From: an uncultured bacterium
GTDB taxonomy: Bacteria; Patescibacteriota; Minisyncoccia; Phycocordibacterales; UBA2100
DNA: 64,000 nt
Reading direction: 5' to 3'
Assembly (NCBI GenBank): GCA_903858755.1
Contig: CAIOKC010000029.1
Span: 1,059-65,058 of the forward strand
In this document: positions 1-64,000 of the stretch, in pieces
How the letters are laid out: each line of letters begins with the position of its first letter
Position numbering within the stretch: the stretch's first letter is position 1
Made by a program: the position numbers and the translations under genes
The notes under the pieces: model-generated
What the model was told of the DNA's origin: nothing
Databases searched by the model: none
The model's input: only the letters and a program-made list of their open reading frames with translations

Positions 1-56
1 TCCGCAAGGCAATCGCGACCAGCAGTGCGTATGGAAACGCACGACTACTGTAATAG

Positions 57-150
57 CATTACACAACATCAAAGCAGTTTCTGAGGTGTCTGACACCTCG
101 TATCATTACACAACATCGAAGCAATTCCTGAGGTGTCTGACACCTCGTAT
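57..150. repeat. Tandem direct repeat, 2 x 47 bp plus a partial third copy, each carrying the palindrome GAGGTGTC-T-GACACCTC
   Basis: cattacacaacatcaaagcagtttctgaggtgtctgacacctcgtat (57-103) repeats as cattacacaacatcgaagcaattcctgaggtgtctgacacctcgtat (104-150), followed by the partial tcacctcgtat. It lies just 3' of the minus-strand speH stop, so it is hairpin-forming, terminator- or REP-like. Confidence 0.6.
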
Positions 151-181
151 TCACCTCGTATTGCACCTGGGAGATGGGGCG

Positions 182-628
182 CTATACGCGGAGTGTGTAG
201 TGGAGGTTGTAGCTTTTTGCTTGGAAGAATTCTTTCGTAAACTCAGCGACTTCGTACGGATTGTAGTACTTGCACGAAAAGACGTCGAGGTAGACGGCAT
301 TCGTGAGATTGGCGTAATGACCGGAGATGAGGGAAGTCTCGATGAGCTGCGTCATCGAGTAGCCCGCGACCCGCTCATCTTCGCCGAAATTGACCACGAC
401 CGTCTCCCCGAAGCGCTTCATGCCGATCCGCTCGCAAAGCTCGTGCACGTGCTGCTTGATTTTCTCCGCGTCGCGGATGAAATCCGGGTTGCAGTCGTGA
501 AGATCAATAGAGGCAAGAAGCCCCCACGCGTTCTCGCGCTCATAATCAGCGCGGATCGCGCTGTCGTCTCTCGATGTTGCTGCGAGGGCGTCAATGTGAG
601 GACCGACTCGCACCGCTGTTGTGTCCAT
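182..628 (-). CDS. speH: S-adenosylmethionine decarboxylase proenzyme, pyruvoyl-dependent class 1b (SpeH/SpeD type)
   Basis: Minus-strand ORF. The plausible start is the internal ATG at 626-628 (MDTTAVRV...), giving ~148 aa. The C-terminal GYSMTQLIETSLISGHY...VYLDVFSCK matches the self-processing/active-site region of small bacterial/archaeal AdoMetDC. The 229-aa extension and the + ORF 86..634 are artefacts. Confidence 0.7.
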   Translation of the reverse strand: MDTTAVRVGPHIDALAATSRDDSAIRADYERENAWGLLASIDLHDCNPDFIRDAEKIKQHVHELCERIGMKRFGETVVVNFGEDERVAGYSMTQLIETSLISGHYANLTNAVYLDVFSCKYYNPYEVAEFTKEFFQAKSYNLHYTLRV

Positions 629-792
629 TTCTGATGTACATGTGATTAATTTCTGACAATTTTTGAATAATACATGTCTCAGCAGGAATGTATACCCTTT
701 TCGCGACACCTGTGCATAACCTCTTCCTGGCAGCGTACTGCCTCTGCCAGCATATGGCATGCGGGCTCTATTTTTGCTACCATCGCCTCTAC

Positions 793-864
793 GCGCGTGT
801 AGTTCAGTGGTAGAACGCTGTCCTGATAAGACAGAGGTCGTAGGTCCGATTCCTACCACGCGCA
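793..864 (+). tRNA. tRNA-Ile (anticodon GAU)
   Basis: Cloverleaf readable: acceptor GCGCGTG/CACGCGC with discriminator A. D arm GTTC-AGTGGTA-GAAC. Anticodon stem CTGTC/GACAG with loop CTGATAA (GAT). T arm GTAGG-TCCGATT-CCTAC. 72 nt, CCA not encoded. The ORF 759..2189 runs through it, so murA must start downstream. Confidence 0.8.
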
Positions 865-884
865 CAAACACGTATAATGCCCTG

Positions 885-2189
885 ATGAATTACAGGGTGG
901 TCGGGGGAACAGCACTTGCAGGCTCGGTGCGGACCAATATCTCGAAAAACGCTGCCGTGGCGCTTCTTGCCGCGTCGCTTCTCAACCGTGGTACGACGAC
1001 CTTGAAGAAAATGCCGCGCATCGAGGAGGTGAAGCGCCTCCTAGAAGTCATGACATCGATCGGCGTCGCAATTGAGTGGAATGAAGATGACGACATCACC
1101 GTGAAGCCGCCTGCTCGATTTGACCTTACAAACATCAACAAAGAATCCGCCGGTAAGACGCGCTCGATTGCGCTTTTCATCGCGCCGCTGGCGCATGCAC
1201 TCGGATCGTTCGATCTGCCCGCCCCGACGGGCTGCGATCTCGGGAAGCGATCGCTCGGACCGCACATCGATGCGCTGCGCAGAGTCGGCGTCGAGGTGAC
1301 CGGCGACGAGGAGACACACACGTATCATGTCGAGGCGCACGATCTGTACCCGGCGGAGGTCATCATGTACGAAGCAAGTAATACCGGCACCGAGAATATC
1401 CTCATGACAGCAGCGCGAATCGAAGGCACGACGACGATAAAATTCGCCAGTGCCGACTACATGGTGCAAGACCTCTGTTTTTTTCTCGAAGAGTGCGGCG
1501 TCAAAATCGATGGCATCGGCACGTCGACGCTCGTCGTGCATGGCAAGAAAGATATCGCACTTGACGTGGTCGGTCATCCGAGCGAGGATCCGATCGAAAG
1601 CATGTTTTTCTTTTCGGTCGCCGCGACGACGGGTTCCCAACTCAGTGTAGAGCGGTGCCCGATCGATATGCTCGAGCTCGAACTTCTCACGCTCGAGAGC
1701 ATGGGTCTCACATATTCACGAGGGCGCAAATATCTCGCGGAAAACGGACGGACCAATCTCGCCGATGTCGTCCTCGAATCTTCGCACTTCATCGCACCGC
1801 CCGAAAAGATCTCGGAGCGACCGTTTCCAGGGATCAACGCCGACAATTTACCTTTTTTCGTCCCCGTGGCCACACAGGCGGAAGGGAAGACACTTGTCCA
1901 TGATTGGATGTATGACGGACGAGCGCATTGGTTTACCGAAATCAACAAGCTCGGCGCCAAAACAACGCTTCTTGATCCGCACCGGGTCGAGATAGAAGGA
2001 CCCACCACGTTGCATGGAGCGGTGATCGATGCGCCGCCCGCGCTTCGCCCTGCGACGATGCTCCTCATCGGCATGCTTGCCGCTGAAGGCGAATCAGTGC
2101 TCCGCAATGTCTATCCGGTCAATCGCGGCTATGCCAATCTAGCGGAACGACTCGCCAAGCTTGGCGCCTCGATAGAGGAAGTGGAATAA
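885..2189 (+). CDS. murA: UDP-N-acetylglucosamine 1-carboxyvinyltransferase
   Basis: Start chosen at ATG 885 (MNYRVVGGTALAGSVRTNISKNAAVALLAASLL...), the canonical MurA N-terminus. Full-length 434 aa with MurA-like inside-out alpha/beta domains throughout. Confidence 0.9.
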   Translation: MNYRVVGGTALAGSVRTNISKNAAVALLAASLLNRGTTTLKKMPRIEEVKRLLEVMTSIGVAIEWNEDDDITVKPPARFDLTNINKESAGKTRSIALFIAPLAHALGSFDLPAPTGCDLGKRSLGPHIDALRRVGVEVTGDEETHTYHVEAHDLYPAEVIMYEASNTGTENILMTAARIEGTTTIKFASADYMVQDLCFFLEECGVKIDGIGTSTLVVHGKKDIALDVVGHPSEDPIESMFFFSVAATTGSQLSVERCPIDMLELELLTLESMGLTYSRGRKYLAENGRTNLADVVLESSHFIAPPEKISERPFPGINADNLPFFVPVATQAEGKTLVHDWMYDGRAHWFTEINKLGAKTTLLDPHRVEIEGPTTLHGAVIDAPPALRPATMLLIGMLAAEGESVLRNVYPVNRGYANLAERLAKLGASIEEVE

Positions 2190-2219
2190 AGTCTGCGGGG
2201 ACTATAGAATGCGCGCACA

Positions 2220-2301
2220 GGGTGCGTGGCGGAATTGGTATACGCGTACGATTCAGAATCGTATCCCGCAAGGGTTGGGAGTTCGAGTCTCCCCGCACCC
2301 A
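2220..2301 (+). tRNA. tRNA-Leu (anticodon CAG), type II with long variable arm
   Basis: Acceptor GGGTGCG/CGCACCC plus discriminator A. Anticodon stem TACGA/TCGTA with loop TTCAGAA (CAG). Long variable arm TCCCGCAAGGGTTG. T arm GGGAG-TTCGAGT-CTCCC. CCA not encoded. The downstream CDS ATG begins 2 nt after the tRNA. Confidence 0.75.
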
Positions 2302-2302
2302 C

Positions 2303-3100
2303 ATGCCATCTTTGGCAACATTGAGAGCGTGGGCTTGGGAGTTTTTTGTATTTGGTATCAAACAAGCGCGGGCGTGTATATTCGCCGGTTCTTTCTTCTT
2401 CCTCCTTTTCATCTCGAAACACTTGCCGCTTGGGGACCTCCCTCGATACGATTTTCTCTTCGTCGCAGCCGTCTTGCTCCAAGTCGTTCTCTACCTCACG
2501 AAAGTCGAGACGTGGGACGAAGTGAAGACGATATTTCTTTTTCACATACTCGGTTTCGCTCTCGAATCTTTCAAGACCCATCCTTCGGTGGGCTCGTGGA
2601 GCTATCCTGAGCCGGGATTTTTCACTATCGGGACAGTGCCGCTCTTCGCTGGATTCATGTATGCGGCTGTCGGGAGCTATCTCGCGCAATCGTGGCGCGT
2701 CATGAAAAACGAATTCGAAGAGTTCCCGCCGTATTCGTGGACGCTCGTGCTTTGTGTCGCGATATATGCCAATTTCTTTGCCAATCATTTCGTTCCAGAT
2801 CTCCGCCTGGTACTCATCCCTGCCGTGTTCTTGCTGTTTGCACGAACGACCGTGTATTTTACCGTCATACAAGAGCGGCGCTCGATGCCGCTCCCTCTCG
2901 CGTTTTGTCTCATCGCATTCTTTATATGGGTGGCGGAGAATATTTCCACATTTTACGGCGCATGGCAGTATCCGGATCAAGTGCATGTCTGGAATGTCGT
3001 GTCGACGGGCAAGATCACTTCGTGGTTTCTCCTCGTCATCATCAGCTTCATCATTGTCGCGTATTTGAAGCACTATAAAAGCTCTCATCCGCAGCAGTAG
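2303..3100 (+). CDS. Polytopic integral membrane protein, DUF817-like
   Basis: Start moved to ATG 2303 (MPSLATL...) because the 5' part of the ORF overlaps tRNA-Leu. ~7 hydrophobic helices. The family assignment is from memory, not a search. Confidence 0.45.
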   Translation: MPSLATLRAWAWEFFVFGIKQARACIFAGSFFFLLFISKHLPLGDLPRYDFLFVAAVLLQVVLYLTKVETWDEVKTIFLFHILGFALESFKTHPSVGSWSYPEPGFFTIGTVPLFAGFMYAAVGSYLAQSWRVMKNEFEEFPPYSWTLVLCVAIYANFFANHFVPDLRLVLIPAVFLLFARTTVYFTVIQERRSMPLPLAFCLIAFFIWVAENISTFYGAWQYPDQVHVWNVVSTGKITSWFLLVIISFIIVAYLKHYKSSHPQQ

Positions 3101-3137
3101 TGCCTCTCCGCCTTGCCGTGCTATCCTCTCCCGACGT

Positions 3138-3848
3138 ATGCGCGTGCGCCCGATCAAGACACGAATCTTTACAGAGGGGGAGGATCTCTTTGCTTTCATC
3201 CGCGCGCATGTCCCAAACATCCAAGACGGCTCGATAGTGGTGATTACGTCGAAGATAGTCGCGCTCGCTGAGGGGCGCACGGCGGTGGTGCGAGACAAAA
3301 AGACAAAGGAGCTTCTGATTCGCTCTGAATCCGAGCTTGCTATACCGACCAAGTGGGTCTGGCTTACGATACGAGACGGATTCGTGATGCCGAATGCGGG
3401 CATCGACGAATCAAATGCGGATGGGAAATACATTCTGCTTCCGAAAGATTCTTTCGCGACCGCCCAAGCGATACGCTCGAGGATTCTGCGGCAGTACAAA
3501 ATCAAGAATGCGGGAGTGCTCATTACCGACAGCCGGACGATGCCGCTGCGCGCCGGCGTGAGCGCAGTCGCACTCGGGTACGCGGGGTTCAAGGGAATCC
3601 GGGATTATCGCGGCAAGCCAGACCTTTTCGGGAAGAAATTCGTCTACTCCCGCACCAATGTCGCCGATGCCCTTGCTGCGGCAGCGATCGTCGAGATGGG
3701 GGAGGGCAGCGAGCAGCAGCCGCTCGCGCTCATTACGAATGCGCCTGTCGAGTTTGCCACTCGAGTCAAGAGAGGAGAGACCGCGATTGATCTGGAGGAT
3801 GATATGTACCGACCCCTCTTTAGAGCAGCTCCGCGAAGAAAGAAATAA
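3138..3848 (+). CDS. CofE-family protein (coenzyme F420-0:L-glutamate ligase-like)
   Basis: 236 aa. TKWVWLTIRDGFVMPNAGIDESNA and later GVLITDSRTMPLRAGVSAVALGYAG resemble the CofE/F420-ligase fold motifs. The substrate in a non-F420 organism is unknown. Confidence 0.55.
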   Translation: MRVRPIKTRIFTEGEDLFAFIRAHVPNIQDGSIVVITSKIVALAEGRTAVVRDKKTKELLIRSESELAIPTKWVWLTIRDGFVMPNAGIDESNADGKYILLPKDSFATAQAIRSRILRQYKIKNAGVLITDSRTMPLRAGVSAVALGYAGFKGIRDYRGKPDLFGKKFVYSRTNVADALAAAAIVEMGEGSEQQPLALITNAPVEFATRVKRGETAIDLEDDMYRPLFRAAPRRKK

Positions 3849-5610
3849 CTGTTTTCCAAAGAGAGTGTAAAAATCCGCTGTTTCCGTTTGAGGTCGGTGT
3901 CGTGCTCGTGCTCTGTGCAGGGGTCGTCTGGACAGGCGCTACGGTCGCGCTTTTGGCGCCGTTCTTTCTCGCTACGACCGCTGCTTGGATGGTCGAGGTT
4001 GCTGTAGTGGTGGCGGCTTGGTTCTCGGTGGGCGCCACTGCTTCGAGAATCTCGGGAGTTGAGCTCGCGGTAGGCGGCGTCGATGTCGCGATAAGGATAG
4101 TAGACGTCGCGGCTTGCGTCGATGTGGATGCCCCGAGCACAAGACCGCTTCCGGCGCTGCCACCCGCAGGCTTTGGAAATGATTGGAGGAGAGAGAGCCA
4201 GTGCCTTCCGAGAGAGGCAGGTATCGCGTACTCGGTCGCCCATGTGCGATTTTGTGCACTTGCGGATACGAGTTCGAGCCCGCCGTCTGACTGCTGGAGT
4301 GATGCGAGGTAGTCGTTGGCAGTGAGACCGTTGGGTGCCCACATATCCGCCGATTCGCCGAATGCAGCGATCGCTTGCAGCGCCCAGCTTGTCGAGAAGC
4401 TGTTGCCCCATCCGCCGTTTGATTGCTGCTCGGCTTTCAGGTATTGCTTCGCTTTCGCCAGTGTCTCTGGTACTCCGCTCACACTCTGTACTTGGGAGAG
4501 CGCTTGCACTCCTGCCGCGGTGATATCGACGCTCGAATCCCACGAGCCGTCCGCCGCTTGTCGGGAAATAATAAACGCAACCGTCTTTTGTATGATATCG
4601 TCGCTCGCGCTGTAGCCCGAGCGCAGAAGCGGAAAAAGCGCGAAGATGTCGTCGTTGTCGAGAGCAGCGTCTCCGATTTGTACGCCGTCGAACGCCGATG
4701 TAATCGGAGCGATGTAATCCACCGGTGTCCCCACGTATGGGTCGATACCGAGCGCGAGGAGCGCCATTGCATGCCGCTGGTAGTCGGTGACGCTGGAGAG
4801 CGCGGGCGCTGCGGTGAGAAGATATGCGCGCAGGTTGGTTTTTGCGCCGCCGGGGTCTGCAGCGGCGAAGGCGAGCGCTGCCCAGTCGGTAAGAAGCGGA
4901 GATTCGAAAGAGCCGTCGGGGCGCTGTACGTTCGCGAGGAACGCGAGCGCAGATTGTACGCTGAGCTGCGAATGAGAGAATCCTCCTCCCCCGCCGGCAG
5001 AAGGAGCAGGCGCTTGCTCTTCGATCTCTTCCGGCTCCTCGGGTGTTTCGAGGAGTCCGACAATGCGCAGCTTCACTGTGGCGCCCTCCTCGCCGTTTAC
5101 AAAGTTCGTGAGCACAAACGAAAGCTCATCGCCTGTCGTGATCGGTATGCATCCGACACCGCAATCGGTGTAGCCGCCATTGAGGTAGACCGCCCAGTAT
5201 GTGTGTTCTTCGAGGAGGTCGTTTATCGTGTTGAGGTACAGGCCGAAGCTCGGATCGTTGATGAATGCAAGATTCTCGATGATGCCCTGATCTTTTGCCT
5301 CTTGGAGGGCGCAGATCGCAAGGTACTTGCTCGCAGAATCTTCTTCCGGGAATGCGTGAGCGATTCCATCGGTGTCGACAACCTCGCAGCTATAGGGGAG
5401 CGTGATCGCAGCGTCGATCGAAAGAGGAGACTCTGCTTCTAGCTCTTCCGTTTCGGATAACGTGCTTGTCGCAAGTGTCTGATCCGTCGGGGCGGTGATC
5501 ACCGGCGGTGTCGTATCGGGTGCGGCTATTTCCTCTTCTGCATAGAGAGGCTGAGTAGAAAGTACGACCGCGAGAGCCGAGGCGAACAGAAGCGCGTGCA
5601 ATTTTTTCAT
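3820..5610 (-). CDS. Secreted DUF4430-like domain + alpha/alpha-toroid (prenyltransferase/terpenoid-cyclase-like repeat) protein, a transcobalamin-like candidate B12-binding protein
   Basis: Start at ATG 5608-5610 (MKKLHALLFASALAVVLSTQPLYA signal peptide). The YLNGGYTDCGVGCIPITTGDELSFVL segment is a DUF4430-type beta module. The repeats QVQSVSGVPETLAKAKQYLKAEQQSNGGWGNSFSTSWALQAIAAFGE form an alpha-toroid. An S/T-rich C-terminal tail follows. It is the second gene downstream of the riboswitch at 6148-6360. Confidence 0.6.
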   Translation of the reverse strand: MKKLHALLFASALAVVLSTQPLYAEEEIAAPDTTPPVITAPTDQTLATSTLSETEELEAESPLSIDAAITLPYSCEVVDTDGIAHAFPEEDSASKYLAICALQEAKDQGIIENLAFINDPSFGLYLNTINDLLEEHTYWAVYLNGGYTDCGVGCIPITTGDELSFVLTNFVNGEEGATVKLRIVGLLETPEEPEEIEEQAPAPSAGGGGGFSHSQLSVQSALAFLANVQRPDGSFESPLLTDWAALAFAAADPGGAKTNLRAYLLTAAPALSSVTDYQRHAMALLALGIDPYVGTPVDYIAPITSAFDGVQIGDAALDNDDIFALFPLLRSGYSASDDIIQKTVAFIISRQAADGSWDSSVDITAAGVQALSQVQSVSGVPETLAKAKQYLKAEQQSNGGWGNSFSTSWALQAIAAFGESADMWAPNGLTANDYLASLQQSDGGLELVSASAQNRTWATEYAIPASLGRHWLSLLQSFPKPAGGSAGSGLVLGASTSTQAATSTILIATSTPPTASSTPEILEAVAPTENQAATTTATSTIQAAVVARKNGAKSATVAPVQTTPAQSTSTTPTSNGNSGFLHSLWKTVISFFAELL

Positions 5611-5633
5611 ACAAGTGAATAGGGTAGTACTGA

Positions 5634-6140
5634 TTAATACTTCTTCTCGTATCTCCACTCGATGGCGTCGCCATCTTCGAGTGTCGTTTGGGAAGCGCCC
5701 GTGTCCGAAGATCTGCCGTTGATGTAGAGAAACCAGTAGAAACCACCACCGTATTTCTTGCCGTTGATAGATTCGACGAAGTACCCGAGCGATGGGTACT
5801 CGCGCCCCTCAAAGGCAAGCTTTCCTGATGCCGCGAGCTTTCGCATGGCGTCGAGCACGGTCGATCCGCTTGGGACGCTTGCGACCGAGCTGATCCCGTC
5901 GATCGAAAGGGCAATGCGGATTGTCGCCCCGGAACCCTCAGGCGCATTCACTACTTGCTGGGGCAGCTGCGCTACTGAAGAGGGTTTGATGTCAACCGGT
6001 TCTTGCGCGTGATCGGTCGTCGACGCAGAAGAGGTTTGCAGCTCTCGTACTGGAGGAGCGCTCTCCCAACCGTGAGGCACGACGAAAATCGCCATCGCGA
6101 GGATCATGATGAAACCGAGAATGATTGAGGATTTTTTCAT
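5634..6140 (-). CDS. Secreted/membrane-anchored DUF4430 domain protein
   Basis: Start at ATG 6138-6140 (MKKSSIILGFIMILAMAIFVV anchor). The C-terminal GYFVESINGKKYGGGFYWFLYINGRSSDTGASQTTLEDGDAIEW is the DUF4430 signature. Immediately downstream of a cobalamin riboswitch. Confidence 0.6.
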   Translation of the reverse strand: MKKSSIILGFIMILAMAIFVVPHGWESAPPVRELQTSSASTTDHAQEPVDIKPSSVAQLPQQVVNAPEGSGATIRIALSIDGISSVASVPSGSTVLDAMRKLAASGKLAFEGREYPSLGYFVESINGKKYGGGFYWFLYINGRSSDTGASQTTLEDGDAIEWRYEKKY

Positions 6141-6147
6141 ACGCACA

Positions 6148-6360
6148 ACGCAAAAATCTCTGCCCGACGCAGAGATTTGTATTCAGCACTGTATGGATTC
6201 AGCGCACACCCTGCTCGGGATAGACAGCTGAAAGAAGATCGGACTCTTCGACTCGCTTCGCTCGCTCAGAGCAAGCTCACTCATCGGAATTACCGTTGCG
6301 GCACAGTGGAGGGATTACACCTCACTTCCAACCCGCTTTTTTCTAGCTTGCGGGTTCCCT
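6148..6360 (-). promoter_or_regulatory. Cobalamin (B12) riboswitch with terminator-type expression platform
   Basis: The minus strand reads AGGGAA...GGTGTAATCCCTCCACTGTGCCGCAACGGTAATTCCG. This matches the conserved cobalamin-riboswitch core as I recall it, without a database search (GGTG..AA..CC and CCACTG..CCGCAACGGTAA, my approximate rendering). It is followed by AAATCTCTGC-GTCGG-GCAGAGATTTTTG (hairpin + U-run) 8 nt before the ATG at 6140. Confidence 0.6.
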
Positions 6361-6484
6361 CGACTCGGAAGTCGCTCGGGACATTCAACCGTGGATGGTG
6401 ATTGTATTCTTCTCATGCCGCTATGCAATGGGGATAACAAATTACAAAATAGTGGGCAAAAAGCACAAGTGCTATAGTGGCTCT

Positions 6485-7816
6485 ATGCAAGGCTCATGCG
6501 CCCCATTTGAGGGCAAGAACATCACGCTCATGGGGCTCGGGCTTTTGGGGCGCGGCGTGGGCGATGCCGAATTCCTCGCCGGATGCGGCGCGCGCGTGCT
6601 CATCACAGACAAAAAGACCGAAGGTGAGCTCGCGGATTCGGTCGCGCGTTTGCAAAAGTATCCAAACATCGAATTCCACCTTGGCGGACATCGCATTCAA
6701 GATTTTACTTCTTGCGACATGGTACTAAAGGCGGCAGGGGTACCGCTCGATTCGCCGGAGATCACCGCGGCGAAAGCAGCGGGCGTGCCTGTCTGTATGT
6801 CGACGGCGCTGTTCGCTGAGTACGCGCGCGAAGCGGGCGCGACGATAGTCGGCATTACGGGTACGCGAGGGAAATCCACCGTCGCGCACATGATTCATCA
6901 CGCGCTTTGCGCGGCAGGCAAGCGCTCTCACCTCGGCGGCAACATCCGCGGTCTCTCGACGCTCGCGATGCTGCCCGAAATACGCAAGGGCGATATATGC
7001 GTGCTCGAACTTGATTCGTGGCAGCTCCAAGGATTCGGCGATCTGCAGATCAGTCCGCACGTCGCTGTCGTTACGAATCTGATGCCGGATCACATGAATT
7101 ACTACCACGGAGACATGCATCGGTATTTTTCCGACAAAGCGAATATCTTCAAGAATCAGAAAGATGGCGACACGCTTATCGTTTGTGATTGTGTGCTCGA
7201 CAAGGTGGCAAAAGCGCACCCGCCTATCGCGCCGAAGACGCCCCCGGCTCTGCCGGAAGAGTGGCAGCTGAAGATCATCGGCGAACACAACGTCAAGAAT
7301 GCGCGGCTTGCCGCGGCGGCTTTGCGTGCGCTCCTGCTCGCGGAGCAGAAGATCCGAAGCGGCATTGAATCATTCGAGCCGGTCGAGGGTCGCCTTCAGT
7401 TGGTCCGCGAAGTGGGTGGTATAAAAATCTACAACGACAACAACGCCACGACGCCGGAGGCTACTATCGCGGCGCTCCGCGCGCTCGATGACGGAAAGAA
7501 AAACACCATCCTCATCATGGGCGGTGCAGACAAGGGGCTTGATATGAGCGAGCTCGTCAAAGAGGCGCAAAGGAGATGCAAGGGCATCGTGCTCCTCGCT
7601 GGCACTGGCACGGATCGCATCAACACCCAGCTCGGGAGTGATATGATATATCATATCACCGAGAACGCAGTGAGAGCTGCTTTTGAGCAAGCCGGGTCGG
7701 GAGATGTCGTGCTCTTTAGCCCCGCATTCGCCTCGTTCGGCATGTTTAAGAATGAATACGACCGCAACGACCGATTCATGGACGCGGTCGCCGCTCTACG
7801 TGTACGATCGCGCTGA
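6485..7816 (+). CDS. murD: UDP-N-acetylmuramoylalanine--D-glutamate ligase
   Basis: Start at ATG 6485 (MQGSCAPFEGKNITLMGLGLLGRG = MurD N-terminal Rossmann). Contains GITGTRGKSTVAHM (P-loop) and a Mur-ligase C-domain. 443 aa. Confidence 0.85.
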   Translation: MQGSCAPFEGKNITLMGLGLLGRGVGDAEFLAGCGARVLITDKKTEGELADSVARLQKYPNIEFHLGGHRIQDFTSCDMVLKAAGVPLDSPEITAAKAAGVPVCMSTALFAEYAREAGATIVGITGTRGKSTVAHMIHHALCAAGKRSHLGGNIRGLSTLAMLPEIRKGDICVLELDSWQLQGFGDLQISPHVAVVTNLMPDHMNYYHGDMHRYFSDKANIFKNQKDGDTLIVCDCVLDKVAKAHPPIAPKTPPALPEEWQLKIIGEHNVKNARLAAAALRALLLAEQKIRSGIESFEPVEGRLQLVREVGGIKIYNDNNATTPEATIAALRALDDGKKNTILIMGGADKGLDMSELVKEAQRRCKGIVLLAGTGTDRINTQLGSDMIYHITENAVRAAFEQAGSGDVVLFSPAFASFGMFKNEYDRNDRFMDAVAALRVRSR

Positions 7817-7926
7817 TTCGTCTGGCAACACGCTGCTGCTTCCCGTGCGTCGTCTTTGGTGGCGCGACGCGCGATCTTTTGCTACCTTGTCGGGAGAGAA
7901 ACTTCACTCACATAAGAGGGTACGAC

Positions 7927-8967
7927 ATGAGCACTCTTGGTTCTCTTCTGGCATTCGCCGGCGGGGCGTGCGCAGAGGCGTATGGATCCGTACGCGAAAG
8001 ACGGGCGCTTTCGCAGCGGCTCGACCGCGAGCTTCTGAAGCGCGGCGCGAATCCGCATGACACCTGTTTCGCGCCCGACCGGGTTATGTTTGACGGCAAG
8101 GTGCTGTGCTTCCGACCGAGAATGGTCGGTGCGGTTGCAGCGTACATCGCCGCAAGCGGGCGCTCGAGAAGCGACATAATCCGCAACGGCGGCATGGATG
8201 CATTCCGCATGTTGTGGTTCCTTGCCGCTGCGCAAGACGACCTCATCGACGCTGCGGACCAAGCGCCTGCCGCAGGATCGCTGGATTCTCGGTACTTGAT
8301 GAAAGTGATATTCGGCAAACACCGGACCTTTTATCGAGCGGCGTTTCGGGTCGTTTCGAGTGATATCAATCGGTTGCAAGCGTCGAGCGAGACAAAGACG
8401 TATCTCCGCAAGAAAGTTCGCTCGTGGTACCGTTTTTTGGTGAATCAAGAAGCGGAGATGTACGCATCGGGATTCGAGAAACTCTCGTTCTCGGTGTGCG
8501 CCAAGTATCGCGAGCAACAAAACTCAATGATCGGCGGGACGCTCGTTGCGTTGCTCAACGGTGCCGAATGCCTCGTCTCGGATTTGCGGCGGCTGGAAGA
8601 GTACCTTCCGATCGCATCGTTCCGGACGCAGATCATCGACGACGTCGCGGATATCGCCGAAGACCTGCGGATGCGGCGTCCGAGCTACTGCATGGGTGCG
8701 CTCAACGAGTATCCCGTGGAGATGGCACGCATGCGGCATGTTGTCGAAGTCCGAGCGATTGCGAAGGTGCGTCCGTGGCTATTCAAGCGGATCGCGCCGC
8801 GCAGCTATGCTCTTGTGCGGAAGCAGTATGCAGCGTACGGTGTGCGCCTCCGCGACGCGCCTCCGCACGGCGTCATTCTGGACTCGGTGGGGAATGTGCT
8901 TTTTCACGTCTTCCCGTCATTCCGCGACGTCATGTACAGGCTGAGTCCGCGGCTCGCGAATTTCTGA
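7927..8967 (+). CDS. Isoprenoid-synthase-fold protein with two Asp-rich motifs (squalene/phytoene-synthase or trans-IPPS-like), function unknown
   Basis: Start at ATG 7927 (MSTLGSLL). Motif 1 is FLAAAQDDLIDAAD. Motif 2, ~135 aa later, is FRTQIIDDVADIAEDLRMRRPSY. Both resemble the DDxxD motifs of class I isoprenoid synthases as I recall them, in composition and spacing. The rest is divergent. Confidence 0.45.
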   Translation: MSTLGSLLAFAGGACAEAYGSVRERRALSQRLDRELLKRGANPHDTCFAPDRVMFDGKVLCFRPRMVGAVAAYIAASGRSRSDIIRNGGMDAFRMLWFLAAAQDDLIDAADQAPAAGSLDSRYLMKVIFGKHRTFYRAAFRVVSSDINRLQASSETKTYLRKKVRSWYRFLVNQEAEMYASGFEKLSFSVCAKYREQQNSMIGGTLVALLNGAECLVSDLRRLEEYLPIASFRTQIIDDVADIAEDLRMRRPSYCMGALNEYPVEMARMRHVVEVRAIAKVRPWLFKRIAPRSYALVRKQYAAYGVRLRDAPPHGVILDSVGNVLFHVFPSFRDVMYRLSPRLANF

Positions 8968-9798
8968 GCCAAGAAAGTCCAACACGCGCTTTGCAAAAAG
9001 CGCGTGTTTTGTTATGTGCACAAAGTGACCGCCTCCTCGTATGAGAAAGCGCTCTGAGCGCGAGATTCGCGACCATACCCGAGGCGCATGGGATGGCGGC
9101 GTGATACGGTCGCGTGTCCCGTACACGCAGAGCGTGCGCGCGGTTATGCGTTCGAGCGGCACGTCTTGCATCGTGTGCGTCGCACGATATATAGCAAGCA
9201 TGGTCCGGGCGCGCTGCACGGTCATCGGGGCGGTGTCTGCGTACCCGATCGGTGTAAACCACGTGCGGTCGATGTCGTACGTACACACTGGCGCGAGCCG
9301 ACCAAGATGCGCTATGCACCACGCATGGAGCCATTGTGCCGCGCTGCGCCTGGTCGGATCAGCGACCCCGCACAAGACGAGCGCATCGAGGCTGTGTGTC
9401 GCTGCGTAGAGCGAAGCCACACGCCCTCCGAAGGAGTGCCCGACGATCGCATACGGAGTGATCGCGAGTTGCTCTGCGAAGGCGGATACGCAGTCTGCGT
9501 AATCGTATAGCGTGAGAATCGCGCGGGGGGTCTCGCTCTCTCCGAAGCCGGGCAGATCGAGCGCATATACTGAGTAGCGGGAGGAGAGGAGCGGCATAGT
9601 GCGCGCCCACGTACGTCTCGATTGCCCCCATCCGTGGAGGAGGATGATCGGCGGTCCGCTTCCGGTGCTTGTGTATGCGCATCGGAATCCATTTCTCAGC
9701 GTGATTATGCGGGTTTCTCCGCACGCGCTTGAGTCGGGTATTGTATACCCTTTTCGTAGGTTGCGGACAGCGCCGATGCATCGCTCCACGAGCCACAT
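8917..9798 (-). CDS. Alpha/beta-fold hydrolase
   Basis: ILLHGWGQS...IVGHSFGG nucleophile elbow, with the later D and GGGHF fitting an alpha/beta-hydrolase catalytic triad. Its 3' end overlaps the convergent 7927..8967 gene by 51 nt. Confidence 0.7.
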   Translation of the reverse strand: MWLVERCIGAVRNLRKGYTIPDSSACGETRIITLRNGFRCAYTSTGSGPPIILLHGWGQSRRTWARTMPLLSSRYSVYALDLPGFGESETPRAILTLYDYADCVSAFAEQLAITPYAIVGHSFGGRVASLYAATHSLDALVLCGVADPTRRSAAQWLHAWCIAHLGRLAPVCTYDIDRTWFTPIGYADTAPMTVQRARTMLAIYRATHTMQDVPLERITARTLCVYGTRDRITPPSHAPRVWSRISRSERFLIRGGGHFVHITKHALFAKRVLDFLGSEIREPRTQPVHDVAE

Positions 9799-9894
9799 GA
9801 GACAATCCTAGTGCACGCCGTCGCATTTGTCATTGGCACATCTCCGGACTCGGACGCTGTTCGAGCGCGCACCGTTGCTGTGTATACTGGGACT

Positions 9895-11172
9895 ATGCGC
9901 ATACCGACCAGTGTATTCATGGTGGGCATCGGCGGTATCGGTATGTCTGCGCTCGCGCAGCTTTTGAAGTATCGAGGATACGAGGTCTGCGGATCTGACA
10001 GAGAAGAATCGCCGGTGGTCTCTCTGCTCGTGCAAAAAGGCGTTCCCGTGGCGGTCGGGCATGACCAGTGCAGTATTCCCGCCGGTACCGGACTCCTCAT
10101 CTACTCGGATGCGGTACCGTCGACAAATCGCGAGCGTGAGCGAGCGAAGGAGATGGGCATTCCAGAAATATCGTATTTTGAAGCGCTTGGAGTGGTCTCG
10201 AAAGATGCGCGGACGATTGCCGTTGCTGGTACGCACGGGAAAACGACGACGACGGGGATGCTCGCGAAGATACTGCAGCAGTGCGAGAAAGAGCCGACCG
10301 CCGTCATCGGCTCCATCGTGCGTGATTTCGGATCCAATTTTCTCGCCGGTCGCGAAGATCTTTTGGTGGTCGAGGCGTGCGAGTATCGCGATCACCTCCT
10401 AAAACTCCATCCGGAGATTTTGGTAATCACAAACATAGAGCTCGATCACACGGACTACTTCCCAAATCTTGCAGCGCTTCAGGAGACGTTTGGGAAGGCT
10501 ATAGCGCGTGTCCCGAAATACGGCGCGATTGTGGCAAACCCGAAGGATCCCATAATCGCCCCTCTCTTGGAAAAATACAGCAGTCTGACTGCTGTATTTG
10601 ACTATACGGCGCAGGCGGTGCCTGCGCTCGCGCAGATCGGGGAATTCAACCGCATGAACGCGCGCGCCGCCAAATGCGCGGCGCGCGCGGCGTTCCCGCA
10701 TCTGCAGGAAGGATGTATCGACCGCGCGCTCATGGATTTCAAAGGTTCGTGGCGGAGATTTGAATACAAAGGCGAGACGCCGAATGGCGCGGTCGTCTAC
10801 GACGACTATGCGCACCATCCTACGGCGATTGCAAAAACGATCGAGGCGGCGCGCGAGCATTTCCCGGAAAAGAAAATTATCGTCGCGTTTCATCCACACC
10901 TCTACAGCCGCACCAAATCGCTTGTGCGCGAGTTTGCACTCGCGCTCGCGCTCGCGGATAGCGCGGTCGTCGCGCCTATCTATGCGGCGCGAGAAGAGCC
11001 TGACCCCGCGATTTCGCACCACATCCTTGCCGACCTCGCAGGCGAGACCGTCGAAGCGCTCGATTCTTTCGATGCTGTCCGCGACCGTCTTCTTTCCGAA
11101 GGAAATGATGCGCTTATCATCACCATGGGTGCGGGGGATATTTACAAAATTGCGGAGCAAATCGCTGATTGA
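9895..11172 (+). CDS. murC: UDP-N-acetylmuramate--L-alanine ligase
   Basis: Start at ATG 9895 (MRIPTSVFMVGIGGIGMSALAQLL). VAGTHGKTTTTGM P-loop. 425 aa. The stop TGA abuts the rsmI start. Confidence 0.85.
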   Translation: MRIPTSVFMVGIGGIGMSALAQLLKYRGYEVCGSDREESPVVSLLVQKGVPVAVGHDQCSIPAGTGLLIYSDAVPSTNRERERAKEMGIPEISYFEALGVVSKDARTIAVAGTHGKTTTTGMLAKILQQCEKEPTAVIGSIVRDFGSNFLAGREDLLVVEACEYRDHLLKLHPEILVITNIELDHTDYFPNLAALQETFGKAIARVPKYGAIVANPKDPIIAPLLEKYSSLTAVFDYTAQAVPALAQIGEFNRMNARAAKCAARAAFPHLQEGCIDRALMDFKGSWRRFEYKGETPNGAVVYDDYAHHPTAIAKTIEAAREHFPEKKIIVAFHPHLYSRTKSLVREFALALALADSAVVAPIYAAREEPDPAISHHILADLAGETVEALDSFDAVRDRLLSEGNDALIITMGAGDIYKIAEQIAD

Positions 11173-11173
11173 T

Positions 11174-11845
11174 ATGGGGAAGCTGTCCATCGTCGCGACA
11201 CCGATAGGGAATCTCGAAGACATCACGCTCCGCGCGCTCCGGACGCTCAAAGAATGCGATGTCATCTATGCGGAAGACACACGCGTGATATCGAAGCTGC
11301 TCGTGCGGTACGAGATACAAAAGCCGCTGCAGCGGCTCGATGCGGCGACGGAGTCGAAGAAAGCAGAAGACATCATCGCACGACTCGAGGCGGGGGAGCA
11401 TGTCGCGTTCGTTTCCGATGCCGGTACGCCAGCTGTTTCCGACCCCGGATCCCGTCTTGTCGGCGCCGTTCGCGCGCGCGGCTGGACGGCGATTGAAGCG
11501 ATTCCGGGGCCATCGGCGCTCACCGCCGCAGTATCTATCGCGGGACTTGCGGCGGGCGAATTCTTTTTTATAGGATTTCTGCCGCATAAAAAGGGGAGGC
11601 AGACCGCCATAAAGCATATTGCAGAAAGCGATGTACCGGTCGTTCTATATGAATCCCCGCACCGCATTCTCAAATTGCTCCGGGAGCTTTCTCAAGCCGG
11701 TGTCTCGAAGGTCGGAGTCGCGCGCGAGCTCACGAAAATGCACGAAGAATTCATCTCCGGTACGCCAGAAGAAATCGCGCAGAGCTTGGAGGCGCGCGGA
11801 GCGGTGCGGGGAGAATTCGTGGTGATTATTGAACCAAGAGACTAG
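11174..11845 (+). CDS. rsmI: 16S rRNA (cytidine1402-2'-O)-methyltransferase
   Basis: MGKLSIVATPIGNLEDITLRALRTLKECDVIYAEDTRV... The tetrapyrrole-methylase-fold RsmI N-terminus is conserved throughout. 223 aa. Confidence 0.85.
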   Translation: MGKLSIVATPIGNLEDITLRALRTLKECDVIYAEDTRVISKLLVRYEIQKPLQRLDAATESKKAEDIIARLEAGEHVAFVSDAGTPAVSDPGSRLVGAVRARGWTAIEAIPGPSALTAAVSIAGLAAGEFFFIGFLPHKKGRQTAIKHIAESDVPVVLYESPHRILKLLRELSQAGVSKVGVARELTKMHEEFISGTPEEIAQSLEARGAVRGEFVVIIEPRD

Positions 11846-11862
11846 AGTGGTATACTCCTGCC

Positions 11863-12105
11863 ATGACGCTGGACACGCTCATCATTGCTTCCGGAGCATT
11901 CGTCGGACTTCTTCCGTTCCTCGGTTTTCCCAACAGCTGGGACACCGCGCTCTTTCTTCTCGCAGGCATGTTCGTTATGGGGCTTGGCGTCGTGGTGCGC
12001 CGCAGACGGGGAGATGAAGAAACCATGATGCGCAGACAGGCGAGTACATTCGTGGAGCGCGCACCGCTTGCTCGGCATGAAGAGAAACATACTGCGAGCG
12101 AGTAG
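11863..12105 (+). CDS. Possible small 2-TM membrane protein
   Basis: 80-aa ORF with two hydrophobic helices, filling an otherwise empty 220-bp gap. Weak RBS. Overlaps the next gene start by ~30 nt. Confidence 0.2.
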   Translation: MTLDTLIIASGAFVGLLPFLGFPNSWDTALFLLAGMFVMGLGVVVRRRRGDEETMMRRQASTFVERAPLARHEEKHTASE

Positions 12106-13324
12106 CGCCGGCGTCCTTGCGGGCGGACTCATCGTTGTCGCCGGGTTCGTCGCGGTCGCGGCGGTGGCTCCCAGCGTCTCGTACGTGCGAGGGGAAGGCG
12201 CGATGACTCCAGAGGCAGAAGCGCCCCGACCTGTCTCCGCGCATGTCGCGACCCCCGCGTCGGTGAAAGCGGTCTACATGTCGCAGTGCGTCGTCGGGAC
12301 GCCGTCGTTCCGCGATTCGATCGTCGGACTCGTCGATGATACGGAGCTGAATGCAATCGTCATCGACATCCGCGACTACACGGGCAAAATCGCATTTCCG
12401 ACCGAACATCCGGTCTTGAAGGATATGGTATCGGACGAGTGTGGCGCGGTCGATATGAAAGATTTTATACAAACACTCCACGACAAAGATATCTACGTCA
12501 TTGGTCGCATCACCGTCTTCCAGAATCCCTCCTACACAAAAGTGCACCCTGAGGAGGCGGTGCAGAAGGCGTGCGCCCATTCGGCAAGCTCAGAGACATG
12601 CGGTGTATGGAAAGATCACAAAGGGCTCGCGTTTGTCGATGTGGGCGCGAAGCCGTACTGGGATACGGTCGTTGAGCTTTCGAAGGAGTCGTATGGAATC
12701 GGGTTCGACGAGCTCAACTACGACTACATTCGATTCCCTTCGGATGGCGACATGAAATCCGCCGTATATTCGTGGAGTCAGGGCAAGACAAAGTCGGAAG
12801 CGCTCGAAGAATTCTTTAGGTATCTGCATGAGCAGGTACGCCCCGTCGGCGTGAAGATGTCGGCCGATTTGTTCGGATACGTGACGGTGCACGAAGACGA
12901 CCTCGGCATCGGGCAACTGCTCGAGCGCGCACTACCGTACTTCGATTACATCGATCCGATGGTATATCCGTCGCACTACAACAGCGGTTTCGCCGGGCTC
13001 AAAAATGTGAACAGCGACCCGTACAAGGTGGTGTATGCGTCGATGGCGGAGGCGGTGCAGCGCACGGTCGCGACGACGACTTCCATCGGGTCGTTCGCAT
13101 ACCAGCGGATCGGCACTTCGACGCCAGCGATGTACTCGAAACCATCGTATCCGGCGTCAAAAATGCGCCCCTGGCTGCAAGACTTTGATTATCCCGTGGA
13201 ATACACGCCGGCGATGGTCGCTGCACAGATCAAGGCGAATGAAGATGCGGGTCTCACGTCGTATCTCTTTTGGGATCCGTCCAACAAGTATTCAAGTCTG
13301 AAGCATGTAGTGTCGCGCGAGTAA
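12077..13324 (+). CDS. Membrane-anchored TIM-barrel glycoside-hydrolase-like protein (GHL/DUF4015-type)
   Basis: N-terminal anchor LRASSAGVLAGGLIVVAGFVAVAAV. The motifs IDIRDYTG...GLAFVDVG...YDYIRFPSDG...YFDYIDPMVYPSHY resemble uncharacterised GH-like TIM barrels. Assigned from memory. The start could instead be 12068. Confidence 0.4.
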   Translation: MKRNILRASSAGVLAGGLIVVAGFVAVAAVAPSVSYVRGEGAMTPEAEAPRPVSAHVATPASVKAVYMSQCVVGTPSFRDSIVGLVDDTELNAIVIDIRDYTGKIAFPTEHPVLKDMVSDECGAVDMKDFIQTLHDKDIYVIGRITVFQNPSYTKVHPEEAVQKACAHSASSETCGVWKDHKGLAFVDVGAKPYWDTVVELSKESYGIGFDELNYDYIRFPSDGDMKSAVYSWSQGKTKSEALEEFFRYLHEQVRPVGVKMSADLFGYVTVHEDDLGIGQLLERALPYFDYIDPMVYPSHYNSGFAGLKNVNSDPYKVVYASMAEAVQRTVATTTSIGSFAYQRIGTSTPAMYSKPSYPASKMRPWLQDFDYPVEYTPAMVAAQIKANEDAGLTSYLFWDPSNKYSSLKHVVSRE

Positions 13325-13345
13325 AGAGAGCGCTATACTAGAGGC

Positions 13346-15205
13346 ATGCATCCCGATCATCAAAACGATGATCGCCGCATCACGTATTTTGCGGCGACCC
13401 ATACGCGGGGGAAACGCGAGATGTTTGGCATACGCGCCGTCGACCGCGGCAAGCATATCTATGTGATCGGCAAAACGGGCATGGGTAAATCCACCATGCT
13501 CGAAAACATGGCAATTCAAGATATCCAAAATGGCGAAGGAATCGCGTTCGTCGATCCGCACGGATCGACGGCAGAGAAGCTGCTCGATTTCGTCCCGCAA
13601 GATCGGATCAAGGATGTGGTGTACTTCGCGCCTTTTGATACCGACTACCCCATGGGGTTCAACGTGATGGAAGATGTGGGCTACGACAAGCGCCACCTCG
13701 TCGTCTCAGGGCTCATGGGCGCCTTAAAACGCATCTGGGTCGACGCGTGGAGCGCGCGTATGGAATACATCTTGCAGAATACACTGCTTGCGCTCCTCGA
13801 GTATCCGGATTCGACGCTTCTCGACGTAAACCGCATGCTCGTCAACAAGAAATTCCGCGATATCGTCGTCGCGCACGTGACCGACCCCATCGTGAAAGCG
13901 TTTTGGGAGGTGGAATTTGCCGGCTTTACCGATACGTATACGCGCGAAGCGACGCCCGCGATTCAAAACAAGATCGGTCAATTTACCGCGAATCCGCTCA
14001 TCCGCAATATCGTGGGGCAAGCGCGCTCCTCCTTTGATCTGCGCAAGATCATGGACGAGAAAAAAATATTCATCGTCAATCTTTCGAAAGGTCGCATGGG
14101 CGAGACCAACGCCTCGCTTTTGGGCAGCATGCTTGTCGTGAAGATCTACCTCGCTGCGATGAGTCGCGCGGACGAGCCGGCGGCACGCATGGCGAAGCTC
14201 CCGCGCTTCTATTTCTACGTCGACGAGTTTCAATCCATGATGAATCAAGCGTTCGCCGACATCCTTTCCGAATCGCGCAAATACAAGCTCGCGCTCACGC
14301 TCGCCAATCAGTACATCGAGCAGATGGAAGAAGAGGTCCGCGACGCGGTTTTTGGCAACGTGGGGACGCTTATCTGCTTCCGCGTCGGTCCTTTCGACGC
14401 GGAAGTGCTCGAGACGGTTTTTACGCCGACATTCACCCCGGAAGATCTCATCGGTCTCGGCATCGGGCAGATCTACCTCACGCTCATGATCGACGGCGTG
14501 GGCTCGCCGCCTTTTTCCGCGGAGACCATTCCGCCGATCGAAACGCCCCCTATCACGTATCGCGACGACGTGATCACAAGCTCCCGCGCGCTCTATGGGC
14601 GCATGCGCAGCGAAGTGGAAGCGACGGTGAGAAAGAAACAAGACGAATACCCGCCGGAGGCGAGAGAAAAAAAGAAAAGCAGCTACGGTACGCGACCGCG
14701 CGACACTGATTCCCGATCGGGCTCGTCGTTCCGACCGACCGACCGTCCGCGCGATGACCTGTCTCCTGCGCGCACAGACGGGGAGCAGGCGGAAAAGAAT
14801 CCTCTACGGAATACCTCGCATCGTGAGGAGAGGCGACCGCAGACGTGGCATGCTGAGCCACGTCCGCCGCGTCTCGAAGAAAAGCCGCGGGGATCGTCAG
14901 AGGCTGAGAAGCGGGACGCGCTTCGCGCCGCGCTTGCCGCCGCGCGCCCTTCCGTGCCTGCTCCTACCGAAGCACCCGCACGTTCGCCGGCAGATATTTT
15001 GCGCGAAAAGCATGCCGCAAAAGCACCTTCTTCTCCGGAGCCGCGTGCCGCTACTGCCCCCCAGCACCCACCCAAGAGTCAAAATCCACACCAGCGCGCG
15101 CCGCATGCGCCTCAGCGTCAAACGCCGGGCGATAATGGCGTGAATGCGCAAAGCGGAGAAGTTTCTCACGAAGATTTGCGGCGCGCGCTCGGGCGCAACG
15201 AGTAG
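13346..15205 (+). CDS. HerA/VirD4-like P-loop NTPase (T4SS DNA-transfer/coupling-protein-like) with a ~200-aa disordered R/P/E/A-rich tail
   Basis: Walker A is IYVIGKTGMGKST. Walker B is FYFYVDEFQSM. LANQYIEQ...GTLICFRVG resembles TraG/VirD4-type C-terminal motifs. No N-terminal TM helices. Confidence 0.55.
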   Translation: MHPDHQNDDRRITYFAATHTRGKREMFGIRAVDRGKHIYVIGKTGMGKSTMLENMAIQDIQNGEGIAFVDPHGSTAEKLLDFVPQDRIKDVVYFAPFDTDYPMGFNVMEDVGYDKRHLVVSGLMGALKRIWVDAWSARMEYILQNTLLALLEYPDSTLLDVNRMLVNKKFRDIVVAHVTDPIVKAFWEVEFAGFTDTYTREATPAIQNKIGQFTANPLIRNIVGQARSSFDLRKIMDEKKIFIVNLSKGRMGETNASLLGSMLVVKIYLAAMSRADEPAARMAKLPRFYFYVDEFQSMMNQAFADILSESRKYKLALTLANQYIEQMEEEVRDAVFGNVGTLICFRVGPFDAEVLETVFTPTFTPEDLIGLGIGQIYLTLMIDGVGSPPFSAETIPPIETPPITYRDDVITSSRALYGRMRSEVEATVRKKQDEYPPEAREKKKSSYGTRPRDTDSRSGSSFRPTDRPRDDLSPARTDGEQAEKNPLRNTSHREERRPQTWHAEPRPPRLEEKPRGSSEAEKRDALRAALAAARPSVPAPTEAPARSPADILREKHAAKAPSSPEPRAATAPQHPPKSQNPHQRAPHAPQRQTPGDNGVNAQSGEVSHEDLRRALGRNE

Positions 15206-16622
15206 TTTTGTTTTTCTCTGCCTTGTGTGCGCTCCCGGCATGGTCGGAGCGCAGGTGGTGATCTCAGAATTCTTATACGATGCCGCTGGATCCGACACCG
15301 ATCAGGAGTGGGTGGAGCTTTTCAACGCGGGAGAAAGCGCGGTCGACCTCACGAAGTGGAAAATCAACGACGGCTCGAATCACGTGTTCAACGTCCCTCC
15401 CAAAAACGACGGCAAGGGCTCGATCTCGATCCCGTCGGGCGGCTACCTCATCCTCGCGTCGAATGCGGCGACGTTTGCCGCGCAGTATCCGCTCGTCGCC
15501 AACGTGATCGACACGACGTTGTCGCTTCCGAACACGAGCGGCTCCGTTTCGCTCGTCGACGAGAGCGGCGCGACCGTCGACACGCTCTCGTACACGAAAG
15601 ACATGGGTGCCGCGGGCGATAGCTTGACGCTGCATCGCGCGACGCTTGCGGGTACCGCGCTCAGTGCCGCAGCTCCATCGCCGGGGAGCGGAAGCCTCTC
15701 CGCAAACGCTGCGAGCACGCAATCCGCCGCGACCTCGACGACAGAAAGCGCGCAGACCACTTCGGGTGCCGCGTCCGGCAATTCTTCGCCCGTGTCTTCG
15801 TACGTCGCGCCGCCACTGCCGCAGCTTTTTGCGGAAGCGGGCGGCGACAGGGTTGCGATCGTGGGAGCGGACGTGATCTTCGAGGGGCGCGCATACAATA
15901 GGAATCGAGAGTTTGTCGATATGGTGCGTTTCGTGTGGAATTTCGGCGACGGGTCGACCGCGGAGGGTCAGAGCGTCGCGCACCATTTCGAATATCCGGG
16001 GCGATACGTAGTCTGGCTTGATATCGCGCACGATACGGTCGCCGCATCGGACAGGATCATTGTGACGGCAGAGCCCGCACGCCTTTCGTTCACTGTCTTT
16101 GCAGACGGCAGCGCGGAGATTGTCAACAACGCCGGACGCGACCTCGATCTCTCGAATTGGGTGGTGGCAAACTTCGCGCGCGAATTCAGGCTGCCGAAAC
16201 ACTCTCTCATCCTCTCGGGCACTTCGATGCGCATCTCGCAGAAAACACTCGGCTTTTGGAGCGGCATGCAGACGGAGCTCCGCTACCCGAACGGCGCACT
16301 CGCTTTGCGCGCCGGCGACAGATCGGAGACGGCTGTGCCGGTAGTTGCTCCGCCTCCGACCTCGCCCGCTCGGGTGGAGACGCGCTCGGCACCGGTCGCA
16401 GCGCACTCGCAGTCTTCGTCTTCCGTGGAGCAAGACGCCGCTCCTTCCGGAGAGTCGGCTGGCGCCTCTTCGCCGTACGTCGCTGCAGCCGCAGCGGGAA
16501 GCGCCCCCTCCGTGTGGTGGTTTGTCGTGTCCGGTCTCGGCCTTTCCGTCGCGGGGATGCTTGTGCTGGTGCGGTATCTTAAAAAGAACGAGTGGGACAT
16601 TATTGAGGAAACGGCGGAATAG
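15144..16622 (+). CDS. Lamin-tail-domain (LTD) + PKD-domain surface protein with a C-terminal TM anchor
   Basis: VVISEFLYDAAGSDTDQEWVELFNAG...GGYLILAS is the LTD signature. VRFVWNFGDGSTAEGQSVAHHFEYPGRYVVWLDIAHD is a PKD domain. The C-terminal WWFVVSGLGLSVAGMLVLV is a TM. The start at 15144 overlaps the upstream gene by 62 nt. ATG 15240 is the alternative but would remove the signal peptide. Confidence 0.6.
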   Translation: MRKAEKFLTKICGARSGATSSFVFLCLVCAPGMVGAQVVISEFLYDAAGSDTDQEWVELFNAGESAVDLTKWKINDGSNHVFNVPPKNDGKGSISIPSGGYLILASNAATFAAQYPLVANVIDTTLSLPNTSGSVSLVDESGATVDTLSYTKDMGAAGDSLTLHRATLAGTALSAAAPSPGSGSLSANAASTQSAATSTTESAQTTSGAASGNSSPVSSYVAPPLPQLFAEAGGDRVAIVGADVIFEGRAYNRNREFVDMVRFVWNFGDGSTAEGQSVAHHFEYPGRYVVWLDIAHDTVAASDRIIVTAEPARLSFTVFADGSAEIVNNAGRDLDLSNWVVANFAREFRLPKHSLILSGTSMRISQKTLGFWSGMQTELRYPNGALALRAGDRSETAVPVVAPPPTSPARVETRSAPVAAHSQSSSSVEQDAAPSGESAGASSPYVAAAAAGSAPSVWWFVVSGLGLSVAGMLVLVRYLKKNEWDIIEETAE

Positions 16623-16636
16623 GATATTGTTGCGTC

Positions 16637-18082
16637 ATGGAGCGGAACACTATCCTCGTGACGGGCGGCGCTGGTCTCGTGGGCACGAATCTGTGCCGGC
16701 GGCTGCTGGAGCACGGCTGCCGCGTGATCTCACTCGACAACTACTTTGCCGGTTCGCGAGACAATCATATCGCAGGCGTCGAATATCGGGAGGGACACAC
16801 GAAAGATATCGCGCGCCATATCCCGGAGACGCCGGATATCATCTATCACCTCGGGGAATATTCGCGCGTCGAGCAGAGCCTCCTTGAGCCTGACGTAGTC
16901 CACGATCTCAATGTCGTCGGCACGGCAGCCGTGGTGGAATTCTGGAAAGAAAAGAAGTGCAAGCTGGTCTATGCCGGTTCGTCCACGAAATTCGGCGATG
17001 GAGGGCTCGCGCGGAGCGCGACGCCGTATGCCGCATCGAAGGCGGCGAATACCGAGCTGGTGAAAAAAGTCGGCGATGAGTTTCATCTCCCGTACGCGAT
17101 TACGTATTTTTACAATGTGTACGGTCCCGGAGAGCGCGCGGGGATTTATGGCACGCTCGTCGAGGCATTCAAGCAGATGTACCTGAGCGGCGCGCCGCTT
17201 GCAGTGACGTCCCCCGGCACTCAGCGGCGGAATTTCACGCATGTCGACGATATCGTGGACGCGCTCATCATGGTGGGAGACCGGGGTCAGGGAGACGAAT
17301 ACGGGCTCGGCAATGCGACGAGTTTTTCCGTGCTCGAGGTCGCGCACATGTTTGGCGGCTCCATAGTGATGCTGCCCGCGCGCGCGGGCAACCGCATGCA
17401 ATCGGCGCTCGACACGACGAAGATCAACGCGCTCGGGTGGAGACCGACGCGCACGCTCGATGGGTACATCCGCGAATTTCTTTCCAGTCATCCGCGCGGC
17501 GCGATGCGCGAGAAGCGCGTCCTCGTTTTCTCGACCACGTTTTACCCCACGGTCGGTCCCGCCGAAGAAGCGCTTCTTGAGCTCATGCGCAAAATGCCGG
17601 ATGTGCAGTTCGATGTCGTCACGAGCGCGTTCTCGCACGGTTCGGACGATGCGGCATGCCCGGTCGCGAATGCACATATCCACCGCGTTGGTTTCGGGTG
17701 GAAGGCGGATAAGTACCTTCTCCCCATCCTCGGCTATCACGTCGCGCGCCGGCTGCATGCGCGGCACTCGTACCTCTTTGCATGGTCGCTCATGGCGAGC
17801 TACGCCGCCGCGGCGGGCGCCGTCTTGAAGCGCACGACCAACCTTCCGCTTCTCATCACGCTCGCGGATCAGAATCTGCGCGACGTTTCGCATCTCGCGC
17901 GGCTCGTCCTCAGAGTGATTCTCACCGATGCGGACCAGGTGTACGGCGCCGCCTCGCAGGAGGAGCATGCGGCGAGTCTTTCGGGCAAGACCCTCCGGCA
18001 CTCAATGGGGGAGGGAGACGCTTTCGCCAACCAGCTCCGCTACGCGTATGCGGAAATACTTCTGAATCAAAAGAGCGCATGA
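16637..18082 (+). CDS. Fusion: UDP-glucuronate-decarboxylase-like SDR (UXS/NAD-dependent epimerase-dehydratase) + an extra GT4 N-terminal-domain copy
   Basis: Residues 1-~285 carry ILVTGGAGLVGTNL, DNYFAGSRDN and YAASK (extended SDR, UXS-like). Residues ~290-481 (KRVLVFSTTFYP...MRKMPDVQFDVVTSAF...HIHRVG) align with the N-domain of the next gene (KKVLILSLAYFP...ITDRMPDIEFHMITNRF...MVHRIG) but have no GT4 C-domain. Confidence 0.7.
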   Translation: MERNTILVTGGAGLVGTNLCRRLLEHGCRVISLDNYFAGSRDNHIAGVEYREGHTKDIARHIPETPDIIYHLGEYSRVEQSLLEPDVVHDLNVVGTAAVVEFWKEKKCKLVYAGSSTKFGDGGLARSATPYAASKAANTELVKKVGDEFHLPYAITYFYNVYGPGERAGIYGTLVEAFKQMYLSGAPLAVTSPGTQRRNFTHVDDIVDALIMVGDRGQGDEYGLGNATSFSVLEVAHMFGGSIVMLPARAGNRMQSALDTTKINALGWRPTRTLDGYIREFLSSHPRGAMREKRVLVFSTTFYPTVGPAEEALLELMRKMPDVQFDVVTSAFSHGSDDAACPVANAHIHRVGFGWKADKYLLPILGYHVARRLHARHSYLFAWSLMASYAAAAGAVLKRTTNLPLLITLADQNLRDVSHLARLVLRVILTDADQVYGAASQEEHAASLSGKTLRHSMGEGDAFANQLRYAYAEILLNQKSA

Positions 18083-19287
18083 AAAAAGTTCTCATACTCT
18101 CGCTCGCTTATTTCCCGAAGCATGTCGGCGGCGCCGAAGTGTCCATCAAGGAAATAACCGACCGCATGCCCGATATCGAATTTCACATGATAACCAATCG
18201 GTTTGATTCGACGCTGCCGCACGTCGAAAAGGTGGGCAACGTGATGGTGCATCGCATCGGCATCACGACCAAAAATCCGAGCATGGCAGATCTCAAAAAG
18301 CTGCCGCTCAACGTCAATAAGCTGCTGTACCAATTCCTCGCCGCGTGGCACGCGCTCCGACTCCACCGCGTGCATCGCTTCGACGCGCTGTGGGCGATGA
18401 TGGCGCACTCGACCGGAGTGCCTGCAGCGATCGTGAAGATGCTGCATCCGGAGATCGGCTACGTGCTCAATTTGCAAGAAGGAGATCCGACGGAATACAT
18501 CGAGAAAAAGATGCGCCCGCTCTGGCCCCTTTTCACGCGCGCCTTTACGAAAGCCGACATCATTCAGCCGCTTTCGACCTTCCTCGCGAAGTGGGCACGC
18601 GCTCGCGGCTTCATCGGACCTATCGAGATCATTCCGAATGCGGTCGCGGCGGAGCATTTTTCGCAGGAGTATCCTCCCGCGACCATTGATCGCATTCGCG
18701 ACGAGCTGGGGAAGGGCATGGGCGACGTCTTTCTCATCACCACGTCGCGGCTTGTCCACAAGAATGCGGTCGACGACTGCATCCGTGCGCTCTCGCTCCT
18801 CCCGCCACAGGTGCACTTCATCGTCCTTGGTACCGGACCCGACGAGGAGAAGCTCCGCACTCTAGCAGCAAGGTCCGACCTTGCTGGTCGGGTGCGTTTC
18901 GTCGGTCATATCGGGCATGCCGATATGCCGAAATACCTCAAAGCGAGCGACATTTTCATTCGCCCGAGCCGCTCGGAAGGATTTGGCGCCTCATTCGCCG
19001 AGGCGATGGCGGCAGGTCTCCCCGTCATTGCGACGCAAGAGGGCGGCATCGCGGATTTCCTTTTCGACGAGAAGCGAGATCCCGGTAAGCCCATCACCGG
19101 TTTTGCAGTCGACAAAGATTCACCTGACCAGATCGCAGAGCAAGTGAGAAACATCATGCATCACCCCGAGAAAGTGCGCGCCGTTGTCGCGACCGCGAAA
19201 GCGATGGTCGAGGAGAAATACGATTGGGATATTATCGCGCGTGATATGCGAGAAAGAGTATTTGCGCGCCTTCTGCACGAGGTATGA
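18079..19287 (+). CDS. GT4 glycosyltransferase
   Basis: Start ATG 18079 (ATGA overlap with the upstream stop). Full N- and C-domains with SEGFGASFAEAMAAGLPVIATQEGG. Contains an in-frame copy of the REP3 palindrome at 18867-18885. Confidence 0.8.
   Translation: MKKVLILSLAYFPKHVGGAEVSIKEITDRMPDIEFHMITNRFDSTLPHVEKVGNVMVHRIGITTKNPSMADLKKLPLNVNKLLYQFLAAWHALRLHRVHRFDALWAMMAHSTGVPAAIVKMLHPEIGYVLNLQEGDPTEYIEKKMRPLWPLFTRAFTKADIIQPLSTFLAKWARARGFIGPIEIIPNAVAAEHFSQEYPPATIDRIRDELGKGMGDVFLITTSRLVHKNAVDDCIRALSLLPPQVHFIVLGTGPDEEKLRTLAARSDLAGRVRFVGHIGHADMPKYLKASDIFIRPSRSEGFGASFAEAMAAGLPVIATQEGGIADFLFDEKRDPGKPITGFAVDKDSPDQIAEQVRNIMHHPEKVRAVVATAKAMVEEKYDWDIIARDMRERVFARLLHEV
18867..18885. repeat. REP3-type palindrome AGCAAGGTC-C-GACCTTGCT inside the GT4 coding sequence
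   Basis: Exact 19-nt match to the palindromes flanking the RAYT gene at 56072..56752. Here it encodes AARSDLAG within the GT4 ORF. Confidence 0.6.
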
Positions 19288-20378
19288 CCCATATCGTCAT
19301 CGCGACAGGATTGTATCCTCCGGAAATCGGCGGACCCGCGACCTTTGCTTCTTTGTTTGAGAAAGGTCTTGCGAAGCACTCGATGGCGCATACGACCATT
19401 CCTTTTTCCTCGGTGCGGTACCTTCCGAAGCTTGTGCGGCATGTGGCGTACGGATGGCGTGTGTATCGCGCTGCCTCGAGCGACAGCATCGTGCTCGCCC
19501 TCGATCCTGTGTCGGTGGGACTGCCGTCGCTTCTCGCGGCGCGCGCGCGAGGGGCTCGCTTCTTCCTTCGCGTCGGCGGCGATTATGCATGGGAACAGGC
19601 GACGCAGCGCTCATGCTACGACGACGTACCGGAATCTTTTCCCGGCGATGTACATGCCCTTCCGCTTCCCGCTCGCATCATGTACGCGGTGCAGCGGTAC
19701 GTCGCGGTGCGCGCCGAGCGCGTCTTGGTGCAAAGCACTTCGCTCGGCGCGATTGTCGCCGCGTGGGGCGTTGCCGCGAGCCGTATTTCGGTTGTCCCGA
19801 ACGGCATGAGCGCCGTCGCACTGCCCGATCGGGAAGCACTGCGGGCACGCTATGGGTGGCACGGTCCGGTCGTGGTAAGTAGCGGGCGCTTTGTGCCTTG
19901 GAAGGGGTTTGAAGCGCTCATCGATGCGGTGAAAAGCCTCGGTGATATTCCCGACCTGCATCTTGTCATCATCGGAGGCGGTCCGCTCGAGCGCGAGCTT
20001 CGCTCAAGAGCCGATGGCGCGGTGGAATTCATACCTCCGCTCCCCAAAAGCGAGCTGCTTTCCATGATCTCTGCCGCCGATGTGTTTGCACTCAATACTC
20101 GCTACGAGGGCTTCTCGCACCAAATACTCGAAGCGATGAGCGTCGGCACGCCGGTCGTCACGACCGCGATTCCCGGAAACGCCGATCTTGTCGTGGGGGA
20201 GACCGCGCTTTCAGTGCCATGGAATGACACTCGCGCGCTTGCGGATTCGGTGCGGCGCGTCATCGAGGATCCGGCACTCGCGCGCTCGCTCTCCCTTCGC
20301 GCCCGTGCGCACGCGGAGCAATTCACCCCCGAGCGCACCTTCCGCGAGTCTTGCGCGGCGCTCGGAATCTCGGTGTAG
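19284..20378 (+). CDS. GT4 glycosyltransferase
   Basis: ATGA start/stop overlap with the upstream gene. YEGFSHQILEAMSVGTPVVTT E-x7-E motif. Confidence 0.75.
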   Translation: MTHIVIATGLYPPEIGGPATFASLFEKGLAKHSMAHTTIPFSSVRYLPKLVRHVAYGWRVYRAASSDSIVLALDPVSVGLPSLLAARARGARFFLRVGGDYAWEQATQRSCYDDVPESFPGDVHALPLPARIMYAVQRYVAVRAERVLVQSTSLGAIVAAWGVAASRISVVPNGMSAVALPDREALRARYGWHGPVVVSSGRFVPWKGFEALIDAVKSLGDIPDLHLVIIGGGPLERELRSRADGAVEFIPPLPKSELLSMISAADVFALNTRYEGFSHQILEAMSVGTPVVTTAIPGNADLVVGETALSVPWNDTRALADSVRRVIEDPALARSLSLRARAHAEQFTPERTFRESCAALGISV

Positions 20379-20419
20379 GTTTTCTTGAAAAGCACCCATA
20401 AAGCGGCTACACTGCGCGC

Positions 20420-22381
20420 ATGCGGGTCCTCTCCATCTCCACCGACTGGAACGTATTTGACGAAAACAGCGTCGTCGCTCGGCGACAGCGGATGCAAGCC
20501 TCGACTCTTGAGCGGCTTGAGGTCTTCGTGCCGCATGGTCCGAAAGCGCTTGTCCACCTTGCGCCGAATGCCACCATGCGCGGTTTTGGTCTTGGCAAAG
20601 TGCTCGGCACGCCGCGCAGTATGCTCGCGGCGATGCGGATCCCGCGCCCTGATGTCGTATCCGTCCAGGATCCGTTTTTGATCGGTCTCATCGGTCTTTG
20701 TATCGCGCGTCTGCGGGGCTCGAAGCTGCATGTGCAGATTCACACGGATCCTTTCGACCCGAAGTTTGCCGCGCATTCGCTCACGAATCGCTTCTATGTG
20801 CTTCTCGCGCGCTTCGTCCTCTCGCAAGCGGATGCGGTGCGCGTCGTGTCGGAGAGAATCAAAAAGACGCTCGCGCCGCTTGCGCTCACGGTGCCGGTGT
20901 CGGTGCTGCCGATTTTCATCGATCGCGACGCGATCGCGCGCGCAAAACCGCTCGACAAGAAAAAAGAGTTTCCCGATTTCCAGAAAATCGTCCTCGTCGT
21001 ATCGCGGCTTGAGCCCGAGAAACAGGTCGGGGCGGCGATCCGCGCGTTTGCAGAGATCGTGAAGGCGCAGCCGGGCGCGGGACTCGTCGTCGTCGGCGAT
21101 GGCAGCGAATCCGCGGCATTGCGCTCACTCGCTCGATCCCTCGGCGTCGAGAAGCGCGCGGTATTTGCCGGAGCACGCGATCCTTTTCCTTTCTACAAGA
21201 CCGCCGACGTCCTCCTTCTCACATCTGATTTCGAAGGGTACGGCATGGTCATTGTCGAAGCTCTCGCTGCGGGGTGCCCGGTCGTCTCATATGATGTCGG
21301 CGTCGCTCCCGAAGCGGGCGCGATCATCGCTGCTCCGGAGGACCTCGCTCGCGTCGCCTCCGCGACGCTTTCGGAAGGTCGCCGCGGCGTCCTTGCACTC
21401 GAACTTCCAGATGAAATCACCTACCGCGATATGTGGCGCTCTGAGATCGGTTCGGCTCTCGCGGGAGAGATGCAAGCCGCCGCTTCGGAGAGAAGCGCCG
21501 CCGCTCTCATCGGATATATCGGACAGGGCTTTATCGGGAAGAATTATGCGGACGATCTCGAGCGGCGAGGATTCACCGTGGTGCGCTACGCGCTCGAGGA
21601 GCCGTACCGCGCCAATAAAGAAAAGATACGCGAGTGCGACATCGTATTCATCGCCGTGCCGACCCCGACGACTCCCGAGAGATTTGACGATTCGATCGTA
21701 CGGAGCGCGCTTGGCTTGGTGGGGAAAGGCAAGACGGCGGTCGTCAAGTCGACGATGCTTCCGGGTAAGACGGAGGAGCTTCAGCGCGCATTCCCCGGCA
21801 TATTCGTTTTCCATTCGCCCGAATTTTTGCGCGAAGCAACCGCCGCATATGATGCAGCGCATCCGGATCGCAATATCGTCGGCATTCCAGAAGATACTCC
21901 CGAAGCGCGCGTGCGCGCGGAAAAGGTCCTCGATGTCCTTCCGTATGCGCCCTTCCGCCTCGTGTGCTCATCTCTCGAAGCGGAGTTTGTGAAGTATGCC
22001 GGCAATAGCTGGCTTTTTACGAAGGTGGTGTACATCAACATGATGTACGACCTTGTGGCAAAGCTCGGTGCGAGATACGAGGTCGTGCGCGATGCGCTCG
22101 CGGCGGATCCGCGTATCGGTCGCAGCCACCTTGATCCGATACACCAGAGCGGGCACGGAGGGAAGCCGGGTCGCGGTGCCGGCGGGCACTGCCTCATCAA
22201 AGACTTCGAGGCGCTCCGGAGATTGTATGAGCGCGAGGTCGGGGACGCCTTCGGCGCGAACGCGCTTGATGCGCTTGCGGCAAAAAATATCGATTTGCTC
22301 TTGCAGAGCGGGAAGGATCTCGACCTCCTGAAGGGAGTCTATGGGTCTCCCGAGAGCGAACGAGACCGACTCTGTCGATAG
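20420..22381 (+). CDS. Fusion: GT4 glycosyltransferase + truncated UDP-glucose-6-dehydrogenase-like domain
   Basis: Residues 1-~350 are GT4 (FEGYGMVIVEALAAGCPVVSYDVG). From ~365 there is IGYIGQGFIGKN (Rossmann), FHSPEFLREATAAYDAAHPDRNIVG and GGHCLIKD, the UGDH/NDP-sugar-dehydrogenase catalytic-Cys motif. The C-terminal UDP-binding domain of canonical UGDH appears absent. Confidence 0.65.
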   Translation: MRVLSISTDWNVFDENSVVARRQRMQASTLERLEVFVPHGPKALVHLAPNATMRGFGLGKVLGTPRSMLAAMRIPRPDVVSVQDPFLIGLIGLCIARLRGSKLHVQIHTDPFDPKFAAHSLTNRFYVLLARFVLSQADAVRVVSERIKKTLAPLALTVPVSVLPIFIDRDAIARAKPLDKKKEFPDFQKIVLVVSRLEPEKQVGAAIRAFAEIVKAQPGAGLVVVGDGSESAALRSLARSLGVEKRAVFAGARDPFPFYKTADVLLLTSDFEGYGMVIVEALAAGCPVVSYDVGVAPEAGAIIAAPEDLARVASATLSEGRRGVLALELPDEITYRDMWRSEIGSALAGEMQAAASERSAAALIGYIGQGFIGKNYADDLERRGFTVVRYALEEPYRANKEKIRECDIVFIAVPTPTTPERFDDSIVRSALGLVGKGKTAVVKSTMLPGKTEELQRAFPGIFVFHSPEFLREATAAYDAAHPDRNIVGIPEDTPEARVRAEKVLDVLPYAPFRLVCSSLEAEFVKYAGNSWLFTKVVYINMMYDLVAKLGARYEVVRDALAADPRIGRSHLDPIHQSGHGGKPGRGAGGHCLIKDFEALRRLYEREVGDAFGANALDALAAKNIDLLLQSGKDLDLLKGVYGSPESERDRLCR

Positions 22382-22384
22382 CAC

Positions 22385-23407
22385 ATGAAGCTTCTCGTAC
22401 TCACACAGGCGATCGATACCGACGACCCGGCACTCGGGTTTTTCCATTCGTGGGTGGCGGAGCTCTCGAGGCATTTTTCCTCCATTGTCGTCGTTTGTCT
22501 GAAAGAAGGCGCACACGCGCTCCCCTCGAACGTCCGCGTGCTCTCGCTCGGAAAAGAGAGGAGCGCATCGCGCGCCATGTATCTCCTCCGCCTTTTCTCA
22601 TACGCGTGGAACGAACGAAAGGGCTACGACGCGGTATTTGTGCACCAAAACCAAGAATATGTCCTCCTCGTAGGGCTTCTCTGGAAGTCGCTCGGGAAAC
22701 AGATATTCATGTGGCGTAATCACTATGCAGGCTCGATTCTCACGTCTATCGCGGGCATGTTTTGCGCGAAGGTCTTTTACACATCGAAGCACTCGTACAC
22801 CGCGCGCCTCTCGAATGCGGTGCAAATGCCGGTCGGCGTAGACACCGATGTGTTTAAGCCGGGCGGGGATCGCGCTCCGCGCTCGATTCTTTTCCTCGGG
22901 CGCATAGCTCCCTCAAAGCACCCCGATGTGCTCGTCGAAGCTCTCGGGCTTTTGCATACTCGCGGCGTGGATTTTACCGCGTCGCTCTACGGTCCGACGC
23001 TCCCCAAAGACGAGTCGTATCGAGCGGCTCTCTCGCGAAGGATCCGGGAGCTCGGTCTCGCGTCCAAGGTGTCGCTTCATGAGGGCGTGCAGCATTCGGA
23101 GACATCGAGGCTCTACGCGTCGCACGAGGTATTCGTGAATCTCTCGGAATCCGGCATGTACGACAAGACGCTCTTCGAAGCTGCGGCGAGCGGCTGTATC
23201 GTCGTTTCCCGAAGCGACGATTTCGCGCATGCGTTCAGCGAATGCTTCACCTTCGACGGCTCCGCGGAATCTCTCGCAGATGCGCTTGAGGAAGGTATCC
23301 GTATGCCGGCAGCCGAAGGGGAGGAGGTGTTCCGCGCGCTCCGCGCGGTAGCGGAATCCAATAGTCTGCGCGCGCTCGGCGACCGGCTTGCGGAGGAAAT
23401 CGTATGA
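22385..23407 (+). CDS. GT4-like glycosyltransferase
   Basis: 340 aa. The C-terminal HEVFVNLSESGMYDKTLFEAAASGCIVVS is a GT4 motif. Confidence 0.6.
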   Translation: MKLLVLTQAIDTDDPALGFFHSWVAELSRHFSSIVVVCLKEGAHALPSNVRVLSLGKERSASRAMYLLRLFSYAWNERKGYDAVFVHQNQEYVLLVGLLWKSLGKQIFMWRNHYAGSILTSIAGMFCAKVFYTSKHSYTARLSNAVQMPVGVDTDVFKPGGDRAPRSILFLGRIAPSKHPDVLVEALGLLHTRGVDFTASLYGPTLPKDESYRAALSRRIRELGLASKVSLHEGVQHSETSRLYASHEVFVNLSESGMYDKTLFEAAASGCIVVSRSDDFAHAFSECFTFDGSAESLADALEEGIRMPAAEGEEVFRALRAVAESNSLRALGDRLAEEIV

Positions 23408-24189
23408 GCGAGAAGATTCCATGCACAGTCGCGATTCTTACCAGAAATTCAGCCGGTACGCTGGCGCGCGCCCTCGAAGGGGTGAAAGATTTCTCAGACA
23501 TCATCGTGTGTGATGGCGCTTCGACAGATGCGACACTCGATATCGCGCAAAGGTACGGTGCAAACGCCATCCTGCAGAGTCAGGCATTTCTTGACGAGAC
23601 AGGTCGCATAAAGGATTTCGCCGGCATACGCAATCAGACGCTTGCGGCGGCGAAGGAGCAGTGGTTCTTTTTTCTTGACGCAGACGAGTACGTCCTTCCT
23701 CGGTTTGCAGATGCCCTTCGGGAGGTTATCCGAGACAGCGCATATGCGTACTGGGTGCCACGCAAATACGTCCTAGCGGGTGCGATTATTGATCGCTCGG
23801 TTGGTTATCCTAATCGTCAGATGCGCCTCTTTCACCGGACATGCGTTTCCGGATTCAGAAAACCAGTGCATGAAAAGGTCGTTTTGAAAGAATCGTCCTT
23901 GATGAAAGAGTTTCCGGAGCCGATCTTGGTGCCAATAGAAAGTTCTATCGAAGATCAGCGCACCAAGAACGCTCGGTATGTCGCGATCGAATTGAAGCGA
24001 CTGGCTCCCCTTACGTTTGCTGTGCGCGCTCGTATCGTCATGCATGCCGCAAAAATCGTGATGCTCTATATGGCGCGCATTGTTCGCGACACGCTCCCGC
24101 CGTATCGAGGGGCGCGTATGCCACTTCGCCGAGATCTTGAGGCAATTCGGTATCAGTGTGTTCTCGCGTGGGGCGCTTGTACGGCATGA
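23404..24189 (+). CDS. GT2 glycosyltransferase
   Basis: CTVAILTRNSAGTLARALEGV...DIIVCDGASTDAT...FFLDADE (DxD). 4-nt overlaps with both neighbours. Confidence 0.7.
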   Translation: MSEKIPCTVAILTRNSAGTLARALEGVKDFSDIIVCDGASTDATLDIAQRYGANAILQSQAFLDETGRIKDFAGIRNQTLAAAKEQWFFFLDADEYVLPRFADALREVIRDSAYAYWVPRKYVLAGAIIDRSVGYPNRQMRLFHRTCVSGFRKPVHEKVVLKESSLMKEFPEPILVPIESSIEDQRTKNARYVAIELKRLAPLTFAVRARIVMHAAKIVMLYMARIVRDTLPPYRGARMPLRRDLEAIRYQCVLAWGACTA

Positions 24190-25253
24190 AAGTAGTCGTG
24201 ATGCACCAGAATATGCGGATAGGCGGTATACAACGTCTGATTGCGGACGGTGTAAACGAAATGCACCGACGAGGCATTGAAGTGTGGGTGGTATTTTTTG
24301 AACCCGAGGAAGGGGGCTCTCTTGTGCCGACGCTCCATATCCCGCGAGACCATATCGTATATATCCCATACGGGCGCATGCGCGAAGCGCGACGCTTCTT
24401 CGTGCTTGTCCGTTTTCTGTACACGCTGAAGCCGGATGTACTCTTTACGCACCACTGGTTTGCTAATACGGTTGGGCGACTGGCAGGGTTGATTGCAGGA
24501 GTGCGAGTGATTCCCTTCGAACACAGCGATTATTCCTCACGCTATTCGCAGAAACAACTCTTGCTGGATCGAGCCTTGCAATCGATCTCTTCTCGTATAG
24601 TCGCGGTGTCGCAACCGGTACGAGATGCACTCATCTTGCGAGGTATACGGGGCAGTCGGATTGTTGTGATACCAAACGGGATCAGTCGGGAGCGTTTCGC
24701 GACGATACAAAAAAGGTCGCATCCCGTTTTCACGTTTTTGTTTATCGGAAGACTCATTCGCGATAAATGCGTTGCGGATATTCTGTATGCACTCGCGAGA
24801 GTGCCCCATGCCAGGCTTGTGGTCGTTGGTTCCGGGGAGGAGGAAGCTTCACTTCGCTCGCTTACGCAAACACTTCAGCTCACGGAGAGAGTTTCTTTTC
24901 TCGACGAGCGTCCCAATGTGGAAGATGAGCTGGCTGTCGTGGATTGCCTGGTGCTTCCATCGCGACGAGAAGGGTTCGGTCTCGTCGTGGTCGAGGCACT
25001 TGCCTCCGGCGTTCCCGCAATCGTGTCGGATACTGCGAATGCCTCCGGCGCAGTGAAAAATGGCGTGAATGGATTTGTGGTGCCTTCAGAGGATATCGAT
25101 GCACTTTCCGCAGCGATGGCGCGTATCGCCTCTCACGCAGAAGAACATAAGCTGCTTGCGGCGAGCGCTCGCGACAGTGTCGATCAGTTCTCAATTGAAA
25201 GGCATGTCGACCGCCTTCTTCTTTTGGCAGGAAACCGCGCGTGTCGGTATTGA
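24186..25253 (+). CDS. GT4 glycosyltransferase
   Basis: Start at ATG 24186 (MKVVVMHQNMRIGGIQR). REGFGLVVVEALASGVPAIVSD motif. Confidence 0.75.
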   Translation: MKVVVMHQNMRIGGIQRLIADGVNEMHRRGIEVWVVFFEPEEGGSLVPTLHIPRDHIVYIPYGRMREARRFFVLVRFLYTLKPDVLFTHHWFANTVGRLAGLIAGVRVIPFEHSDYSSRYSQKQLLLDRALQSISSRIVAVSQPVRDALILRGIRGSRIVVIPNGISRERFATIQKRSHPVFTFLFIGRLIRDKCVADILYALARVPHARLVVVGSGEEEASLRSLTQTLQLTERVSFLDERPNVEDELAVVDCLVLPSRREGFGLVVVEALASGVPAIVSDTANASGAVKNGVNGFVVPSEDIDALSAAMARIASHAEEHKLLAASARDSVDQFSIERHVDRLLLLAGNRACRY

Positions 25254-25277
25254 CGGAGGTGATACTTGTGTTATAAT
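25250..25277 (+). promoter_or_regulatory. Sigma70-type promoter candidate with extended -10
   Basis: TTGACG (25250-25255), 16-bp spacer, TGTTATAAT (25269-25277; TGn + perfect TATAAT). It is followed by GGAGAAAGGGGAG ~10 nt before ATG 25314. Confidence 0.5.
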
Positions 25278-25313
25278 GGAAATCGGCTAAACGGAGAAAG
25301 GGGAGTGTCGGTC

Positions 25314-26024
25314 ATGACCGATACGGAGTACTATCACAATCTTGCGGTCGCTCAGACCATGCTGCTCTCGGATACGAAGCCTCCGGGCACGTTTGACGCC
25401 CTGTACATTCCCGGTCTCAGCGTGGGAATGATCGAGTCAGGTAAATTGTTGCAGCATCTGTCGGAGCAGTACAGACGCTGTGGAAAACCTCTGATCGTGT
25501 TTAACGGCTCCGATGGAGAGCGCTTCTCGCACAATGAAGGAGGCGATCAAGATCGACCTATGGGCAAGGAGCCAGGTGCCGGCTGGTCTGGTAAATGGTA
25601 CTACTTTGAGCGACTGTGTGACCTTGGCGTGCCTCACTCTGCTCTGCAAATAACTGGACCTGGCTATCATACACGGCACGAAATGGCGCAGCTCGTCGCT
25701 GCCGCGAGGCAGTACGACTGGAAGTTGGTGGGCATTGTGACTGTCCCGTGGCATTACGCAAGCGTCTTTACAATGCTTGTGGATGCGATGAAGAAGAAAG
25801 ACCATTTCTTTGCCGCATATGCCATGCCGCCCGCGCATACTAATTGGCTGCAGCAAGGTATGGCGGGTTCGCAAGGACTCGAGAAAACGACTCCTGGCGC
25901 AGAAACGTCGAAGTATCTGGAAAAACTTGCCGGCTACCAAAAAGGCGGACGGGCATGTTCTTTCGGGGAGTTGTTCGATTACCTGCATCATCGGGAGGAT
26001 ATCGCGCGACAGGATGCCGCGTGA
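25314..26024 (+). CDS. DUF218/YdcF(ElyC)-like domain protein
   Basis: Start at ATG 25314 (MTDTEYYH) with an SD-like GGAG. GKPLIVFNGSDG...LVGIVTVPWHYASVF resembles the YdcF/ElyC envelope-biogenesis family. Weak. Confidence 0.4.
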   Translation: MTDTEYYHNLAVAQTMLLSDTKPPGTFDALYIPGLSVGMIESGKLLQHLSEQYRRCGKPLIVFNGSDGERFSHNEGGDQDRPMGKEPGAGWSGKWYYFERLCDLGVPHSALQITGPGYHTRHEMAQLVAAARQYDWKLVGIVTVPWHYASVFTMLVDAMKKKDHFFAAYAMPPAHTNWLQQGMAGSQGLEKTTPGAETSKYLEKLAGYQKGGRACSFGELFDYLHHREDIARQDAA

Positions 26025-26124
26025 TAATCCGCTACCGATCACGCAAGTCTTAAAAAGAGCCCGGCAGATCGCTGGGCTCTTTTATTGCACCTTACTGCGC
26101 ACAACGCTATGCTTGCGATACAGT

Positions 26125-27597
26125 ATGGATTTCATACGCGACGCGCGGCTGGCACTCAAGGCAGAATTCGCGCCCCTTCTCGTCGGGGTTATTTTTGTCG
26201 TTTATGCGGGTACATACCAACTCACCGATAGTCCTGCAATCTGGTATGACGAAGGTTTCTATACGCAGCTCGCGATGAATCTTGCAGAGGGGAGAGGGCA
26301 GGTGCTCCAAATCGCGCCTGAGACGTTTGTCTCCGCTGCCGGGGTGACGGCAGGGTATCCCCTCGTCGGGCCAGTCGCCCTCTCGTACCGCGTATTTGGG
26401 ACAGGCGTTCTTCAGGGTCGGATAGTGATGGTAATTTTTCTTGTGCTCTTCATAGGTGTCGTCTACGCGCTCGCTCGCGCGCTTTTTGGAATATGGGACG
26501 CACTTCTCGCGCTTGCGGTTATCGCAACATACCCTGTTTTATATGGCAATGGGAAGAGCGTGCTCGGAGAGGTCCCGGGTCTTTTTTTCTTGGTGCTTAC
26601 GCTTCTAGCTCTCGTATGGCTTGAGCGTAGCGATTGGCGCGATTGGCGTGCGTACGCGCTGACCGGGTGTGCGGCAGGAATGTGCGTCGCCACAAAACCA
26701 ATCTTTATCATGCTCGGTCCAGCGGGCATTATCCCCGTGCTTGTCGCGAGTCGTGTGCGTGCGCTTTCGCTGCGCGGCGTCCTGATCACTGTATCGACAT
26801 TTGCGATGCCAATCATTGCGTGGTTCTTCATGCAGTTCGGACCAGGAGATTCTCTTGCCTCCGTACTTTCATTTTATGCGAATCCGTATGAGTACACGAC
26901 GGTCGGCATCGCCCCCATGATGCTCTCAAATGCGTGGCGTTTCCTGACGGAGTTGAGTCCATTGTATACGCTGGCATTTATCGTGATGTGGGGCGCCGGT
27001 CTGTTCGCACGCGTGCACAAGAAAGAGAGAATCTCTGTAGCAGAGTGGGTCGCGCTTGCGTTCTCCCTTTTCGTTCTTTTCTTTTTCCTTCGTACTCCTG
27101 GATGGTATCGTTATTTTTTCCCCGCAACGATGATGGCACTTCTTTTTGCACCACGCGCGCTTCGCACGACGTTCGAGCTTGCTGCGAATCGTACTCGATT
27201 TTCAGGGTATGGCGCATGGGCAGCGGGGATGGTCGTTCTTGCACTCGCATCAATACAAATATACCAGCTTCGTTGGGATTCATGGGTCGCGAGCTATTAT
27301 GGAAGCACCCGTACCGAAGACGTGCAGGCATACCTTTCGTCGATTTCGCACTCGGAAATCGTCTTCCTCTACAATGTACCCGAAGTGGCGATATTGCTGC
27401 CTTCGCGCAACTATCACCAATACCTTATCCCTCATCCGGGGCAAATAATTGGTGGGGAGGAGCTCTCGCTGATCGAGAAAGGGGGAGCCGATCTCGTGAT
27501 TATCAATCGCGAGACCTATGAGAACAACACGGCGCCCTTTGCGAAGTACCGCGTTAGAGGTACAGTGAGCCGGTACGCAATCCTCGAATCCTTATGA
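26125..27597 (+). CDS. ArnT/PMT-like polytopic glycosyltransferase (GT39/GT83, undecaprenyl-phosphate-sugar-dependent)
   Basis: Start at ATG 26125 (MDFIRDARL). YDEGFYTQLAMNLAEGRG is the DE-x-x-Y motif after TM1, and ~11 TM helices follow, typical of ArnT / dolichyl-phosphate-mannose protein mannosyltransferases. Confidence 0.65.
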   Translation: MDFIRDARLALKAEFAPLLVGVIFVVYAGTYQLTDSPAIWYDEGFYTQLAMNLAEGRGQVLQIAPETFVSAAGVTAGYPLVGPVALSYRVFGTGVLQGRIVMVIFLVLFIGVVYALARALFGIWDALLALAVIATYPVLYGNGKSVLGEVPGLFFLVLTLLALVWLERSDWRDWRAYALTGCAAGMCVATKPIFIMLGPAGIIPVLVASRVRALSLRGVLITVSTFAMPIIAWFFMQFGPGDSLASVLSFYANPYEYTTVGIAPMMLSNAWRFLTELSPLYTLAFIVMWGAGLFARVHKKERISVAEWVALAFSLFVLFFFLRTPGWYRYFFPATMMALLFAPRALRTTFELAANRTRFSGYGAWAAGMVVLALASIQIYQLRWDSWVASYYGSTRTEDVQAYLSSISHSEIVFLYNVPEVAILLPSRNYHQYLIPHPGQIIGGEELSLIEKGGADLVIINRETYENNTAPFAKYRVRGTVSRYAILESL

Positions 27598-28544
27598 AAA
27601 AGCGACTCTTTTCGGTCGTCGTGCCAGTTTGCAACGAAGCGGATTCGCTTGAGCGACTCTATCGAGAGCTCTGCACAGTGTTTGAGAGTGTGCCGTACGA
27701 GCCGGAGTTTATCTTTGTTGACGACGGTTCGACGGATGCGAGCCCGCACATTCTGCAGCAACTCTCCGTCGGTGATACGCGAGTGAAATATATCCAATTT
27801 TCACGAAATTTTGGGAAAGAGGCGGCGACATCTGCGGGTCTCAGCTATGCGCGGGGCGACGCGGCGCTCATGATCGATGCCGATCTTCAGCATCCGCCGC
27901 AGCTTATACCGGAATTTATAGAGAAATGGGAAGAGGGTGCCGAGATTGTGGTGGGAATACGTCGACCCCGCGCGGCAGAAAGTTTCCTGCGCCGGACAGG
28001 TTCCCGCATGTTCACAGCAATCATGAATATGATTGGCGATTCGTATGCGCCGCAAGGATCGACTGATTTTCGCCTACTCGATGCTGCGATAATAAAAGCA
28101 TTTCGCGCTTTTACGGAACGGGGGCGAATGACCCGTGCGCTCATCGACTGGCTCGGTTTCAAGCGCGCTTACATACACTTTGATGCGGCGGAGCGCTCCG
28201 ATGGTTCCGCGCGCTATCGCTATGGAGGGCTTGCTCGTCTTGCTCTCACCACGATCGTCGCGCATAGCAGGCTGCCACTTCGTCTGGCGGGATATCTTGG
28301 CGCTCTCATCATCTTTCTTGCGGGTTGCCTCGGACTTTTCGTGATTATCGAGCAATTCATGCTCGGTGATCCGCTTCATATCGAGGTTTCCGGCACGGCG
28401 ATGCTCGCTATCATGATACTTTTTCTCAACGGCATCGTACTCGTCTCGCTCGGGCTGATGTCGCTCTATATAGGCACAATCCACGAAGAGACCATGCATC
28501 GCCCGCTGTTCGTCGTCAGGAGGATATTAAACATCGAGGAGTAG
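27594..28544 (+). CDS. Polyprenol-phosphate glycosyltransferase (GT2; ArnC/GtrB/DPM1-like)
   Basis: FSVVVPVCNEADSL...FIFVDDGSTD...MIDADLQHPP plus two C-terminal TM helices. ATGA overlap with the upstream ArnT-like gene. Confidence 0.8.
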   Translation: MKKRLFSVVVPVCNEADSLERLYRELCTVFESVPYEPEFIFVDDGSTDASPHILQQLSVGDTRVKYIQFSRNFGKEAATSAGLSYARGDAALMIDADLQHPPQLIPEFIEKWEEGAEIVVGIRRPRAAESFLRRTGSRMFTAIMNMIGDSYAPQGSTDFRLLDAAIIKAFRAFTERGRMTRALIDWLGFKRAYIHFDAAERSDGSARYRYGGLARLALTTIVAHSRLPLRLAGYLGALIIFLAGCLGLFVIIEQFMLGDPLHIEVSGTAMLAIMILFLNGIVLVSLGLMSLYIGTIHEETMHRPLFVVRRILNIEE

Positions 28545-28545
28545 T

Positions 28546-29802
28546 ATGAGGCGTGTCGCAGTGACGGCAGACGACTACGGACTCACTCGCGCAGTTACTG
28601 ATACGGTCTTGGAGGCGGTCGATTGTGGTGCGCTCACGCGCGTAAGTATTCTTGCGAATGGCTTTGTATTCGACTATGCAGTCGCGGAGTATATGAAACG
28701 TCAGGATAGGCTTGAGATTGGAGTGCACGTAAACCTTACTGAGGGGCGTCCGCTGACTCGCGCTCCATTACTCACGGACGCGAATGGCTTCTTTCGTTAT
28801 ACGCCGCAAGGTTTGCTTGCCGTCTACTTCTTTTCTTTTCCCGCCGCAAGAGCGGCAATCTATGCAGCGATACAGGCAGAGGTCGAGGCTCAGGTAGAGA
28901 AGGTGCAGACTGCGCTCGGCGGTCATGCGATTGCTGTCGATGGTCATCAGCATATCCACGTGATTCCCTTCGTCCTTGACGTTCTCCTAGACATGCATGC
29001 GCGCTCGCGCTTCGCGCACATCAGAATCCCTTATGAGCATTTTGCTCTTGTGTTTGGGAGGATCGGCGCGTATTTCGGTAAGGGAATGTTTCGTTTTCTC
29101 GCACTCAACGCATTGTCGCACCGTGCGAAAGAGCGCGTGCGTGCGGTAGGTATTCCTCATAACGATTCTTTCATCGGCACGCTTTTCAGTGGGAGGCTCT
29201 CGGTCGACGTTGTCGCTGAAGCGCTCGCGCTCTCGAGAGGGGTCGTCGAGATCGGGACGCATCCCGGCTCAGCAGACCGGCAAGAGCTCTCCGGCTGGAG
29301 CGGAGACGTCGCGTGGCACTATTCGCCGTGGCGGCAGTACGAACGCAACATGTTGGCATCCGCCGATTTCCGAGAAACGCTCGCCGCGTACGTGGCAGGT
29401 GGTCTCAGTCCGCGTACTGACGTACGACGTGTCGTTAAATTCGTTCTCTCAGGCACCGGCGCTGCTCTTGTGCATATCTCTATTCTATACATGCTGACCG
29501 AATACTTCGGACTCTGGTATATCGCCTCGGCGACCGTGGGGTGGATCATCGCGTTTTTTGTGAGTTTCGCGTTGCAGCGTTTCTGGACGTTTGGGGACCG
29601 CCCTTCGAGAGCTGGACACGTGTTGCAATACGGGCTACTTCAGGCGGGAAATATCGTTCTCAATGCTCTTGGTGTCGCAATTCTCACAGAGTACCTGAGT
29701 CTTTGGTATATTGCGTCTCAGGTCGTAGTGATTGGACTTGTCGCCGCATGGACGTACGCGGCATCATCACGCATTATTTTTGCACATGCCGCTGCGCGAT
29801 AG
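28546..29802 (+). CDS. Fusion: YdjC/ChbG/NaxD-family carbohydrate deacetylase + GtrA-like 4-TM domain
   Basis: The N-terminus MRRVAVTADDYGLTRAVTDTVLEAVDCGALTRVSILANG...GVHVNLTEGRP is the YdjC-family metal-dependent deacetylase signature. The C-terminus FVLSGTGAALVHISILYMLTEYFGLWYIAS...RFWTF is the GtrA family. Confidence 0.7.
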   Translation: MRRVAVTADDYGLTRAVTDTVLEAVDCGALTRVSILANGFVFDYAVAEYMKRQDRLEIGVHVNLTEGRPLTRAPLLTDANGFFRYTPQGLLAVYFFSFPAARAAIYAAIQAEVEAQVEKVQTALGGHAIAVDGHQHIHVIPFVLDVLLDMHARSRFAHIRIPYEHFALVFGRIGAYFGKGMFRFLALNALSHRAKERVRAVGIPHNDSFIGTLFSGRLSVDVVAEALALSRGVVEIGTHPGSADRQELSGWSGDVAWHYSPWRQYERNMLASADFRETLAAYVAGGLSPRTDVRRVVKFVLSGTGAALVHISILYMLTEYFGLWYIASATVGWIIAFFVSFALQRFWTFGDRPSRAGHVLQYGLLQAGNIVLNALGVAILTEYLSLWYIASQVVVIGLVAAWTYAASSRIIFAHAAAR

Positions 29803-29848
29803 TGTACTCGCGGCACGTTCGCCCACCTCATCGTATCGTACGAAAACC

Positions 29849-32041
29849 ATGAATATCCTTTATCTCGCAAATATCCGTTTCCCGACCGAGATGGCACACG
29901 GAGCGCAGATCGCAAAAGCATGCGAGGCGTTCGTGAAGAGCGGTCATACGGTCGAACTGGTCGTGCCAGAGCGTTTTACACCGATTATCGATGAGCCGCT
30001 TGCGTACTACGGCGTCCGTACGCCATTTCGCGTCACGAGGCTAAAAGTGCCCGATGTGGTACGGAAGTGGGGCCGTTTCGGCTTTGTTGCACAAATACTA
30101 CTCTTTGGCATCGCCGCCGCGCGTTATGCGAGGCATTTCAGGGCGGATATTGTATACGGTCGCGATGAGCATGTGCTTTGCATCTCACTTCTACTTGGAG
30201 TACGGAACGTCGTATGGGAATCTCATGATGGAGCATGGAACGCCTCGGCACGCTTCGTCGCGCGGCATGCTCGTAAGATGATAGTTGTTTCAGAAGGACA
30301 AAGGAGTGTGTACCTTGAACGTGGTATACCGGCGGAACGTATCATCGCCGTTCCGAATGGGGTGGATACGGAAGATTTCTCGCACGCTGAGTCGAAGAGT
30401 GAGGCACGAAATCGTCTCGGTCTCCCGCAGGATGTGTTTGTCGCGCTGTACGTCGGTGCGTTCCAAGGGTGGAAAGGTACGGACACCTTGTTTGAAGCGG
30501 CAGGACTTTTGCCGCAGGGAGCGAAAGTGGCCGCGATCGGCGGGCGTCCCAAGCAAATTCAGGAGATGAGAGGCAGGTATCCAAGCGTCCTTTTTCTGGG
30601 CGAGCGACCATATCGAGAACTGGCTGACAACCTTTCTGCGGCCGACATTTGCATTCTTCCCAACACGGGAAGAGATCCGGTCTCGGTGCGCTTCACTTCG
30701 CCGCTCAAACTTCTTGCATATATGGCTGCAGGCAAGCCAGTCGTCGCATCCGATTTGCCGAGCGTCCGGGAGCTTACGGGGGACGATGCGGCGCTTCTCG
30801 TCGCGCCGGACGATCCGAGTGCGCTTGCGGAAGGTATACAGCAGCTTGCTTCCGATGCGCCGCGCGCTGCGCGTTTGGCTACGCGTGCGCACGAGCGGGC
30901 ACTGTCGTTCGATTGGTCCATGCGAGCACGCCGTATCCTTACCCATATCGGGACATCTCAGGTCGTGCCGGTGCTTGCCATCTATCGGGGCAACATATCT
31001 GAAAATAGGGGAACCCCCATACGGGTACGAAGCATTCTTGAACGTCTCGCACGGGATCCCCGGTTCTCGCTCGTCGTTGCGTCGTGGGATGAGGCGCTGC
31101 CTTTTGCCAGCGAACATATAAAACTCTCGAATCACAAATTCTCGGATATGCGCGCACTTCTTAAGATAGTGCGAGAAAAGGACATATCCGTTGTCATGGG
31201 GCACACGATGGCGACGTGGTACTATCTGACGTTTCTCAAAATCTTCACGCGTGCGAAGATCGCGCTTGAAATGCATGGCTTTATTGAGGTCGAAGCGCGT
31301 TTCTATGGTTCTATAGGACCGATACGGTACTGGATAGAGAGGATCGTGTACAGGTGTTTTTATCCTCTGTGCGCTCTTATCACCACATGTAGTGAGAATG
31401 CGGCAGAAATCCTGAGCAGATGTAATGCACGCGTCGTACCAGTATACGGCGGAGTCGACACGGATCTTTTTAGTCCCGATGTCGCACCGGGAGACTTCTT
31501 CGCGCGTAGCTCCGAGGACGTAATTATCGGATATGCGGGGAATATGCGCAGATGGCAAGGAGTGCCGTTCCTTGTAGAGGCATTCGCACAGTTACGCACG
31601 AGCGATGCTTCCTTCAGACTCGTCATGCTCTCGAGCGAGGAGAAAGGATTGCCGACAGGAGATGGTATTGAAGTAGTCGGCGGAGTTTCGCACGAGAAAG
31701 TTCCGTCGTTTCTTTCGGCATGCGACATCCTTGTCGTGCCGCGAATGGTCGATGCGGTGAGTAGTATTTCTTTTCCCTCGAAGCTGCCGGAGTATATGGC
31801 GATGGGAAAGCCAGTCGTCGCGAGTGCGACCTCAGATGCCCATCGCGTCATCACGAGCGGAGTCGACGGATTCACGTTTCCTCCAAGCGATGCGTCGACG
31901 TTCATCTCTATCCTCAGGAGTCTCAAAGATCCTGCACTCCGTGAGCGTATCGGAGAAGCCGCTCGTGAGACAGCTGTGTCCCGCTTTTCATGGGACCGAC
32001 AGGCTGGTATAGTTGCGGAACGATTATTGCTAATTACATAG
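29849..32041 (+). CDS. Tandem double-GT4 glycosyltransferase
   Basis: Start at ATG 29849 (MNILYLANIRFPTEMAHGAQ). Two complete GT4 units: ~1-370 and ~380-730, the second starting VLAIYRGNISENRGTPIRV. Confidence 0.7.
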   Translation: MNILYLANIRFPTEMAHGAQIAKACEAFVKSGHTVELVVPERFTPIIDEPLAYYGVRTPFRVTRLKVPDVVRKWGRFGFVAQILLFGIAAARYARHFRADIVYGRDEHVLCISLLLGVRNVVWESHDGAWNASARFVARHARKMIVVSEGQRSVYLERGIPAERIIAVPNGVDTEDFSHAESKSEARNRLGLPQDVFVALYVGAFQGWKGTDTLFEAAGLLPQGAKVAAIGGRPKQIQEMRGRYPSVLFLGERPYRELADNLSAADICILPNTGRDPVSVRFTSPLKLLAYMAAGKPVVASDLPSVRELTGDDAALLVAPDDPSALAEGIQQLASDAPRAARLATRAHERALSFDWSMRARRILTHIGTSQVVPVLAIYRGNISENRGTPIRVRSILERLARDPRFSLVVASWDEALPFASEHIKLSNHKFSDMRALLKIVREKDISVVMGHTMATWYYLTFLKIFTRAKIALEMHGFIEVEARFYGSIGPIRYWIERIVYRCFYPLCALITTCSENAAEILSRCNARVVPVYGGVDTDLFSPDVAPGDFFARSSEDVIIGYAGNMRRWQGVPFLVEAFAQLRTSDASFRLVMLSSEEKGLPTGDGIEVVGGVSHEKVPSFLSACDILVVPRMVDAVSSISFPSKLPEYMAMGKPVVASATSDAHRVITSGVDGFTFPPSDASTFISILRSLKDPALRERIGEAARETAVSRFSWDRQAGIVAERLLLIT

Positions 32042-32045
32042 TCTC

Positions 32046-32636
32046 ATGTCGAAAGAGGATTGGGCGGAAAATACTGTACAAAAGATATTCCAACGAGCCA
32101 ACCTGTGGCCATGGAAGGACGATGAGATAGAGACGATCCTCGACGCGGCGTGCGGGCTTTCGCTCAAATCGAAGTTCATTCCTGCCAAGATCCGCGTTGG
32201 CATCGACATCTATCCCGAATATTTCAAGCATATTGAAGCTACTGTGCCGTACGTGGTGATGAAGGGGGATATTCGCAAGCTTCGCGAATACTTTGAACCG
32301 AAGTCGTTTGACCTCGTCTTGGTGCTCGATGTCGTGGAGCATTTGGTAAAGGAAGAATCTCTCGACATGCTAAGACAGGCGGAGGAGATCGCAAAGAAAG
32401 CAGTGATCATAGAGACGCCGCGCGGGTTTCTACCGACCAATATGGATATTCTCGGTCACGGCGGTCATGACGTGCAAACCCATCGATCTGGCTGGGAACC
32501 TGAGGAATTCGAGGAGCTCGGCTACAAGACGGTCGTCCGCGATTACACGCTCACGAATGTGCAGCGCCACACAGAGATCACCGATATCGATCCTCACATT
32601 CAGATGATAGATGCCATTAAGATCCTCGACCGGTAG
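32046..32636 (+). CDS. Class I SAM-dependent methyltransferase (small)
   Basis: ILDAACGLS (motif I-like) and FDLVLVLDVVEHL (motif II/III-like). 196 aa. Confidence 0.55.
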   Translation: MSKEDWAENTVQKIFQRANLWPWKDDEIETILDAACGLSLKSKFIPAKIRVGIDIYPEYFKHIEATVPYVVMKGDIRKLREYFEPKSFDLVLVLDVVEHLVKEESLDMLRQAEEIAKKAVIIETPRGFLPTNMDILGHGGHDVQTHRSGWEPEEFEELGYKTVVRDYTLTNVQRHTEITDIDPHIQMIDAIKILDR

Positions 32637-32648
32637 CGTATACGCGTC

Positions 32649-33647
32649 TTGGTAACAGGTGGCACAGGATCATTCGGATATACCGCCGTAAGTCGTTTCC
32701 TTGCCCGCGATGACGTGAGCGAGATTCTCGTGTTCAGTAGAGATGAGAAGAAGCAACACGACATGCGTCATGAATTCCGCGACCACAAGAAGATCACTTT
32801 CGTAGTAGGAGATGTGCGTGATCGGGATGCTTTGTGGCACGTGATGCGTGGCACCGACGTGGTTTTTCACGCAGCCGCACTCAAGCAAGTACCTACGGGA
32901 GAGTTCTTCCCCTGGGAAATGGTGAAAACAAACGTTCTCGGTTCGCATAACGTCGCTGACGTCGCCGAGCAGTCTGGAGTAAAAAAAGTCGTCTTCCTCT
33001 CAACCGACAAGGCGGTGCATCCGGTGAACGCCATGGGGATGTCGAAAGCACTCGCAGAGAAGACAATGACCGCGTTTTCCCGTATTGCACGCTCGACGAC
33101 TTTCTGTGCCGTTCGGTACGGCAACGTGGCGGCCTCCCGCGGATCTGTTATACCGCTTTTTGTTGAACGGATAAAAGCGGGTGCATCACTCCCAATCACC
33201 GTGCCGTCCATGACCCGTTTTTTGCTCTCGCTTGATGACGCAGTGAATCTTGTCGAACTTGCAGTGGACAAGGGGGAGCAAGGCAACATTTTTATCAAGA
33301 AATCACCCGCTGCGACTATCCAGGATCTCGTTGCGGCACTCCAGGAAGTGTTTGGCACTTCGCTCCCGACGGAGATCATTGGCATACGGGAGGGTGAAAA
33401 AATACATGAGATACTGGCGCACGATCTCGAATTGATGAGTGCAGAAGATCTCGGCGATTTCTTCCGCATCAAGACACACAAAGATTTCGACTATCGTAGC
33501 TACTATGAGGAAGGTGAAGATAAAAGACCGCTGACACAGCACTATTCCTCAAATACAACGAAGCGCCTCACGGTCGCGGAGACGAAAGATTTCCTTCTCT
33601 CCTTGCCGTATGTCCAGCAAGAGCTCGCGGCATTCAAACGCTCATGA
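32649..33647 (+). CDS. fnlA: UDP-N-acetylglucosamine 4,6-dehydratase/5-epimerase (FnlA/Cap5E/WbjB-like)
   Basis: VTGGTGSFG...SRDEKKQHDMR...HAAALKQVP...VKTNVLGSHNV...LSTDKAVHPVNAMGMSKA...YGNVAASRGSVIPLF is near-diagnostic for the FnlA/Cap5E/PseB subfamily. Only a TTG start is available at 32649. The conserved beta-1 strand (RIRVL) is encoded upstream of it, after an in-frame TAG. Confidence 0.75.
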   Translation: MVTGGTGSFGYTAVSRFLARDDVSEILVFSRDEKKQHDMRHEFRDHKKITFVVGDVRDRDALWHVMRGTDVVFHAAALKQVPTGEFFPWEMVKTNVLGSHNVADVAEQSGVKKVVFLSTDKAVHPVNAMGMSKALAEKTMTAFSRIARSTTFCAVRYGNVAASRGSVIPLFVERIKAGASLPITVPSMTRFLLSLDDAVNLVELAVDKGEQGNIFIKKSPAATIQDLVAALQEVFGTSLPTEIIGIREGEKIHEILAHDLELMSAEDLGDFFRIKTHKDFDYRSYYEEGEDKRPLTQHYSSNTTKRLTVAETKDFLLSLPYVQQELAAFKRS

Positions 33648-34762
33648 TGAAGGTCGGTATCACCGGCTTGACTGGTTTCTTTGGTCAGCATCTGCGCTGG
33701 TGTTTGCACTCGATGAGAGAAGATTTTGAGATAATCGAGATCACGCGACCATTTTTCAACGAACGCGTCTCGGAATTGCCGGGCATTATGCGTAGATGCG
33801 ATGCTTTGATACATTGTGCGGGCGCGCATCCTGGGAACACAAAAGATATCGAGACCATCTATCCGACCAATATGGCGCTTGCCACGACCCTGACGCGCGC
33901 GTGCGAAGAAGCGGGAGTCGCACCTTATATACTGTTTGCTTCTTCTACGCAGCGAACACGTGCCAATCCATATGGCGCATCAAAGCGTGACGCCGGTGCG
34001 CACTTTTTGTCGTGGGCAGCGTCTCATCACGGTGCAGCGGCGAATTTGGTCATCCCAAATGAGTTTGGAGAGGGAGGGAAGCCTTTCCGCTCATCCGTTG
34101 TGTCGACCTTCGCGCACCAGATTGTCCGCGGAGACACCTCGGAAGTGAATGAAAATGGCGTCCTGACACTTGTGTACGCGCAGGATGTTGCGCATATGAT
34201 GACAGGACTCTTGCGGTCCCGTGAGACTGGGGACATCATCGTCCCGGGATCCGACATGCGAGTTGGTGATGTATATGCACTCTTGCGCAGTATGCATGAG
34301 TCGTATGTGGGCAACGTGATTCCTTCGCTGCCGAGCGTTCTCGATGTGCGTCTTTTCAATACACTTCGGTTCCACTTATACGAAGCAGGCTTCTACCCGC
34401 GTACTCTCGATGTCCGCTCTGACGAGCGAGGCTCCCTCTTTGAAGTCGTCAGGGAAAAGACGGGTGGGCAGACATTCGTCTCGACAACAAAACCAGGCAC
34501 AGTTCGAGGAAATCATTACCACGCCCGCAAGATTGAGCGCTTTTGTGTGGTAGAAGGCGAGGCAACCATCCGACTACGGAAACTACTCTCGGAGGAGATC
34601 CAGGAATATCGCGTTTCAGGCTCAGCGCCCGCCGTCATTGATATGCCGACCTTTGTCGTGCACAATATAACGAATACCGGGACAACTGATCTTATAACCC
34701 TTTTTTGGACACATGAGATCTTCGACCCGCAGGATCCGGATACATTCCAAGAAAACGTATGA
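33644..34762 (+). CDS. fnlB: SDR reductase with C-terminal cupin domain (FnlB/Cap5F-like)
   Basis: N-terminal KVGITGLTGFFGQHL Rossmann. C-terminal DVRSDERGSLFEVVREK...GNHYHARKIERFCVVEGEA cupin. Same two-domain layout and ~370-aa length as Cap5F. ATGA overlap with fnlA. Confidence 0.65.
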   Translation: MMKVGITGLTGFFGQHLRWCLHSMREDFEIIEITRPFFNERVSELPGIMRRCDALIHCAGAHPGNTKDIETIYPTNMALATTLTRACEEAGVAPYILFASSTQRTRANPYGASKRDAGAHFLSWAASHHGAAANLVIPNEFGEGGKPFRSSVVSTFAHQIVRGDTSEVNENGVLTLVYAQDVAHMMTGLLRSRETGDIIVPGSDMRVGDVYALLRSMHESYVGNVIPSLPSVLDVRLFNTLRFHLYEAGFYPRTLDVRSDERGSLFEVVREKTGGQTFVSTTKPGTVRGNHYHARKIERFCVVEGEATIRLRKLLSEEIQEYRVSGSAPAVIDMPTFVVHNITNTGTTDLITLFWTHEIFDPQDPDTFQENV

Positions 34763-35907
34763 ATAAACAGCATGTGCAAAGACCAAGGGTTATGACAGTG
34801 ATCGGCACGCGCCCCGAAATCATTAAGCTCTCAGTAGTGATAAAAGAGCTGGACCGAAGTACTGACCATATACTTGTACATACCGGTCAAAATTACGATT
34901 ATGAGCTAAACGAGATCTTTTTCAGAGACCTAAAGCTCAGGAAGCCGGATCATTTTCTAGAAGCTGCCGGAAGCAATGCCGCGGAGACGGTCGGCAATGT
35001 CATCACAAAGATCGACGCACTGCTCGAAAAAGAACGACCCGATGCATTCCTGATTCTCGGAGACACCAACAGCTGTATGGGAGCATACGCCGCAAAACGA
35101 AGGAAAATCCCCATTTTCCACATGGAAGCGGGGAATCGATGCTTCGATTTCCGTGTCCCTGAAGAGGTGAATCGTCGTCTGATTGACCACATGAGTGACG
35201 TCAATCTGGTCTACAGCGAGGCAGCAAGACATAATCTGCTGCGCGAGGGGCTACCGATGGATAGAGTCATTAAAACTGGTTCACCGACATACGAGGTACT
35301 CATGTCTCATCAGAAGGATATCGACGCTTCGCCGGTGCTTCGAGATCTCGGACTCGATCGAGAAGGATATTTTGTATTATCAGCGCACCGAGAGGAGAAT
35401 ATCGGTATTGGAAAGAATCTTGAGAGACTCATTTCGATCATACGATCGCTCGCGGAGACATACAAGAAACCGATTATTTTTTCGGTTCATCCGCGTACAA
35501 AGAAGCGTATCGAAGAAGACGGAGTCCTCCTTCCTGAGGAAGTGCGCGCGATGAAGCCATTGGGGTTTTTCGATTACGTGCAGCTACAGATGCACGCGAT
35601 TTGTACTCTCTCCGATAGTGGGACGATCAGCGAGGAATCTTCCATGTTGAATTTCCCCGCAGTGAATTTGCGCGAGACCCATGAACGCCATGAAGCAATG
35701 GATGAAGCTTCTGTCGTGATGACAGGACTGCATCCTGAGCGGGTTATGCAAGCGATTGATGTCGTGCGGCACCAGAAGCGAGGTGCTGATCGCGAGTTCT
35801 CTGTGCCGGTCGACTATCACGTGCCCAACGTCTCTAAAAAGATTGTTCGTATCATCGTGAGTTATATTGACTACGTCCAGCGTGTCGTTTGGTCGGAAGT
35901 GCGGTAA
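34759..35907 (+). CDS. fnlC: UDP-N-acetylglucosamine 2-epimerase, non-hydrolysing (FnlC/Cap5G/WecB-like)
   Basis: VMTVIGTRPEIIKL...HTGQNYDYELNEIFF...LGDTNSC...HMEAGNRCFD...VHPRT are the WecB-family motifs. 382 aa. Confidence 0.8.
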   Translation: MNKQHVQRPRVMTVIGTRPEIIKLSVVIKELDRSTDHILVHTGQNYDYELNEIFFRDLKLRKPDHFLEAAGSNAAETVGNVITKIDALLEKERPDAFLILGDTNSCMGAYAAKRRKIPIFHMEAGNRCFDFRVPEEVNRRLIDHMSDVNLVYSEAARHNLLREGLPMDRVIKTGSPTYEVLMSHQKDIDASPVLRDLGLDREGYFVLSAHREENIGIGKNLERLISIIRSLAETYKKPIIFSVHPRTKKRIEEDGVLLPEEVRAMKPLGFFDYVQLQMHAICTLSDSGTISEESSMLNFPAVNLRETHERHEAMDEASVVMTGLHPERVMQAIDVVRHQKRGADREFSVPVDYHVPNVSKKIVRIIVSYIDYVQRVVWSEVR

Positions 35908-37060
35908 GGAGTTGCGCTATGCGCAGCGCGTTTTTCGAGGCGTCATGGAAGCGGCTGAACGTTGCAAGAGAATTTCTCACGAGCTTTTCACTATACGCAG
36001 AGTCGGCAATGACGCGTCGTATTTCGTCGCGGAGCTTCGCCGGGTCATAGCTTGTGACGACATGTGCGAATCCTTCGCGTTTTGCATACTGAGCCATGAA
36101 CGATTGTTCGGGTGCCTGTAGGACTATCGGTCGCCCTGCGAGGAGATATTCAGGCAATTTGCCGGGTACGGCAGTCAGTGTCACCACGGGACTTTCCCCA
36201 GGTCGCGCGAGTGGAATGAAAAGGATGTCGGCTTTTGTCTGAATGCGCGCCATCTCTTGAGGGGGGGCGCTTGCTAGCCGCACACTCTTGTTTGCGGCGA
36301 GCTTCTTCGCAAGTATCTCCGGTACGTGCCGCGGTACGTAGAGATCAGCCACGAGATCCGAAGTGTTGTGCACCGCTTGCGCTAGGCACAGCATGCTCTC
36401 TTCCTGAGCCCAATACACACTTCCGGTCGCAACGATGTGGTGGGGAGGGGCGTGCGGGGTTCTTCGTGTGCGCAGAGACTCGTATGGTTCTTGGAAGGAG
36501 CCGTTGTTTATGCAAAAGAATTTTTCTTTCATCCACGGGTATCGTCGGCAGTATTCTGTGTGGATTGCTTCGTTCGGGAAGATTGCAATGCTCGCATGTA
36601 TGAGGACTGCAGGTTCGATCAGCCATGAAAGAAGGTTCCACGCTGAGGGTAAGTGATTGCCCCGGTACATATCGAAGAAATGGAGCACAAGCGGTGTACG
36701 GGACATAATCGACAGGAGGCATCCGAGTGTGAGTCCTCCGCCAGTATCGCTGGTCGTGTATATAATCTCGGATTGCTCGTCTTGTACGAGGCGAAGACCG
36801 TATGCAACCGTGCGGACGCTGCTGACTGCTGCCGAAAGGACGCGCATCGAAGCGCTACTTCTTGGAAAGAAGCGATACGCGCAGGGAAGGACCGGTCCAG
36901 GCTCTGAGACTCTCATGACGCCCTCTCTGGTGTAGATTGCGTACATCCGCGCGTCAAACTGAGAGAAGAAATTGTAGAGGTGCTGTGCACTCCCGCCAGG
37001 GCGTGGCGGTGCCCAGGAAGAAACAATCAGGACTTTCTTACCGAGTGTCAGATGCGGCAT
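35852..37060 (-). CDS. GT4 glycosyltransferase
   Basis: Start at ATG 37058-37060 (MPHLTLGKKVLIVSSWAPP). Conserved C-terminal sequence GKLPEYLLAGRPIV. The tail overlaps fnlC by 56 nt, tail-to-tail. Confidence 0.6.
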   Translation of the reverse strand: MPHLTLGKKVLIVSSWAPPRPGGSAQHLYNFFSQFDARMYAIYTREGVMRVSEPGPVLPCAYRFFPRSSASMRVLSAAVSSVRTVAYGLRLVQDEQSEIIYTTSDTGGGLTLGCLLSIMSRTPLVLHFFDMYRGNHLPSAWNLLSWLIEPAVLIHASIAIFPNEAIHTEYCRRYPWMKEKFFCINNGSFQEPYESLRTRRTPHAPPHHIVATGSVYWAQEESMLCLAQAVHNTSDLVADLYVPRHVPEILAKKLAANKSVRLASAPPQEMARIQTKADILFIPLARPGESPVVTLTAVPGKLPEYLLAGRPIVLQAPEQSFMAQYAKREGFAHVVTSYDPAKLRDEIRRVIADSAYSEKLVRNSLATFSRFHDASKNALRIAQLLTALPTKRHAGRSQYNSR

Positions 37061-38354
37061 GTTCGAGAGAAGTATTTTTCCGGTGCAAGAGGTACCATTG
37101 GATAAGGCTGATGACAAAAGCTGAGAGATTCTCGATCGCTTTGCTCACGATGACCCCCCAGATTCCGATTACGGGAAGCAGTGCGATGAGCGCTCCGATA
37201 TGCAGCGCGTCAGGTACGACCGCCCAATACAACCACCCGGGTGGAATAGCGTGGAGTTTTGCTTGCAATGCGGTCGCCAGAAGCGAGGAGGGGAGGGTTA
37301 TGACAATAAGTGCGGCGAGCATTTGAGAGTAGTGTACCGAAGCGAGGTACTGTGGGAAGATGAAAGCATACAAAGCGGGGGATGCGACTGCGTAAACCAG
37401 TGTTATTGCGATGCCTAGAGCGGCAAGGAATGCCATGCGCCTGATAAGCATTCGATCAATCTCAATAAAGGATCGTTGTGCCATCTTCGGAAGTGCGAGC
37501 GTGGGAAGATTCTTTGAGAACAACGCGCGCATTTGTTCTGTCGGTGCGAGCGCAAAAGAGTAGATTGCGACCTGGATCGGACCAAGAAAATGAAATAGCA
37601 GAACGGTGTCTATGTAAGAGACTATTTGTCCAACGACTCCTATTACACTGAGATGCGCGCCGTATCCGATTGCGCTCGTGTCAAGCTCCGCATTAGGGGG
37701 GAATGTGCGCAAGGTCTTGCGCAAGAAATACAGGCGCAGGAGAGTTGGCGGGACAAAATACGCTAGCAGCAGAATCACCACATTAGTTGTGAGGAACATT
37801 GTCGCGATCAGGGAAAGTGCCGACCCGAGCTGTACGGCAACGAAGAAACGAATGGCCTGTCCAAATCGCCGCGTACTCTGCAGGTATGTGTTGTAGAGCC
37901 CGAGTGTCTCAACGAATGGGATGAACACTGCCGCGATTGCAAGCGCGGAAGCGAGTTGCATGTTGTCATTCCACGCGTAGTACGATGCGCCGGCAAGAGC
38001 ACCGACACTGCCGAGGATGCCCCAGAGGAGCCGTGCTCGAATTGCTGCGACGAATGTGCCTTCTGCGCCGCGGGCGATTGCCTGCGCCACATAGGTATTT
38101 ACCCCCGGGAGCGTTGTAATGCTGAGAATACCAACAATCGCGAGTGCAAATTTGTATGTGCCATAAACGTCTTTTGGCACCAGGTGTGAGAAAGCGACAG
38201 CGACCGCGAACACAGCAATTGTCGAGATTAACTGACCAAACGTGAGCCATGATCCTCCTTGCGCGAGGTACACCATGTCCGTTTTTGTATACTTCTCGCT
38301 CCGTCGCAGAGCCGAGACAGCGCGTTCCTTCAGTGACCTGAGCATTGGATACAT
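37038..38354 (-). CDS. wzx: Polysaccharide flippase, MOP/Wzx family
   Basis: 438 aa, ~12-14 TM helices with the typical Wzx layout. The precise start is uncertain (38354 or 38345). Confidence 0.6.
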   Translation of the reverse strand: MYPMLRSLKERAVSALRRSEKYTKTDMVYLAQGGSWLTFGQLISTIAVFAVAVAFSHLVPKDVYGTYKFALAIVGILSITTLPGVNTYVAQAIARGAEGTFVAAIRARLLWGILGSVGALAGASYYAWNDNMQLASALAIAAVFIPFVETLGLYNTYLQSTRRFGQAIRFFVAVQLGSALSLIATMFLTTNVVILLLAYFVPPTLLRLYFLRKTLRTFPPNAELDTSAIGYGAHLSVIGVVGQIVSYIDTVLLFHFLGPIQVAIYSFALAPTEQMRALFSKNLPTLALPKMAQRSFIEIDRMLIRRMAFLAALGIAITLVYAVASPALYAFIFPQYLASVHYSQMLAALIVITLPSSLLATALQAKLHAIPPGWLYWAVVPDALHIGALIALLPVIGIWGVIVSKAIENLSAFVISLIQWYLLHRKNTSLEHAASDTR

Positions 38355-38414
38355 AGTAGCCGCTCGATCTTTTAAGCGCTAGCACACCGATCTCGGTGTG
38401 GTAGCATACGCCCC

Positions 38415-40625
38415 ATGGCGACGCTCGAGAACATGCTGCGGTGGGTGGTGATTGCGTGCGCTTTCGCGCTTCCGTTTGTCGTGTTCATCATCTCCAACTC
38501 GCTCTTCTTCCCGTTCATCACGGGCAAGAATTTCACGTTTCGCATCGTCGTCGAGATCATGGCGGGCGCGTGGCTTTCGCTCGCGCTCGTCTATCCGAAG
38601 TACCGACCGACACGCTCGCTCATACTCGGCGTATTCACAGCGTTCGTCGCTCTCATCGCGCTTTCTGATGTGCTCGGCGTGCATCCGTTCAAGAGCTTCT
38701 GGAGCAATTATGAGCGCATGGATGGCTGGATCACGCTCGCGCATCTCGCGCTCTACCTTTTTGCCGCCGTATCCGTCCTCAATACGGAGAATCTATGGCG
38801 GCGACTCTGGCAGACGAGCATCGGCATATCCGCTACCCTTTCCGTCTACGGGCTTTTGCAGCTTGCCGGGATTCTCGCGTTCGGACAGAAGACCGGCACT
38901 GGTCTTGCTGCTCGCGTCGACGCGACCTTCGGCAACCCGATCTATCTCGCGGTCTACATGCTTTTCCATATCTTTATGGCATCGCTCCTCTGGGCGCAGG
39001 CGTGGCGCGAACGCGCACCGGGGAAACGAGCCATGATTTCATGGTGGTATGGCTCCGTCATCGTGCTCGATACCATCGTACTTTTTTTCACCGGGACGCG
39101 CGGCGCTATGCTCGGCTTGATCGGCGGCGCACTCTCTGCGATCGTGCTCTATGCCTTCGTCGCTGGTGGCGCCCGTATCCGCGGACTCGCGGTCGGGAGT
39201 CTCGTCGGCGTGGCGCTTCTCGGGGGAGCTCTGTGGTCCGCGCGCGATACGTCGCTCGTGAAGAGTGTCGGATTCCTCGATCGCCTGGCGTCGATATCGC
39301 TCTCGGACGCGACGGTGAAAGCGCGCTTCATCAACTGGTCGATCGCATGGCAAGGGGTGAAAGAGCGCCCGGTGTTCGGATGGGGGCAGGAAAATTACGC
39401 TATCGTCTTCGACAAGTACTACGATCCGCGCATGTACGAGCAGGAACCGTGGTTTGATCGCGTCCACAATATCGTTTTCGATTGGTGGATCGCCGGCGGT
39501 ACGCTCGGTCTCTTTGCGTATCTATCGATATTCGCGGCAGCGTTGTGGACGCTCTGGAGGAGTCAGGCGTTTTCGGTCGGAGAGAAAAGCATTCTCACCG
39601 GTCTGCTCGCGGGATACTTCACGCACAACTTCTTCGTATTCGACAACGTCACAAGCTATATCGCGTTTGGCATGCTTGTGGGGTACATCGTGTGGCACAC
39701 TCGCGGCTCGGGCGGTACATTCCTCGAGGATGTGCGCATACCCGAGGGAGCGCTGCCAGTCGTCGCCGCGTGTATCGTCGTCCTTACCTGGGGAGGCGCA
39801 TGGTATGCGAATGCGGGCGCGCTCGCGCAGAATCGCGCGCTCCTCTCATCGCTCGAGCCGCAAGAAGGAGGGTTGAAGAAGAATCTCGAGCTTCTGCAGA
39901 AATCGATTGCGTACGGGAGTTTCGGCACCCAGGAGGCGCGAGAGCAGCTCGCGCAGATCGCTTCTCGTGTCGCGACGATCGACGCGGATCTCCCGACCAA
40001 ACAGGCGTTTTTCGAGGCGGGTACGCGCGAGATGGCACTGCAAGCCGATGCGTCGCCGCTCGATGCGCGATTCCCGCTTTTCCTCGGACTCCTCTTCAAT
40101 TCATACGGCGACTACGCGGATGCGATGCCAGCGCTTGAGCGTGCCCGTGCTCTCTCACCGAAAAAGCAGTCGATCATCCTCCAGATGGCAGCGACCGCGG
40201 AAGCGCTCGGCGATACGGGTCGCAGCATCGCGCTTTTCAAGGAAGCGTACGAGCTCGACACCTCTTTTGCGGGCGTGCGGGTACTCTACGCGGCGGCGCT
40301 CGTGCGGGCGGCGCGCGACGCGGAAGCGGACATGATCCTTGCGCCGATCATCTCCTCCGGGGAAGCGGCGAATCAGCAGCTTCTCGCAGCGTATATGGCG
40401 CGAACGCAGTATGGGAAGATTAGTACGATCTGGGAGGCGTATGTGAAGACTCATCCGGCAGATGCTCAGGGGTTCCTCACGCTCGCGTCCGCCTACTACG
40501 CTTCCGGCGATTCAGAGAAAGCTGTGGCGACGCTCCGGCGCATAGACGCGCGCGATGCGGCGACGAAAGCGCAGGTCGAACAATTGATACAAGAAGTGCG
40601 CAGCGGGACCGCGCAGCTGCTATAA
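38415..40625 (+). CDS. O-antigen-ligase/polymerase (Wzy_C-type) membrane domain + C-terminal TPR repeats
   Basis: ~12 TM helices with a large periplasmic loop (GTRGAMLGLIGGAL... region) typical of WaaL/Wzy_C. The last ~300 aa are TPR-like helical repeats (YGDYADAMPALERARALSP...AYYASGDSEKAVATLRR). Confidence 0.6.
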   Translation: MATLENMLRWVVIACAFALPFVVFIISNSLFFPFITGKNFTFRIVVEIMAGAWLSLALVYPKYRPTRSLILGVFTAFVALIALSDVLGVHPFKSFWSNYERMDGWITLAHLALYLFAAVSVLNTENLWRRLWQTSIGISATLSVYGLLQLAGILAFGQKTGTGLAARVDATFGNPIYLAVYMLFHIFMASLLWAQAWRERAPGKRAMISWWYGSVIVLDTIVLFFTGTRGAMLGLIGGALSAIVLYAFVAGGARIRGLAVGSLVGVALLGGALWSARDTSLVKSVGFLDRLASISLSDATVKARFINWSIAWQGVKERPVFGWGQENYAIVFDKYYDPRMYEQEPWFDRVHNIVFDWWIAGGTLGLFAYLSIFAAALWTLWRSQAFSVGEKSILTGLLAGYFTHNFFVFDNVTSYIAFGMLVGYIVWHTRGSGGTFLEDVRIPEGALPVVAACIVVLTWGGAWYANAGALAQNRALLSSLEPQEGGLKKNLELLQKSIAYGSFGTQEAREQLAQIASRVATIDADLPTKQAFFEAGTREMALQADASPLDARFPLFLGLLFNSYGDYADAMPALERARALSPKKQSIILQMAATAEALGDTGRSIALFKEAYELDTSFAGVRVLYAAALVRAARDAEADMILAPIISSGEAANQQLLAAYMARTQYGKISTIWEAYVKTHPADAQGFLTLASAYYASGDSEKAVATLRRIDARDAATKAQVEQLIQEVRSGTAQLL

Positions 40626-40716
40626 GTGTTGCGCGCGTCTGATTTCGGGCTATACTGCGCTTGTGAGTGCCACACAGTTCTGTGGACTGTGCGACACGAT
40701 TGAAAGTCCGTAGTAC

Positions 40717-40738
40717 CCGCCGCAAGGCGGGTTTCTGC
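40717..40738 (+). terminator. Rho-independent terminator candidate
   Basis: CCCGCC-GCAA-GGCGGG followed by TTTCTG. ~90 nt downstream of the 40625 stop. Confidence 0.45.
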
Positions 40739-40801
40739 GCCCTCGGTCTCCTTGTTTGTTTGCGAGCGAGACACATGGTGCTAGGATTGTGCATAGGTAC
40801 G

Positions 40802-40887
40802 GCGCAGCGTGGAGGGCGGCGGCACTCACATAAGACTTTCACTTTGGAGCTCGCACCCGCCTTCCACGCTGCGCCGTATTTTTTTGA
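40802..40887 (+). terminator. Long hairpin + U-run (terminator or structured-RNA 3' end)
   Basis: 19-nt arms GGCGCAGCGTGGAGGGCGG / CCGCCTTCCACGCTGCGCC (one mismatch) with a 37-nt loop, followed by GTATTTTTTT. Confidence 0.4.
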
Positions 40888-41228
40888 ACACGCGATCGCG
40901 CGACCTGGAAATATTTTTTGAAATAAAAACGCGATCGTCAGATGAGTTTTTATTTTCTAAAAAGTTATCCACATTCGCACACGTATGATGCATTGCGCAG
41001 GTACATCGGTGCAATAATGAAAGAGAAAACGCGTTGTGCTGCACATCGGTGCGCAGGCGTGGGTCGAACTTAGTACTCAAAACGAAATTTATATGGCAAA
41101 GAAAAAGAAGGCAAAGAAAGCAAAGGCAAAGAAGCGCCGCTAAGCTCGCGTTTCTCTGGCTAGAGAACCAACGATCCCTCCACCCGGAGGGATCGTTGTT
41201 CGTTGGGAGGAGACCGTATCACCAAGAA

Positions 41229-41259
41229 CCCACCTAGGACACGCCGTGTCCTAGGTGGG
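41229..41259. repeat. REP1 palindrome copy a: CCCACCTAGGACACG-C-CGTGTCCTAGGTGGG
   Basis: Perfect 15-1-15 inverted repeat. The core CTAGGACACG-N-CGTGTCCTAG recurs at 43807-43827 and 44492-44512. Confidence 0.65.
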
Positions 41260-41311
41260 TTCGTGTGCGGCGCGTGTCGCGCGAGATATTCATTTGCGGT
41301 AGGATGCTCCA

Positions 41312-43810
41312 ATGGCGTTCTGGAAACGACTCTTGGGAGATGAAAATGCGGCAGCGCTCAAGCGCGCGCAATTCATCGTCGAGCGGACGAACGCGCTCGA
41401 GGAGGGGGTGCGCGCCCTTTCGGATGACGCGCTCAAAGCGAAGACGACTGCTTTCAGGGATCGCATTCAAAAAGGAGAGGCGTTGGACGATCTCGCTCCT
41501 GAAGCATTTGCGGTGGTCCGTGAGGCTTCGCGCAGGACGCTCGGTCAGCGGCATTTCGATGTGCAGCTCATCGGTGGGATGATACTGCACCAAGGGGGGA
41601 TCGCCGAGATGCGGACCGGCGAGGGGAAGACACTTGTCGCGACCTTGCCCGCATACCTCAATGCTCTGTCGGGCAAAGGCGTGCACGTCGTCACCGTCAA
41701 CGACTATCTCTCCAGGCGCGATGCGGTATGGATGGGGCAGATTTACCACGCGCTTGGGATTTCGGTCGGAGTCATCAATCACGAATCTTCCTATCTCTAC
41801 GATCCATCGCACGCGATCGACGATGCCGAGCGAGACGAACTCGGCGCTTTCAAGGTGATGCACGATTTCCTGCGACCGTGCACGCGGCATGAAGCATACG
41901 CCGCGGATATCACGTACGGCACCAACAACGAGTACGGCTTCGACTACTTGCGGGACAATCTGGAATACGAGAGCTCCAAGCTTCGTCAGCGCTTGCCGCA
42001 GACGGGAGGATACCACTTTGCGATCGTCGACGAGATAGATTCGATCCTCATCGACGAAGCGCGAACGCCGCTCATCATCTCTGCGCCCGTCTCCGACGCG
42101 GAGTCGCTCTACGGGCGCTTCGCGAATATCGCCCGCACGCTCGCGCTCGGGGAGGATTACGCGGTCGACGAGAAGCACAAGCAGATATCGCTTACGGATG
42201 CGGGTATTGAGAAGGCGCAGAAAGCGCTCGGGATCGAGAACATCTATACGGACGCGGGCATCAAATACGTGCATCATCTCGAGACCGCGACGCGCGCCGC
42301 CGCTCTTTTCAGGCGGGACAAGGATTATGTCGTACGCGACGGCGCCATCGTGATCGTCGACGAATTCACCGGAAGACTCCAGCCGGGGCGGCGATGGTCT
42401 GAGGGTCTGCATCAGGCGATCGAAGCGAAGGAGGGAGTGCTTGTCCAGCAGGAATCTCGCACGTTCGCGTCGATCACGTTCCAGAATTATTTCCGCCTGT
42501 ATGGCAAGCTCGCCGGTATGACGGGCACGGCGACGACCTCGTCGGAAGAATTCTACAAAGTGTATGGTCTCAATACCGTAGTCGTCCCCACGAACAAGCA
42601 AGCCAAGCGCAAAGACAGCGACGATCTTATATTCCAGACCGAGAACGGGAAGATGAGGGCGATTGCGCGCAGGGTGAAAGAGCTGCATGAGAAAGGGCAG
42701 CCAGTCCTTGTGGGGACCGCTTCCGTCGAGAAGAACGAGCTCCTCTCGGCGCATTTCAAGCAGGAAGGAATCCCGCACGAGGTACTGAACGCGAAGAATC
42801 ATGAGCGGGAGGGCGAGATCATCGCGCAAGCAGGGAAGAGAGGCGCGGTCACGATCGCGACCAACATGGCGGGTCGCGGTGTGGACATCAAACTCGGCGG
42901 GAATCCTTCGATCGATGCAGAGTATGAGGCAGTAAAAGACCTGGGAGGACTCTTTGTCCTCGGTACCGAACGGCACGAGGCGCGCCGTATCGACAATCAG
43001 CTTCGCGGTCGCTCCGGTCGCCAAGGAGATCCCGGCGAAACGCAGTTTTTCGTATCGCTCGAAGATCCGCTCATGCGCATTTTCGCGAACGAGACAATCA
43101 AGCGCGTGATGGGTTCGTTCAACATACCGGAAGACGAGCCGATCCATAACCCGATGATCACGAGAGCGCTCGAGAAAGCACAGACGCGCATCGAAGAATT
43201 GCATTTCGATTCGCGGAAACACGTCCTCGCCTACGACGACGTCCTCAATATCCAGCGGCAATCCGTATACGCGCGCCGCCGCATGCTCCTGACGGGAGAG
43301 CACGCTGCGCTCGACGAGGAGCTTGCGCGCATTGGTCTCGGAGATGGGGCATTCGCAGCCACAGCGGAAAAGAAAAAGAGCGAGCTCGGAGACGCGTTCT
43401 ACCCGAGCGTCCGGCGTTTCCTTCTGCAGACGGTAGATTTCCTCTGGGTGGAACATCTGGAAGCGATGGAGTATTTGAGGAGTTCGGTCAATCTTCGCGC
43501 TTACGGTCAGCGGGATCCTCTTGTGGAATACAAGAAAGAAGGGCTCCGTCTCTTCCAGACCATGGAAGAAACGTATCAGATGCAAGCCGCGCACTCCCTG
43601 GCGAGCCTCGGAGCAGCGCCACCGAGCGCTCCTGCAAGCGCTGTCAGGAAAGCAGCGCTTGCCCTCACTGCGCAACACCCAGGGGGAGGGAGGGAAGAAT
43701 ACGGTCGCAACGACAGGATCACGATCACAAACGGGACGGAGACGCGAGAGATGAAGTACAAGAAAGCGGAAGGCTTGCTTTCGCAAGGCTGGCGCATCAT
43801 CGAAAACTAG
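41312..43810 (+). CDS. secA: Preprotein translocase ATPase subunit SecA
   Basis: 832 aa. MRTGEGKTLVATLPAYLNAL (Walker A), DEIDSILIDEARTPLIIS (DEAD-like), two NBDs, preprotein cross-linking domain and helical scaffold. The stop TAG lies within REP1 copy b. Confidence 0.9.
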   Translation: MAFWKRLLGDENAAALKRAQFIVERTNALEEGVRALSDDALKAKTTAFRDRIQKGEALDDLAPEAFAVVREASRRTLGQRHFDVQLIGGMILHQGGIAEMRTGEGKTLVATLPAYLNALSGKGVHVVTVNDYLSRRDAVWMGQIYHALGISVGVINHESSYLYDPSHAIDDAERDELGAFKVMHDFLRPCTRHEAYAADITYGTNNEYGFDYLRDNLEYESSKLRQRLPQTGGYHFAIVDEIDSILIDEARTPLIISAPVSDAESLYGRFANIARTLALGEDYAVDEKHKQISLTDAGIEKAQKALGIENIYTDAGIKYVHHLETATRAAALFRRDKDYVVRDGAIVIVDEFTGRLQPGRRWSEGLHQAIEAKEGVLVQQESRTFASITFQNYFRLYGKLAGMTGTATTSSEEFYKVYGLNTVVVPTNKQAKRKDSDDLIFQTENGKMRAIARRVKELHEKGQPVLVGTASVEKNELLSAHFKQEGIPHEVLNAKNHEREGEIIAQAGKRGAVTIATNMAGRGVDIKLGGNPSIDAEYEAVKDLGGLFVLGTERHEARRIDNQLRGRSGRQGDPGETQFFVSLEDPLMRIFANETIKRVMGSFNIPEDEPIHNPMITRALEKAQTRIEELHFDSRKHVLAYDDVLNIQRQSVYARRRMLLTGEHAALDEELARIGLGDGAFAATAEKKKSELGDAFYPSVRRFLLQTVDFLWVEHLEAMEYLRSSVNLRAYGQRDPLVEYKKEGLRLFQTMEETYQMQAAHSLASLGAAPPSAPASAVRKAALALTAQHPGGGREEYGRNDRITITNGTETREMKYKKAEGLLSQGWRIIEN

Positions 43811-44518
43811 GACACGCCGTGTCCTAGTTTTCGATGTCGAGGCTACGCTCTGCTTTCGCGCGATCAGAAATAATCGAGCGTATTTCGTTCTCGTACCTTC
43901 TTCTCGATCCCACCATATCTGTAAGCAGAGCGGTGTCGATTATGGAAGGGAAGTTTCGCACCCCGCAGTAGTCGAGGTGGCTGCTCCACCGATATTCCAG
44001 CAGATACTTCAGCGCTCTGTCTGGGTCGCGCACTCCGCCTGAGCGCCACGCGGGGAACTTGTGATCAAGTGGATTCAGATGCACATAATAGGGGATGTAC
44101 ATAAAGTGCGCGTCGCGTTGCAGCGGTATCTTTTTTGAGGGTCCTTGCCATAGCACGCCTGAGCGATCGTATTTTTCGTTGAAGTATTTCGCGTATCCCA
44201 TGTTGAATTTTTGCAGAAAACGAGAGATACCATGTTCCGTGCGCTCTGAAAGAATAAGGTGGTAATGGTTTTCCATGAGGCAGAATGCATGGATGCTGAC
44301 GAGCCGTTCCCGACTCTTCTCCGCATGTCGTCCGGGAAGGATGTAATTTTGCGCCAGCTTTTCGTCGTTGAAGGCATATAAATCATGCAGGAACCGCAAA
44401 CGGTCTTTGTCGTCGAGCACGACGGCGCGTTTCTCCACTCCGCGGTTTAGCACGTGGAACAACTCTTCTGCCATACCCCCATTGTACCAAACTAGGACAC
44501 GGCGTGTCCTAGTTTGGT
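43801..44518 (-). mobile_element. REP/RAYT unit 1: Y1 HuH transposase gene flanked by two REP1 palindromes
   Basis: REP1b (43801-43833, 16-1-16 palindrome) and REP1c (44486-44518) bracket the RAYT ORF. Confidence 0.6.
43824..44474 (-). CDS. REP-associated tyrosine transposase-like protein (Y1 HuH, COG1943/IS200-like fold)
   Basis: Start at ATG 44472-44474 (MAEELFHVLNRGVEKRAVV). HuH motif MENHYHLIL. Conserved sequence AHFMYIPYYVHLNPLD. Conserved C-terminal sequence RWSSHLDY. Confidence 0.65.
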   Translation of the reverse strand: MAEELFHVLNRGVEKRAVVLDDKDRLRFLHDLYAFNDEKLAQNYILPGRHAEKSRERLVSIHAFCLMENHYHLILSERTEHGISRFLQKFNMGYAKYFNEKYDRSGVLWQGPSKKIPLQRDAHFMYIPYYVHLNPLDHKFPAWRSGGVRDPDRALKYLLEYRWSSHLDYCGVRNFPSIIDTALLTDMVGSRRRYENEIRSIISDRAKAERSLDIEN

Positions 44519-44600
44519 GGGGGTAGATGCATAAGGATGATCTCAAGGATGATCACACGGAGGGTCTATAGAATGCGGCGCGGAGATTTGGTACAGTACG

Positions 44601-46040
44601 ATGATGTCAGAGTACGTCCCGACAATAGGTCTTGAGATTCACGCGGAATTGAAGACGCAGACAAAGATGTTCTGCGACTCAAAGAATGATCCAGACGAGA
44701 AACGACCGAATGTAAACGTGTGCCCAATCTGTCTCGCGCATCCTGGCACGCTTCCCGTGATCAACAGGGAAGCGGTACGGCACGTGCTTCGCGTCGGGGT
44801 CGCTCTCGGGAGCAAGCTCGCCGATTACACGGAATTCGACCGGAAGAATTATTTCTATCCTGATCTCCCAAAGGGGTATCAGATCTCCCAATTTGAATAT
44901 CCGCTGGTGAGCGGGGGAGAGCTGCGGGGAGTCGCGATTACTCGCGTGCACCTTGAAGAGGATACCGCAAGCTCTATTCACGATGAGGCGACCAGCTCGA
45001 CCACTATCGACTTCAACCGCTCTGGCGTCCCCTTGATGGAGCTTGTGACGGAGCCGGTCATGCAGAGCGCCCGAGAGGCAGGCGCGTTTGCCCGAGAATT
45101 GCAGCTGCTTCTCCGCACGCTCGGCGCGAGTGATGCAAACATGGAAAAGGGTGAGATGCGCGTGGAAGCGAATGTGTCCGTCGCGAAGAAGGGGGAGCGA
45201 AGCGCGGCGTATGTAGAAATAAAGAATCTTAATTCATTTCGCGCGATGGAGAAGGCGATACAGTATGAGATACAGCGTCAGACGAAGATGATTGAAGCGG
45301 GTGAAGTGCTCGTGAAGCAAACGCTTGGATGGGATGAAAATAAGCAAGCGACGTTTCCGCAGCGCACCAAAGAGGGAAGCGCAGACTACCGATACTTTCC
45401 TGATCCAGATTTGCCGTCGCTCAAGATCTCTGAGATCGAGGATCTTGACAGAGACAGACTTGTATCGTCCATCCCAGAATTGCCTCAAGTACGCCGAGAG
45501 CGGTATATCGCCCTCGGCGTGAGGGCGGAAGATGCCGATAGCTTCGCCAGCACGCCTCTCGGTGCATTCTTCGAGGAGGTACTAGCGGGAGAGAACGACG
45601 CCTCCAAGATTCTCCTTGCGGCAAACTACATCGCGAACGATCTGGTGAATAATATCCGAGATACCGATGCTCGAGATACGGAGGAAATAGCCGAGATTCC
45701 GATATCGGCACGTGATTTCAAGGATATAATCGATCTGATCGCATCAGAGCGTATATCTTCGCGCTCCGCAAAGGACATCCTTGCTGAGACCATACTCACG
45801 AAGAAAGCGCCACTCTCGATAGCCGAAGAAAGACAGCTCTTCCAGGTATCGGACAACTCTCTCATTGATGCAACGATAGAAACGGTATTCTCAGAGAATC
45901 CTGCTGCTCTTCAAGATCTTGTGTCCGGGAAAGGTGCTGCTCTCGAATATTTGGTCGGGCAGTGTATGAAGATTCTCCGGGGGGCAGGGAATCCGGCGAT
46001 CATCCGAGAGCGTATCAAAGTGAAAGTTGTACAAAAGTAG
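44601..46040 (+). CDS. gatB: Asp-tRNA(Asn)/Glu-tRNA(Gln) amidotransferase subunit B
   Basis: PTIGLEIHAELKTQTKMFC...NVCPICLAHPGTLPV...FDRKNYFYPDLPKGYQISQ are canonical GatB motifs. 479 aa. Confidence 0.9.
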   Translation: MMSEYVPTIGLEIHAELKTQTKMFCDSKNDPDEKRPNVNVCPICLAHPGTLPVINREAVRHVLRVGVALGSKLADYTEFDRKNYFYPDLPKGYQISQFEYPLVSGGELRGVAITRVHLEEDTASSIHDEATSSTTIDFNRSGVPLMELVTEPVMQSAREAGAFARELQLLLRTLGASDANMEKGEMRVEANVSVAKKGERSAAYVEIKNLNSFRAMEKAIQYEIQRQTKMIEAGEVLVKQTLGWDENKQATFPQRTKEGSADYRYFPDPDLPSLKISEIEDLDRDRLVSSIPELPQVRRERYIALGVRAEDADSFASTPLGAFFEEVLAGENDASKILLAANYIANDLVNNIRDTDARDTEEIAEIPISARDFKDIIDLIASERISSRSAKDILAETILTKKAPLSIAEERQLFQVSDNSLIDATIETVFSENPAALQDLVSGKGAALEYLVGQCMKILRGAGNPAIIRERIKVKVVQK

Positions 46041-46101
46041 GCAATCCACAGACTGCATATTCGCTCTGTTCTCGGGCGAGAATCGGCTTTATACTGTATC
46101 T

Positions 46102-47034
46102 ATGTCTGACGAGATCTCTGTAGAAGGGAAGGAGTACGTTTCTTCCAAGAAGGCATCCCGCACGACTGGCTACTCCCAGGATTATATTGGTCAGCTTGCC
46201 CGCAAAGGGGTGATTGATGCGCGGCGGGTGGGCGGTCTTTGGTACATCTTGATGGATTCTCTCGAATTGCATAAAAAGAGGTCCGAGGAGTTCTCTCCCG
46301 AGCCACCGAAGCGAGATTCCGAGATTGCGCAGGACACGCTCCTTTCATTCGACGGGCGAGATTTTGTCTCGGCATCGCGCGCAGCTGAGATCACCGGCTA
46401 CAATCAGGATTACGTTGGTCAGCTCGCTCGCTCCGGTGCAGTGCTTTCAAAGCAGGTAGGCAACCGCTGGTTTGTCGATCGAGAAGCACTCCGAGACCAT
46501 AAGGCAGAAAAAGACTCTCTTCTTGCTGCTGTACAATCGCAGTCGGTAGGTCTCAAGAAGAGTCTAGAAGTGCCGCAGACCCCCTACGAACACAGCTATG
46601 CCGGCGCAGGTCCTTTTCTTACCTATACCAAGGATGATCAAGACCTTTTTCCCACGTTGTCTGCTCAGGATTCAGGTGATTCGCTCGGCAGTCTTTCTCA
46701 TGAACCGGAGGAGGTACATCAGGTCCCTATACATGTACTCAACGCACGCGAAATCGTCTCGATATCGAGGAAGTCGTTCGTTAAGTACCCAATAGGTCGT
46801 ACGCACGGAAAGACTATATTTTACGGCGCTTCTGCGGCAGCGGCTTTGACGATCGTCATTGTGCTTTCTTTTGGATTTGGTTCTCTCAAAGAACGTTCGA
46901 TGTATACTCTCACGACTGTCCGAAGCACGGCATCCGTAGGACCTTTGCTTGAAAGCGCTAGCGGCTTCCTGGATGCTTTCGGGGGTTGGCTTGAGCACCT
47001 ACTTGTCCCCGAGATTTCATACCGGCGGAGATAG
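46102..47034 (+). CDS. Membrane-anchored protein with two N-terminal excisionase-type HTH (HTH_17-like) repeats
   Basis: Start at ATG 46102 (MSDEISVEGKEYVSSKKASRTTGYSQDYIGQLARKGVIDARRVGGLWYI). A second copy is FVSASRAAEITGYNQDYVGQLARSGAVLSKQVGNRWFV. TM helix TIFYGASAAAALTIVIVLSFGFGSL near the C-terminus. Confidence 0.55.
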   Translation: MSDEISVEGKEYVSSKKASRTTGYSQDYIGQLARKGVIDARRVGGLWYILMDSLELHKKRSEEFSPEPPKRDSEIAQDTLLSFDGRDFVSASRAAEITGYNQDYVGQLARSGAVLSKQVGNRWFVDREALRDHKAEKDSLLAAVQSQSVGLKKSLEVPQTPYEHSYAGAGPFLTYTKDDQDLFPTLSAQDSGDSLGSLSHEPEEVHQVPIHVLNAREIVSISRKSFVKYPIGRTHGKTIFYGASAAAALTIVIVLSFGFGSLKERSMYTLTTVRSTASVGPLLESASGFLDAFGGWLEHLLVPEISYRRR

Positions 47035-47436
47035 AAGGGGGAGATCGGACCCTTGCAGCATCTTTTCTCAAACTCTCGAGACGCAAAGACCTTCACAGGG
47101 GTCTTTTCGCCAATCCACTGCCGAGATATGCCGAGATACCTATGTAAATCGTATCTCGGATCGACTAATTCTCATATCGTCTCTTACAGATTCGAGCGAT
47201 TCTTCTGGGCAGCTACCACCACAGGTCCCGTATTCCGTGGCTTTTTTACCGACCCCCCAACCAAGGCTTACCATTGCGCCGCATCTAAGCCGTTTATCTG
47301 ATTTTCTTTCTGACCCCATCTTCTTTTACGATCCTAAATCTCCGCATTGTTCTTATCCCCATGTTTTTGCACCGGATATCAACACGATATCCCAAAAAAG
47401 ACCTAGAATACTAGATAAGTCGTGCATCCGAACATC

Positions 47437-50400
47437 ATGAGTGATGAGATTTTCTTTGATGGAGTGAAATACATATCAGCAAGCGAAGCTGGAGATCGCT
47501 CGAATTTGTCGCGGGACTACATCGCACGTCTTTGCCGCGTCGGTACAATCCGTGGGCGGCGCATCGGCACGCACTGGTACGTCCAAGAAGGGTCTCTCAG
47601 TTCGTTTTTGATGAGCAAGGAGTACTCAAGGAGCCAGCGGCAGGAGTCTCTCTCTGAAGAGCGTCTTCGGGAGTACCACGGAGCATCTGCGGACAGTGCG
47701 ATTCCCGCGATGCGCAAAACCACATCGGGTATTTTTGCTCCTGTACCCGCACAGACGCGCGGGTTCTCGCTGCAGCAACATCCGATAGTGCGGACACACG
47801 CGTATGACGTAAAAAAATTATTCGAACAGACGCTTGCGAAAAACGGCGGTACGACATACGCGAGCGCCTCACGCATAGGAAGCGCTCCTGCCGGTTTCGC
47901 TCACGCGGCGCTTGCGCATATCCCTGCGAGCGTACACGTGCCGGCGCACATCATTTCGCCGCTTGCCGAATTCATACACAAGCTCACGGCACTTTCGCTG
48001 GCGGTGATGCTCACGCTCGGCACCTATGCTTTTGTGGATCCGCAGTATGCGCGGTATGCGGCAGACACGATCGCTTCTGATGTCGGCGAAGCGCTCGGCG
48101 CGTACCGCGCGTCGACCGGCGGAGGGATCGGTGTCGCCGCATACCGCGCGCAAAGCCAGCTCGCGGCTGCCGCCGAGAATCCCATCGGTACATTCGCGTC
48201 TATACAAACTGCGTTTGGAAATGGATTCCAAACTATCGCGCGGTCGGTGAATTCACGTATCGACGATCTGGTTTACGATATCGCATTTCCTGAAAATCTT
48301 GTGCGCTCGCTCGGGATTGTCGATTCATCGCGTGCGCGCGTATCGATCGGCGTCGCGCCGTTTGCATCTTCGACCGCTTCCGCAACGCCAGTGAATACCG
48401 TGCAGTCGAAGCAGCCGCATACCGTGATCAATCAGCCTGTCGTCGAGCGCATCGTCGAGACGCAGCGTATCCTCTCCGCCGGCGGGATTACCGAAGAAAT
48501 CCTGCACGCGCGGCTGCAGCAGCTTGATGCCAAACTTTCCGCGCAGATGTACGGTCTGACCGCCGCGAATTCTTCGCCGGTCTTCGTCTCCGCGCCGCAG
48601 TATGCGCCGGCTCCCGTCATCGCGCTCGCGCAAGCGACCCGCATCGACCAGCTCGCAAGTGTCGACATCAGCGGTTCGACGTGGGTCGGAGGATCCATCT
48701 CGGGCGCCTCGATAAGCGGCTCTTCGGTGAGCGCGACGACCCTCTCTTCTTCCGGAGACACGTCGCTCGCCACGACCACTGTATCCGGGAGCCTCGCTAT
48801 CACCTCGGGGACCGCGAGCACGAATCCTTTCGTCGTGAAAGACAACACCGGCACTACCGTATTTGCGGTCGCAAACGACGGGACGCTCACGACGAGCGTA
48901 TCCTCTTCGACGAGTTCGTATTCGCAGCTTCTCATCACCGGAAGCGCGACGGCGACGACGCTCTATGCCTCGAACCTCATCGTCTCGCAGCTCGCGTCGA
49001 CCACGAATGTCCTCACATCTAATAGCACGACCACCAACGCGACGTCGACGAATCTTTTCTCGACGCTCGCGCATTTCACGACCGGCATTATCGACGCCCT
49101 GACGGCAACTGCCGCGACGATCACCGGGCTCATCGCGACAAACGCGACCACCACAAACGCGACGTCGACGAATCTCGCGGTCACGAATCTCACCTCTTTC
49201 GCCGCACCGATCGCGCCGTACTTCACCGCGACCTCGACGTCGATCGCGTCGACACTGCCGTATGCTTCGACGACCGCGATCTCTGGCACCACCGCGCAAT
49301 TCACGACCGCGTCGTCGACCAATCTCGTCGTCTCCGGAGCCGCCACGCTCTCGAGTCTCGCATCCGATTCGCTCCTCTATGCGAACGCGTCCAAAAATGC
49401 CGCCGCGGCAAGCGTCGGGAGCTCGCTCGTCTTCTCCTCCGGTACGCTCTCTCTCAACACCGCCAACGCAAATTCGTGGACCGCGCTCCAATCGTTTGCA
49501 AACGCGTCCTCGTCGAAATTTTCCGTCTTCGATAGCGCGTACTTCGGCGCGACCGCGACCTCTTCGTTCTCATCTGCCGGCGCACTCACGCTTGCGACGC
49601 CGCTTGTGCAGGGAAGCGGCGGTACTGGATTTTCTTCATACACGGCGGGCGATATCCTCTATGCCGACAACATCGGCACGGTCTCAAAGCTGCCCGTCGG
49701 GTCCGCGGGTCAGGTCTTGAAAGTGCAGGCGGGACTCCCTGCGTGGGGGACCGACAATACCGGAGGCGGAGGCGGCGGCTCCGGCTCCAGCATGTGGGCG
49801 ACGACGACCTTGAATCTTATTTATCCAGTAGACACTTCATATCCTGTCGCCATAGGCTCGAATTCGACCTCGACGCCGAACAGCATATTCGAAGTGAGCG
49901 GCCAACAATATATATCAAGCAAATTGGGTATCGCGACGACTTCTCCGGTGACCGCGCTTTCCGTCGGCGGCAATGCGTATCTCACGGGCGGCTTGGGCGT
50001 CGGGGTATTTAATAGTAGTGCGGGGACTTTGCAGACGAGCGGTGCGGCGGTGATCGGCGGATCGCTCACGGTCAACGGGCTCTCGGGCGCTGTGTCTGCC
50101 TCTGGCGGCGTCCTCTCCGCAGGCACCCTCGCAATCGCAAACGGCGGCACCGGCACCACCACCGCTCCCGTCGGGCATCTCCTGTACGGCGGATCAAGCG
50201 CATACCAATCCGTCGCCACCTCCTCGCTCGCCGTCGGCTCCTCGCTCTCCGTCTCCGGCACGCTCGGCTACCAAGTCGGCGGCTCAAACGCGACCTTCTC
50301 CCTCAACACCGCGAACGCAAACTCGTGGACCGCGCTCCAATCGTTTGCGAATGCGTCTTCGACGCTTTTCTCAAATATCGGCACCGCGTACTTCGGCGCG

Positions 50401-52239
50401 ACCGCGACTTCGTCGTTCTCATCCGCTGGCGTCCTCACACTCGCTGGATCCTTGGACGGTCCACTTCAGGCAAACGCTGGCGTAGTATCCGCGACCACTT
50501 CAATCGGACTTCTCTACGGCGGTACGGGAGCGACGAGTGCGAGCGGCGCGCGCACGAATCTCGGTGCGGCGGCATTGGGAGCAAATTCAGACATCACATC
50601 ACTCTCTGGTCTCACGACCGCGCTCTCAGCTGCGCAGGGCGGCACCGCAACGACTACATGGCTCACTGGCGGTATCGTCTTTTATGACGGCTCGACACTC
50701 TCTCAAGGAGCGGTAGCGGCGGATTTCTTCCTCGACCGTACCAACAAACGCCTCGGTGTGGGCACCTCCACTCCATGGGCGCAGCTGAGCGTGAATCCAA
50801 ACGCGCTCGGCAGCGGCGTGCCGGAATTCGCCGTCGGTTCCTCGACCGCGACGCACTTCCTGATCGACGGCGCAGGCAAAGTCGGCATCGGCACCACCAC
50901 GCCCGGCTCGCTCTTCTCCATACAAAACTCCGCCAACTTCGTCGCGAGCGCCACTTCCACTATCTACAACGGTCTTTCCACGCCGTACCTCTCCGTCACC
51001 GGCACATCTGCCACGAGCACCTTCGCCAATGGCATCAATCTCTCGGGCGGCTGCTTTGCCGTGAATGGCACCTGCGTCGGGAGCGGCGGCGCGAGCCTTT
51101 TCACCGACGGCGGCGCGACATCGTATCTCACTTCCACGAGCGACAATCTTGCGGTCGGCACCTCGACCGCATATTCCAAGCTCTCCGTCTGGGGCGCGGG
51201 TACCGGTACAGGGCAGCTCTTCGAACTCACGAACAGCGCTTCGACCACCATCGCGAAATTCCTCGACAACGGCACCGGATACTTCCTCGGCAATATCGGC
51301 ATCGGCACCACCTCGCCCTATCGCAAACTCTCACTCACCGACGCCGTCTCGACGGCGCAAGTCGCGATCGCATACGATGGTACGCGCTACACCGAATTCC
51401 TCACCAATTCGGTCGGCGATCTCGTCATAAATCCGCAGGGCGACGACGCCTTTCTGAACGACGACAACCTCTGGGTCTGCACCGGCGGCTCCTGCCCTTC
51501 GAACAATCCGACAGGCACGGGCAATCTCGTCGTCGAGAACAAACTCGCGATCGGCACCACCACGCCCGATTCGAAGCTCGTGATCGAGACGCAGGACGCG
51601 ACCACCGACTTCCTCCGCATCGCATCTTCGACCGCGCAGGCGCTCCTCGTCTTCGACGAGCGCGGCTACTTGGGCGTGGGCACTTCGACGCCGACGAAGC
51701 AGTTCTCGATAGACAAAGGTCTGTATGTCGGCAACGGTCAGCCCTCCGCGATCGGCACCGCGACCTCCACCATCCAGGGCGACCTCCTCATCACCGGCAA
51801 GCTCGATGTATCGACCATCGACCCCGTATACACCATCGACGGTATGAAATATGCGACATACGGGGCTTCCACCATCGGCATTCGCGAAGAGATGCTCTCG
51901 ACCGTGCGGCTCGATTCGATAGGCGAGAGCGGCAAATACGAGTACCGTATTCCGTTTAGCAGCGTGAAGAAAGATTCGGATGAATGGCTCTTTTATCAAA
52001 TCACGGATTTTGGCAGCGACTGGAGCAATCTCGTCGTTTCGCTCACGCCGTCGTTCGAAGGGAGCGTGTACTACAAGAAAGATATCGCCGCGAATGCGCT
52101 CGTCATCTATGCAGATGCACCGGGCGAGATCTCGATGCGCCTCTCTGCGTATCGCTACGATTTCACGAAGTGGGGCAACGTCCGACCGGATCAGGACGAC
52201 GCTTCGTTCCCCGGGCACGTGATCGATTCGAAGAAATAG
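47437..52239 (+). CDS. Giant (~1600 aa) membrane-anchored fibrous surface protein with an N-terminal HTH_17-like motif, S/T/A/G-rich repeats and tail-fibre-like GIGTT(S/T)P repeats
   Basis: Start taken at ATG 47437 (MSDEIFFDGVKYISASEAGDRSNLSRDYIARLCRVGTIRGRRIGTHWYV), paralogous to the 46102 gene N-terminus. TM at ~180 (LTALSLAVMLTLGTYAFV). Two ~50-aa near-identical internal repeats (LNTANANSWTALQSFANASS...AYFGATATSSFSSAG). Repeats KVGIGTTTPGSLFSI / NIGIGTTSPYRKLSL / KLAIGTTTPDSKLVI / YLGVGTSTPTKQFSI. Confidence 0.6.
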   Translation: MSDEIFFDGVKYISASEAGDRSNLSRDYIARLCRVGTIRGRRIGTHWYVQEGSLSSFLMSKEYSRSQRQESLSEERLREYHGASADSAIPAMRKTTSGIFAPVPAQTRGFSLQQHPIVRTHAYDVKKLFEQTLAKNGGTTYASASRIGSAPAGFAHAALAHIPASVHVPAHIISPLAEFIHKLTALSLAVMLTLGTYAFVDPQYARYAADTIASDVGEALGAYRASTGGGIGVAAYRAQSQLAAAAENPIGTFASIQTAFGNGFQTIARSVNSRIDDLVYDIAFPENLVRSLGIVDSSRARVSIGVAPFASSTASATPVNTVQSKQPHTVINQPVVERIVETQRILSAGGITEEILHARLQQLDAKLSAQMYGLTAANSSPVFVSAPQYAPAPVIALAQATRIDQLASVDISGSTWVGGSISGASISGSSVSATTLSSSGDTSLATTTVSGSLAITSGTASTNPFVVKDNTGTTVFAVANDGTLTTSVSSSTSSYSQLLITGSATATTLYASNLIVSQLASTTNVLTSNSTTTNATSTNLFSTLAHFTTGIIDALTATAATITGLIATNATTTNATSTNLAVTNLTSFAAPIAPYFTATSTSIASTLPYASTTAISGTTAQFTTASSTNLVVSGAATLSSLASDSLLYANASKNAAAASVGSSLVFSSGTLSLNTANANSWTALQSFANASSSKFSVFDSAYFGATATSSFSSAGALTLATPLVQGSGGTGFSSYTAGDILYADNIGTVSKLPVGSAGQVLKVQAGLPAWGTDNTGGGGGGSGSSMWATTTLNLIYPVDTSYPVAIGSNSTSTPNSIFEVSGQQYISSKLGIATTSPVTALSVGGNAYLTGGLGVGVFNSSAGTLQTSGAAVIGGSLTVNGLSGAVSASGGVLSAGTLAIANGGTGTTTAPVGHLLYGGSSAYQSVATSSLAVGSSLSVSGTLGYQVGGSNATFSLNTANANSWTALQSFANASSTLFSNIGTAYFGATATSSFSSAGVLTLAGSLDGPLQANAGVVSATTSIGLLYGGTGATSASGARTNLGAAALGANSDITSLSGLTTALSAAQGGTATTTWLTGGIVFYDGSTLSQGAVAADFFLDRTNKRLGVGTSTPWAQLSVNPNALGSGVPEFAVGSSTATHFLIDGAGKVGIGTTTPGSLFSIQNSANFVASATSTIYNGLSTPYLSVTGTSATSTFANGINLSGGCFAVNGTCVGSGGASLFTDGGATSYLTSTSDNLAVGTSTAYSKLSVWGAGTGTGQLFELTNSASTTIAKFLDNGTGYFLGNIGIGTTSPYRKLSLTDAVSTAQVAIAYDGTRYTEFLTNSVGDLVINPQGDDAFLNDDNLWVCTGGSCPSNNPTGTGNLVVENKLAIGTTTPDSKLVIETQDATTDFLRIASSTAQALLVFDERGYLGVGTSTPTKQFSIDKGLYVGNGQPSAIGTATSTIQGDLLITGKLDVSTIDPVYTIDGMKYATYGASTIGIREEMLSTVRLDSIGESGKYEYRIPFSSVKKDSDEWLFYQITDFGSDWSNLVVSLTPSFEGSVYYKKDIAANALVIYADAPGEISMRLSAYRYDFTKWGNVRPDQDDASFPGHVIDSKK

Positions 52240-52246
52240 TATCAGA

Positions 52247-52978
52247 ATGATCGATTTACGAAATCACTCATCATATGGAGCTGTATCATGTGCTGAACAG
52301 GGGAGTCGATAAGCGAACTATCTTCATGCGTTCGGCGGATTATGCACGTTTCGTGCACGATATGTATGAATTCAATGACTCAAAACCAGCTAAGAATGCA
52401 AGTCGTAGCTTCGACCCATCAATGAGTGATTTCTCAATGAGTGATTTCGCAAATCGCTCATTGGAGCGGAAAAGAATTGTCGATATACATGGGTGGTGCC
52501 TGATGAAGAATCACTATCATTTGTTGGTATCAGAGCGGGTTGAGGGCGGTCTGACACTTTTTATTCGAAAGCTTAACGTGGGATACGCCAACTACTTCAA
52601 CGACGCATACAAACGGAGCGGTGCCCTTTTCCAGGGCAGGACGAAAAAGATACAGATCGCATCTGATGCGCATTTTCTCCACATGCTCCACTACATCCAT
52701 CTCAATCCGCTTGATTATGTCGCTGGCGCGAAATCCTGGCGCGCCGGTGGAATCTCTGATGTGCGCGCCGCCCGTGCGCAGTTGCAAAAGTATCGATGGA
52801 GCAGCTATCTCGACTACTGCGGTAAAAAGAACTTTCCGTCTGTTATTACAACGGACTTCATGCGCTCGTCGCTCGGCGACATCGAGAGAAAGACAATGGA
52901 GTATTTTGGAAAAATGGATCTGCCAGACATGAAGCACTACGTGCTCGAGTAGTATGAGTGATTTACGAAATCACTCAT
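52247..52978 (+). mobile_element. REP/RAYT unit 2: RAYT gene with upstream (imperfect), internal (in-frame) and downstream REP2 palindromes ATGAGTGATTT-NNN-AAATCACTCAT
   Basis: Copies at 52247-52271 (two mismatches), 52437-52461 (inside the CDS, one mismatch, plus an extra half-site at 52422-52433) and 52954-52978 (perfect). The perfect copy overlaps the start codon of the next gene. Confidence 0.6.
52275..52952 (+). CDS. REP-associated tyrosine transposase-like protein (Y1 HuH) paralog 2
   Basis: MELYHVLNRGVDKR...MKNHYHLLV (HuH)...AHFLHMLHYIHLNPLDY...YRWSSYLDY. Carries an in-frame ~11-aa insertion (SMSDFSMSDFANRSLE) encoded by REP2-like sequence, relative to paralog 1. Confidence 0.65.
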   Translation: MELYHVLNRGVDKRTIFMRSADYARFVHDMYEFNDSKPAKNASRSFDPSMSDFSMSDFANRSLERKRIVDIHGWCLMKNHYHLLVSERVEGGLTLFIRKLNVGYANYFNDAYKRSGALFQGRTKKIQIASDAHFLHMLHYIHLNPLDYVAGAKSWRAGGISDVRAARAQLQKYRWSSYLDYCGKKNFPSVITTDFMRSSLGDIERKTMEYFGKMDLPDMKHYVLE

Positions 52979-55900
52979 TGCGAAAGGGTGCGACTCGGGC
53001 TGATATAATGAGCGGAATGGGAGAAATGGGAGAGAATGTGCGACGTCTATTCGCGCTCGCGTTTGTGTTGCCGCTCTTTTTTGTTTTCGCGTACTTACTA
53101 CCCACGAGCGACACAGGACCCGTCCAGTTTGCCGACGCGCAGCTGGGGCGGTATGAAGTGGATTATTCGCTGCGGTTCAACGACGACGATAGTCCGTACC
53201 TCACCAAGACGTTTACGCAGGTCGGCTCGACGACGAAGTGGACTTTCAGTACATGGGTGAAGCCGGGCAATTTGAGCATAGACAGGTATCTCCTGGACGC
53301 CTATGTCGACGCGAACAACAGGACGTATATCGCGCTTGTGTCTTCAAATGCGCTGCAATTCGCCGACTACAGCGGCGGCTCCGCGAGATGCAACAAAATA
53401 ACATCCGCGCTCTTCCGTGACCCCGCCGCGTGGACGCACATCGTGGTTGCGGTGGATACGACACAGGCGACCGCCGCAAATAGGAATCGCATTTATGTGA
53501 ACGGCACGGAGATCACCTCTTTCAGCACTGACACGAATTGCACGCAAAATATCTCGACGTGGATAACCGACGACAACGACAATGCCGGGAGCAACGTAGT
53601 GCACAATCTCGGCAGGTATGGAGGAGGGTCGGCTTATTTCGACGGCTACCTTTCCGAAGCGTACCTCGTCGACGGGCAGCAGCTCACTCCCTCCTCCTTC
53701 GGCTTTTCCGATTCCAACGGCTACTGGCGTCCGAAGGCGTATCTCGGCACTTCAAGCGGCGCGAATAGTTTTTTCGGCACCAACGGCTTTTATTTCAACT
53801 TCGCCTCGACGACCGCGCTCGGCTGGAACCTCGCCTCGACCAGCGCCGCAACTGCCGCATGGACAGCGACCAATCTCGATGCGACGGATCAGACGATAGA
53901 CACGCCGTCGCACACATTCGCCGCTTTCAACAGTCTCGATAAATCAGGGACTGCCGGTACGTACAGCAACGGTAACTTGGTTTGGCTGAACTCGGCGGCT
54001 ACTGGCAACTACGCCCAAGCATACGGGTCAATTTCGATGACGAGTGGAAAATGGTACGCCGAATTCTACATGAATGATGTTACTAATGGTGCACCCGGGT
54101 TTATATTAGGAACAACAAATCCAGGCACTAACAGGTATTTGGGTCAAGATACTTACTCGTACTCGTATATAAGTGACGGCCGCAAGGTTAACAATAGTTC
54201 TTTTACAGCATACGGTGCTTCCTTCACAGTGGGAGATACCGTAAGTGTTACGATAGACGCGGATGCTGGGTCAGTGACCTTTTATAAAAACTGTTCAAGC
54301 CAAGGTGTAGCGTTTAGCGGCCTGACAGGACCGTTCCGCTTTGCCATCGACGGGGAAATAAACGGCGGGGCGAATGCGAATTTCGGACAACTCAAACACG
54401 CAACTTCTACGGCAACAGCGAACACCTTTAGAGACAGCGCTGGGGGGCACTTCATGTGTGCTCCGCCCTCCGGCTACAAAGCCCTCTCGACCGCCAATCT
54501 GCCCGACGTGGCGATACAGAAGCCGGCGAATTATTTCGACGCCGTCGCGTATACGGGAGACGCCGGAGCGACGAAGTCGATCTCGTCTCTCGCTTTTGCT
54601 CCGAGTCTTGTCTGGCTCAAAAACAGGTCGAGCGCGTATAGCCACACGCTTTTCGACGCGATACGAGGCGCGGGGAGCGGCATGTGCCTTTTTTCCAATG
54701 GAACAAACGCGGAAGGCGGCAACTGCGATTCGACCTACGGCTACCTTTCCTCCTTTGACTCGCTCGGATTTACCGTCACCAAAGGCAGCGACGCGACGAG
54801 CTACACCAACGGCTCAGGGCAGAACTACATCGCCTGGAACTGGAAAGAATCCGCAACGAGCGGGTTTGATATCGTCACCTACACCGGGGATGGGAATTCG
54901 TCCAAGACCGTAGGGCATTCGCTCGGGAGCGCGCCCGACTTTGTGATCCAGAAAAGCAGGAACGCGACCGGAGGCTGGCCAGTATATCATCGCTCGCTCG
55001 GCGCCACGGGTGCCGTGCAATTGGAATCCACCGGCGCGTTCAACGTGAGCAGCACATATTGGAACGACACGGCACCGGACGCGACAAACATAACGATAGG
55101 GTCGGGTCTCAACACCAATGGAACCACATATATTTTGTATGCGTTTGACGAAAAAGAAGGCTTCTCCAAATTCGGCTCATACACCGGCAACGGCTCCGCC
55201 GACGGACCGTTCGTTTACACGGGCTTCAAGCCGCGCTTTATCATGTTCAAGCGTACAGATACCGCTTCTGCCAATGCAGACTGGTTCATTCTTGATACGT
55301 CTCGTCTTTCATATAATCCAAACAATCTGTTTCTTTTTCCTGATTTGACCAATGCCGAGAACGCAGCTGGCCTACATTCTGCCGATTTCCTATCGAACGG
55401 ATTCAAGGTGCGCAATACTGGCGATGGCATGAACGCCTCCGGCGGCACCTACGTCTACGCCGCCTTCGCCGAGCAGCCGTTCAAACTTTCGGCGACCAAC
55501 AGTTTCTCGTGGTACGCGAATCTCTTCGGCGCCTCGGGCGAGACCATATTTACGAAAGCAGTGTCTATTACCGGCAATCTCTCGGTCCAATACCAGCTTT
55601 CCAAGGGCGCGGGCACGTTCGTCATCGACCACCCGCTTGATCCGAAAAATAAACTGCTCTATCACTCGTTCGTCGAATCACCGGATCAGAAAAATATCTA
55701 CGATGGGCTAGCGGAATTAGACGAAAATGGCGAGGCTGTCGTGGAGCTGCCGGATTATTTCCTCGCCCTCAACACCGACTATCGCTACCTCGCCACACCC
55801 ATAGGCGAGCCCATGCCTGATTTGCACCTCGACCGCGGCGTCGTGCGCCGCTGGCTTGGGCTTATCGGCGCGCCTGCATTCAAGCTCTCGGGGGGAGTGC

Positions 55901-56046
55901 CCGGCGGGCGCGTCTCCTGGCAGGTATCCGGCGTGCGCCAAGATCCGTATGCCCTCGACCACCCCATCACTCCCGAGGCGGAAAAAGGACCAGACCAGCT
56001 CGTCGACAAAGGGGAGTACCTCCACCCGGAATTCTATGCCAACTAA
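52954..56046 (+). CDS. Giant (~1030 aa) membrane-anchored LamG/concanavalin-A-like jelly-roll protein with a conserved ~170-aa C-terminal module
   Basis: The first 9 codons (MSDLRNHSL) are the REP2 palindrome itself. The true start may be ATG 53008. TM LFALAFVLPLFFVFAYLL. WTFSTWVKPGNLS...AWTHIVVAVD...NRIYVNGTEI is the LamG-type signature, and a second jelly-roll-like segment lies around 54000-54450. The C-terminal module GAGTFVIDHPLDPKNKLLYHSFVESPDQKNIYDG... is shared with the genes at 56806 and 57384. Confidence 0.55.
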   Translation: MSDLRNHSLRKGATRADIMSGMGEMGENVRRLFALAFVLPLFFVFAYLLPTSDTGPVQFADAQLGRYEVDYSLRFNDDDSPYLTKTFTQVGSTTKWTFSTWVKPGNLSIDRYLLDAYVDANNRTYIALVSSNALQFADYSGGSARCNKITSALFRDPAAWTHIVVAVDTTQATAANRNRIYVNGTEITSFSTDTNCTQNISTWITDDNDNAGSNVVHNLGRYGGGSAYFDGYLSEAYLVDGQQLTPSSFGFSDSNGYWRPKAYLGTSSGANSFFGTNGFYFNFASTTALGWNLASTSAATAAWTATNLDATDQTIDTPSHTFAAFNSLDKSGTAGTYSNGNLVWLNSAATGNYAQAYGSISMTSGKWYAEFYMNDVTNGAPGFILGTTNPGTNRYLGQDTYSYSYISDGRKVNNSSFTAYGASFTVGDTVSVTIDADAGSVTFYKNCSSQGVAFSGLTGPFRFAIDGEINGGANANFGQLKHATSTATANTFRDSAGGHFMCAPPSGYKALSTANLPDVAIQKPANYFDAVAYTGDAGATKSISSLAFAPSLVWLKNRSSAYSHTLFDAIRGAGSGMCLFSNGTNAEGGNCDSTYGYLSSFDSLGFTVTKGSDATSYTNGSGQNYIAWNWKESATSGFDIVTYTGDGNSSKTVGHSLGSAPDFVIQKSRNATGGWPVYHRSLGATGAVQLESTGAFNVSSTYWNDTAPDATNITIGSGLNTNGTTYILYAFDEKEGFSKFGSYTGNGSADGPFVYTGFKPRFIMFKRTDTASANADWFILDTSRLSYNPNNLFLFPDLTNAENAAGLHSADFLSNGFKVRNTGDGMNASGGTYVYAAFAEQPFKLSATNSFSWYANLFGASGETIFTKAVSITGNLSVQYQLSKGAGTFVIDHPLDPKNKLLYHSFVESPDQKNIYDGLAELDENGEAVVELPDYFLALNTDYRYLATPIGEPMPDLHLDRGVVRRWLGLIGAPAFKLSGGVPGGRVSWQVSGVRQDPYALDHPITPEAEKGPDQLVDKGEYLHPEFYAN

Positions 56047-56053
56047 CCTCCAC

Positions 56054-56793
56054 AGCAAGGTCCGACCTTGCTCAGACGCCTGGGTCGGCGTATTCGAGCC
56101 AGTCATGCACGGATTTTCTGAACGTAGCAGGGCTTTCAAAATACTCGGGCAGTGCTGTTGTGTCGACAATTTTTCTTTCGGGACGCTTTGTGCCGGCGTA
56201 GTCCGCGAAGCTCGAGTAGCGAAATTTCTCCAGGAATTCTTTTGTCCGAGATTGGTCTTTGATGCCGTTCTCTTTCCACTTCGAATCGATCAGCTTTACC
56301 GGATTCAAGTGGATGTACGATACGAGATACTTAAGATACCGATCGTTGCCCGCATGCTCGGCTTTATACTTGCCCTGGAAGAGCGCGCCAACTCGCTGGT
56401 AGCGCATATTAAAATACATTGCGTACGCGGTCGTGAGCTTCTGCATAAAAGTACTGATCCCGGAGTCGGAGCGTTCTCGTGCGAGAATGTGGAAGTGATT
56501 CGGCATCAGACAATAGGCGCATATGTCGATAAGCGGCTCGCCTCGGGTCTCGCCGAGCGCCGCGCTGAGCAGGGTTTTGCCTTTTGCGCGGCTGAGGTTG
56601 TCGAGCCGGATGGTTTCGGAGCCGTTGGCGAGGTAGAGGAGAGCAAGAAATCGCTCGTAGTCGGCTTTATTTTGGAATATTTTGCGTTTTTCCGTGCCGC
56701 GATTGTACAGGTGATAATATTCCTCTGGCGCGAACTCGATCTGTCTCGTCATGCCGCCAATGATACCATGGGACGAGCAAGGTCCGACCTTGC
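56054..56793 (-). mobile_element. REP/RAYT unit 3: RAYT gene flanked by REP3 palindromes AGCAAGGTC-C-GACCTTGCT
   Basis: Perfect 9-1-9 palindromes at 56054-56072 (overlapping the RAYT stop codon) and ~56775-56793. A third copy lies in a GT4 gene at 18867-18885. Confidence 0.6.
56072..56752 (-). CDS. REP-associated tyrosine transposase-like protein (Y1 HuH) paralog 3
   Basis: MTRQIEFAPEEYYHLYNRGTEKR...MPNHFHILA (HuH)...YLVSYIHLNPVKL...FRYSSFADY. Coordinates follow the ORF track. My own codon count placed the ATG 1 nt lower. Confidence 0.65.
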   Translation of the reverse strand: MTRQIEFAPEEYYHLYNRGTEKRKIFQNKADYERFLALLYLANGSETIRLDNLSRAKGKTLLSAALGETRGEPLIDICAYCLMPNHFHILARERSDSGISTFMQKLTTAYAMYFNMRYQRVGALFQGKYKAEHAGNDRYLKYLVSYIHLNPVKLIDSKWKENGIKDQSRTKEFLEKFRYSSFADYAGTKRPERKIVDTTALPEYFESPATFRKSVHDWLEYADPGV

Positions 56794-56805
56794 TATGGGA
56801 TACGT

Positions 56806-57387
56806 ATGAGCTTCACAAAGAGAATTGCCGCGCTGTTTGTCTTGTGCATTATGCTCGGGGCGGTTTCCGTCGCGCAGGGCGCGGTGAGCACGATATCCAT
56901 AACAACGAATACGCAAGTGGCGTCGAATCTCGACGTGCGCGGCTCCGTCTCAAAAGGAAGCGGCACCTTCGTCATCGATCACCCGCTCCACCCGCGCTCC
57001 ATGCTTCTGTACCATTCGTTCGTCGAGTCGCCGGACGCGAAGAACGTATACGACGGCATCGCTCGTCTCGATGAGAACGGGGAGGCGGCGATACAGCTGC
57101 CAGAGTATTTTGAAGCGCTCAACGAGAATTTCAGATATCAGTTTTTCCCTATAGACGAAGCGATGCCGCATCTCTACATCAAGCAGGAAGTGCGGGACAA
57201 CGCATTCGTCGTTGCCGGAGGCGAGCCGCGCGGCAGGATTTCGTGGCAGGTGACGGGCGTCCGCCACGACCCCTTCATCGTTGCACATCCGATCCGCGTG
57301 GAAGTGCCGAAAGGCGCGGGTCAACCTGTCAACAAAGGAGAATACCTTTTTGGAGGATACGAGCAGGATACGGAACCGTCGCCATGA
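56806..57387 (+). CDS. Secreted stand-alone copy of the ~170-aa shared C-terminal module
   Basis: Signal peptide MSFTKRIAALFVLCIMLGAVSVAQGAVS. GSGTFVIDHPLHPRSMLLYHSFVESPDAKNVYDGIARLDENGEAAIQLPEYFEALNENFRYQ...RISWQVTGVRHDPF aligns with the C-termini of the 52954 and 57384 genes. Confidence 0.55.
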   Translation: MSFTKRIAALFVLCIMLGAVSVAQGAVSTISITTNTQVASNLDVRGSVSKGSGTFVIDHPLHPRSMLLYHSFVESPDAKNVYDGIARLDENGEAAIQLPEYFEALNENFRYQFFPIDEAMPHLYIKQEVRDNAFVVAGGEPRGRISWQVTGVRHDPFIVAHPIRVEVPKGAGQPVNKGEYLFGGYEQDTEPSP

Positions 57388-58130
57388 ACGAAAGAAAAAA
57401 TCACGCTCTGATCCTGGCGGCATATCTCGCTTTGTTCCCAGGGTCTACCTTGGCGTATAGTCAGGGCACATACTACAGCCAGTCGTACTATCAGTCGTAT
57501 TACCAATCTTACTACCAGTCCTACTATCAGGGGTACTACCAGGGCGGATACTACTCGCAGGCGTCGTACGGCGTTACGTTCACGACTCCGGTGACAGCGC
57601 TTGGAAATGTGTCGGTCTCTGGCGCGATAGGGAAAGGCGGCGGGTCGTTCGTCATCGACCATCCGCTCGATCCCGCGAACAAACTTCTCTACCACTCGTT
57701 TGTCGAATCTCCGGAGGTGAAAAATCTGTATGACGGCATCGCTACGCTCGACGCGAAAGGCGAGGCGGTCGTCCAACTCCCCCGTTACTTCGAGGCTTTG
57801 AATAAGGATTTCCGCTATCAGCTGAAGGGGTTGGACAAAGCGGCTCCGGATATCCATGTGAAAAAAGAGATTTCACACAACCGGTTCACGATCGCGGGAG
57901 GGCAGCCGGGCGCGCGGGTCTCCTGGCAAGTGACGGGTGTCAGGAAAGACCCGTACATTCTCGCGAACCCGATTATCCCTGAGGTCTCCAAGAGTAAGGA
58001 TGCGCTTCTCGGGGTCGGACAGTACGTCTATCCAGAAGGGTACGGGCTCGGGGAGTATTCGCCGATGAAGTATAGCTTTCAATTTTTCGCGGGAGTACGC
58101 GCTTTGATAGAGAACGTCATACGGTTGTAG
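57384..58130 (+). CDS. Secreted Tyr/Gln-repeat (YYQS)n protein + shared C-terminal module
   Basis: Start at ATG 57384 (MNERKNHALILAAYLALFPGSTLAYS signal). YYSQSYYQSYYQSYYQSYYQGYYQGGYYSQASY low-complexity tract, then GGGSFVIDHPLDPANKLLYHSFVESPEVKNLYDGIATLDAKGEAVVQLPRYFEALNKDFRYQ. ATGA overlap with the upstream stop. Confidence 0.55.
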   Translation: MNERKNHALILAAYLALFPGSTLAYSQGTYYSQSYYQSYYQSYYQSYYQGYYQGGYYSQASYGVTFTTPVTALGNVSVSGAIGKGGGSFVIDHPLDPANKLLYHSFVESPEVKNLYDGIATLDAKGEAVVQLPRYFEALNKDFRYQLKGLDKAAPDIHVKKEISHNRFTIAGGQPGARVSWQVTGVRKDPYILANPIIPEVSKSKDALLGVGQYVYPEGYGLGEYSPMKYSFQFFAGVRALIENVIRL

Positions 58131-58133
58131 AAT

Positions 58134-59327
58134 GTGTCCATGCATCGGCTATCCGTTATCGCGGTCGCAGGTCTTGCCGCATGCGCGCTCGCCGTGTACT
58201 TCCTGGGCGTCTGGACACCGTATACGGAAGCGCGGACCATCGCGCGCGGCGCGGCCGATTTCAAGGAACTATCGGATCGATTCGCGGCGCTTGCGGAGAG
58301 GAAAGGAGCGGAGTACGCGTTTGAAGTGCTGCGTCGGACCCAATTTCCTCCGCAGACAGATCTTCATTTGCTCGGTCATGTGGTCGGCGATGAGCTCTAC
58401 AAACAGAAGGGCATAGAGGGAATCGCCGTCTGCACGCAGGATTTCCGGAATGCTTGCTCGCACTCCATCGTCATTGGTGCGCTAGATGAATACGGCGGTG
58501 AGGAAGCGCTCGGGCTCGTACGCGATGCGTGCGAGAAAGCGCCCGGAGGACCAGGCGCGTACACGATGTGCTACCACGGACTCGGACACGGCGTCTTCGC
58601 TTTTTTTGGATATGATCTCACGCCGACCGTCGCGTTCTGCGAGAAGACCGGCACCGAACGTTATCATGAGCAAGAGTATACGGAGTGCGTGGGCGGGGCG
58701 ATTATGGAGCTTATGGGTGGAGGCGGGCACGATCGCGAGGCGTGGCTCACGGCGAGAGTGAAATATTTGTCGGAAGACAACCCTCTGCTGCCTTGCATGA
58801 GCGGCGAGGTACCCGACCAGGCGAAAGCGCTATGCCTCGTCTACCTCACGCCGCGCCTTCTTGAGCTTGCCGGTGCAAACCTGGGGAATCCCGATCAGGC
58901 GCTTTTCCCAAAAGCGCTCGCATTCTGCGACGCGATACCGGCTTCGGAGCAAGAGCTGCGCGATGCGTGCTTCGGCGGATTCGGGAAAGAATTTGTGCCG
59001 CTTGCCGGGAAGCGCGATATCCGCCGAGTCGACGAGTTCACGGACCAGGAGTACAAGACCGCGATCGGCTGGTGCTTGCTCGCGGAATCGGACGACGGGC
59101 GGAGGGCATGCATCGCCGATGCGGTCGCCTCGGTCTTTTGGGGTGGCGAGAACGATCCGGAGGCGTCGTTCAGATTCTGTAAACTTGCGGAGGGAGTGTC
59201 GCGGGACGCTTGCTACAAGAGACTTGCTGAGGATATCGGAAGGTACGCGCAAGAGGATATCCGCAGCGATCTTTGCAGTCGTATCCCCGCAGATTCCCGA
59301 GGCGCGTGCGTTTCTTCCGGCTCATGA
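58134..59327 (+). CDS. N-terminally anchored Cys/His-rich extracytoplasmic protein, paralog 1
   Basis: TM SVIAVAGLAACALAVYFLGVW. ~17 Cys. Conserved motifs CTQDFRNACSH, MCYHGLGHGVFAFFGY, ECVGG, DACFGGFG. Confidence 0.5.
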   Translation: MSMHRLSVIAVAGLAACALAVYFLGVWTPYTEARTIARGAADFKELSDRFAALAERKGAEYAFEVLRRTQFPPQTDLHLLGHVVGDELYKQKGIEGIAVCTQDFRNACSHSIVIGALDEYGGEEALGLVRDACEKAPGGPGAYTMCYHGLGHGVFAFFGYDLTPTVAFCEKTGTERYHEQEYTECVGGAIMELMGGGGHDREAWLTARVKYLSEDNPLLPCMSGEVPDQAKALCLVYLTPRLLELAGANLGNPDQALFPKALAFCDAIPASEQELRDACFGGFGKEFVPLAGKRDIRRVDEFTDQEYKTAIGWCLLAESDDGRRACIADAVASVFWGGENDPEASFRFCKLAEGVSRDACYKRLAEDIGRYAQEDIRSDLCSRIPADSRGACVSSGS

Positions 59328-60364
59328 TGCAGTACCGCGCCGCCCTTGTGTTCGGGCTCACTCTCCTTTTCGCAGGCGCGATTGTCATCTTCGGTGATGG
59401 GAGAACGACGATTTCCCCCGTCTCGGGACGAATCACCTCGTGGGAGGAGAAGATACGAGAGTACGGCGGAGCGCCTGCATATGAAATCCTTGCACAGGAT
59501 GTCGAGCGCTCGAGCGCTGAAGAGAAACATACGGCAGCGCATAATTTCGGGGCCGCGCTGTATCTCGTGGAAGGCGAGAACGGCCTTTTCGTTTGCGACA
59601 GCAGGTTTTCGTTCGGTTGTTTCCACGAATTTCTCGGCCGCGCGATCTCCGACCTCGGTATCGAGTCCGTCAAGAGGCTGAACGAAGGGTGTGTGGAGGC
59701 ACTCGGACCAATGGCGCTCTCGTGCCAGCACGGCATCGGACATGGCATACAAGCGTACTTCGGCTATACCGAGGATGCGTTGCGCGATGCCCTGCCCGTC
59801 TGCAGGGATCTTCCGTACAATGATCCAATCGGCGGATGCTACGGCGGTCTCTTCATGGAATACAATTTGGAGACCATGCTCGGCGAAGACGCCGTTGTTC
59901 GCGCACCGGAGGCAGGCGATCTCCAAGCCCCGTGCGACGACCTGTCGGAAGCGTACGCGCAAGCGTGCTATTTCTGGCAGCCGCAGTGGTGGCGGCAGAC
60001 GCTTCGGTCGGAAGGCGTCGTCGACGCTGAAAGTGCGTACGAGCGCATCGGGGAGCTATGTGACGAAGCCGGTGGCATATTCGCGCGCGCGTGCTTCGAA
60101 GGAGTGGGCAATAATATTCCTGTCGACGCCGATTTCGACGCGCGTGTGGCGAAGCGTCTGTGCGAAGTCGCGTCCGACGACTCTACGAAGCGTCTCTACT
60201 GCAAGTCGCTCGCGGCGAACTCTCTTGGCGTCGGCGGTGCCGGGAAGAAGGGCGACGCCGAGGCGGTGTGCGAGGGGCTCGCGGGAGATTCGCTCGCGTA
60301 CTGCATCGGGTATGCGCACAATACTCTCAATATCGCGGAGCCGGGCAAGTTCATTTCCGAATAA
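59324..60364 (+). CDS. N-terminally anchored Cys/His-rich extracytoplasmic protein, paralog 2
   Basis: Start at ATG 59324 (MMQYRAALVFGLTLLFAGAIVIF), ATGA overlap with paralog 1. Motifs CDSRFSFGCFH, SCQHGIGHGIQAYFGY, GCYGG, ACFEGVG. Confidence 0.5.
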   Translation: MMQYRAALVFGLTLLFAGAIVIFGDGRTTISPVSGRITSWEEKIREYGGAPAYEILAQDVERSSAEEKHTAAHNFGAALYLVEGENGLFVCDSRFSFGCFHEFLGRAISDLGIESVKRLNEGCVEALGPMALSCQHGIGHGIQAYFGYTEDALRDALPVCRDLPYNDPIGGCYGGLFMEYNLETMLGEDAVVRAPEAGDLQAPCDDLSEAYAQACYFWQPQWWRQTLRSEGVVDAESAYERIGELCDEAGGIFARACFEGVGNNIPVDADFDARVAKRLCEVASDDSTKRLYCKSLAANSLGVGGAGKKGDAEAVCEGLAGDSLAYCIGYAHNTLNIAEPGKFISE

Positions 60365-60409
60365 TCGTGCAAGAATCCGCCTTCCAGGAAAATGATATAG
60401 TAGCCGGAC

Positions 60410-61570
60410 ATGCGCGTTCGCCTCGGGCTGGTGTTTTTCATAGGGGTCGCGATCGCTCTTTGTGTCTTGGCGAGCAGAGGCGGATCAGCCGACGCTCTGG
60501 CACAAAAGATCTCGACTGCGTGCCGCAATGCTGCCGATGCGGCGAAGTGCTACGAACAGGAAGTGCCGACTCTATACCCAAGGCACGCGGTCTCTGAGGT
60601 TTTCGATGTCGTGCGGGAGATACGGCACAACGATCCCTCGTATCAATTCTGTCATGTGCTCGCGCATCGGCTCGGGGAGCGAGTCGTTGCCGAGGACCCC
60701 GACCACTGGATTGACGCGATACCGCTCAACCCGCCGGACGGTCTTTGCTCCAATGGATTCATCCACGGCGTTGTGGGGGGTCGGTTTCGCGCGGAAGTTC
60801 TTGACGACGAGACGGTCCGGGCGTTCATCCCGGATTTTGCTCGCGCCTGCGAAGCGCGGGACAGCTGGCGACCGAGCGATCTCGATCGGGCGATTTGCTA
60901 CCATGGTATGGGGCATTTGTATACTTTCATCACCGACGCAGATATCCCAAAAGCACTCGACATATGCGACAAGACGACGCCGGGCGACATGCATCGCGTC
61001 TGCATCGAGGGCGTATTCATGCAGATCTACCAGCCGCTCGAGCCGGACGATTTCCTCATGCTCGAGCGCATGGATGACCGACCGTCGACGACGACCGTGC
61101 GGCGGTATTGCGCGCATTTTGACGACGACCGATACGAGGGGGCGTGCTTGAGGGAAAGCTGGCCGTATTTCAAGGATGAAATCCTTTCCGGCGAAGGCGC
61201 CGAGCGTTTTTGTTCCGGGCAACCTTCTTTCGAGGAGACGCGCGCATGTTTCGATTCGATATCTTCGATCGTCGGTCGCATGTCTCTCAACGAGCCGAAT
61301 AACGCCGTGCGTGCATGCGGGAAGTTCCCATCGTCGTTCAAGGAAACGTGTTTTGCGGCGACTGCACAGGCGGTGCTTGAAGAGAATCGATCCGACAGCG
61401 AAGCAGCGATCGGCATATGTAAAAGCGCGGGAGCGCAAGAGCGTCCGTGCGTCGAGGCGCTCCTTTTGAGAGCGGGGTTTGTTTTCGGGAGCGATACGAA
61501 GCGGTATACTGATTTTTGCCGGCGTCTTCCAGACGACCTGCGATCACAATGTCTAAACACCGCGCAGTAG
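60410..61570 (+). CDS. N-terminally anchored Cys/His-rich extracytoplasmic protein, paralog 3
   Basis: TM LGLVFFIGVAIALCVLA. Motifs YQFCHVLAH, ICYHGMGHLYTF, VCIEGVF, many CxxxC pairs. More divergent than paralogs 1 and 2. Confidence 0.5.
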   Translation: MRVRLGLVFFIGVAIALCVLASRGGSADALAQKISTACRNAADAAKCYEQEVPTLYPRHAVSEVFDVVREIRHNDPSYQFCHVLAHRLGERVVAEDPDHWIDAIPLNPPDGLCSNGFIHGVVGGRFRAEVLDDETVRAFIPDFARACEARDSWRPSDLDRAICYHGMGHLYTFITDADIPKALDICDKTTPGDMHRVCIEGVFMQIYQPLEPDDFLMLERMDDRPSTTTVRRYCAHFDDDRYEGACLRESWPYFKDEILSGEGAERFCSGQPSFEETRACFDSISSIVGRMSLNEPNNAVRACGKFPSSFKETCFAATAQAVLEENRSDSEAAIGICKSAGAQERPCVEALLLRAGFVFGSDTKRYTDFCRRLPDDLRSQCLNTAQ

Positions 61571-62109
61571 CTTTGCTTCTCACGATTTTCGCGGCGCTGC
61601 CAGCGACGGTTGCCGAGGCTCATGCGCTCGACCCCTCGTTCGAGGTGCAGGTCGGCGAGTACCTCGTTGATATCGGATATGAACCGGATCCTCTGACTTC
61701 GGAGACGTACGCGCGCTTTAGCTTTGAGCTTTGGCTCAACGAACGAGGCAACCCGGTAGAGTACTCGCACGTGTGGGTGCGCATCATGCGGGATTCGACG
61801 ACGCTTTTCGCAAGCGGTATTCACCGGCAGGCGGTCGGTCCCACGACGCTTCTGTACACATTCCCGGATGCTGGAGCATATGTGCTGGATATAAGCTATC
61901 GGACCGAAGATAGCGAAGTGGCGGCGACCGAGATCCCGATCACAGTGACGCGGGGCGCAGACGGGAATCGCTCTGTGTTTGCCGTCTCGATCGTCGCTTT
62001 CTGCGCACTTCTTGCTGCAGCAGCCTTGTCCGCATGGCGCGGGGCGTGGCGGACTCCGTTCAGGTTTTGGCAGAGGCGCGATTTGGATCAGGGGGATATT
62101 TCCCGCTGA
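61549..62109 (+). CDS. Small secreted protein (beta-sandwich-like) with C-terminal TM anchor. The predicted mature N-terminus begins with His
   Basis: Start at ATG 61549 (MSKHRAVALLLTIFAALPATVAEA | HALDPSFEVQV...), overlapping paralog 3 by 22 nt. The C-terminal TM is VFAVSIVAFCALLAAAAL. Confidence 0.4.
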   Translation: MSKHRAVALLLTIFAALPATVAEAHALDPSFEVQVGEYLVDIGYEPDPLTSETYARFSFELWLNERGNPVEYSHVWVRIMRDSTTLFASGIHRQAVGPTTLLYTFPDAGAYVLDISYRTEDSEVAATEIPITVTRGADGNRSVFAVSIVAFCALLAAAALSAWRGAWRTPFRFWQRRDLDQGDISR

Positions 62110-63701
62110 CGGATCCCCTCGAATTCAAGAAATGCGCGCGTGTCGGCGCGGATCCTTCCCGGATCCTCTGTCGCGATGAGCCGCCAGTATGTCGTGATGC
62201 CTTCGGGCAGCGATGCCTCCCGCGACGCATCGCGCACGAGCACGGGGGGCGCTTCACGCACGTCGCTTTGCGTAAGGAAGAGCGATGGAAACGCCGTGCG
62301 CGTGAGGAAGAGGGTCCTCGCGTCGAGGTCGTACGGGACGCCTTGCGACGCAAGCCGGATGTCTTGGAGATTTACCTCCGCGATCCAGGACACGAGCATG
62401 TCTGTTTTTGCCGCGCGTTCTTTCCATAGATTCAAGAGTTCTTCGAAGTCGGCGAGGATCGATCCGTCATTCTCGCCTCTCACCTCTTGAGCCGCGTCGC
62501 GCAGATACGACCGCGCGAGGGTTTCTTGCGATCCGGGACCCGCGAGCAGCCTTCCACGGGAGGGAGTCGCGTACCCTGCGTGTTCGCTTGCAAAATCCGC
62601 CGCGGCTTGCACCGCTGCGGCGACGCCGAGGTCCGCCCCGATCTCCGGACATAGGTAGAATTCGAGCGGGTTGACGATGCTGTACTTCATGCCCAATGTC
62701 TCGCGCAAGTACTTCATGGTCTCGCCCTCGGAGTCGGCAGTCGGCGCATAAAAAATGTTGCCGCGAAAAACAAACGGGGCGCGACTTGCGACACTTCCCG
62801 AAAGAAACGCAAAGACGTACGGAGCGCGCTCGGTACGCACGCAAGCGCTCTCGTCGAGGAGCACGAATGCGGGGACGGTGCCGGTCGTCCAGGAGGCGAA
62901 TGGCACATGCGCGAAAGATCGGGCTGGTTCGCGGGAGGACTCATTTGGAACCGAAAGGGCGACGTCGTTCTCGCGGCACCGCTCGATCGCGCCCCGGAGG
63001 CACTGGGCGCGATCGCCAATCTCCCTCTCGATCGTCTCAAATCGGAGCACGAGCGCATCGAGAGAGGCGAGCAGGCTGTCCTTTGAGATCGCGCCGCCGA
63101 TCCCGAGGAAGACGAATGACTTCTCGCCCGCGCGCTCTGTGACTGCTGAGCGGAGCGCCCGCGCGCTTTCGAGCCCTTCCGCTGCCGTCTCGCGCAAAAG
63201 ACTTCGGTATGCGCGGGCGTCCTGCTCCGAGCCGGACGCCACGAATGCGCGGCGAGCGTCTTCAAGGTCGGCTACTTTTTCCAGGAACGCGATCGGGTAG
63301 AGCGCCTCGCGTACCGCGGCGGCGTCCTCTTTATTTGTTTGCGCGCGGGCGTATTCGTCCCGCGCGTGCGCCAGGTCGCCGGTAGATTTGCGGAGACGCG
63401 AAGTGTCCGTACCCGATATGCCGAATATGGGAGAGCGCTTTGCGAGCAGCTGCTCGTACGCGAGAGAGAGCGCGCGGAATCGCAGGTACCCTTCCACGCG
63501 CTTTCCGCCGAGAAACGCATCTCCTCCGCGCACCTCGTACTCGCTCGCCTGTATCGCCACCTTTGCCCGCGCGGTCTCTTTTGAGAGCGCGGAGGAGAAG
63601 AACGGCACAGCCTTTCGCGCCTGTGCACCCGACGCGGAGACGATGGTCAGGATCAGACACAAGAGGAGCGCGGCAGATAGGTATGCAAAACGGCGAGTCA
63701 T
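62088..63701 (-). CDS. Secreted hypothetical protein (537 aa)
   Basis: Signal peptide MTRRFAYLSAALLLCLILTIVSASGAQA. No recognisable catalytic motifs. The antisense and alternate-frame ORFs across it are artefacts. Confidence 0.5.
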   Translation of the reverse strand: MTRRFAYLSAALLLCLILTIVSASGAQARKAVPFFSSALSKETARAKVAIQASEYEVRGGDAFLGGKRVEGYLRFRALSLAYEQLLAKRSPIFGISGTDTSRLRKSTGDLAHARDEYARAQTNKEDAAAVREALYPIAFLEKVADLEDARRAFVASGSEQDARAYRSLLRETAAEGLESARALRSAVTERAGEKSFVFLGIGGAISKDSLLASLDALVLRFETIEREIGDRAQCLRGAIERCRENDVALSVPNESSREPARSFAHVPFASWTTGTVPAFVLLDESACVRTERAPYVFAFLSGSVASRAPFVFRGNIFYAPTADSEGETMKYLRETLGMKYSIVNPLEFYLCPEIGADLGVAAAVQAAADFASEHAGYATPSRGRLLAGPGSQETLARSYLRDAAQEVRGENDGSILADFEELLNLWKERAAKTDMLVSWIAEVNLQDIRLASQGVPYDLDARTLFLTRTAFPSLFLTQSDVREAPPVLVRDASREASLPEGITTYWRLIATEDPGRIRADTRAFLEFEGIRQREISP

Positions 63702-63994
63702 GGCGTCTTAGCGGAGCCGAAGTCGTGCACGCTGAAGTAGCGGCGGATATCCTGCGCGAGTTGCGAACGCAGTGTTTCGTCCGCGGAAAGTTCTGAGTAA
63801 AAAACATACGGCTGCTTTCTAATCGGGACGTACGTGCGGGGGAATAGCGGGTCCTCGATACGCGCGACGGAGGGGTTGTTCGTCAGAAAAAGAATGGTGA
63901 ACGCGCTGCGGGCGAAAAAGAGATTTGCCGCAGAGAGGTCGACCGGCACGTCGCCCGAAGAGATCGCGTGCAAATTCGCGTTCTCGGTGCGCAC
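63698..63994 (-). CDS. Hypothetical protein, partial or short ORF at the window edge
   Basis: The minus-strand ORF ends (stop) at 63698 with a 4-nt overlap onto the downstream gene. It may extend beyond the window (Met at 63994). Confidence 0.3.
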   Translation of the reverse strand: MRTENANLHAISSGDVPVDLSAANLFFARSAFTILFLTNNPSVARIEDPLFPRTYVPIRKQPYVFYSELSADETLRSQLAQDIRRYFSVHDFGSAKTP

Positions 63995-64000
63995 GATGTT

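What the first reader, a model, noticed from the sequence alone, without database searches (positions are those of the whole stretch)
26125..29802. ArnT-like / ArnC-like / YdjC(NaxD)-GtrA cassette: predicted undecaprenyl-phosphate aminosugar modification pathway
Three translationally coupled genes encode a polytopic ArnT/PMT-type transferase, a polyprenol-phosphate GT2 (ArnC/GtrB-like), and a YdjC-family deacetylase fused to a GtrA-like 4-TM domain. This is the same enzymatic logic as Francisella FlmF2-NaxD-FlmK: Und-P-HexNAc synthesis, deacetylation to Und-P-HexN, then transfer to an acceptor. Here the deacetylase is physically fused to the GtrA partner. The acceptor in this organism is unknown and could be a glycolipid, S-layer or cell-wall polymer.
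Basis: partly seen in the sequence, partly recalled or inferred. Interest (0 to 1): 0.6.

Follow-up and report, generated by a model that had tools for sequence, protein, structure and literature searches.

The report
Lipid-linked aminosugar cassette with fused deacetylase
Three coupled genes in a candidate-phyla-radiation bacterium look like a kit for putting a free-amine sugar on the cell surface through a lipid carrier; the logic is known from Francisella and Bordetella, but here the deacetylase is fused to the small GtrA membrane protein, an arrangement no paper in the searched library discusses.

Summary
Window 26125-29802 holds three tightly coupled + strand genes. They encode a 490-aa ArnT-fold GT-C transferase, a 316-aa GtrB/ArnC-type polyprenyl-phosphate GT2, and a 418-aa YdjC deacetylase fused to a four-helix GtrA domain. 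All five YdjC active-site residues are present and invariant in the 11 aligned fusion proteins. The organism is a Paceibacterota/Kaiserbacteria-like CPR bacterium, and the cassette sits inside a Wzx/Wzy-type glycan cluster.

GT-C, GT2 and YdjC(-GtrA) stay together in at least nine related CPR loci. The same modules occur as separate genes in five Gammaproteobacteria genomes and, by annotation, in Brucella. Other fusions also exist (GtrA-YdjC, GtrA-GT-C, GT-C+GT2, YdjC-GtrA-methyltransferase).

Most likely mechanism:
- The GT2 makes Und-P-HexNAc.
- The cytoplasmic YdjC domain removes the acetyl group.
- The GtrA domain passes Und-P-HexN outward.
- The GT-C transfers HexN to a surface glycopolymer or protein.

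The sugar, the lipid-linked substrate and the acceptor are inferred, not shown. The GT2's closest solved relative makes Und-P-glucose. The fusion forms a small family: about 48 clusters at 50% identity, and 4 of 185,579 species genomes. It is a new variant of a known kind, of moderate interest.

The parts
26053..26083 (+). Terminator-like hairpin (13-bp stem followed by UUUUAUU) ending the upstream gene. It marks the 5' boundary of the cassette's transcription unit.
   Evidence: -22.5 kcal/mol, z -5.37, 0 of 200 shuffles fold as well. The consensus scan did not list it. Function is inferred.
26125..27597 (+). GT-C fold polytopic glycosyltransferase (PMT_2 / GT39-GT83 type, ArnT-like), 490 aa. 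Proposed to transfer the sugar from the polyprenyl-phosphate carrier to an acceptor outside the membrane.
   Evidence: Pfam PMT_2 at 49.1 bits. AF2 model pLDDT 89.4, pTM 0.90. Best PDB fold match is ArnT 5f15/5ezm (E 5e-9, TM 0.62). W40, D42 and E43 (WYDEGFY, first loop) are invariant in 34 homologues. The 490-aa start is supported by independent gene calls.
27594..28544 (+). GtrB/ArnC-type polyprenyl-phosphate glycosyltransferase: GT2 GT-A domain plus C-terminal membrane helices, 316 aa. Proposed Und-P-HexNAc synthase.
   Evidence: Pfam GT2 at 112.7 bits. Full-length match to Synechocystis GtrB 5ekp (1e-65, residues 6-314), including the IDADLQ DXD motif. ArnC 2e-40, DPMS 1.6e-16. NCBIfam PgfS 222 bits (below cut-off 500) and ArnC 147 bits (below 529).
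28546..29802 (+). YdjC-GtrA fusion protein, 418 aa.
28552..29385 (+). YdjC (ChbG/HpnK/NaxD family) metal-dependent de-N-acetylase domain, residues 3-280. Predicted to be cytoplasmic.
   Evidence: Pfam E 7.9e-43. Fold matches 2i5i, 7vi8, 8jqe and 2e67 (target-normalised TM 0.68-0.80). D9, D10, H61, H134 and H239 equal kpChbG D10, D11, H61, H125 and H206 and are invariant. There is no signal peptide. Basic residues flank the cytoplasmic ends of the following helices (sequence).
29437..29781 (+). GtrA-like four-helix membrane domain, residues 298-412. Candidate Und-P-sugar flippase or lipid-presenting platform.
   Evidence: Pfam PF04138 E 1.7e-19. Four helices at 291-320, 325-347, 356-383 and 388-410 in the AF2 model. 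The whole-model fold search hits the Pyrococcus DPMS entry 5mlz (E 1.2e-5), presumably through its membrane domain.
29849..32041 (+). Context: double GT4 glycosyltransferase (730 aa) directly downstream. It is conserved next to the cassette in L006, L008 and L014.
32046..32636 (+). Context: SAM methyltransferase (196 aa) that travels with the double GT4. It is not the methyltransferase type that is fused to YdjC elsewhere.
37038..40625 (.). Context: Wzx-type flippase (37038-38354, - strand) and Wzy_C/O-antigen-ligase-like protein with TPR repeats (38415-40625, + strand). These are the candidate machinery that makes or attaches the acceptor glycan. Both also lie near the fusion in L003, L004 and L007.

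Best explanation
[quoted passage not shown] The proposed steps are below, each marked as shown or inferred.

1. The GT2 transfers a HexNAc from a UDP-sugar to undecaprenyl phosphate on the cytoplasmic face.
   - Shown: full-length similarity to GtrB, including the DXD motif.
   - Inferred: the identity of the sugar.
2. The N-terminal YdjC domain of the fusion sits in the cytoplasm, tethered to the membrane. It removes the acetyl group to give Und-P-HexN.
   - Shown: an intact active site and a topology that places the domain in the cytoplasm.
   - Inferred: the substrate.
3. The fused GtrA domain binds the polyprenyl-phosphate sugar. It either flips it or hands it to the outer leaflet, so that deacetylation is coupled to export.
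   - Inferred.
4. The ArnT-fold GT-C transfers the cationic aminosugar to an extracytoplasmic acceptor.
   - Inferred: since the organism is a CPR (Paceibacterota-like) bacterium, the acceptor is most likely the glycan made by the surrounding Wzx/Wzy-type cluster or a surface protein, not lipid A.
For: - Domains, motifs and folds of all four modules check out.
- The genes are translationally coupled.
- GT-C, GT2 and YdjC(-GtrA) are syntenic in L003/L011, L006, L008, L012, L014, L016 and L017. They are rearranged but still linked in L004 and L007.
- Alternative fusions link the modules:
  - reversed GtrA-YdjC next to a GT2 (P0013, P0167);
  - GtrA-GT-C (L073, P0247, P0261 and others) and GT-C+GT2 (P0194, P0216).
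- The same set occurs unfused as GT2-GtrA-YdjC-MT followed by a polytopic transferase in the Gammaproteobacteria locus L019. The order GT2-GtrA-YdjC recurs in L023, L024, L049 and L075.
- Of 63 YdjC loci from species-representative genomes, 35 have a GtrB-like GT2 within 1.5 kb.
- Topology: K/R residues cluster before helix 1, between helices 2 and 3, and after helix 4. By the positive-inside rule this puts YdjC in the cytoplasm, and both fusion orders give the same topology (sequence; helices).
- Published precedent:
  - lgmA, lgmB and lgmC are required for the GlcN modification of Bordetella lipid A (PMC4993483).
  - The Mtb PpgS/Rv3632/Rv3779 GalN pathway needs a deacetylation step (PMC9671496).
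  - GT-A/GtrA/GT-C systems are reviewed in PMC8035078.
Against: - The GT2's nearest solved relative, GtrB, makes Und-P-glucose (PMC4728340). No sequence feature tested here assigns a HexNAc donor.
- No equivalog model is met. PgfS, ArnC, HpnK and ChbG all score below their cut-offs.
- GtrA has never been shown biochemically to flip lipids (own knowledge).
- lgmD in Bordetella is not essential (PMC4993483).
- Related CPR loci (L016, L015, L017) carry an unfused YdjC with no GtrA nearby.
- The acceptor is unknown.
- Nothing here is experimental.
Confidence: 0.6

Rival explanations
1. Same pathway, but the GtrA domain is not a flippase. It would be a polyprenyl-phosphate-binding membrane platform that anchors YdjC (and, where the GT2 lacks helices, the GT2) and presents the lipid-linked sugar to them. 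Translocation would be done by another protein or occur unaided.
For: - The whole fusion model hits the Pyrococcus DPMS entry 5mlz, and the only part left unmatched by YdjC folds is the GtrA domain. Pfam names PF04138 'GtrA/DPMS, transmembrane domain'.
- In L008 and L012 the adjacent GT2 is only about 240 aa and matches profile positions 2-211 only, so it has no membrane helices.
- Mtb Rv3632 assists PpgS (PMC9671496). That Rv3632 is GtrA-like is from my own knowledge.
- lgmD is dispensable in Bordetella (PMC4993483).
- L016 has no GtrA.
Against: - GtrA-type proteins are genetically required for extracytoplasmic glycosylation in several systems and are generally regarded as the flippases (PMC8035078).
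- In the window the GT2 has its own membrane helices, so no anchor is needed for it.
Confidence: 0.3
2. The YdjC domain does not act on the GT2 product. The GT2/GtrA/GT-C trio would add a neutral hexose. The membrane-tethered deacetylase would trim an N-acetyl sugar of something else made by the cluster, such as the Und-PP-linked repeat unit or a glycolipid anchor.
For: - The GT2 is closest to the glucose-specific GtrB (PMC4728340).
- The cluster also makes N-acetylated 6-deoxy-amino sugars (CapE/F/G-like genes), which offers other N-acetyl substrates.
- Twenty-eight of the 63 YdjC loci have no GT2 neighbour.
Against: - YdjC pairs specifically with the polyprenyl-P GT2 across CPR, Gamma- and Alphaproteobacteria and Acidobacteria.
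- YdjC is fused to GtrA in two independent orders.
- Characterised YdjC enzymes genetically linked to a GT2 and an ArnT-like GT-C (LgmC, PMC4993483; NaxD, own knowledge) belong to lipid A aminosugar pathways. That they act on the Und-P-monosaccharide itself is from my own knowledge.
Confidence: 0.15
3. The mechanism is as in the best explanation, but the acceptor is a protein (S-layer protein or pilin) rather than a polysaccharide. The GT-C would act like a PMT-type protein O-glycosyltransferase.
For: - The GT-C hits PMT_2, and NCBI labels homologues 'glycosyltransferase family 39'.
- The GT2's best NCBIfam hit is PgfS. That PgfS belongs to a streptococcal protein-glycosylation system is from my own knowledge.
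- The Wzy_C family nearby also includes O-oligosaccharyltransferases (own knowledge).
Against: - The best structural match is ArnT, not PMT. Pmt1/2 align over only about 270 columns.
- The cassette is embedded among GT4s, Wzx and sugar-nucleotide genes typical of polysaccharide clusters.
- No MIR or other acceptor-peptide domain was found.
Confidence: 0.2
4. The deacetylase is an HpnK-type (hopanoid BHT-GlcNAc) or ChbG-type (chitobiose) enzyme unrelated to polyprenyl-phosphate sugars.
For: The best NCBIfam hits are HpnK (113 bits) and ChbG (82 bits). A protein with a squalene-hopene-cyclase-like repeat domain lies at 3820-5658.
Against: - Both scores are far below the curated cut-offs (232.6 and 227).
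- No HpnI/HpnJ or chb genes were found in the parts of the window that were scanned.
- The enzyme is fused to a GtrA membrane domain and flanked by a GT2 and a GT-C in every related locus.
Confidence: 0.02

Closest known systems
Bordetella LgmA-LgmB-LgmC(-LgmD) lipid A glucosamine modification, and Francisella FlmF2-NaxD-FlmK lipid A galactosamine modification
   Same: The enzymatic set is the same: an ArnC/GtrB-type GT2, a YdjC-family deacetylase and an ArnT-fold GT-C. lgmA, lgmB and lgmC are required for the GlcN modification (PMC4993483). The NaxD and FlmF2/FlmK details are from my own knowledge.
   Different: - Here the deacetylase is fused to a GtrA domain.
- The host is a CPR bacterium, and by general knowledge of that group it is not expected to have lipid A, so the acceptor must differ.
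- The cassette sits in a Wzx/Wzy glycan cluster.
Multi-component transmembrane glycosylation systems of Gram-positive bacteria (CsbB/GtcA/YfhO, GtlA/GtcA/GtlB, GacI/J/K/L) and phage/Shigella GtrA-GtrB-Gtr(type)
   Same: The architecture and membrane logic match: GT-A polyprenyl-P sugar synthase, GtrA-type small membrane protein and GT-C transferase (PMC8035078). The GT2 is a full-length match to GtrB.
   Different: Those systems transfer the sugar unchanged (Glc, Gal, GlcNAc). The word 'deacetyl' does not occur in the review. Here a YdjC deacetylase is inserted and fused to GtrA.
Mycobacterial/corynebacterial arabinogalactan GalN pathway (PpgS, Rv3632, Rv3779)
   Same: A polyprenyl-P-GalNAc synthase is helped by a small membrane protein, Rv3632 (GtrA-like by my own knowledge). 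A GT-C then transfers GalN to a cell-wall polysaccharide in an organism where lipid A is not the acceptor. A deacetylation step is required (PMC9671496).
   Different: In that pathway the flippase and deacetylase are 'as yet unidentified' (PMC9671496). Here the deacetylase is explicit and fused to the GtrA module. The window's GT2 matches the PpgS model only weakly (32.6 bits against a cut-off of 370).
Unfused gtrA / GT2 / chbG(YdjC) / arnT gene sets in Proteobacteria (Brucella abortus BAB2_0132-0135; Gammaproteobacteria MAG loci L019, L023, L024, L049, L075)
   Same: The same four modules are adjacent, and in the Gammaproteobacteria the order is GT2-GtrA-YdjC. The Brucella evidence is annotation names only (PMC10746212). 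The window's YdjC domain is 34% identical to that of L019.
   Different: - The genes are separate.
- The polytopic transferase in L019 is GtrII-like rather than PMT_2-like.
- A methyltransferase follows YdjC in four of the five loci (L019, L023, L024, L075).
- The GtrA parts are too diverged for BLASTP.
- I found no study of their function in the searches run here.

Membership tests
YdjC / ChbG-HpnK-NaxD deacetylase family (PF04794) | Profile match above the curated threshold | tested here: met
   147.7 bits against a cut-off of 29.7, profile positions 1-265 of 266
YdjC / ChbG-HpnK-NaxD deacetylase family (PF04794) | Active site: general base Asp, metal ligands Asp/His/His, general acid His (kpChbG D10, D11, H61, H125, H206; PMC9402603) | tested here: met
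   D9, D10, H61, H134 and H239 align to these residues and are invariant in 11 fusion proteins
YdjC / ChbG-HpnK-NaxD deacetylase family (PF04794) | YdjC alpha/beta barrel fold | tested here: met
   AF2 model pLDDT 86.2. Foldseek hits 2i5i (2.7e-13, target-normalised TM 0.78) and 7vi8 (0.79-0.80), plus 8jqe and 2e67
YdjC / ChbG-HpnK-NaxD deacetylase family (PF04794) | De-N-acetylase activity | not testable with these tools
   Needs an enzyme assay
NaxD/LgmC-type Und-P-HexNAc deacetylase pathway | Genetic linkage of YdjC with a polyprenyl-P GT2 and an ArnT-fold GT-C | tested here: met
   The genes are adjacent and coupled in the window. The linkage is conserved in at least nine CPR loci
NaxD/LgmC-type Und-P-HexNAc deacetylase pathway | Substrate is undecaprenyl-phosphate-GalNAc/GlcNAc | not testable with these tools
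   Inferred from the GtrA fusion, the predicted cytoplasmic topology and the GT2 linkage only
NaxD/LgmC-type Und-P-HexNAc deacetylase pathway | Acceptor is a lipid A phosphate | tested here: inconclusive
   GatB relatives place the organism in Paceibacterota/Kaiserbacteria. No lipid A genes were seen among the window ORFs that were scanned. The whole genome was not available. That CPR bacteria lack LPS is general knowledge, not tested here
HpnK (TIGR03473) and ChbG (NF002559) equivalogs | Score at or above the curated cut-off | tested here: not met
   HpnK 113.1 bits (cut-off 232.6); ChbG 82.2 bits (cut-off 227)
GtrA family (PF04138) | Profile match and four transmembrane helices | tested here: met
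   70.5 bits against a cut-off of 26.1, profile positions 1-117 of 117. Four helices in the model. The whole-model fold search hits the DPMS entry 5mlz at E 1.2e-5
GtrA family (PF04138) | Translocation of polyprenyl-P-sugar | not testable with these tools
   Not demonstrated biochemically for any GtrA, to my knowledge
GtrB-type polyprenyl-phosphate glycosyltransferase (GT2) | GT-A domain with DXD motif, juxtamembrane region and two C-terminal TM helices, aligned end to end with GtrB | tested here: met
   5ekp at 1e-65 over residues 6-314. The IDADLQ and DFRL motifs are conserved
ArnC (NF007986) and PgfS (NF047588) equivalogs | Score at or above the curated cut-off | tested here: not met
   ArnC 146.9 bits (cut-off 529); PgfS 222.4 bits (cut-off 500)
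GtrB-type polyprenyl-phosphate glycosyltransferase (GT2) | Donor sugar identity (HexNAc versus hexose) | not tested
   Sequences of characterised HexNAc-specific enzymes (GacI, CsbB, FlmF2, LgmA) could not be obtained. The PpgS model scores only 32.6 bits
GT-C fold, ArnT/PMT_2 type | Profile match, polytopic GT-C fold, acidic motif in the first extracytoplasmic loop | tested here: met
   PMT_2 at 49.1 bits against a cut-off of 26.1. Top fold hit is ArnT 5f15 at E 5.3e-9, TM 0.62. D42-E43 are invariant in 34 sequences
ArnT proper (L-Ara4N transfer to lipid A) | Sequence-level orthology and a lipid A acceptor | tested here: not met
   There is no PDB sequence hit to ArnT even at E<=1 and no NCBIfam hit. 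Identity in the structural alignment is 14%

The most novel reading that the evidence does not exclude
The YdjC-GtrA fusion is a channelling device. The GtrA domain binds the polyprenyl-phosphate-HexNAc made by the GT2, presents it to the tethered deacetylase, and releases only the deacetylated, cationic product to the outer leaflet. In relatives with a third methyltransferase domain it would release a methylated product.

This would make GtrA a substrate-handling platform for cytoplasmic tailoring enzymes. It would also define a widespread, unstudied family of 'tailored Und-P-sugar' decoration systems in CPR bacteria and Proteobacteria.
Probability: 0.25. Interest if true: 0.65.

Novelty: new variant of a known kind. 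Interest (0 to 1): 0.45.

Why it matters
- **A test system for GtrA.** The role of GtrA proteins is still assumed rather than shown. A natural fusion to an enzyme with an assayable reaction gives a single polypeptide in which lipid binding, deacetylation and translocation can be tested together.
- **A lead for other pathways.** It offers a model for the unidentified deacetylase and flippase steps of other polyprenyl-P-aminosugar pathways, such as the mycobacterial arabinogalactan GalN pathway (PMC9671496).
- **CPR surfaces.** It predicts that some CPR bacteria, which live attached to host cells, display free-amine sugars on their surface glycans. That could affect charge, attachment and resistance to cationic peptides.
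- **Limits.** The pathway logic itself is already known from Francisella and Bordetella, so this is an extension, not a new principle.

Tried and rejected
- **PDB sequence search with the GT-C.** It returned only a spurious hit to a designed TIM barrel. The fold search was needed instead.
- **Promoter and terminator consensus scan of 25200-32700.** Counts were no higher than in shuffles. The hairpin upstream of the GT-C gene was found by eye and folded separately.
- **Rfam and tRNA scans.** They found only two tRNAs, far from the cassette.
- **Organism name.** Neither the cluster look-up nor the contig look-up gave a name, and one look-up returned no DNA. Lineage was inferred from GatB relatives instead.
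- **AFDB fold search for fusion relatives.** The library was unavailable.
- **Literature searches.** No paper holds both 'YdjC' and 'GtrA'. The only paper holding GtrA together with NaxD, HpnK, ChbG or LgmC in this sense was a Brucella gene table.
- **The window's methyltransferase (32046-32636).** I tested whether it is the type fused to YdjC elsewhere. It is not; it belongs to a group that travels with the double GT4.
- **HpnK/hopanoid and ChbG/chitobiose readings.** Both were rejected on curated cut-offs and context.
- **Donor-sugar assignment from GT2 similarity.** This was abandoned. The window's GT2 is about as similar to the glucose-specific GtrB as to YdjC-partnered GT2s from other phyla.

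Full report
**1. Observation**

| Gene | Coordinates | Length | Pfam result |
|---|---|---|---|
| GT-C | 26125-27597 | 490 aa | PMT_2, 49.1 bits (cut-off 26.1) |
| GT2 | 27594-28544 | 316 aa | Glycos_transf_2, 112.7 bits |
| Fusion | 28546-29802 | 418 aa | YdjC, residues 3-280, E 7.9e-43; GtrA/DPMS_TM, residues 298-412, E 1.7e-19 |

- The genes are coupled. The first junction is ATGA. At the second, the stop TAG is followed by one base and then ATG, with GAGGAG just upstream.
- The mechanical ORF for the first gene begins at a TTG at 25810. Independent gene calls give the 490-aa product that starts at 26125.
- A 13-bp hairpin at 26053-26083 (-22.5 kcal/mol, z -5.4), followed by UUUUAUU, ends the upstream gene.
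- The identical fusion protein is called on separate ENA assemblies, so the fusion is not an assembly artefact.

**2. The parts**

*YdjC domain*
- It aligns with K. pneumoniae ChbG (7vi8) and EF3048 (2i5i).
- The published ChbG active site is D10 (base), D11/H61/H125 (zinc ligands) and H206 (acid) (PMC9402603). These map to D9, D10, H61, H134 and H239 of the fusion.
- All five are invariant in the 11 aligned fusion proteins.
- The AF2 model (pLDDT 86.2, pTM 0.74) matches YdjC structures with target-normalised TM scores of 0.68-0.80.
- The whole-model search also hits the Pyrococcus dolichol-P-mannose synthase entry 5mlz (E 1.2e-5). I attribute this to the C-terminal four-helix bundle, the only part not covered by the YdjC matches.

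*GT2*
- It aligns end to end with Synechocystis GtrB (5ekp, 1e-65), including the DXD motif and the C-terminal membrane helices.
- Matches to ArnC (2e-40) and DPMS (1.6e-16) are weaker. The second refutation test also does not refute.
- GtrB makes Und-P-glucose (PMC4728340).
- The NCBIfam equivalogs PgfS, ArnC and PpgS all score below their cut-offs.
- The donor sugar therefore cannot be read from the sequence.

*GT-C*
- It has no PDB hit by sequence.
- Its AF2 model (pLDDT 89.4, pTM 0.90) is closest to ArnT (5f15, E 5e-9, TM 0.62), ahead of ALG9, the oligosaccharyltransferase STT3 subunits, AftA and PMT.
- The first-loop motif W40-x-D42-E43 is invariant in 34 homologues.

**3. Topology (read from the sequence)**

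- The fusion has no signal peptide. It starts directly with the strand that carries the catalytic Asp-Asp pair.
- Basic residues cluster before helix 1 (RTDVRRVVK), between helices 2 and 3 (QRFWTFGDRPSRAG) and after helix 4 (SSRIIFAHAAAR).
- The 1-2 and 3-4 loops (TEYFGLW, TEYLSLW) carry no basic residues.
- By the positive-inside rule both termini of the GtrA domain are cytoplasmic, and so is the YdjC domain.
- The reversed fusions (GtrA then YdjC) give the same topology. So do the triple fusions, in which a methyltransferase follows helix 4.

**4. Context and organism**

- The cassette lies in a long + strand run of glycan genes:
  - several GT4s, a GT2 and an epimerase upstream;
  - a double GT4, a methyltransferase and a CapE/F/G-like trio downstream;
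  - then a Wzx-type flippase and a Wzy_C-TPR protein.
- MurC/MurD-like ligases, SecA and GatB are also in the window.
- Named GatB relatives at 66-67% identity are Paceibacterota and Kaiserbacteria.
- Homologues of all three cassette proteins carry names such as Nomurabacteria, Pacebacteria, Kaiserbacteria and Parcubacteria.
- This is a CPR bacterium with peptidoglycan. Lipid A is therefore an unlikely acceptor. That step rests on general knowledge of the group; the whole genome was not checked.

**5. Comparative evidence that the modules work together**

*Synteny*
- The order GT-C, GT2, YdjC-GtrA recurs in L003/L011, L006, L008, L012 and L014.
- L007 has GT2, fusion, GT-C and an extra GtrA. 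L004 has GT-C and the fusion, with the GT2 3 kb away.
- L016 has the same order (GT-C, GT2, YdjC) with an unfused YdjC and no GtrA nearby. L015 and L017 also carry an unfused YdjC, with the GT2 after it.

*Other fusions*
- A reversed GtrA-YdjC protein sits next to a GT2 in a marine contig (P0013). P0167 has the same order.
- GtrA-GT-C proteins (L073, P0247, P0261 and others) and GT-C+GT2 proteins (P0194, P0216) also exist.

*Unfused equivalents*
- Gammaproteobacteria MAG L019 encodes GT2, GtrA (PF04138, 1.2e-20), YdjC (1.2e-72), a methyltransferase and a polytopic GtrII-like protein in a row.
- L023, L024, L049 and L075 repeat the GT2-GtrA-YdjC order.
- A Brucella abortus table lists gtrA-wcaA-chbG-arnT as BAB2_0132-0135 (PMC10746212).

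*Frequencies*
- Of 63 YdjC loci from species-representative genomes, 35 have a GtrB-like GT2 within 1.5 kb, 10 have a GtrA, and 4 are fusions.
- The profile search over 1.84 billion representative proteins lists about 48 full-length YdjC-GtrA clusters among its best 150 hits. Five of them carry a third, methyltransferase domain.
- Only 4 of 185,579 species genomes hold a full fusion, and all four are Patescibacteria.

**6. Mechanism**

The best-supported reading is a GT-A/GtrA/GT-C transmembrane glycosylation system (PMC8035078) with an in-line deacetylase.

1. The GT2 makes Und-P-HexNAc.
2. The cytoplasmic YdjC domain converts it to Und-P-HexN.
3. The fused GtrA domain flips it or passes it on.
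4. The GT-C transfers HexN to an outside acceptor.

Shown: the domains, the active sites, the folds, the gene coupling and the conserved linkage. Topology is predicted from the sequence. Inferred: the sugar, the lipid-linked substrate, the role of GtrA and the acceptor.

The main internal alternative is that GtrA is a lipid-binding platform rather than a flippase. Four observations favour this:
- the fold-search hit to the DPMS entry 5mlz;
- the helix-less GT2s next to the fusion in L008 and L012;
- the help that Rv3632 gives PpgS (PMC9671496);
- the dispensability of lgmD (PMC4993483).

**7. Comparison with what is known**

- The enzymatic logic matches Bordetella LgmABC and Francisella FlmF2/NaxD/FlmK (PMC4993483; own knowledge for Francisella).
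- It also resembles the mycobacterial GalN pathway, whose deacetylase and flippase are unidentified (PMC9671496).
- The cassette differs in the YdjC-GtrA fusion, in its CPR host and in its glycan-cluster context.
- No paper in the searched library holds both 'YdjC' and 'GtrA'. Annotation pipelines already label the two halves; JGI, for example, uses 'ChbG.../putative flippase GtrA'.

**8. Verdict**

It is a new variant of a known kind and of moderate interest.

The recurrent methyltransferase partner in relatives is the most novel lead, but it is absent from this window's cassette.

Noticed in passing
P0046, P0059, P0068, P0074, P0075 (triple fusions); P0085, P0086, P0151, P0098; L003 9341-9967; L004 9271-10065; L006 7288-7977; L019 6681-7550: This YdjC subfamily is repeatedly fused to, or directly followed by, a SAM methyltransferase. 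At least three different methyltransferase types are involved, including FkbM/RfbT-like ones. This suggests that the lipid-linked aminosugar is also methylated (N- or O-) in many relatives. The window has no such methyltransferase next to the fusion.
   Followed up: partly
L008 5286-6008 and L012 5279-5995: The GT2 next to the fusion is only about 240 aa and matches positions 2-211 of the PgfS/ArnC profiles, so it lacks the membrane helices. The GtrA domain of the fusion may act as its membrane partner, as Rv3632 does for PpgS.
   Followed up: partly
L016 3581-6816 (Kaiserbacteria MAG), L015, L017: Close CPR relatives carry GT-C, GT2 and an unfused YdjC, with no GtrA within the 12.8 kb held for L016. 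The GtrA part is therefore not always linked.
   Followed up: partly
L019 3736-9070 (Gammaproteobacteria MAG); also L023, L024, L049, L075: An unfused cassette: divergent methyltransferase, then GT2, GtrA, YdjC, methyltransferase and a polytopic GtrII-like protein. I found no study of it in the searches run here.
   Followed up: partly
window 29849-32041 and 32046-32636: A 730-aa protein made of two GT4 units, followed by a 196-aa methyltransferase. The pair is conserved together (57-71% identity) in L006, L008 and L014, downstream of the fusion (in L006 and L008 with other genes in between).
   Followed up: partly
window 20420-22381: A 653-aa ORF joins a GT4 domain to partial UDP-glucose/GDP-mannose dehydrogenase domains: the N domain from profile position 71, plus the central domain. 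It could be a real fusion or a decayed dehydrogenase.
   Followed up: no
window 32649-35907: A CapE/CapF/CapG-like trio (Polysacc_synt_2 with C-terminal domain; epimerase with Polysacc_synt_C; UDP-GlcNAc 2-epimerase). This is typical of UDP-6-deoxy-HexNAc (L-FucNAc-type) synthesis.
   Followed up: no
window 43824-44546 (-) and 52275-52952 (+): Two IS200/Y1-transposase-like ORFs (225-240 aa) lie on either side of the stretch holding GatB, an HTH protein and a 1605-aa ORF.
   Followed up: no
window 47422-52239 and 52954-56046: A 1605-aa ORF has no Pfam hit and lies in a GC-rich (0.61) stretch with negative GC skew. It is followed by a 1030-aa SPRY + DUF7483 protein and seven further ORFs (55856-63701) with no Pfam hit.
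   Followed up: no
window 3820-5658 (-), 13346-15205, 15144-16622: A protein with a squalene-hopene-cyclase-like C-terminal repeat domain, a VirD4/TraG-like coupling protein, and a lamin-tail + PKD domain protein.
   Followed up: no
window 25266-26024: The gene just upstream of the cassette (236 aa by independent gene calls) has no Pfam or NCBIfam hit. It ends at the strong hairpin at 26053-26083.
   Followed up: no

What the first reader, a model, noticed from the sequence alone, without database searches (positions are those of the whole stretch)
41229..56793. Three divergent RAYT-type (Y1 HuH) transposase paralogs, each flanked by its own private REP palindrome
Genes at 43824..44474 (-), 52275..52952 (+) and 56072..56752 (-) all share YHV/LNRG...NH(Y/F)H(L/I)L...Y(V/I)HLNP...(R/Y)(W/S)SS(H/Y/F), the COG1943 RAYT signature. 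They are only ~35-45% identical to each other. Each sits between inverted copies of a different palindrome. REP1 is CTAGGACACG-N-CGTGTCCTAG, 3 copies. REP2 is ATGAGTGATTT-NNN-AAATCACTCAT, 3 full copies plus a half-site. REP3 is AGCAAGGTC-C-GACCTTGCT, 3 copies. Three non-cross-reacting RAYT/REP pairs coexisting within 13 kb is a compact example of RAYT/REP diversification, and suggests each transposase recognises only its own hairpin.
Basis: seen in the sequence. Interest (0 to 1): 0.7.

Follow-up and report, generated by a model that had tools for sequence, protein, structure and literature searches.

The report
Three RAYT-like transposases with private palindromes
A Patescibacteria (CPR) genome carries three diverged copies of a domesticated-looking single-strand DNA transposase, each bracketed by its own perfect hairpin-forming palindrome; this is the known RAYT/REP arrangement, but in a phylum and a form not described in the literature I could search.

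Summary
Three Y1 HuH genes (43824-44474 -, 52275-52952 +, 56072-56752 -) are 36-48% identical. Each lies between two copies of its own palindrome, and each palindrome has a third copy.

The RAYT/REP reading is mostly right.
- The AlphaFold model's best solved-structure match is E. coli RayT bound to a REP hairpin.
- The HuH histidines and Tyr130 are invariant across homologues.
- In 80 homologue loci from other genomes, 60 of 77 testable genes carry the same repeat on both flanks (random control 12 of 206). The repeat is usually a perfect palindrome that differs by genome and co-varies with the protein.
- Of 98 REP1-type copies in metagenomes, 37 lie next to a RAYT and at least 33 are solitary. 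Many solitary copies sit in frame inside UvrB, GuaA, PheT and other genes.
- The R1 lineage stays next to secA across genomes whose SecA is 55-79% identical, which indicates vertical inheritance. Its cassette changes side, and one genome has an empty site.

Three divergent RAYTs with three repeat families in one genome is already known from Pseudomonas fluorescens SBW25. What differs here:
- perfect short-loop palindromes that supply the stop codon and sit at the promoter;
- a copy inside the transposase's own coding sequence;
- low copy number;
- palindrome arms that stay symmetric beyond the family consensus.

Exclusive hairpin recognition is untested.

The parts
41226..41262 (.). Solitary REP1 palindrome (18-nt perfect arms, core 41234-41254), 50 nt upstream of secA.
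   Evidence: In L004, L098 and L160 the R1-type cassette occupies this same position upstream of secA, and the distal copy there shares the outer arm GAACCCA.
43798..43836 (.). REP1 palindrome (19-nt perfect arms) between the convergent genes secA and R1. Its TAG/CTA supplies both stop codons. It is flanked by A4/T4, so it resembles a bidirectional terminator.
   Evidence: DNA hairpin -18.8 kcal/mol, z = -11. SecA ends IVE* or IVQ* where no palindrome abuts it (L146, L004) and IVEN*/IIEN* where one does.
43824..44474 (-). R1, a 216-aa Y1 HuH transposase of the RAYT kind.
   Evidence: AlphaFold model pLDDT 89. Foldseek top hit 4er8_A. HuH at H70/H72 and Tyr130.
44481..44510 (-). Promoter-like site for R1. 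The -35-like AGGACA lies inside the palindrome arm, followed by an 18-nt spacer and an extended -10 (TG-n-TACAAT) 6 nt before the ATG.
   Evidence: one of only 3 promoter-like sites in 16 kb. Family-wide, a -10-like hexamer abuts the upstream palindrome in 18 of 32 loci against 5.9% of control windows. The function is inferred.
44486..44518 (.). REP1 palindrome (16-nt perfect arms) upstream of R1. Its loop is G, against C in the other two copies.
52247..52271 (.). REP2 copy upstream of R2, ending 3 nt before the ATG. It is imperfect: 2 mismatches in the left arm.
   Evidence: only -2.5 kcal/mol.
52275..52952 (+). R2, a 225-aa Y1 HuH transposase of the RAYT kind.
   Evidence: The identical protein occurs in the same context in five other metagenome contigs.
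52419..52461 (+). REP2 copy inside the R2 coding sequence (52437-52461, read as MSDFANRS), preceded by a 15-nt tandem duplication that creates the half-site.
   Evidence: It lies in the variable loop between helix 1 and the HuH strand. Homologues L011, L016, L017, L023, L031, L039, L044, L052, L057 and L058 carry their own palindrome at the same place.
52954..52978 (.). Perfect REP2 copy 1 nt after the R2 stop codon. It overlaps a spurious ATG; gene callers start the next gene at 53008.
56054..56072 (.). REP3 copy between the convergent ORF 53008-56046 and R3. It touches the R3 stop codon.
56072..56752 (-). R3, a 226-aa Y1 HuH transposase of the RAYT kind. It gives the best Pfam match of the three.
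   Evidence: (45 bits).
56776..56794 (.). REP3 copy upstream of R3, in the 53-nt divergent spacer before ORF 56806. A TATCAT hexamer lies between it and the R3 start codon.
18866..18886 (.). REP3 copy (10-nt perfect arms) inside a GT4 glycosyltransferase coding sequence, read in frame as (A)ARSDLA.
   Evidence: In 120 homologues the segment has the same length, so this is a same-length replacement and not an insertion.

Best explanation
These are three anciently diverged, chromosomally resident RAYT-like Y1 (HuH) single-strand DNA transposases. Each is paired with a cognate perfect palindrome that behaves like a low-copy REP element.

Proposed mechanism:
1. The palindrome folds into a hairpin when the DNA is single-stranded, for example at a replication fork or in a transcription bubble.
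2. The cognate protein binds the hairpin.
3. The HuH-held metal and Tyr130 cut and rejoin DNA at the foot of the hairpin.
4. This copies or moves the palindrome to new sites. Only copies in the one stop-free reading frame survive inside genes.
5. Occasionally the whole palindrome-gene-palindrome cassette is moved or deleted.

The two flanking copies also serve the gene itself. The upstream copy sits in the -35/spacer position of the promoter, and the downstream copy provides the stop codon and a terminator-like hairpin. In many lineages a third copy sits in a tolerant loop of the coding sequence. This layout suggests that the protein regulates itself.

Shown here: the fold, the catalytic motifs, the flanking geometry, the co-variation of protein and palindrome, solitary copies in related genomes, vertical linkage to secA, cassette presence/absence, and the cassette changing side.

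Inferred only: binding, cleavage, specificity and autoregulation.
For: Protein:
- Pfam Y1_Tnp is above threshold for all three.
- The AlphaFold model has pLDDT 89. Its best solved-structure match is 4er8_A, E. coli RayT on a REP hairpin, aligned over 185 columns. The IS608 and ISDra2 TnpA matches cover about 125 columns.
- H70, H72 and Y130 are invariant in 50 homologues and align with RayT H59/H61/Y115.

Family-wide architecture:
- 60 of 77 homologue loci share a repeat of at least 12 nt on both flanks, against 12 of 206 random controls.
- 34 of 80 loci have perfect palindromes with identical cores. The upstream copy starts 28-111 nt before the start codon, and the downstream copy usually lies at or close to the stop codon.

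Co-variation:
- Mantel correlation between protein distance and palindrome-core distance is r = 0.25, reached by 8 of 5000 permutations.
- Core mismatches rise from 2.6 of 8 for close proteins to 4.5 of 8 for distant ones.

Dispersal:
- 98 REP1-type copies were found in 80 metagenome loci: 37 next to a RAYT, 33 safely solitary, 28 too close to a locus end to judge.
- 18 of the 33 solitary copies lie deep inside ORFs and are always read as PFRTRRVLNG. The hosts include UvrB, GMP synthase, PheT, an HhH-GPD glycosylase, Dus, a reverse transcriptase and a hydrolase.

Vertical inheritance and cassette dynamics:
- R1-type genes lie next to secA in at least 15 loci.
- RAYT identity tracks SecA identity: 69/79%, about 61/77%, about 52/60%.
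- The cassette is downstream of secA in some genomes and upstream in others.
- L146 has the same gene order but no RAYT, and carries one hybrid palindrome.

Other:
- Only distant relatives occur on plasmids (13 of 72,556 records) and phages (1 record).
- A -10-like hexamer abuts the upstream palindrome in 18 of 32 loci, against 5.9% of control windows.
Against: - NCBIfam's RAYT equivalog model scores only 34-46 bits against a cut-off of 80.
- Sequence-only searches of the PDB find nothing significant. The hhalign match to RayT has E = 0.019 and low probability.
- Within the window each palindrome has just one copy beyond the flanking pair, so enrichment across this genome could not be measured.
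- Only the REP1 type was scanned in metagenomes. REP2 and REP3 dispersal rests on one copy each.
- The REP3 copy in the glycosyltransferase is a same-length replacement, which simple transposition does not explain.
- The metagenome scan retrieves only exact matches, so decayed copies are invisible and the apparent conservation is biased.
- The promoter control used mostly coding windows.
- No biochemical evidence exists.
Confidence: 0.7

Rival explanations
1. Each palindrome-gene-palindrome unit (about 700-740 bp) is an autonomous IS200-like insertion sequence. The palindromes would be its left-end and right-end hairpins, and the solitary palindromes would be excision or recombination scars.
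For: - The cassette is about the size I recall for IS200 (my own knowledge, not checked here), with hairpins at both ends.
- The R1-type cassette sits on different sides of secA in related genomes, and L146 shows an empty site.
- The fold also matches IS608 and ISDra2 TnpA.
Against: - No near-identical copies exist: the three paralogs are 36-48% identical.
- The R1 lineage stays beside secA while SecA diverges from 79% to 55% identity, and the two co-diverge.
- At least 33 solitary copies, 18 of them in frame in housekeeping ORFs, are not explained as scars.
- The two ends are identical perfect palindromes, not distinct left and right ends.
- No tnpB gene is present.
- Only distant relatives occur on plasmids and phages.
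Confidence: 0.12
2. The palindromes are primarily cis-regulatory hairpins (promoter operator, terminator, mRNA structure). Gene conversion or template switching keeps them identical, and the Y1 protein does not mobilise them.
For: - Their positions relative to the start and stop codons are fixed across the family.
- A -10-like hexamer abuts the upstream copy.
- The copy at 43798-43836 looks like a bidirectional terminator.
- The glycosyltransferase copy is a same-length replacement, as conversion would give.
- The outer arms stay symmetric beyond the family consensus, as expected from hairpin-templated correction.
Against: - Identical cores of 19-21 nt at unlinked sites deep inside UvrB, GuaA, PheT and other genes cannot be promoters or terminators.
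- The palindrome co-varies with the protein.
- The closest solved structure is an enzyme caught binding exactly this kind of hairpin.
- Conversion between 20-nt sequences at unlinked sites has no obvious donor-recipient homology.
Confidence: 0.1
3. The protein is a fully domesticated hairpin-binding factor with a host function, such as processing hairpins at replication forks or controlling secA and neighbouring genes. The palindromes would be its binding sites, not mobile elements.
For: - The family is large: 918 clusters at E <= 1e-30.
- Linkage to secA is ancient.
- Palindromes lie in the 5' region of secA.
- RAYTs in general show housekeeping-like properties (PMC5581495).
Against: - The HuH histidines and the catalytic Tyr are invariant, which argues for retained DNA cleavage.
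- Solitary copies are scattered through unrelated ORFs.
- No functional data exist.
Confidence: 0.08

Closest known systems
E. coli RayT (TnpA-REP, YafM) with REP/BIME sequences: the REPtron (PDB 4ER8)
   Same: - Y1 HuH fold; it is the best structural match.
- The HuH histidines and catalytic Tyr align.
- The gene is bracketed by the hairpin-forming repeat that the enzyme binds.
- The gene is chromosomal and vertically inherited.
   Different: - Identity is only about 14%, and the proteins score below NCBIfam's equivalog cut-off.
- These proteins are about 215-226 aa, against 165 aa for RayT, with an extra C-terminal helical region.
- E. coli REPs, as I recall them, are imperfect, carry a GTAG tag, number in the hundreds and are extragenic (the GTAG tag and high copy number are in PMC3733652). 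Here they are perfect palindromes with 1-3-nt loops, few in number, and often inside genes.
TIRYT/TIRtron class of Di Nocera et al. 2013 (PMC3733652)
   Same: - Tyrosine transposases flanked by their own terminal repeats unrelated to GTAG REPs. Some repeats are self-complementary, some overlap the 5' or 3' end of the gene, and the repeat families are moderate in size.
- Several distinct genes with distinct repeats can occur in one genome (Koribacter versatilis has three).
- The non-CPR relatives retrieved here (L067, L071, L075-L077, L082) are flanked by GGGTCAGG/GGGGTCA-type inverted repeats, most of which fit or nearly fit the published GGGGWSAS motif.
   Different: In the CPR clade the repeat is a short perfect palindrome present as a complete hairpin at each end. 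It is also found inside the transposase gene and in frame in housekeeping genes.
Pseudomonas fluorescens SBW25: three RAYTs with three REPIN families (PMC3116915)
   Same: Three distinct single-copy RAYT genes in one genome, each associated with its own repeat family.
   Different: Here the three genes lie within 13 kb of a small-genome organism, and the repeats are single short palindromes at low copy number.
IS200/IS605 family TnpA (IS608, ISDra2)
   Same: Same catalytic fold and single-Tyr HuH chemistry on single-stranded hairpins. The element is compact with hairpins near both ends.
   Different: The paralogs are not multi-copy, the two ends are not distinct, no tnpB is present, and the R1 lineage is inherited vertically beside secA.
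Rickettsia palindromic elements and intragenic REPs (PMC3733652)
   Same: Palindromic repeats inserted in frame in functional genes, including DNA-repair genes such as uvrB.
   Different: As I recall, RPEs are about 100-150 bp and have no identified transposase (not checked here). The palindromes here are 19-40 bp, and a cognate Y1 gene is identifiable beside them.

Membership tests
Y1 HuH transposase superfamily (Pfam PF01797) | Match to the Y1_Tnp profile above the gathering score. | tested here: met
   30.4, 24.5 and 44.9 bits against a cut-off of 23.
Y1 HuH transposase superfamily (Pfam PF01797) | His-hydrophobic-His motif on a beta strand and one catalytic Tyr on a following helix. | tested here: met
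   H70, H72 and Y130 are invariant in 50 sequences. The model places them on strand 70-77 and helix 122-133. They align with RayT H59/H61/Y115.
RAYT (REP-associated tyrosine transposase) | Membership of the curated equivalog NF047646. | tested here: not met
   34-46 bits against a cut-off of 80.
RAYT (REP-associated tyrosine transposase) | Structure closer to RayT than to IS200/IS605 TnpA. | tested here: met
   4er8_A ranks first (E = 3e-5, 185 aligned columns). The TnpA hits have E >= 3e-4 and about 125 columns. The margin is modest.
RAYT (REP-associated tyrosine transposase) | The gene is flanked on both sides by the same palindromic repeat. | tested here: met
   All three genes in the window. 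60 of 77 homologues against 12 of 206 controls.
RAYT (REP-associated tyrosine transposase) | The flanking repeat is over-represented across the genome, mainly in extragenic space. | tested here: inconclusive
   The window shows one extra copy per family, two of the three inside genes. Related genomes have at least 33 solitary REP1-type copies, more than half inside ORFs. The rest of this genome was not available.
RAYT (REP-associated tyrosine transposase) | Single copy or distinct paralogs only, vertically inherited, rare on plasmids. | tested here: met
   Paralogs are 36-48% identical. R1 is linked to secA and co-diverges with it. There are 13 distant plasmid hits and 1 phage hit. CPR plasmids are scarce in that collection, so the last point is weak.
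GTAG-tagged REP | An unpaired GTAG motif at one end of an imperfect palindrome. | tested here: not met
   The palindromes are perfect and have no unpaired tag. REP1 has CTAG or TTAG inside the stem; REP2 and REP3 have nothing similar.
IS200/IS605 insertion sequence | Several near-identical copies per genome, distinct left and right ends, often with tnpB. | tested here: not met
   No near-identical copies in 64 kb. The two ends are identical palindromes. No tnpB-sized ORF is adjacent.
RAYT/REP cognate specificity | Each enzyme binds and cuts only its own hairpin. | not testable with these tools
   Only indirect evidence: protein and palindrome co-vary, and the three palindromes share no arm sequence.

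The most novel reading that the evidence does not exclude
Patescibacteria carry a distinct, ancient and vertically inherited clade of Y1 enzymes in which the cognate palindrome is built into the gene's own promoter, its coding sequence and its stop codon, forming a self-regulating unit.

The same palindromes colonise essential genes in the single stop-free frame, which reads identically on both strands. They also grow symmetrically outward by hairpin-templated copying.

If so, this would be a tractable natural system for studying three things: how hairpin specificity and enzyme co-evolve, how palindromes are made perfect, and how selfish DNA is tolerated inside the proteins of minimal genomes.
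Probability: 0.3. Interest if true: 0.65.

Novelty: new variant of a known kind. Interest (0 to 1): 0.45.

Why it matters
RAYT/REP systems are the best-known case of a transposase kept by its host over long periods, but how enzyme and hairpin co-evolve is still unclear.

- This clade supplies hundreds of natural enzyme-hairpin pairs: 918 protein clusters at 50% identity (E <= 1e-30), each expected to have its own short perfect palindrome, as in most homologues examined. Three pairs lie side by side in one genome. That suits specificity-swap experiments and the design of sequence-programmable single-strand DNA tools.
- CPR genomes are small, yet they tolerate palindrome-encoded peptides inside UvrB, GuaA, PheT and SecA's C-terminus. 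This bears on genome streamlining and on annotation, because of spurious starts and altered stop codons.
- The secA-linked cassette with an empty site gives a dated natural example of cassette gain or loss at palindromes.

Tried and rejected
- Exact-protein look-up of R1 found nothing. Look-ups of R2 and R3 gave only short contigs with the same context, so they yielded no comparison.
- Sequence-only PDB searches were uninformative: the A1 profile gave E of about 1, and R3 gave no hit at all. I used structure prediction instead.
- A chance origin for the palindromes is rejected: none appeared in 100 shuffles.
- The idea that the internal REP2 copy is a recent self-insertion is rejected. The peptide M.DL(R/V)..S is present at that place throughout the R2 clade, even where the DNA is no longer palindromic (L015, L019).
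- The idea that the REP3 copy in the glycosyltransferase is an in-frame insertion is rejected. All 120 homologues have the same length there.
- Insertion into pre-existing terminator hairpins could explain the symmetric outer arms. It does not fit the secA/R1 junction, where the mirrored arm rewrites SecA's C-terminus. Hairpin-templated correction (quasi-palindrome template switching, from my own knowledge) fits better but is untested.
- A palindrome-only terminator role is rejected because of copies deep inside ORFs.
- Literature searches for RAYT or REP in Patescibacteria/CPR found no description. The only hit is one KEGG annotation, in an archaeon.
- Genome-wide counts for this organism were impossible. 

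Full report
**1. What is in the window**

All three pass Pfam's Y1_Tnp threshold. They are 48% (R1/R2), 36% (R1/R3) and 38% (R2/R3) identical, and tblastn finds no further paralog in the 64 kb.

The three palindromes are exactly where stated, with three copies each. None occurred in any of 100 dinucleotide-preserving shuffles. As single-stranded DNA they fold into perfect hairpins of -7 to -19 kcal/mol. The exception is the upstream REP2 copy, which has two arm mismatches and folds at only -2.5 kcal/mol.

- The REP1 copies are longer than stated, with perfect arms of 16-19 nt.
- The copy at 43798-43836 supplies the TAG stop codons of both secA and R1.
- The third REP2 copy lies inside R2's own coding sequence. 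It follows a 15-nt tandem duplication that creates the 'half-site'.
- The third REP3 copy lies at 18866-18886, inside a GT4 glycosyltransferase gene.
- Judged by the loop base, only the REP1 pair is inverted. The REP2 and REP3 pairs are direct.

**2. What the proteins are**

The organism is a Patescibacteria (CPR) bacterium close to Kaiserbacteria, going by the names attached to homologues.

NCBIfam's RAYT equivalog is the only NCBIfam hit, but it scores far below its cut-off (34-46 bits against 80). Sequence searches of the PDB are uninformative.

An AlphaFold model of R1, built on a 50-sequence alignment, is confident (pLDDT 89, pTM 0.86). Its best solved-structure match is 4er8_A, E. coli RayT bound to a REP hairpin, aligned over 185 columns. 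ISDra2 and IS608 TnpA follow, at about 125 columns.

H70, H72 and Y130 are invariant across the 50 sequences. In a profile alignment with E. coli RayT they fall on EHMH (H59/H61) and on Y115 of DYIYINP. From memory, Y115 is the catalytic tyrosine of RayT.

The family is large: 918 clusters at 50% identity with E <= 1e-30, and 13,613 with E <= 1e-10.

**3. Flanking palindromes are a family property**

I fetched 80 homologue loci from one-genome-per-species assemblies.
- In 60 of 77 testable loci the two flanks of the gene share a repeat of at least 12 nt. Random placements give 12 of 206.
- In 34 of 80 loci the two flanks carry perfect palindromes with identical cores. The upstream copy starts 28-111 nt before the start codon. 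The downstream copy usually lies at or close to the stop codon.

The palindrome differs from genome to genome but follows the protein clade:
- R1-like genes have ..GGACA(C/T)(G/C)-N-.. palindromes.
- R2-like genes have ATG...GA.TT-ACG-.. palindromes.
- R3-like genes have ..GAGGTC-N-GACCTC.. palindromes.

Protein distance and palindrome-core distance correlate (Mantel r = 0.25; 8 of 5000 permutations reach it). Mean core mismatches rise from 2.6 of 8 to 4.5 of 8 with protein distance.

Loop orientation is mixed across loci, so 'inverted' is not a conserved property.

The more distant non-CPR relatives (Nitrospirota, Campylobacterota and others) are flanked by GGGTCAGG/GGGGTCA-type inverted repeats. 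Most fit or nearly fit the GGGGWSAS motif of the published TIRYT class (PMC3733652).

**4. The palindromes occur away from the gene, often inside genes**

A metagenome scan for TAGGACACG-N-CGTGTCCTA returned 82 stretches. Of these, 80 loci were available to analyse; they hold 98 copies.
- 37 copies lie beside an R1-type gene.
- 33 are safely solitary, with at least 850 nt on both sides and no RAYT.
- 28 are too close to a locus end to judge.

Of the 33 solitary copies, 18 lie deep inside long ORFs. They are always in the one stop-free frame, which reads PFRTRRVLNG on either strand. Pfam identifies the hosts as UvrB, GMP synthase, PheT, an HhH-GPD glycosylase, Dus, a reverse transcriptase and an alpha/beta hydrolase.

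One metagenome contains three different UvrB orthologues with the insert. The roughly 35 contigs from that sample therefore represent several genomes, at something like ten sites each. That is low copy number by REP standards, but it is dispersal.

Intragenic REPs, including copies in uvrB, have been described in other phyla (PMC3733652).

**5. Inheritance and cassette dynamics**

R1-type genes lie directly beside secA in at least 15 loci whose SecA is 55-79% identical to the window's. RAYT identity tracks SecA identity: 69/79%, about 61/77%, about 52/60%. That is vertical, housekeeping-like inheritance, as reported for RAYTs generally (PMC5581495).

The cassette is not fixed in position:
- It is downstream of secA in the window and in L093, L091, L143, L121, L163, L133 and L138.
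- It is upstream of secA in L004, L098, L160, L134, L109, L130 and L149.

The window keeps a solitary REP1 upstream of secA, in the position the cassette occupies in the second group, with the same outer arm GAACCCA.

L146 has the same gene order but no RAYT. It carries one hybrid palindrome whose left arm matches the distal copy of L004 and whose right flank matches the proximal copy. That is the product expected from recombination between the two flanking palindromes, or the empty site before a gain.

SecA ends IVE* or IVQ* where no palindrome abuts it, and IVEN*/IIEN* where one does.

Only distant relatives (below 35% identity) occur on plasmids (13 of 72,556 records) and phages (1 record).

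**6. Features that go beyond the textbook picture**

(a) A copy inside the transposase gene. R2 and ten homologues carry their own palindrome in the variable loop between helix 1 and the HuH strand. These are L011, L016, L017, L023, L031, L039, L044, L052, L057 and L058. L057 and L058 have a second internal copy further on. In the R2 clade the encoded peptide persists even where the DNA has decayed. The site is therefore ancestral and evolves in concert with the flanks.

(b) Promoter placement. A -10-like hexamer starts within -6 to +14 nt of the end of the upstream palindrome in 18 of 32 loci, against 5.9% of control windows. For R1 the scan finds AGGACA (inside the arm), an 18-nt spacer and TG-n-TACAAT, 6 nt before the ATG. 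This suggests an operator-like role and possibly a leaderless transcript.

(c) Symmetric outer arms. Beyond the REP1-type family consensus (15 nt), the arms remain complementary with 66-80% probability per further step at positions 16-20, against 25% expected. The bases there differ from copy to copy, and arms reach 28 nt. Repeated sampling of orthologous sites inflates this somewhat. Hairpin-templated correction of quasi-palindromes, a mechanism I know from the E. coli literature, is my best guess. It is untested.

(d) Same-length replacement. The REP3 copy in the glycosyltransferase replaces a segment of the same length: 120 homologues have LAA(D/E)L(K/G)V.. where the window has LAARSDLAG. 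Simple insertion does not explain it.

**7. Mechanism, known relatives and verdict**

The best-supported reading (confidence 0.7) is three RAYT-like Y1 enzymes, each with a cognate palindrome. The enzyme would bind the palindrome as a single-stranded hairpin and cut and rejoin it with the HuH metal site and Tyr130. This spreads the palindrome and occasionally moves or deletes the palindrome-gene-palindrome cassette. The flanking and internal copies would double as promoter, terminator and operator elements.

Binding, cleavage, exclusivity and autoregulation are inferred, not shown.

The rivals are less likely for the reasons listed with each:
- an autonomous IS200-like element (0.12);
- purely regulatory hairpins homogenised by conversion (0.10);
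- a fully domesticated hairpin-binding factor (0.08).

The central idea is not new. P. fluorescens SBW25 has three RAYTs with three REPIN families (PMC3116915). Repeat-specific REPtrons and TIRtrons with several distinct genes per genome are described in PMC3733652.

I found no description of this system in Patescibacteria. The perfect-palindrome architecture with in-gene copies is a distinct variant. I therefore rate it a new variant of a known kind, of moderate interest.

Noticed in passing
window 57-150: The 47-bp tandem repeat (2 copies, 93% match) carries in each unit a perfect palindrome GAGGTGTC-T-GACACCTC. It is in the same style as the R3-type palindromes (..GTC-N-GAC..). It may be the repeat of a fourth RAYT outside the window.
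   Followed up: partly
window 10573-10599: A perfect palindrome with 13-nt arms, AAATACAGCAGTC-T-GACTGCTGTATTT, in a stretch that reads as open coding sequence (translated by eye as EKYSSLTAVFD; the ORF itself was not checked). There is one copy in the window. It may belong to another repeat family.
   Followed up: no
window 18866-18886: The REP3 copy in the GT4 glycosyltransferase is a same-length replacement of a conserved segment, not an insertion. The arms extend imperfectly to 20 nt. How a 19-nt exact copy got there without a length change is unexplained.
   Followed up: yes
window 55600-58130: R3 sits between genes that share a C-terminal module of roughly 150 aa (..GSGTFVIDHPL.P.NKLLYHSFVESP..VSWQV(S/T)GVR.DP..). 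The module occurs at the end of ORF 53008-56046 (DUF7483 plus SPRY), in ORF 56806-57387, and in ORF 57243/57378-58130. No Pfam family matches the module.
   Followed up: partly
window 57479-57542: A 12-nt tandem repeat (5.3 copies) encodes a tyrosine-rich YYQS run near the start of ORF 57243-58130.
   Followed up: no
window 41080-41200; L004 and L146 equivalents: A tiny lysine-rich ORF (MAKKKKAKKAKKK..HR in L004) followed by a 13-bp-stem terminator-like hairpin is conserved upstream of the secA palindrome site in three genomes.
   Followed up: no
L146 11066-11580: In the genome that lacks the R1 cassette, the secA-gatB spacer holds an unrelated ORF of about 130 aa. This spacer seems to be a recurrent landing place for extra genes.
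   Followed up: no
window 52954-53007: The downstream REP2 palindrome begins with ATG and opens a spurious 5' extension of the next gene. Gene callers on five contigs start that gene at 53008.
   Followed up: yes
L080 3989-5403: A Nitrospirota relative has two tandem copies of a RAYT-like gene, with a 102-nt direct repeat spanning the gene start. It looks like a local duplication.
   Followed up: no
L036 5601: An extra copy of the R3-type palindrome of that Saccharibacteria genome falls within the span of the neighbouring gatB match. It may be another intragenic copy.
   Followed up: no

What the first reader, a model, noticed from the sequence alone, without database searches (positions are those of the whole stretch)
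52422..52978. REP palindromes embedded in-frame in coding sequences, including inside a RAYT gene and as the first codons of the LamG gene
The REP2 sequence occurs inside RAYT paralog 2 as an in-frame insertion encoding SMSDFSMSDFANRSLE, which is absent from paralogs 1 and 3. The perfect downstream copy ATGAGTGATTTACGAAATCACTCAT supplies the annotated start codon and first 8 residues (MSDLRNHSL) of the 1030-aa LamG protein. REP3 also occurs in-frame inside a conserved GT4 gene (18867-18885, AARSDLAG) and overlaps the RAYT-3 stop codon. REP elements are normally intergenic. Here they appear to be tolerated, or exploited, as coding modules and translation start sites.
Basis: seen in the sequence. 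Interest (0 to 1): 0.65.

Follow-up and report, generated by a model that had tools for sequence, protein, structure and literature searches.

The report
RAYT genes carrying their own hairpin in-frame
The palindrome inside the transposase-like gene is real, but it is an old, conserved feature: a whole family of these genes in Patescibacteria carries its own DNA hairpin three times (promoter, in-frame inside the gene, stop codon), whereas the "start codon" it seems to give the neighbouring surface-protein gene is most likely an ORF-calling artefact.

Summary
The sequence facts are correct. Three palindrome families each flank one Y1/HUH (RAYT-like) gene. REP2 also lies in-frame inside RAYT-2, and REP3 lies in-frame inside a GT4 gene.

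The interpretation needs revision in three places.

1. The intragenic REP2 is not a private insertion. In 69 of 80 homologous loci from GTDB Patescibacteria, plus the window, the same slot holds a 9-24 bp hairpin. The slot is about codons 44-66, in a low-confidence loop upstream of the HUH motif. The hairpin recurs 2-26 nt upstream of the start codon and at or just after the stop codon. Stems differ between loci by compensatory changes (92.8% paired against 66% in shuffles). Copies within a locus are nearly identical. Orthologues of RAYT-3 carry REP3 in the same slot, and the window's RAYT-3 keeps a decayed relic.

2. ATG 52954 is built into the hairpin. The LamG gene has its own extended -10 box (53001-53009), and its homologues are 23-30 residues shorter at the N-terminus. 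The true start is probably 53017-53038.

3. REP3 in GT4 adds no residues compared with 119 orthologues.

In-frame REPs, including some inside tnpA_REP genes, are already published. The positionally conserved three-hairpin architecture was not found in the literature searched.

The parts
52247..52271 (.). REP2 upstream copy. The left arm is degenerate. It ends 3 nt before the RAYT-2 start codon.
   Evidence: 2 mismatches; weak fold, -3.1 kcal/mol.
52275..52952 (+). RAYT-2, a Y1/HUH RAYT-like gene of 225 aa. HUH motif at H80-Y81-H82; Y140-x3-N144-P145.
   Evidence: Pfam PF01797, 24.5 bits against a gathering score of 23. NF047646, 37 bits, below its cut-off of 80. Foldseek top hit 4er8_A. Invariant columns.
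52422..52436 (+). A 15-nt tandem duplicate of the left arm of the internal hairpin (encodes MSDFS). Specific to this window.
   Evidence: no homologue in the alignment has it.
52437..52461 (+). REP2 internal copy, in-frame (MSDFANRSL), loop CGC. It sits in the family-wide hairpin slot.
   Evidence: RNA fold -14.0 kcal/mol. Model pLDDT below 50 for residues 42-48 and 50-62.
52954..52978 (.). REP2 downstream copy, a perfect palindrome. It starts 1 nt after the RAYT-2 stop codon (TAG, 52950-52952). It contains the ATG of the longest LamG ORF.
53001..53009 (+). Extended -10 box TGATATAAT, the probable promoter of the LamG/DUF7483 gene.
   Evidence: 2 matches in 64 kb, 0.63 expected by chance. The other match (25269) sits in a canonical promoter. 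The two-hexamer scan found no -35/-10 pair in this region.
53017..56046 (+). LamG-like/SPRY/DUF7483 surface protein. Probable start is ATG 53017 (leaderless geometry), ATG 53026, or GTG 53038 (GGAG at 53029-53032, 5-nt spacer).
18867..18885 (.). REP3 copy in-frame in the GT4 glycosyltransferase gene (about 18082-19287). It encodes ARSDLA and causes no length change relative to orthologues.
56054..56072 (.). REP3 copy between the convergent LamG gene and RAYT-3. It overlaps the RAYT-3 stop codon by 1 nt.
56072..56752 (-). RAYT-3, a Y1/HUH RAYT-like gene of 226 aa.
   Evidence: Pfam PF01797, 44.9 bits.
56568..56587 (-). Decayed relic of an internal in-frame REP3 in RAYT-3 (AKGKTLL). Orthologues carry a perfect REP3 here (QQGRTLL or EQGPTLL).
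   Evidence: The 11-of-19 identity is my hand comparison of the window sequence with the L090 copy printed.
56776..56794 (.). REP3 copy upstream of the RAYT-3 start codon, flanked by a direct repeat ATGGGA.
43824..44474 (-). RAYT-1, a Y1/HUH RAYT-like gene. It has no internal slot: it is 15 residues shorter there.
43798..43836 (.). REP1 copy: a 39-nt perfect palindrome that spans the stop codons of the convergent secA and RAYT-1 genes.
44486..44518 (.). REP1 copy upstream of RAYT-1.
41223..41265 (.). Dispersed REP1 copy, intergenic, upstream of secA.

Best explanation
SHOWN. The window comes from a Patescibacteria genome; the best hits are to Kaiserbacteria and Paceibacteria. It carries three paralogous Y1/HUH genes of the RAYT/TnpA_REP kind, each with its own short palindrome.

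In this gene family the cognate hairpin normally occurs three times per gene:
(i) 2-26 nt upstream of the start codon, usually abutting a TATACT -10 box placed for a leaderless mRNA;
(ii) in-frame at about codons 44-66, in a low-confidence loop between helix 1 and the strand that leads into the HUH motif;
(iii) at or just after the stop codon, often supplying the TGA.

The upper part of the hairpin (G-A-n-n-T, a CG-containing loop, A-n-n-T-C) is nearly constant. The lower stem is lineage-specific. All three copies in a locus carry the same stem. The encoded peptide changes with the stem (I with Q, S with H, F with R/T; DLRN against DFVN when the loop is flipped). Selection therefore acts on the palindrome rather than on the peptide.

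REP2 inside RAYT-2 is the window's slightly decayed instance of this ancestral slot.

INFERRED. The hairpins are the DNA sites that the encoded enzyme binds, and probably cuts and rejoins, as E. coli TnpA_REP does with REPs.
- The flanking pair corresponds to a REPtron or to IS200-type ends.
- The promoter copy would allow autorepression.
- The internal copy is kept as a third cis site.
- The three copies are homogenised either by enzyme-mediated strand exchange or by gene conversion.

The other parts of the finding are by-products.
- The ATG of the 3' hairpin happens to be in frame with the LamG gene, which has its own promoter and start further downstream.
- The GT4 copy is a dispersed REP3. 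REP3 has no stop codon in any of its six frames, and in related genomes it sits in-frame in many housekeeping genes.
For: Family and fold:
- PF01797 hits for all three paralogs.
- Foldseek top hit is TnpA_REP bound to a REP hairpin (4er8_A, probability 1.0), followed by the ISDra2 and IS608 TnpA structures.
- HUH and Y-x3-NP columns are invariant.

The internal slot:
- Homologues of equal length carry the motif.
- 53 of the 63 segments first parsed (62 loci plus the window) have a stem of 9-24 bp there. So do 17 of the 18 remaining loci.
- 48 of 63 slot segments score 9 or more on the hairpin measure, against 0 of 188 control segments taken from the same genes.

Covariation:
- 92.8% of cells are paired, against 66% in shuffles and 31-45% when the partners are slid.
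- 10 of 12 pairs show changes on both sides.
- 142 cells changed on both sides, against 42 in shuffles.

Three copies per locus:
- 53 of 53 loci with a strong internal hairpin have further copies. 45 have one within 150 nt upstream, 45 have one at or after the stop, and 38 have both.
- Copies within a locus differ by 0.5 of 21 nt on average; internal copies from different loci differ by 7.5 of 21.
- The internal copy is as perfect as the flanking ones, and no one copy is preferentially the odd one out.

The slot is shared with the RAYT-3 clade:
- Orthologues L090, L103/L136 and L119/L121 carry REP3 in-frame at the same place as well as on both flanks.

DNA-level rather than RNA-level selection:
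- The loop occurs in both orientations.
- G-U pairs are not enriched: 6 G-U cells against 44 other mismatches.

Promoter geometry:
- 38 of 70 loci have a -10-like hexamer in -22..-1, and 25 have it exactly at -12. Control windows give 3. A Shine-Dalgarno-like motif is present in only 3 of 70.

The loop in the protein:
- pLDDT is below 50 for residues 42-48 and 50-62.

LamG start.

GT4 and REP3:
- No indel in 119 orthologues.
- REP3 lies in-frame in UvrB, a UvrD-like helicase, IF-2, an SMC-like protein, PheS, UDG, KsgA and an M17 peptidase in metagenome contigs.
- REP3 is stop-free in all six frames.
Against: - No biochemical or expression data exist. Binding, cleavage, autorepression and homogenisation are all inferred by analogy with E. 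coli TnpA_REP and IS608.
- The proteins are remote from curated RAYT models (NF047646 scores 37 bits against a cut-off of 80; the profile match to 4er8 has E = 0.55).
- The canonical 5' GT[AG]G foot is not evident next to the hairpins listed.
- Genome-wide copy number could not be measured.
- About 14% of loci lack the internal hairpin, as do the window's RAYT-1 and RAYT-3. It is therefore dispensable for keeping an intact ORF.
- The window's own RAYT-2 locus is atypical: the upstream copy is degenerate, there is no clear -10 box, and the internal copy carries a duplicated arm.
- The structure model is only of medium confidence (mean pLDDT 65.7).
- The within-locus similarity figure is partly circular, because copies were collected with a limit of 3 mismatches or fewer.
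Confidence: 0.75

Rival explanations
1. REPs have recently transposed into coding sequences (RAYT-2, GT4). There they are tolerated or exploited as added coding modules, and the 3' REP2 has been co-opted as the translation start of the LamG gene.
For: - The palindromes are exact or near-exact copies of the flanking REPs.
- RAYT-1 lacks the segment.
- REP3 does occur as apparent in-frame singlets and doublets in housekeeping genes of related organisms.
- ATG 52954 lies 1 nt after the RAYT-2 stop codon, so termination-reinitiation is conceivable.
Against: - The slot is occupied in 69 of 80 homologous loci, in a constant reading phase and with no length difference within the clade.
- It is also occupied in RAYT-3 orthologues.
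- GT4 shows no indel against 119 orthologues.
- Only 1 of 30 hairpin ATGs opens a long ORF.
- The LamG gene has its own extended -10 box downstream of that ATG, and its homologues have shorter N-termini.
Confidence: 0.08
2. The internal hairpin acts at the RNA level. It would be an mRNA stem-loop that slows translation, is cut by an RNase, or stabilises the message. It would not be a DNA site for the transposase-like enzyme.
For: - The internal and 3' copies are transcribed with the gene.
- The window's internal copy folds best as RNA, with one G-U pair (-14.0 kcal/mol).
- REPs are known mRNA stabilisers in enterobacteria (background in PMC3733652).
Against: - If the -10 geometry is right, the upstream copy lies outside a leaderless transcript, yet it is kept identical to the other two.
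- The loop is flipped freely between ACG and CGT. That changes the RNA loop but not the pair of DNA strands.
- G-U pairs are not favoured over other mismatches.
- There is no U-tract after the 3' copy.
Confidence: 0.12
3. The M-x-D-[LF]-[RV]-N-x-S motif is conserved for a protein function, and its palindromic DNA is a coincidence.
For: A recognisable peptide motif is present across homologues.
Against: - The peptide varies widely (MIDLRNQS, MFDLRGRT, YRDFVNPD, MWDFVSPT, IMDVGHPY), while base pairing is kept at 92.8% through compensatory changes.
- The same 21-mers recur in non-coding flanks.
- The region is modelled as a low-confidence loop.
Confidence: 0.02

Closest known systems
REPtrons: RAYT/TnpA_REP genes flanked by their cognate REPs (Nunvar 2010, PMC2817692; Ton-Hoang 2012, PMC3333891; Bertels & Rainey 2011, PMC3116915)
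   Same: - A Y1/HUH gene bracketed by copies of a gene-specific palindrome.
- Several paralogous gene-palindrome pairs per genome.
- Paralogs within a genome are divergent, not identical copies as in an insertion sequence.
- Dispersed copies of the palindrome occur elsewhere in the genome.
   Different: - A third, in-frame copy sits in a conserved slot.
- No GT[AG]G foot is evident.
- The stems are short and perfect, with a 3-nt CG-containing loop.
- Copy number appears low to moderate.
- The proteins score below the curated RAYT model cut-off.
- The hosts are Patescibacteria.
Subclass 2.4 TnpA_REP genes with REPs inserted in-frame inside the gene (Quentin et al. 2018, PMC6006769, section 13)
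   Same: The cognate REP lies inside its own tnpA_REP gene without breaking the reading frame, in a peripheral and variable region of the protein.
   Different: [quoted passage not shown] The REPs are long, GTAG-footed or 'double-foot' types. The feature was described as unique to subclass 2.4.
- Here, the slot is upstream of HuH and the HuH-Y distance is 58 aa. A C-terminal RWSS serine motif is present. The copy is fixed in position and phase, and it evolves in concert with the flanking copies.
Intragenic REPs and Rickettsia palindromic elements (Di Nocera et al. 2013, PMC3733652, which cites the Rickettsia RPE work)
   Same: - Short palindromes sit in-frame in housekeeping genes, notably repair and translation genes. 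REP3 shows this in UvrB, a UvrD-like helicase, IF-2 and PheS.
- REPs at ORF 5' ends are usually artefacts of a start codon called too far upstream.
   Different: The GT4 copy adds no residues, so it is a same-length replacement. The element family and the host phylum are different.
IS200/IS605 insertion sequences (IS608, ISDra2), with subterminal left-end and right-end hairpins
   Same: A Y1/HUH enzyme of the same fold, with its gene bracketed by hairpins that the enzyme recognises as single-stranded DNA.
   Different: - In those elements the left and right hairpins differ from each other.
- They have no intragenic copy.
- They occur as multiple near-identical copies.
- Here, paralogs share only 34-51% identity and the neighbouring genes are not conserved between loci.

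Membership tests
RAYT / TnpA_REP (class 2 Y1 HUH endonucleases) | HUH motif and a catalytic Tyr in a Y-x-x-x-N-P motif | tested here: met
   H80, H82, Y140, N144 and P145 are invariant across 29-32 homologues. Y---NP is the class 2 signature according to PMC6006769.
RAYT / TnpA_REP (class 2 Y1 HUH endonucleases) | Score above the curated profile thresholds | tested here: inconclusive
   Pfam PF01797: 24.5, 44.9 and 30.1 bits against a gathering score of 23, so this is met, marginally for RAYT-2. NCBIfam NF047646: 34-46 bits against a cut-off of 80, so this is not met.
RAYT / TnpA_REP (class 2 Y1 HUH endonucleases) | TnpA_REP / IS200-type fold | tested here: met
   Foldseek top hit 4er8_A (E = 1.5e-3, probability 1.0, TM-score 0.38/0.49), followed by ISDra2 and IS608 TnpA. 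The model is of medium confidence.
RAYT / TnpA_REP (class 2 Y1 HUH endonucleases) | Gene flanked by its cognate palindromes (REPtron arrangement) | tested here: met
   True for all three paralogs in the window. 45 of 53 loci have an upstream copy and 45 of 53 have a downstream copy.
RAYT / TnpA_REP (class 2 Y1 HUH endonucleases) | REP with a 5' GT[AG]G guide tetranucleotide at the foot of the hairpin | tested here: not met
   By eye, no conserved GTAG or GTGG lies next to the hairpins in the flanks listed. The GTAG before the window's 3' copy is not shared by other loci. No formal motif search was run.
RAYT / TnpA_REP (class 2 Y1 HUH endonucleases) | Palindrome dispersed in many copies through the genome | tested here: inconclusive
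   There are only 3 copies of each family in 64 kb. 5 of 53 loci have an extra copy more than 150 nt from the gene within +/-4 kb. The exact REP3 19-mer was found 82 times in 63 metagenome stretches, with up to 6 copies on one 31.7-kb contig. No whole genome was available.
Subclass 2.4 TnpA_REP with intragenic REPs (PMC6006769) | [quoted passage not shown] | tested here: not met
   The slot is at residues about 44-66, upstream of HuH (residues 80-82). The HuH-Y distance is 58 aa.
IS200/IS605 insertion sequence | Several near-identical copies per genome, and mobility as a unit | tested here: not met
   The window's paralogs share 34-51% identity. Loci taken from the same assembly carry different hairpins. 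The neighbouring genes differ between loci.
RPE-like in-frame palindromic insertion in a housekeeping gene | The palindrome adds residues relative to orthologues that lack it | tested here: not met
   For GT4, there is no gap in 120 aligned sequences across the site. This was not tested for the REP3 doublets in UvrB, IF-2 and PheS found in metagenome contigs.

The most novel reading that the evidence does not exclude
The in-frame slot is a functional, self-referential cis element. On this reading, the gene stores a selection-protected copy of its own enzyme's target inside its coding sequence. The enzyme would use that copy to sense or limit its own expression, or as a template that keeps the promoter copy, the stop-codon copy and the dispersed copies identical. 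Hairpin specificity and gene would then be inherited as one unit. A bolder version holds that the hairpin-encoded peptide itself contributes to recognising the hairpin that encodes it.
Probability: 0.25. Interest if true: 0.8.

Novelty: new variant of a known kind. Interest (0 to 1): 0.6.

Why it matters
What RAYT/TnpA_REP enzymes do for their hosts, and how they co-evolve with their REPs, is still unsettled.

This family offers dozens of natural enzyme-hairpin pairs with different lower stems (36 distinct 9-nt arms among 53 loci). In each pair the target is written three times in and around the gene. That is a ready-made covariation data set for working out recognition rules. It also gives a simple experiment: recode the internal hairpin and look for autoregulation or loss of copy homogeneity.

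There is a practical lesson for annotation as well. In these compact genomes the hairpins overlap stop codons and carry ATGs, and these can mislead ORF callers. Examples here are the LamG start and the TTG-extended RAYT-1 ORF. The hairpins also decorate housekeeping proteins with short peptides (ARSDLA, QQGRTLL).

Tried and rejected
- The first literature search ('RAYT, REP, Patescibacteria' with word-start matching) returned only noise. Whole-word searches found the relevant papers. Searches for a description in candidate phyla radiation bacteria found nothing relevant.
- A profile search of PDB sequences gave only E = 0.55 for 4er8. The fold search was needed to link the family.
- My first regular expression missed 18 loci. 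Re-examination showed that 17 of them have the same architecture.
- A first control for hairpin strength was contaminated by the 3' hairpin and was redone.
- Synteny: the neighbours of RAYT-2 are not conserved. Only L036 has LamG and the surface-protein gene nearby, and only L054 has secA. Context therefore gives no functional clue.
- The two-hexamer promoter scan found nothing around the LamG gene. The promoter argument rests on the extended -10 box only.
- No GT4 homologue carrying REP3 was found among the metagenome loci, so the origin of the same-length REP3 patch in GT4 stays unexplained. A native AARLDVSA sequence in one orthologue (L083) suggests that short-patch conversion of a fortuitously similar sequence is possible.
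- I asked whether the internal copy is a 'master copy' that differs systematically from the flanking copies. It shows no such bias.
Full report
**1. The observation**

The region was read directly and ORFs were listed. The window holds three genes with the Pfam Y1_Tnp domain (PF01797):
- RAYT-1, 43824-44474, minus strand.
- RAYT-2, 52275-52952, plus strand.
- RAYT-3, 56072-56752, minus strand.

Each is bracketed by its own palindrome.
- REP1 (CTAGGACACGNCGTGTCCTAG) lies at 43807 and 44492, with a further copy at 41234.
- REP2 (ATGAGTGATTTACGAAATCACTCAT) lies at 52247 and 52954, with a copy inside the gene at 52437.
- REP3 (AGCAAGGTCCGACCTTGCT) lies at 56054 and 56776, with a copy at 18867 inside a GT4 glycosyltransferase ORF.

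No dinucleotide shuffle produced any of these matches.

The internal REP2 is in frame. A 15-nt duplicate of its left arm precedes it. The perfect downstream copy begins 1 nt after the RAYT-2 stop codon and contains the ATG of the longest ORF of the next gene.

**2. The intragenic REP2 is a family feature, not a private insertion**

A protein search with RAYT-2 found 3429 relatives (E <= 1e-10). Those that carry names are from Kaiserbacteria, Parcubacteria, Paceibacterota and other Patescibacteria. Their lengths are about 215-230 aa, the same as RAYT-2.

In the alignment, almost all of them have M-x-D-[LF]-[RV]-N-x-[ST]-[LSF] where RAYT-2 has MSDFANRSL. The amino-acid pairs that co-occur are exactly those a DNA palindrome dictates: I with Q, S with H, F with R/T. 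DLRN and DFVN are the two orientations of one loop.

I fetched 80 homologous loci from GTDB species representatives and examined the DNA.
- 53 of the 63 segments first parsed (62 loci plus the window) have a stem of 9-24 bp in this slot, mostly with a 3-nt loop ACG or CGT.
- 17 of the remaining 18 loci have one too.
- In total that is 69 of 80 loci, plus the window.
- Control segments of the same length from the same genes never reach a comparable hairpin score: 0 of 188, against 48 of 63 for the slot.

A formal pair count on 52 aligned internal hairpins gave the following:
- 92.8% of cells paired, against 66% in shuffles and 31-45% with slid partners.
- 10 of 12 pairs with changes on both sides.
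- 142 cells changed on both sides, against 42 expected.

Only G10, T14 and A18 are strictly invariant. A11, T21 and C22 are at least 90% conserved. The loops listed nearly all contain CG. The lower stem differs between lineages: there are 36 distinct arms among 53 loci.

**3. Three copies per gene, evolving together**

In all 53 loci with a strong internal hairpin, the same 21-mer recurs elsewhere in the locus (3 mismatches or fewer).
- 45 have a copy ending within 150 nt upstream of the start codon, typically 2-26 nt.
- 45 have a copy at or just after the stop codon.
- 38 have both.
- In 20 of 45 loci the 3' hairpin overlaps the stop codon.

Copies within a locus differ by 0.5 of 21 nt on average. 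Internal copies from different loci differ by 7.5 of 21. Note that the within-locus copies were selected with a limit of 3 mismatches.

The internal copy is as perfect as the flanking ones, and none of the three is preferentially the deviant. Loop orientation varies. The upstream copy is mostly CGT and the downstream copy mostly ACG on the coding strand.

G-U pairs are not favoured over other mismatches. Together with the loop flips, this argues for a constraint on DNA rather than on mRNA.

**4. The same slot in the RAYT-3 clade**

An exact-match scan of metagenome contigs for REP3 gave 82 matches in 63 stretches. RAYT-3 orthologues there (50-62% identity) carry REP3 on both flanks and also in-frame at the homologous position, read as QQGRTLL or EQGPTLL.

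The window's RAYT-3 has AKGKTLL at that position. This is a decayed relic, 11 of 19 nt identical by my hand comparison with the L090 copy. RAYT-1 is 15 residues shorter at the site.

The slot is therefore older than the split between these paralogs, which share 34-51% identity. It has been lost or eroded in two of the window's three genes.

**5. What the proteins are**

- HUH (H80-Y81-H82) and Y140-x3-N144-P145 are invariant.
- The AlphaFold model (mean pLDDT 65.7) matches TnpA_REP bound to a REP hairpin best (4er8_A), followed by the ISDra2 and IS608 transposases.
- The curated RAYT model NF047646 is matched only below its cut-off.
- The peptide encoded by the hairpin falls in a low-confidence loop (pLDDT below 50 for residues 42-48 and 50-62) between helix 20-32 and strand 69-76.
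- Paralogs within a genome are divergent and carry different hairpins. Their gene neighbours are not conserved. This is REPtron-like behaviour, not insertion-sequence behaviour.

**6. Promoter geometry**

In 38 of 70 loci a -10-like hexamer (TATACT in 22) lies in -22..-1. In 25 loci it is exactly at -12. Control windows give 3. Shine-Dalgarno-like motifs are almost absent (3 of 70).

This suggests leaderless mRNAs, with the upstream hairpin sitting in the spacer and -35 region of the promoter. That position is suited to autorepression. This step is inference.

**7. The LamG start**

The conserved domain of the 1030-aa ORF starts at residue 64-66. Homologues whose domain is N-terminal have about 28-40 residues before it, with an n-region of 8-11 residues followed by a hydrophobic helix. 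That is 23-30 residues fewer than the window's long ORF.

Further points:
- ATG 52954 is buried in an 11-bp perfect stem (-11.4 kcal/mol) and has no Shine-Dalgarno sequence.
- Of 30 loci whose 3' hairpin starts with ATG on the RAYT strand, only the window gives a long ORF. The others give 92 aa or fewer.
- An extended -10 box, TGATATAAT, lies at 53001-53009. It is one of only two in the window. The other is part of a canonical TTGACG-17-TGTTATAAT promoter.
- The box is positioned so that ATG 53017 would be a leaderless start. GTG 53038 has GGAG with a 5-nt spacer.
- The simple two-hexamer scan found no promoter here.

I conclude that the REP-supplied start is most probably an artefact of taking the longest ORF. 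Di Nocera et al. argued the same for REPs at ORF 5' ends (PMC3733652).

**8. GT4**

The gene most likely starts near 18082 (402 aa). The 119 orthologues (68-79% identity) show no gap across the site. The window has LAARSDLAGRV where the consensus is LAADLGVSERV. Two usually hydrophobic positions are changed: L (93 of 120) to S, and V (98 of 120) to L. REP3 therefore replaces native sequence of equal length and adds nothing.

One orthologue encodes AARLDVSA. Conversion of a fortuitously similar native stretch is therefore possible but unproven.

REP3 has no stop codon in any of its six frames. In related metagenome contigs it lies in-frame, as singlets or doublets, in UvrB, a UvrD-like helicase-nuclease, IF-2, an SMC-like protein, PheS, UDG, KsgA and an M17 peptidase. 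Several of these (UvrB, a UvrD-type helicase, a tRNA synthetase) fall in the repair and translation gene classes reported for other REP families (PMC3733652).

**9. Comparison with what is known**

- REPs flanking RAYT genes (REPtrons) are well known (PMC2817692, PMC3333891).
- In-frame REPs in housekeeping genes are well known (PMC3733652).
- Quentin et al. reported REPs inserted in-frame inside tnpA_REP genes. [quoted passage not shown]

The present family differs. Its slot is upstream of HuH. Its HuH-Y distance is normal (58 aa). It has a C-terminal RWSS motif, and no GTAG foot is evident. Above all, the copy is fixed in position and phase and is kept identical to the promoter and stop-codon copies. 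I found no description of this in the library searched.

**10. Verdict**

- The general phenomenon is already known.
- The conserved three-hairpin architecture appears to be a new variant, well supported by comparative evidence.
- The proposed mechanism is the enzyme's own binding and cleavage sites, with autoregulation and copy homogenisation. It is inferred by analogy and untested.

Noticed in passing
window 43798-43836: REP1 here is a 39-nt perfect palindrome. It supplies the last three codons and the stop codon (ATC GAA AAC TAG, giving ...IEN*) of both convergent genes, secA and RAYT-1. In locus L054 a RAYT homologue is likewise convergent with secA.
   Followed up: partly
window 44475-44546: The longest ORF for RAYT-1 (TTG at 44546) reads through the upstream REP1 as TRTRRVL. 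The conserved N-terminus MAEELFHVLNRG starts at 44474. This is a second example of a REP extending an ORF.
   Followed up: partly
L001-L080, 22 nt upstream of the RAYT start codons: A -10-like TATACT box lies exactly at -12 in 25 of 70 loci, and Shine-Dalgarno motifs are almost absent (3 of 70). This suggests that these genes are expressed from leaderless mRNAs.
   Followed up: partly
L086, L104, L107, L109, L113, L130, L140, L143 (metagenome contigs): Exact REP3 singlets or inverted doublets lie in-frame in IF-2, UDG, PheS, an SMC-like protein, UvrB, a UvrD-like helicase-nuclease, KsgA and an M17 peptidase. They are read as ARSDLA, QQG[RP]TLL or SKV[RG]PC. I did not test whether they add residues.
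   Followed up: partly
window 56768-56773 and 56795-56800: A direct repeat ATGGGA flanks the REP3 copy upstream of RAYT-3. It could be a target duplication or it could be chance.
   Followed up: no
window 55480-56046 and 56806-57387: The C-terminal module of the LamG/DUF7483 protein (GTFVIDHPL...LLYHSFVESPD...) recurs as a separate 193-aa ORF just beyond RAYT-3. RAYT-3 and its REP3 copies therefore sit between two paralogous modules. L036 has three such modules in tandem.
   Followed up: partly
window 52247-52275: The window's RAYT-2 locus looks partly decayed compared with its relatives. The upstream hairpin has two left-arm mismatches and ends only 3 nt from the ATG. No TATACT box is present. 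The internal copy has a duplicated arm and a CGC loop.
   Followed up: partly
window 18856-18896: In GT4 the REP3 core is extended by partly complementary native codons (CGCAC...GTGCG) into a 41-nt imperfect palindrome. As RNA it folds at -26.2 kcal/mol inside the coding region.
   Followed up: no
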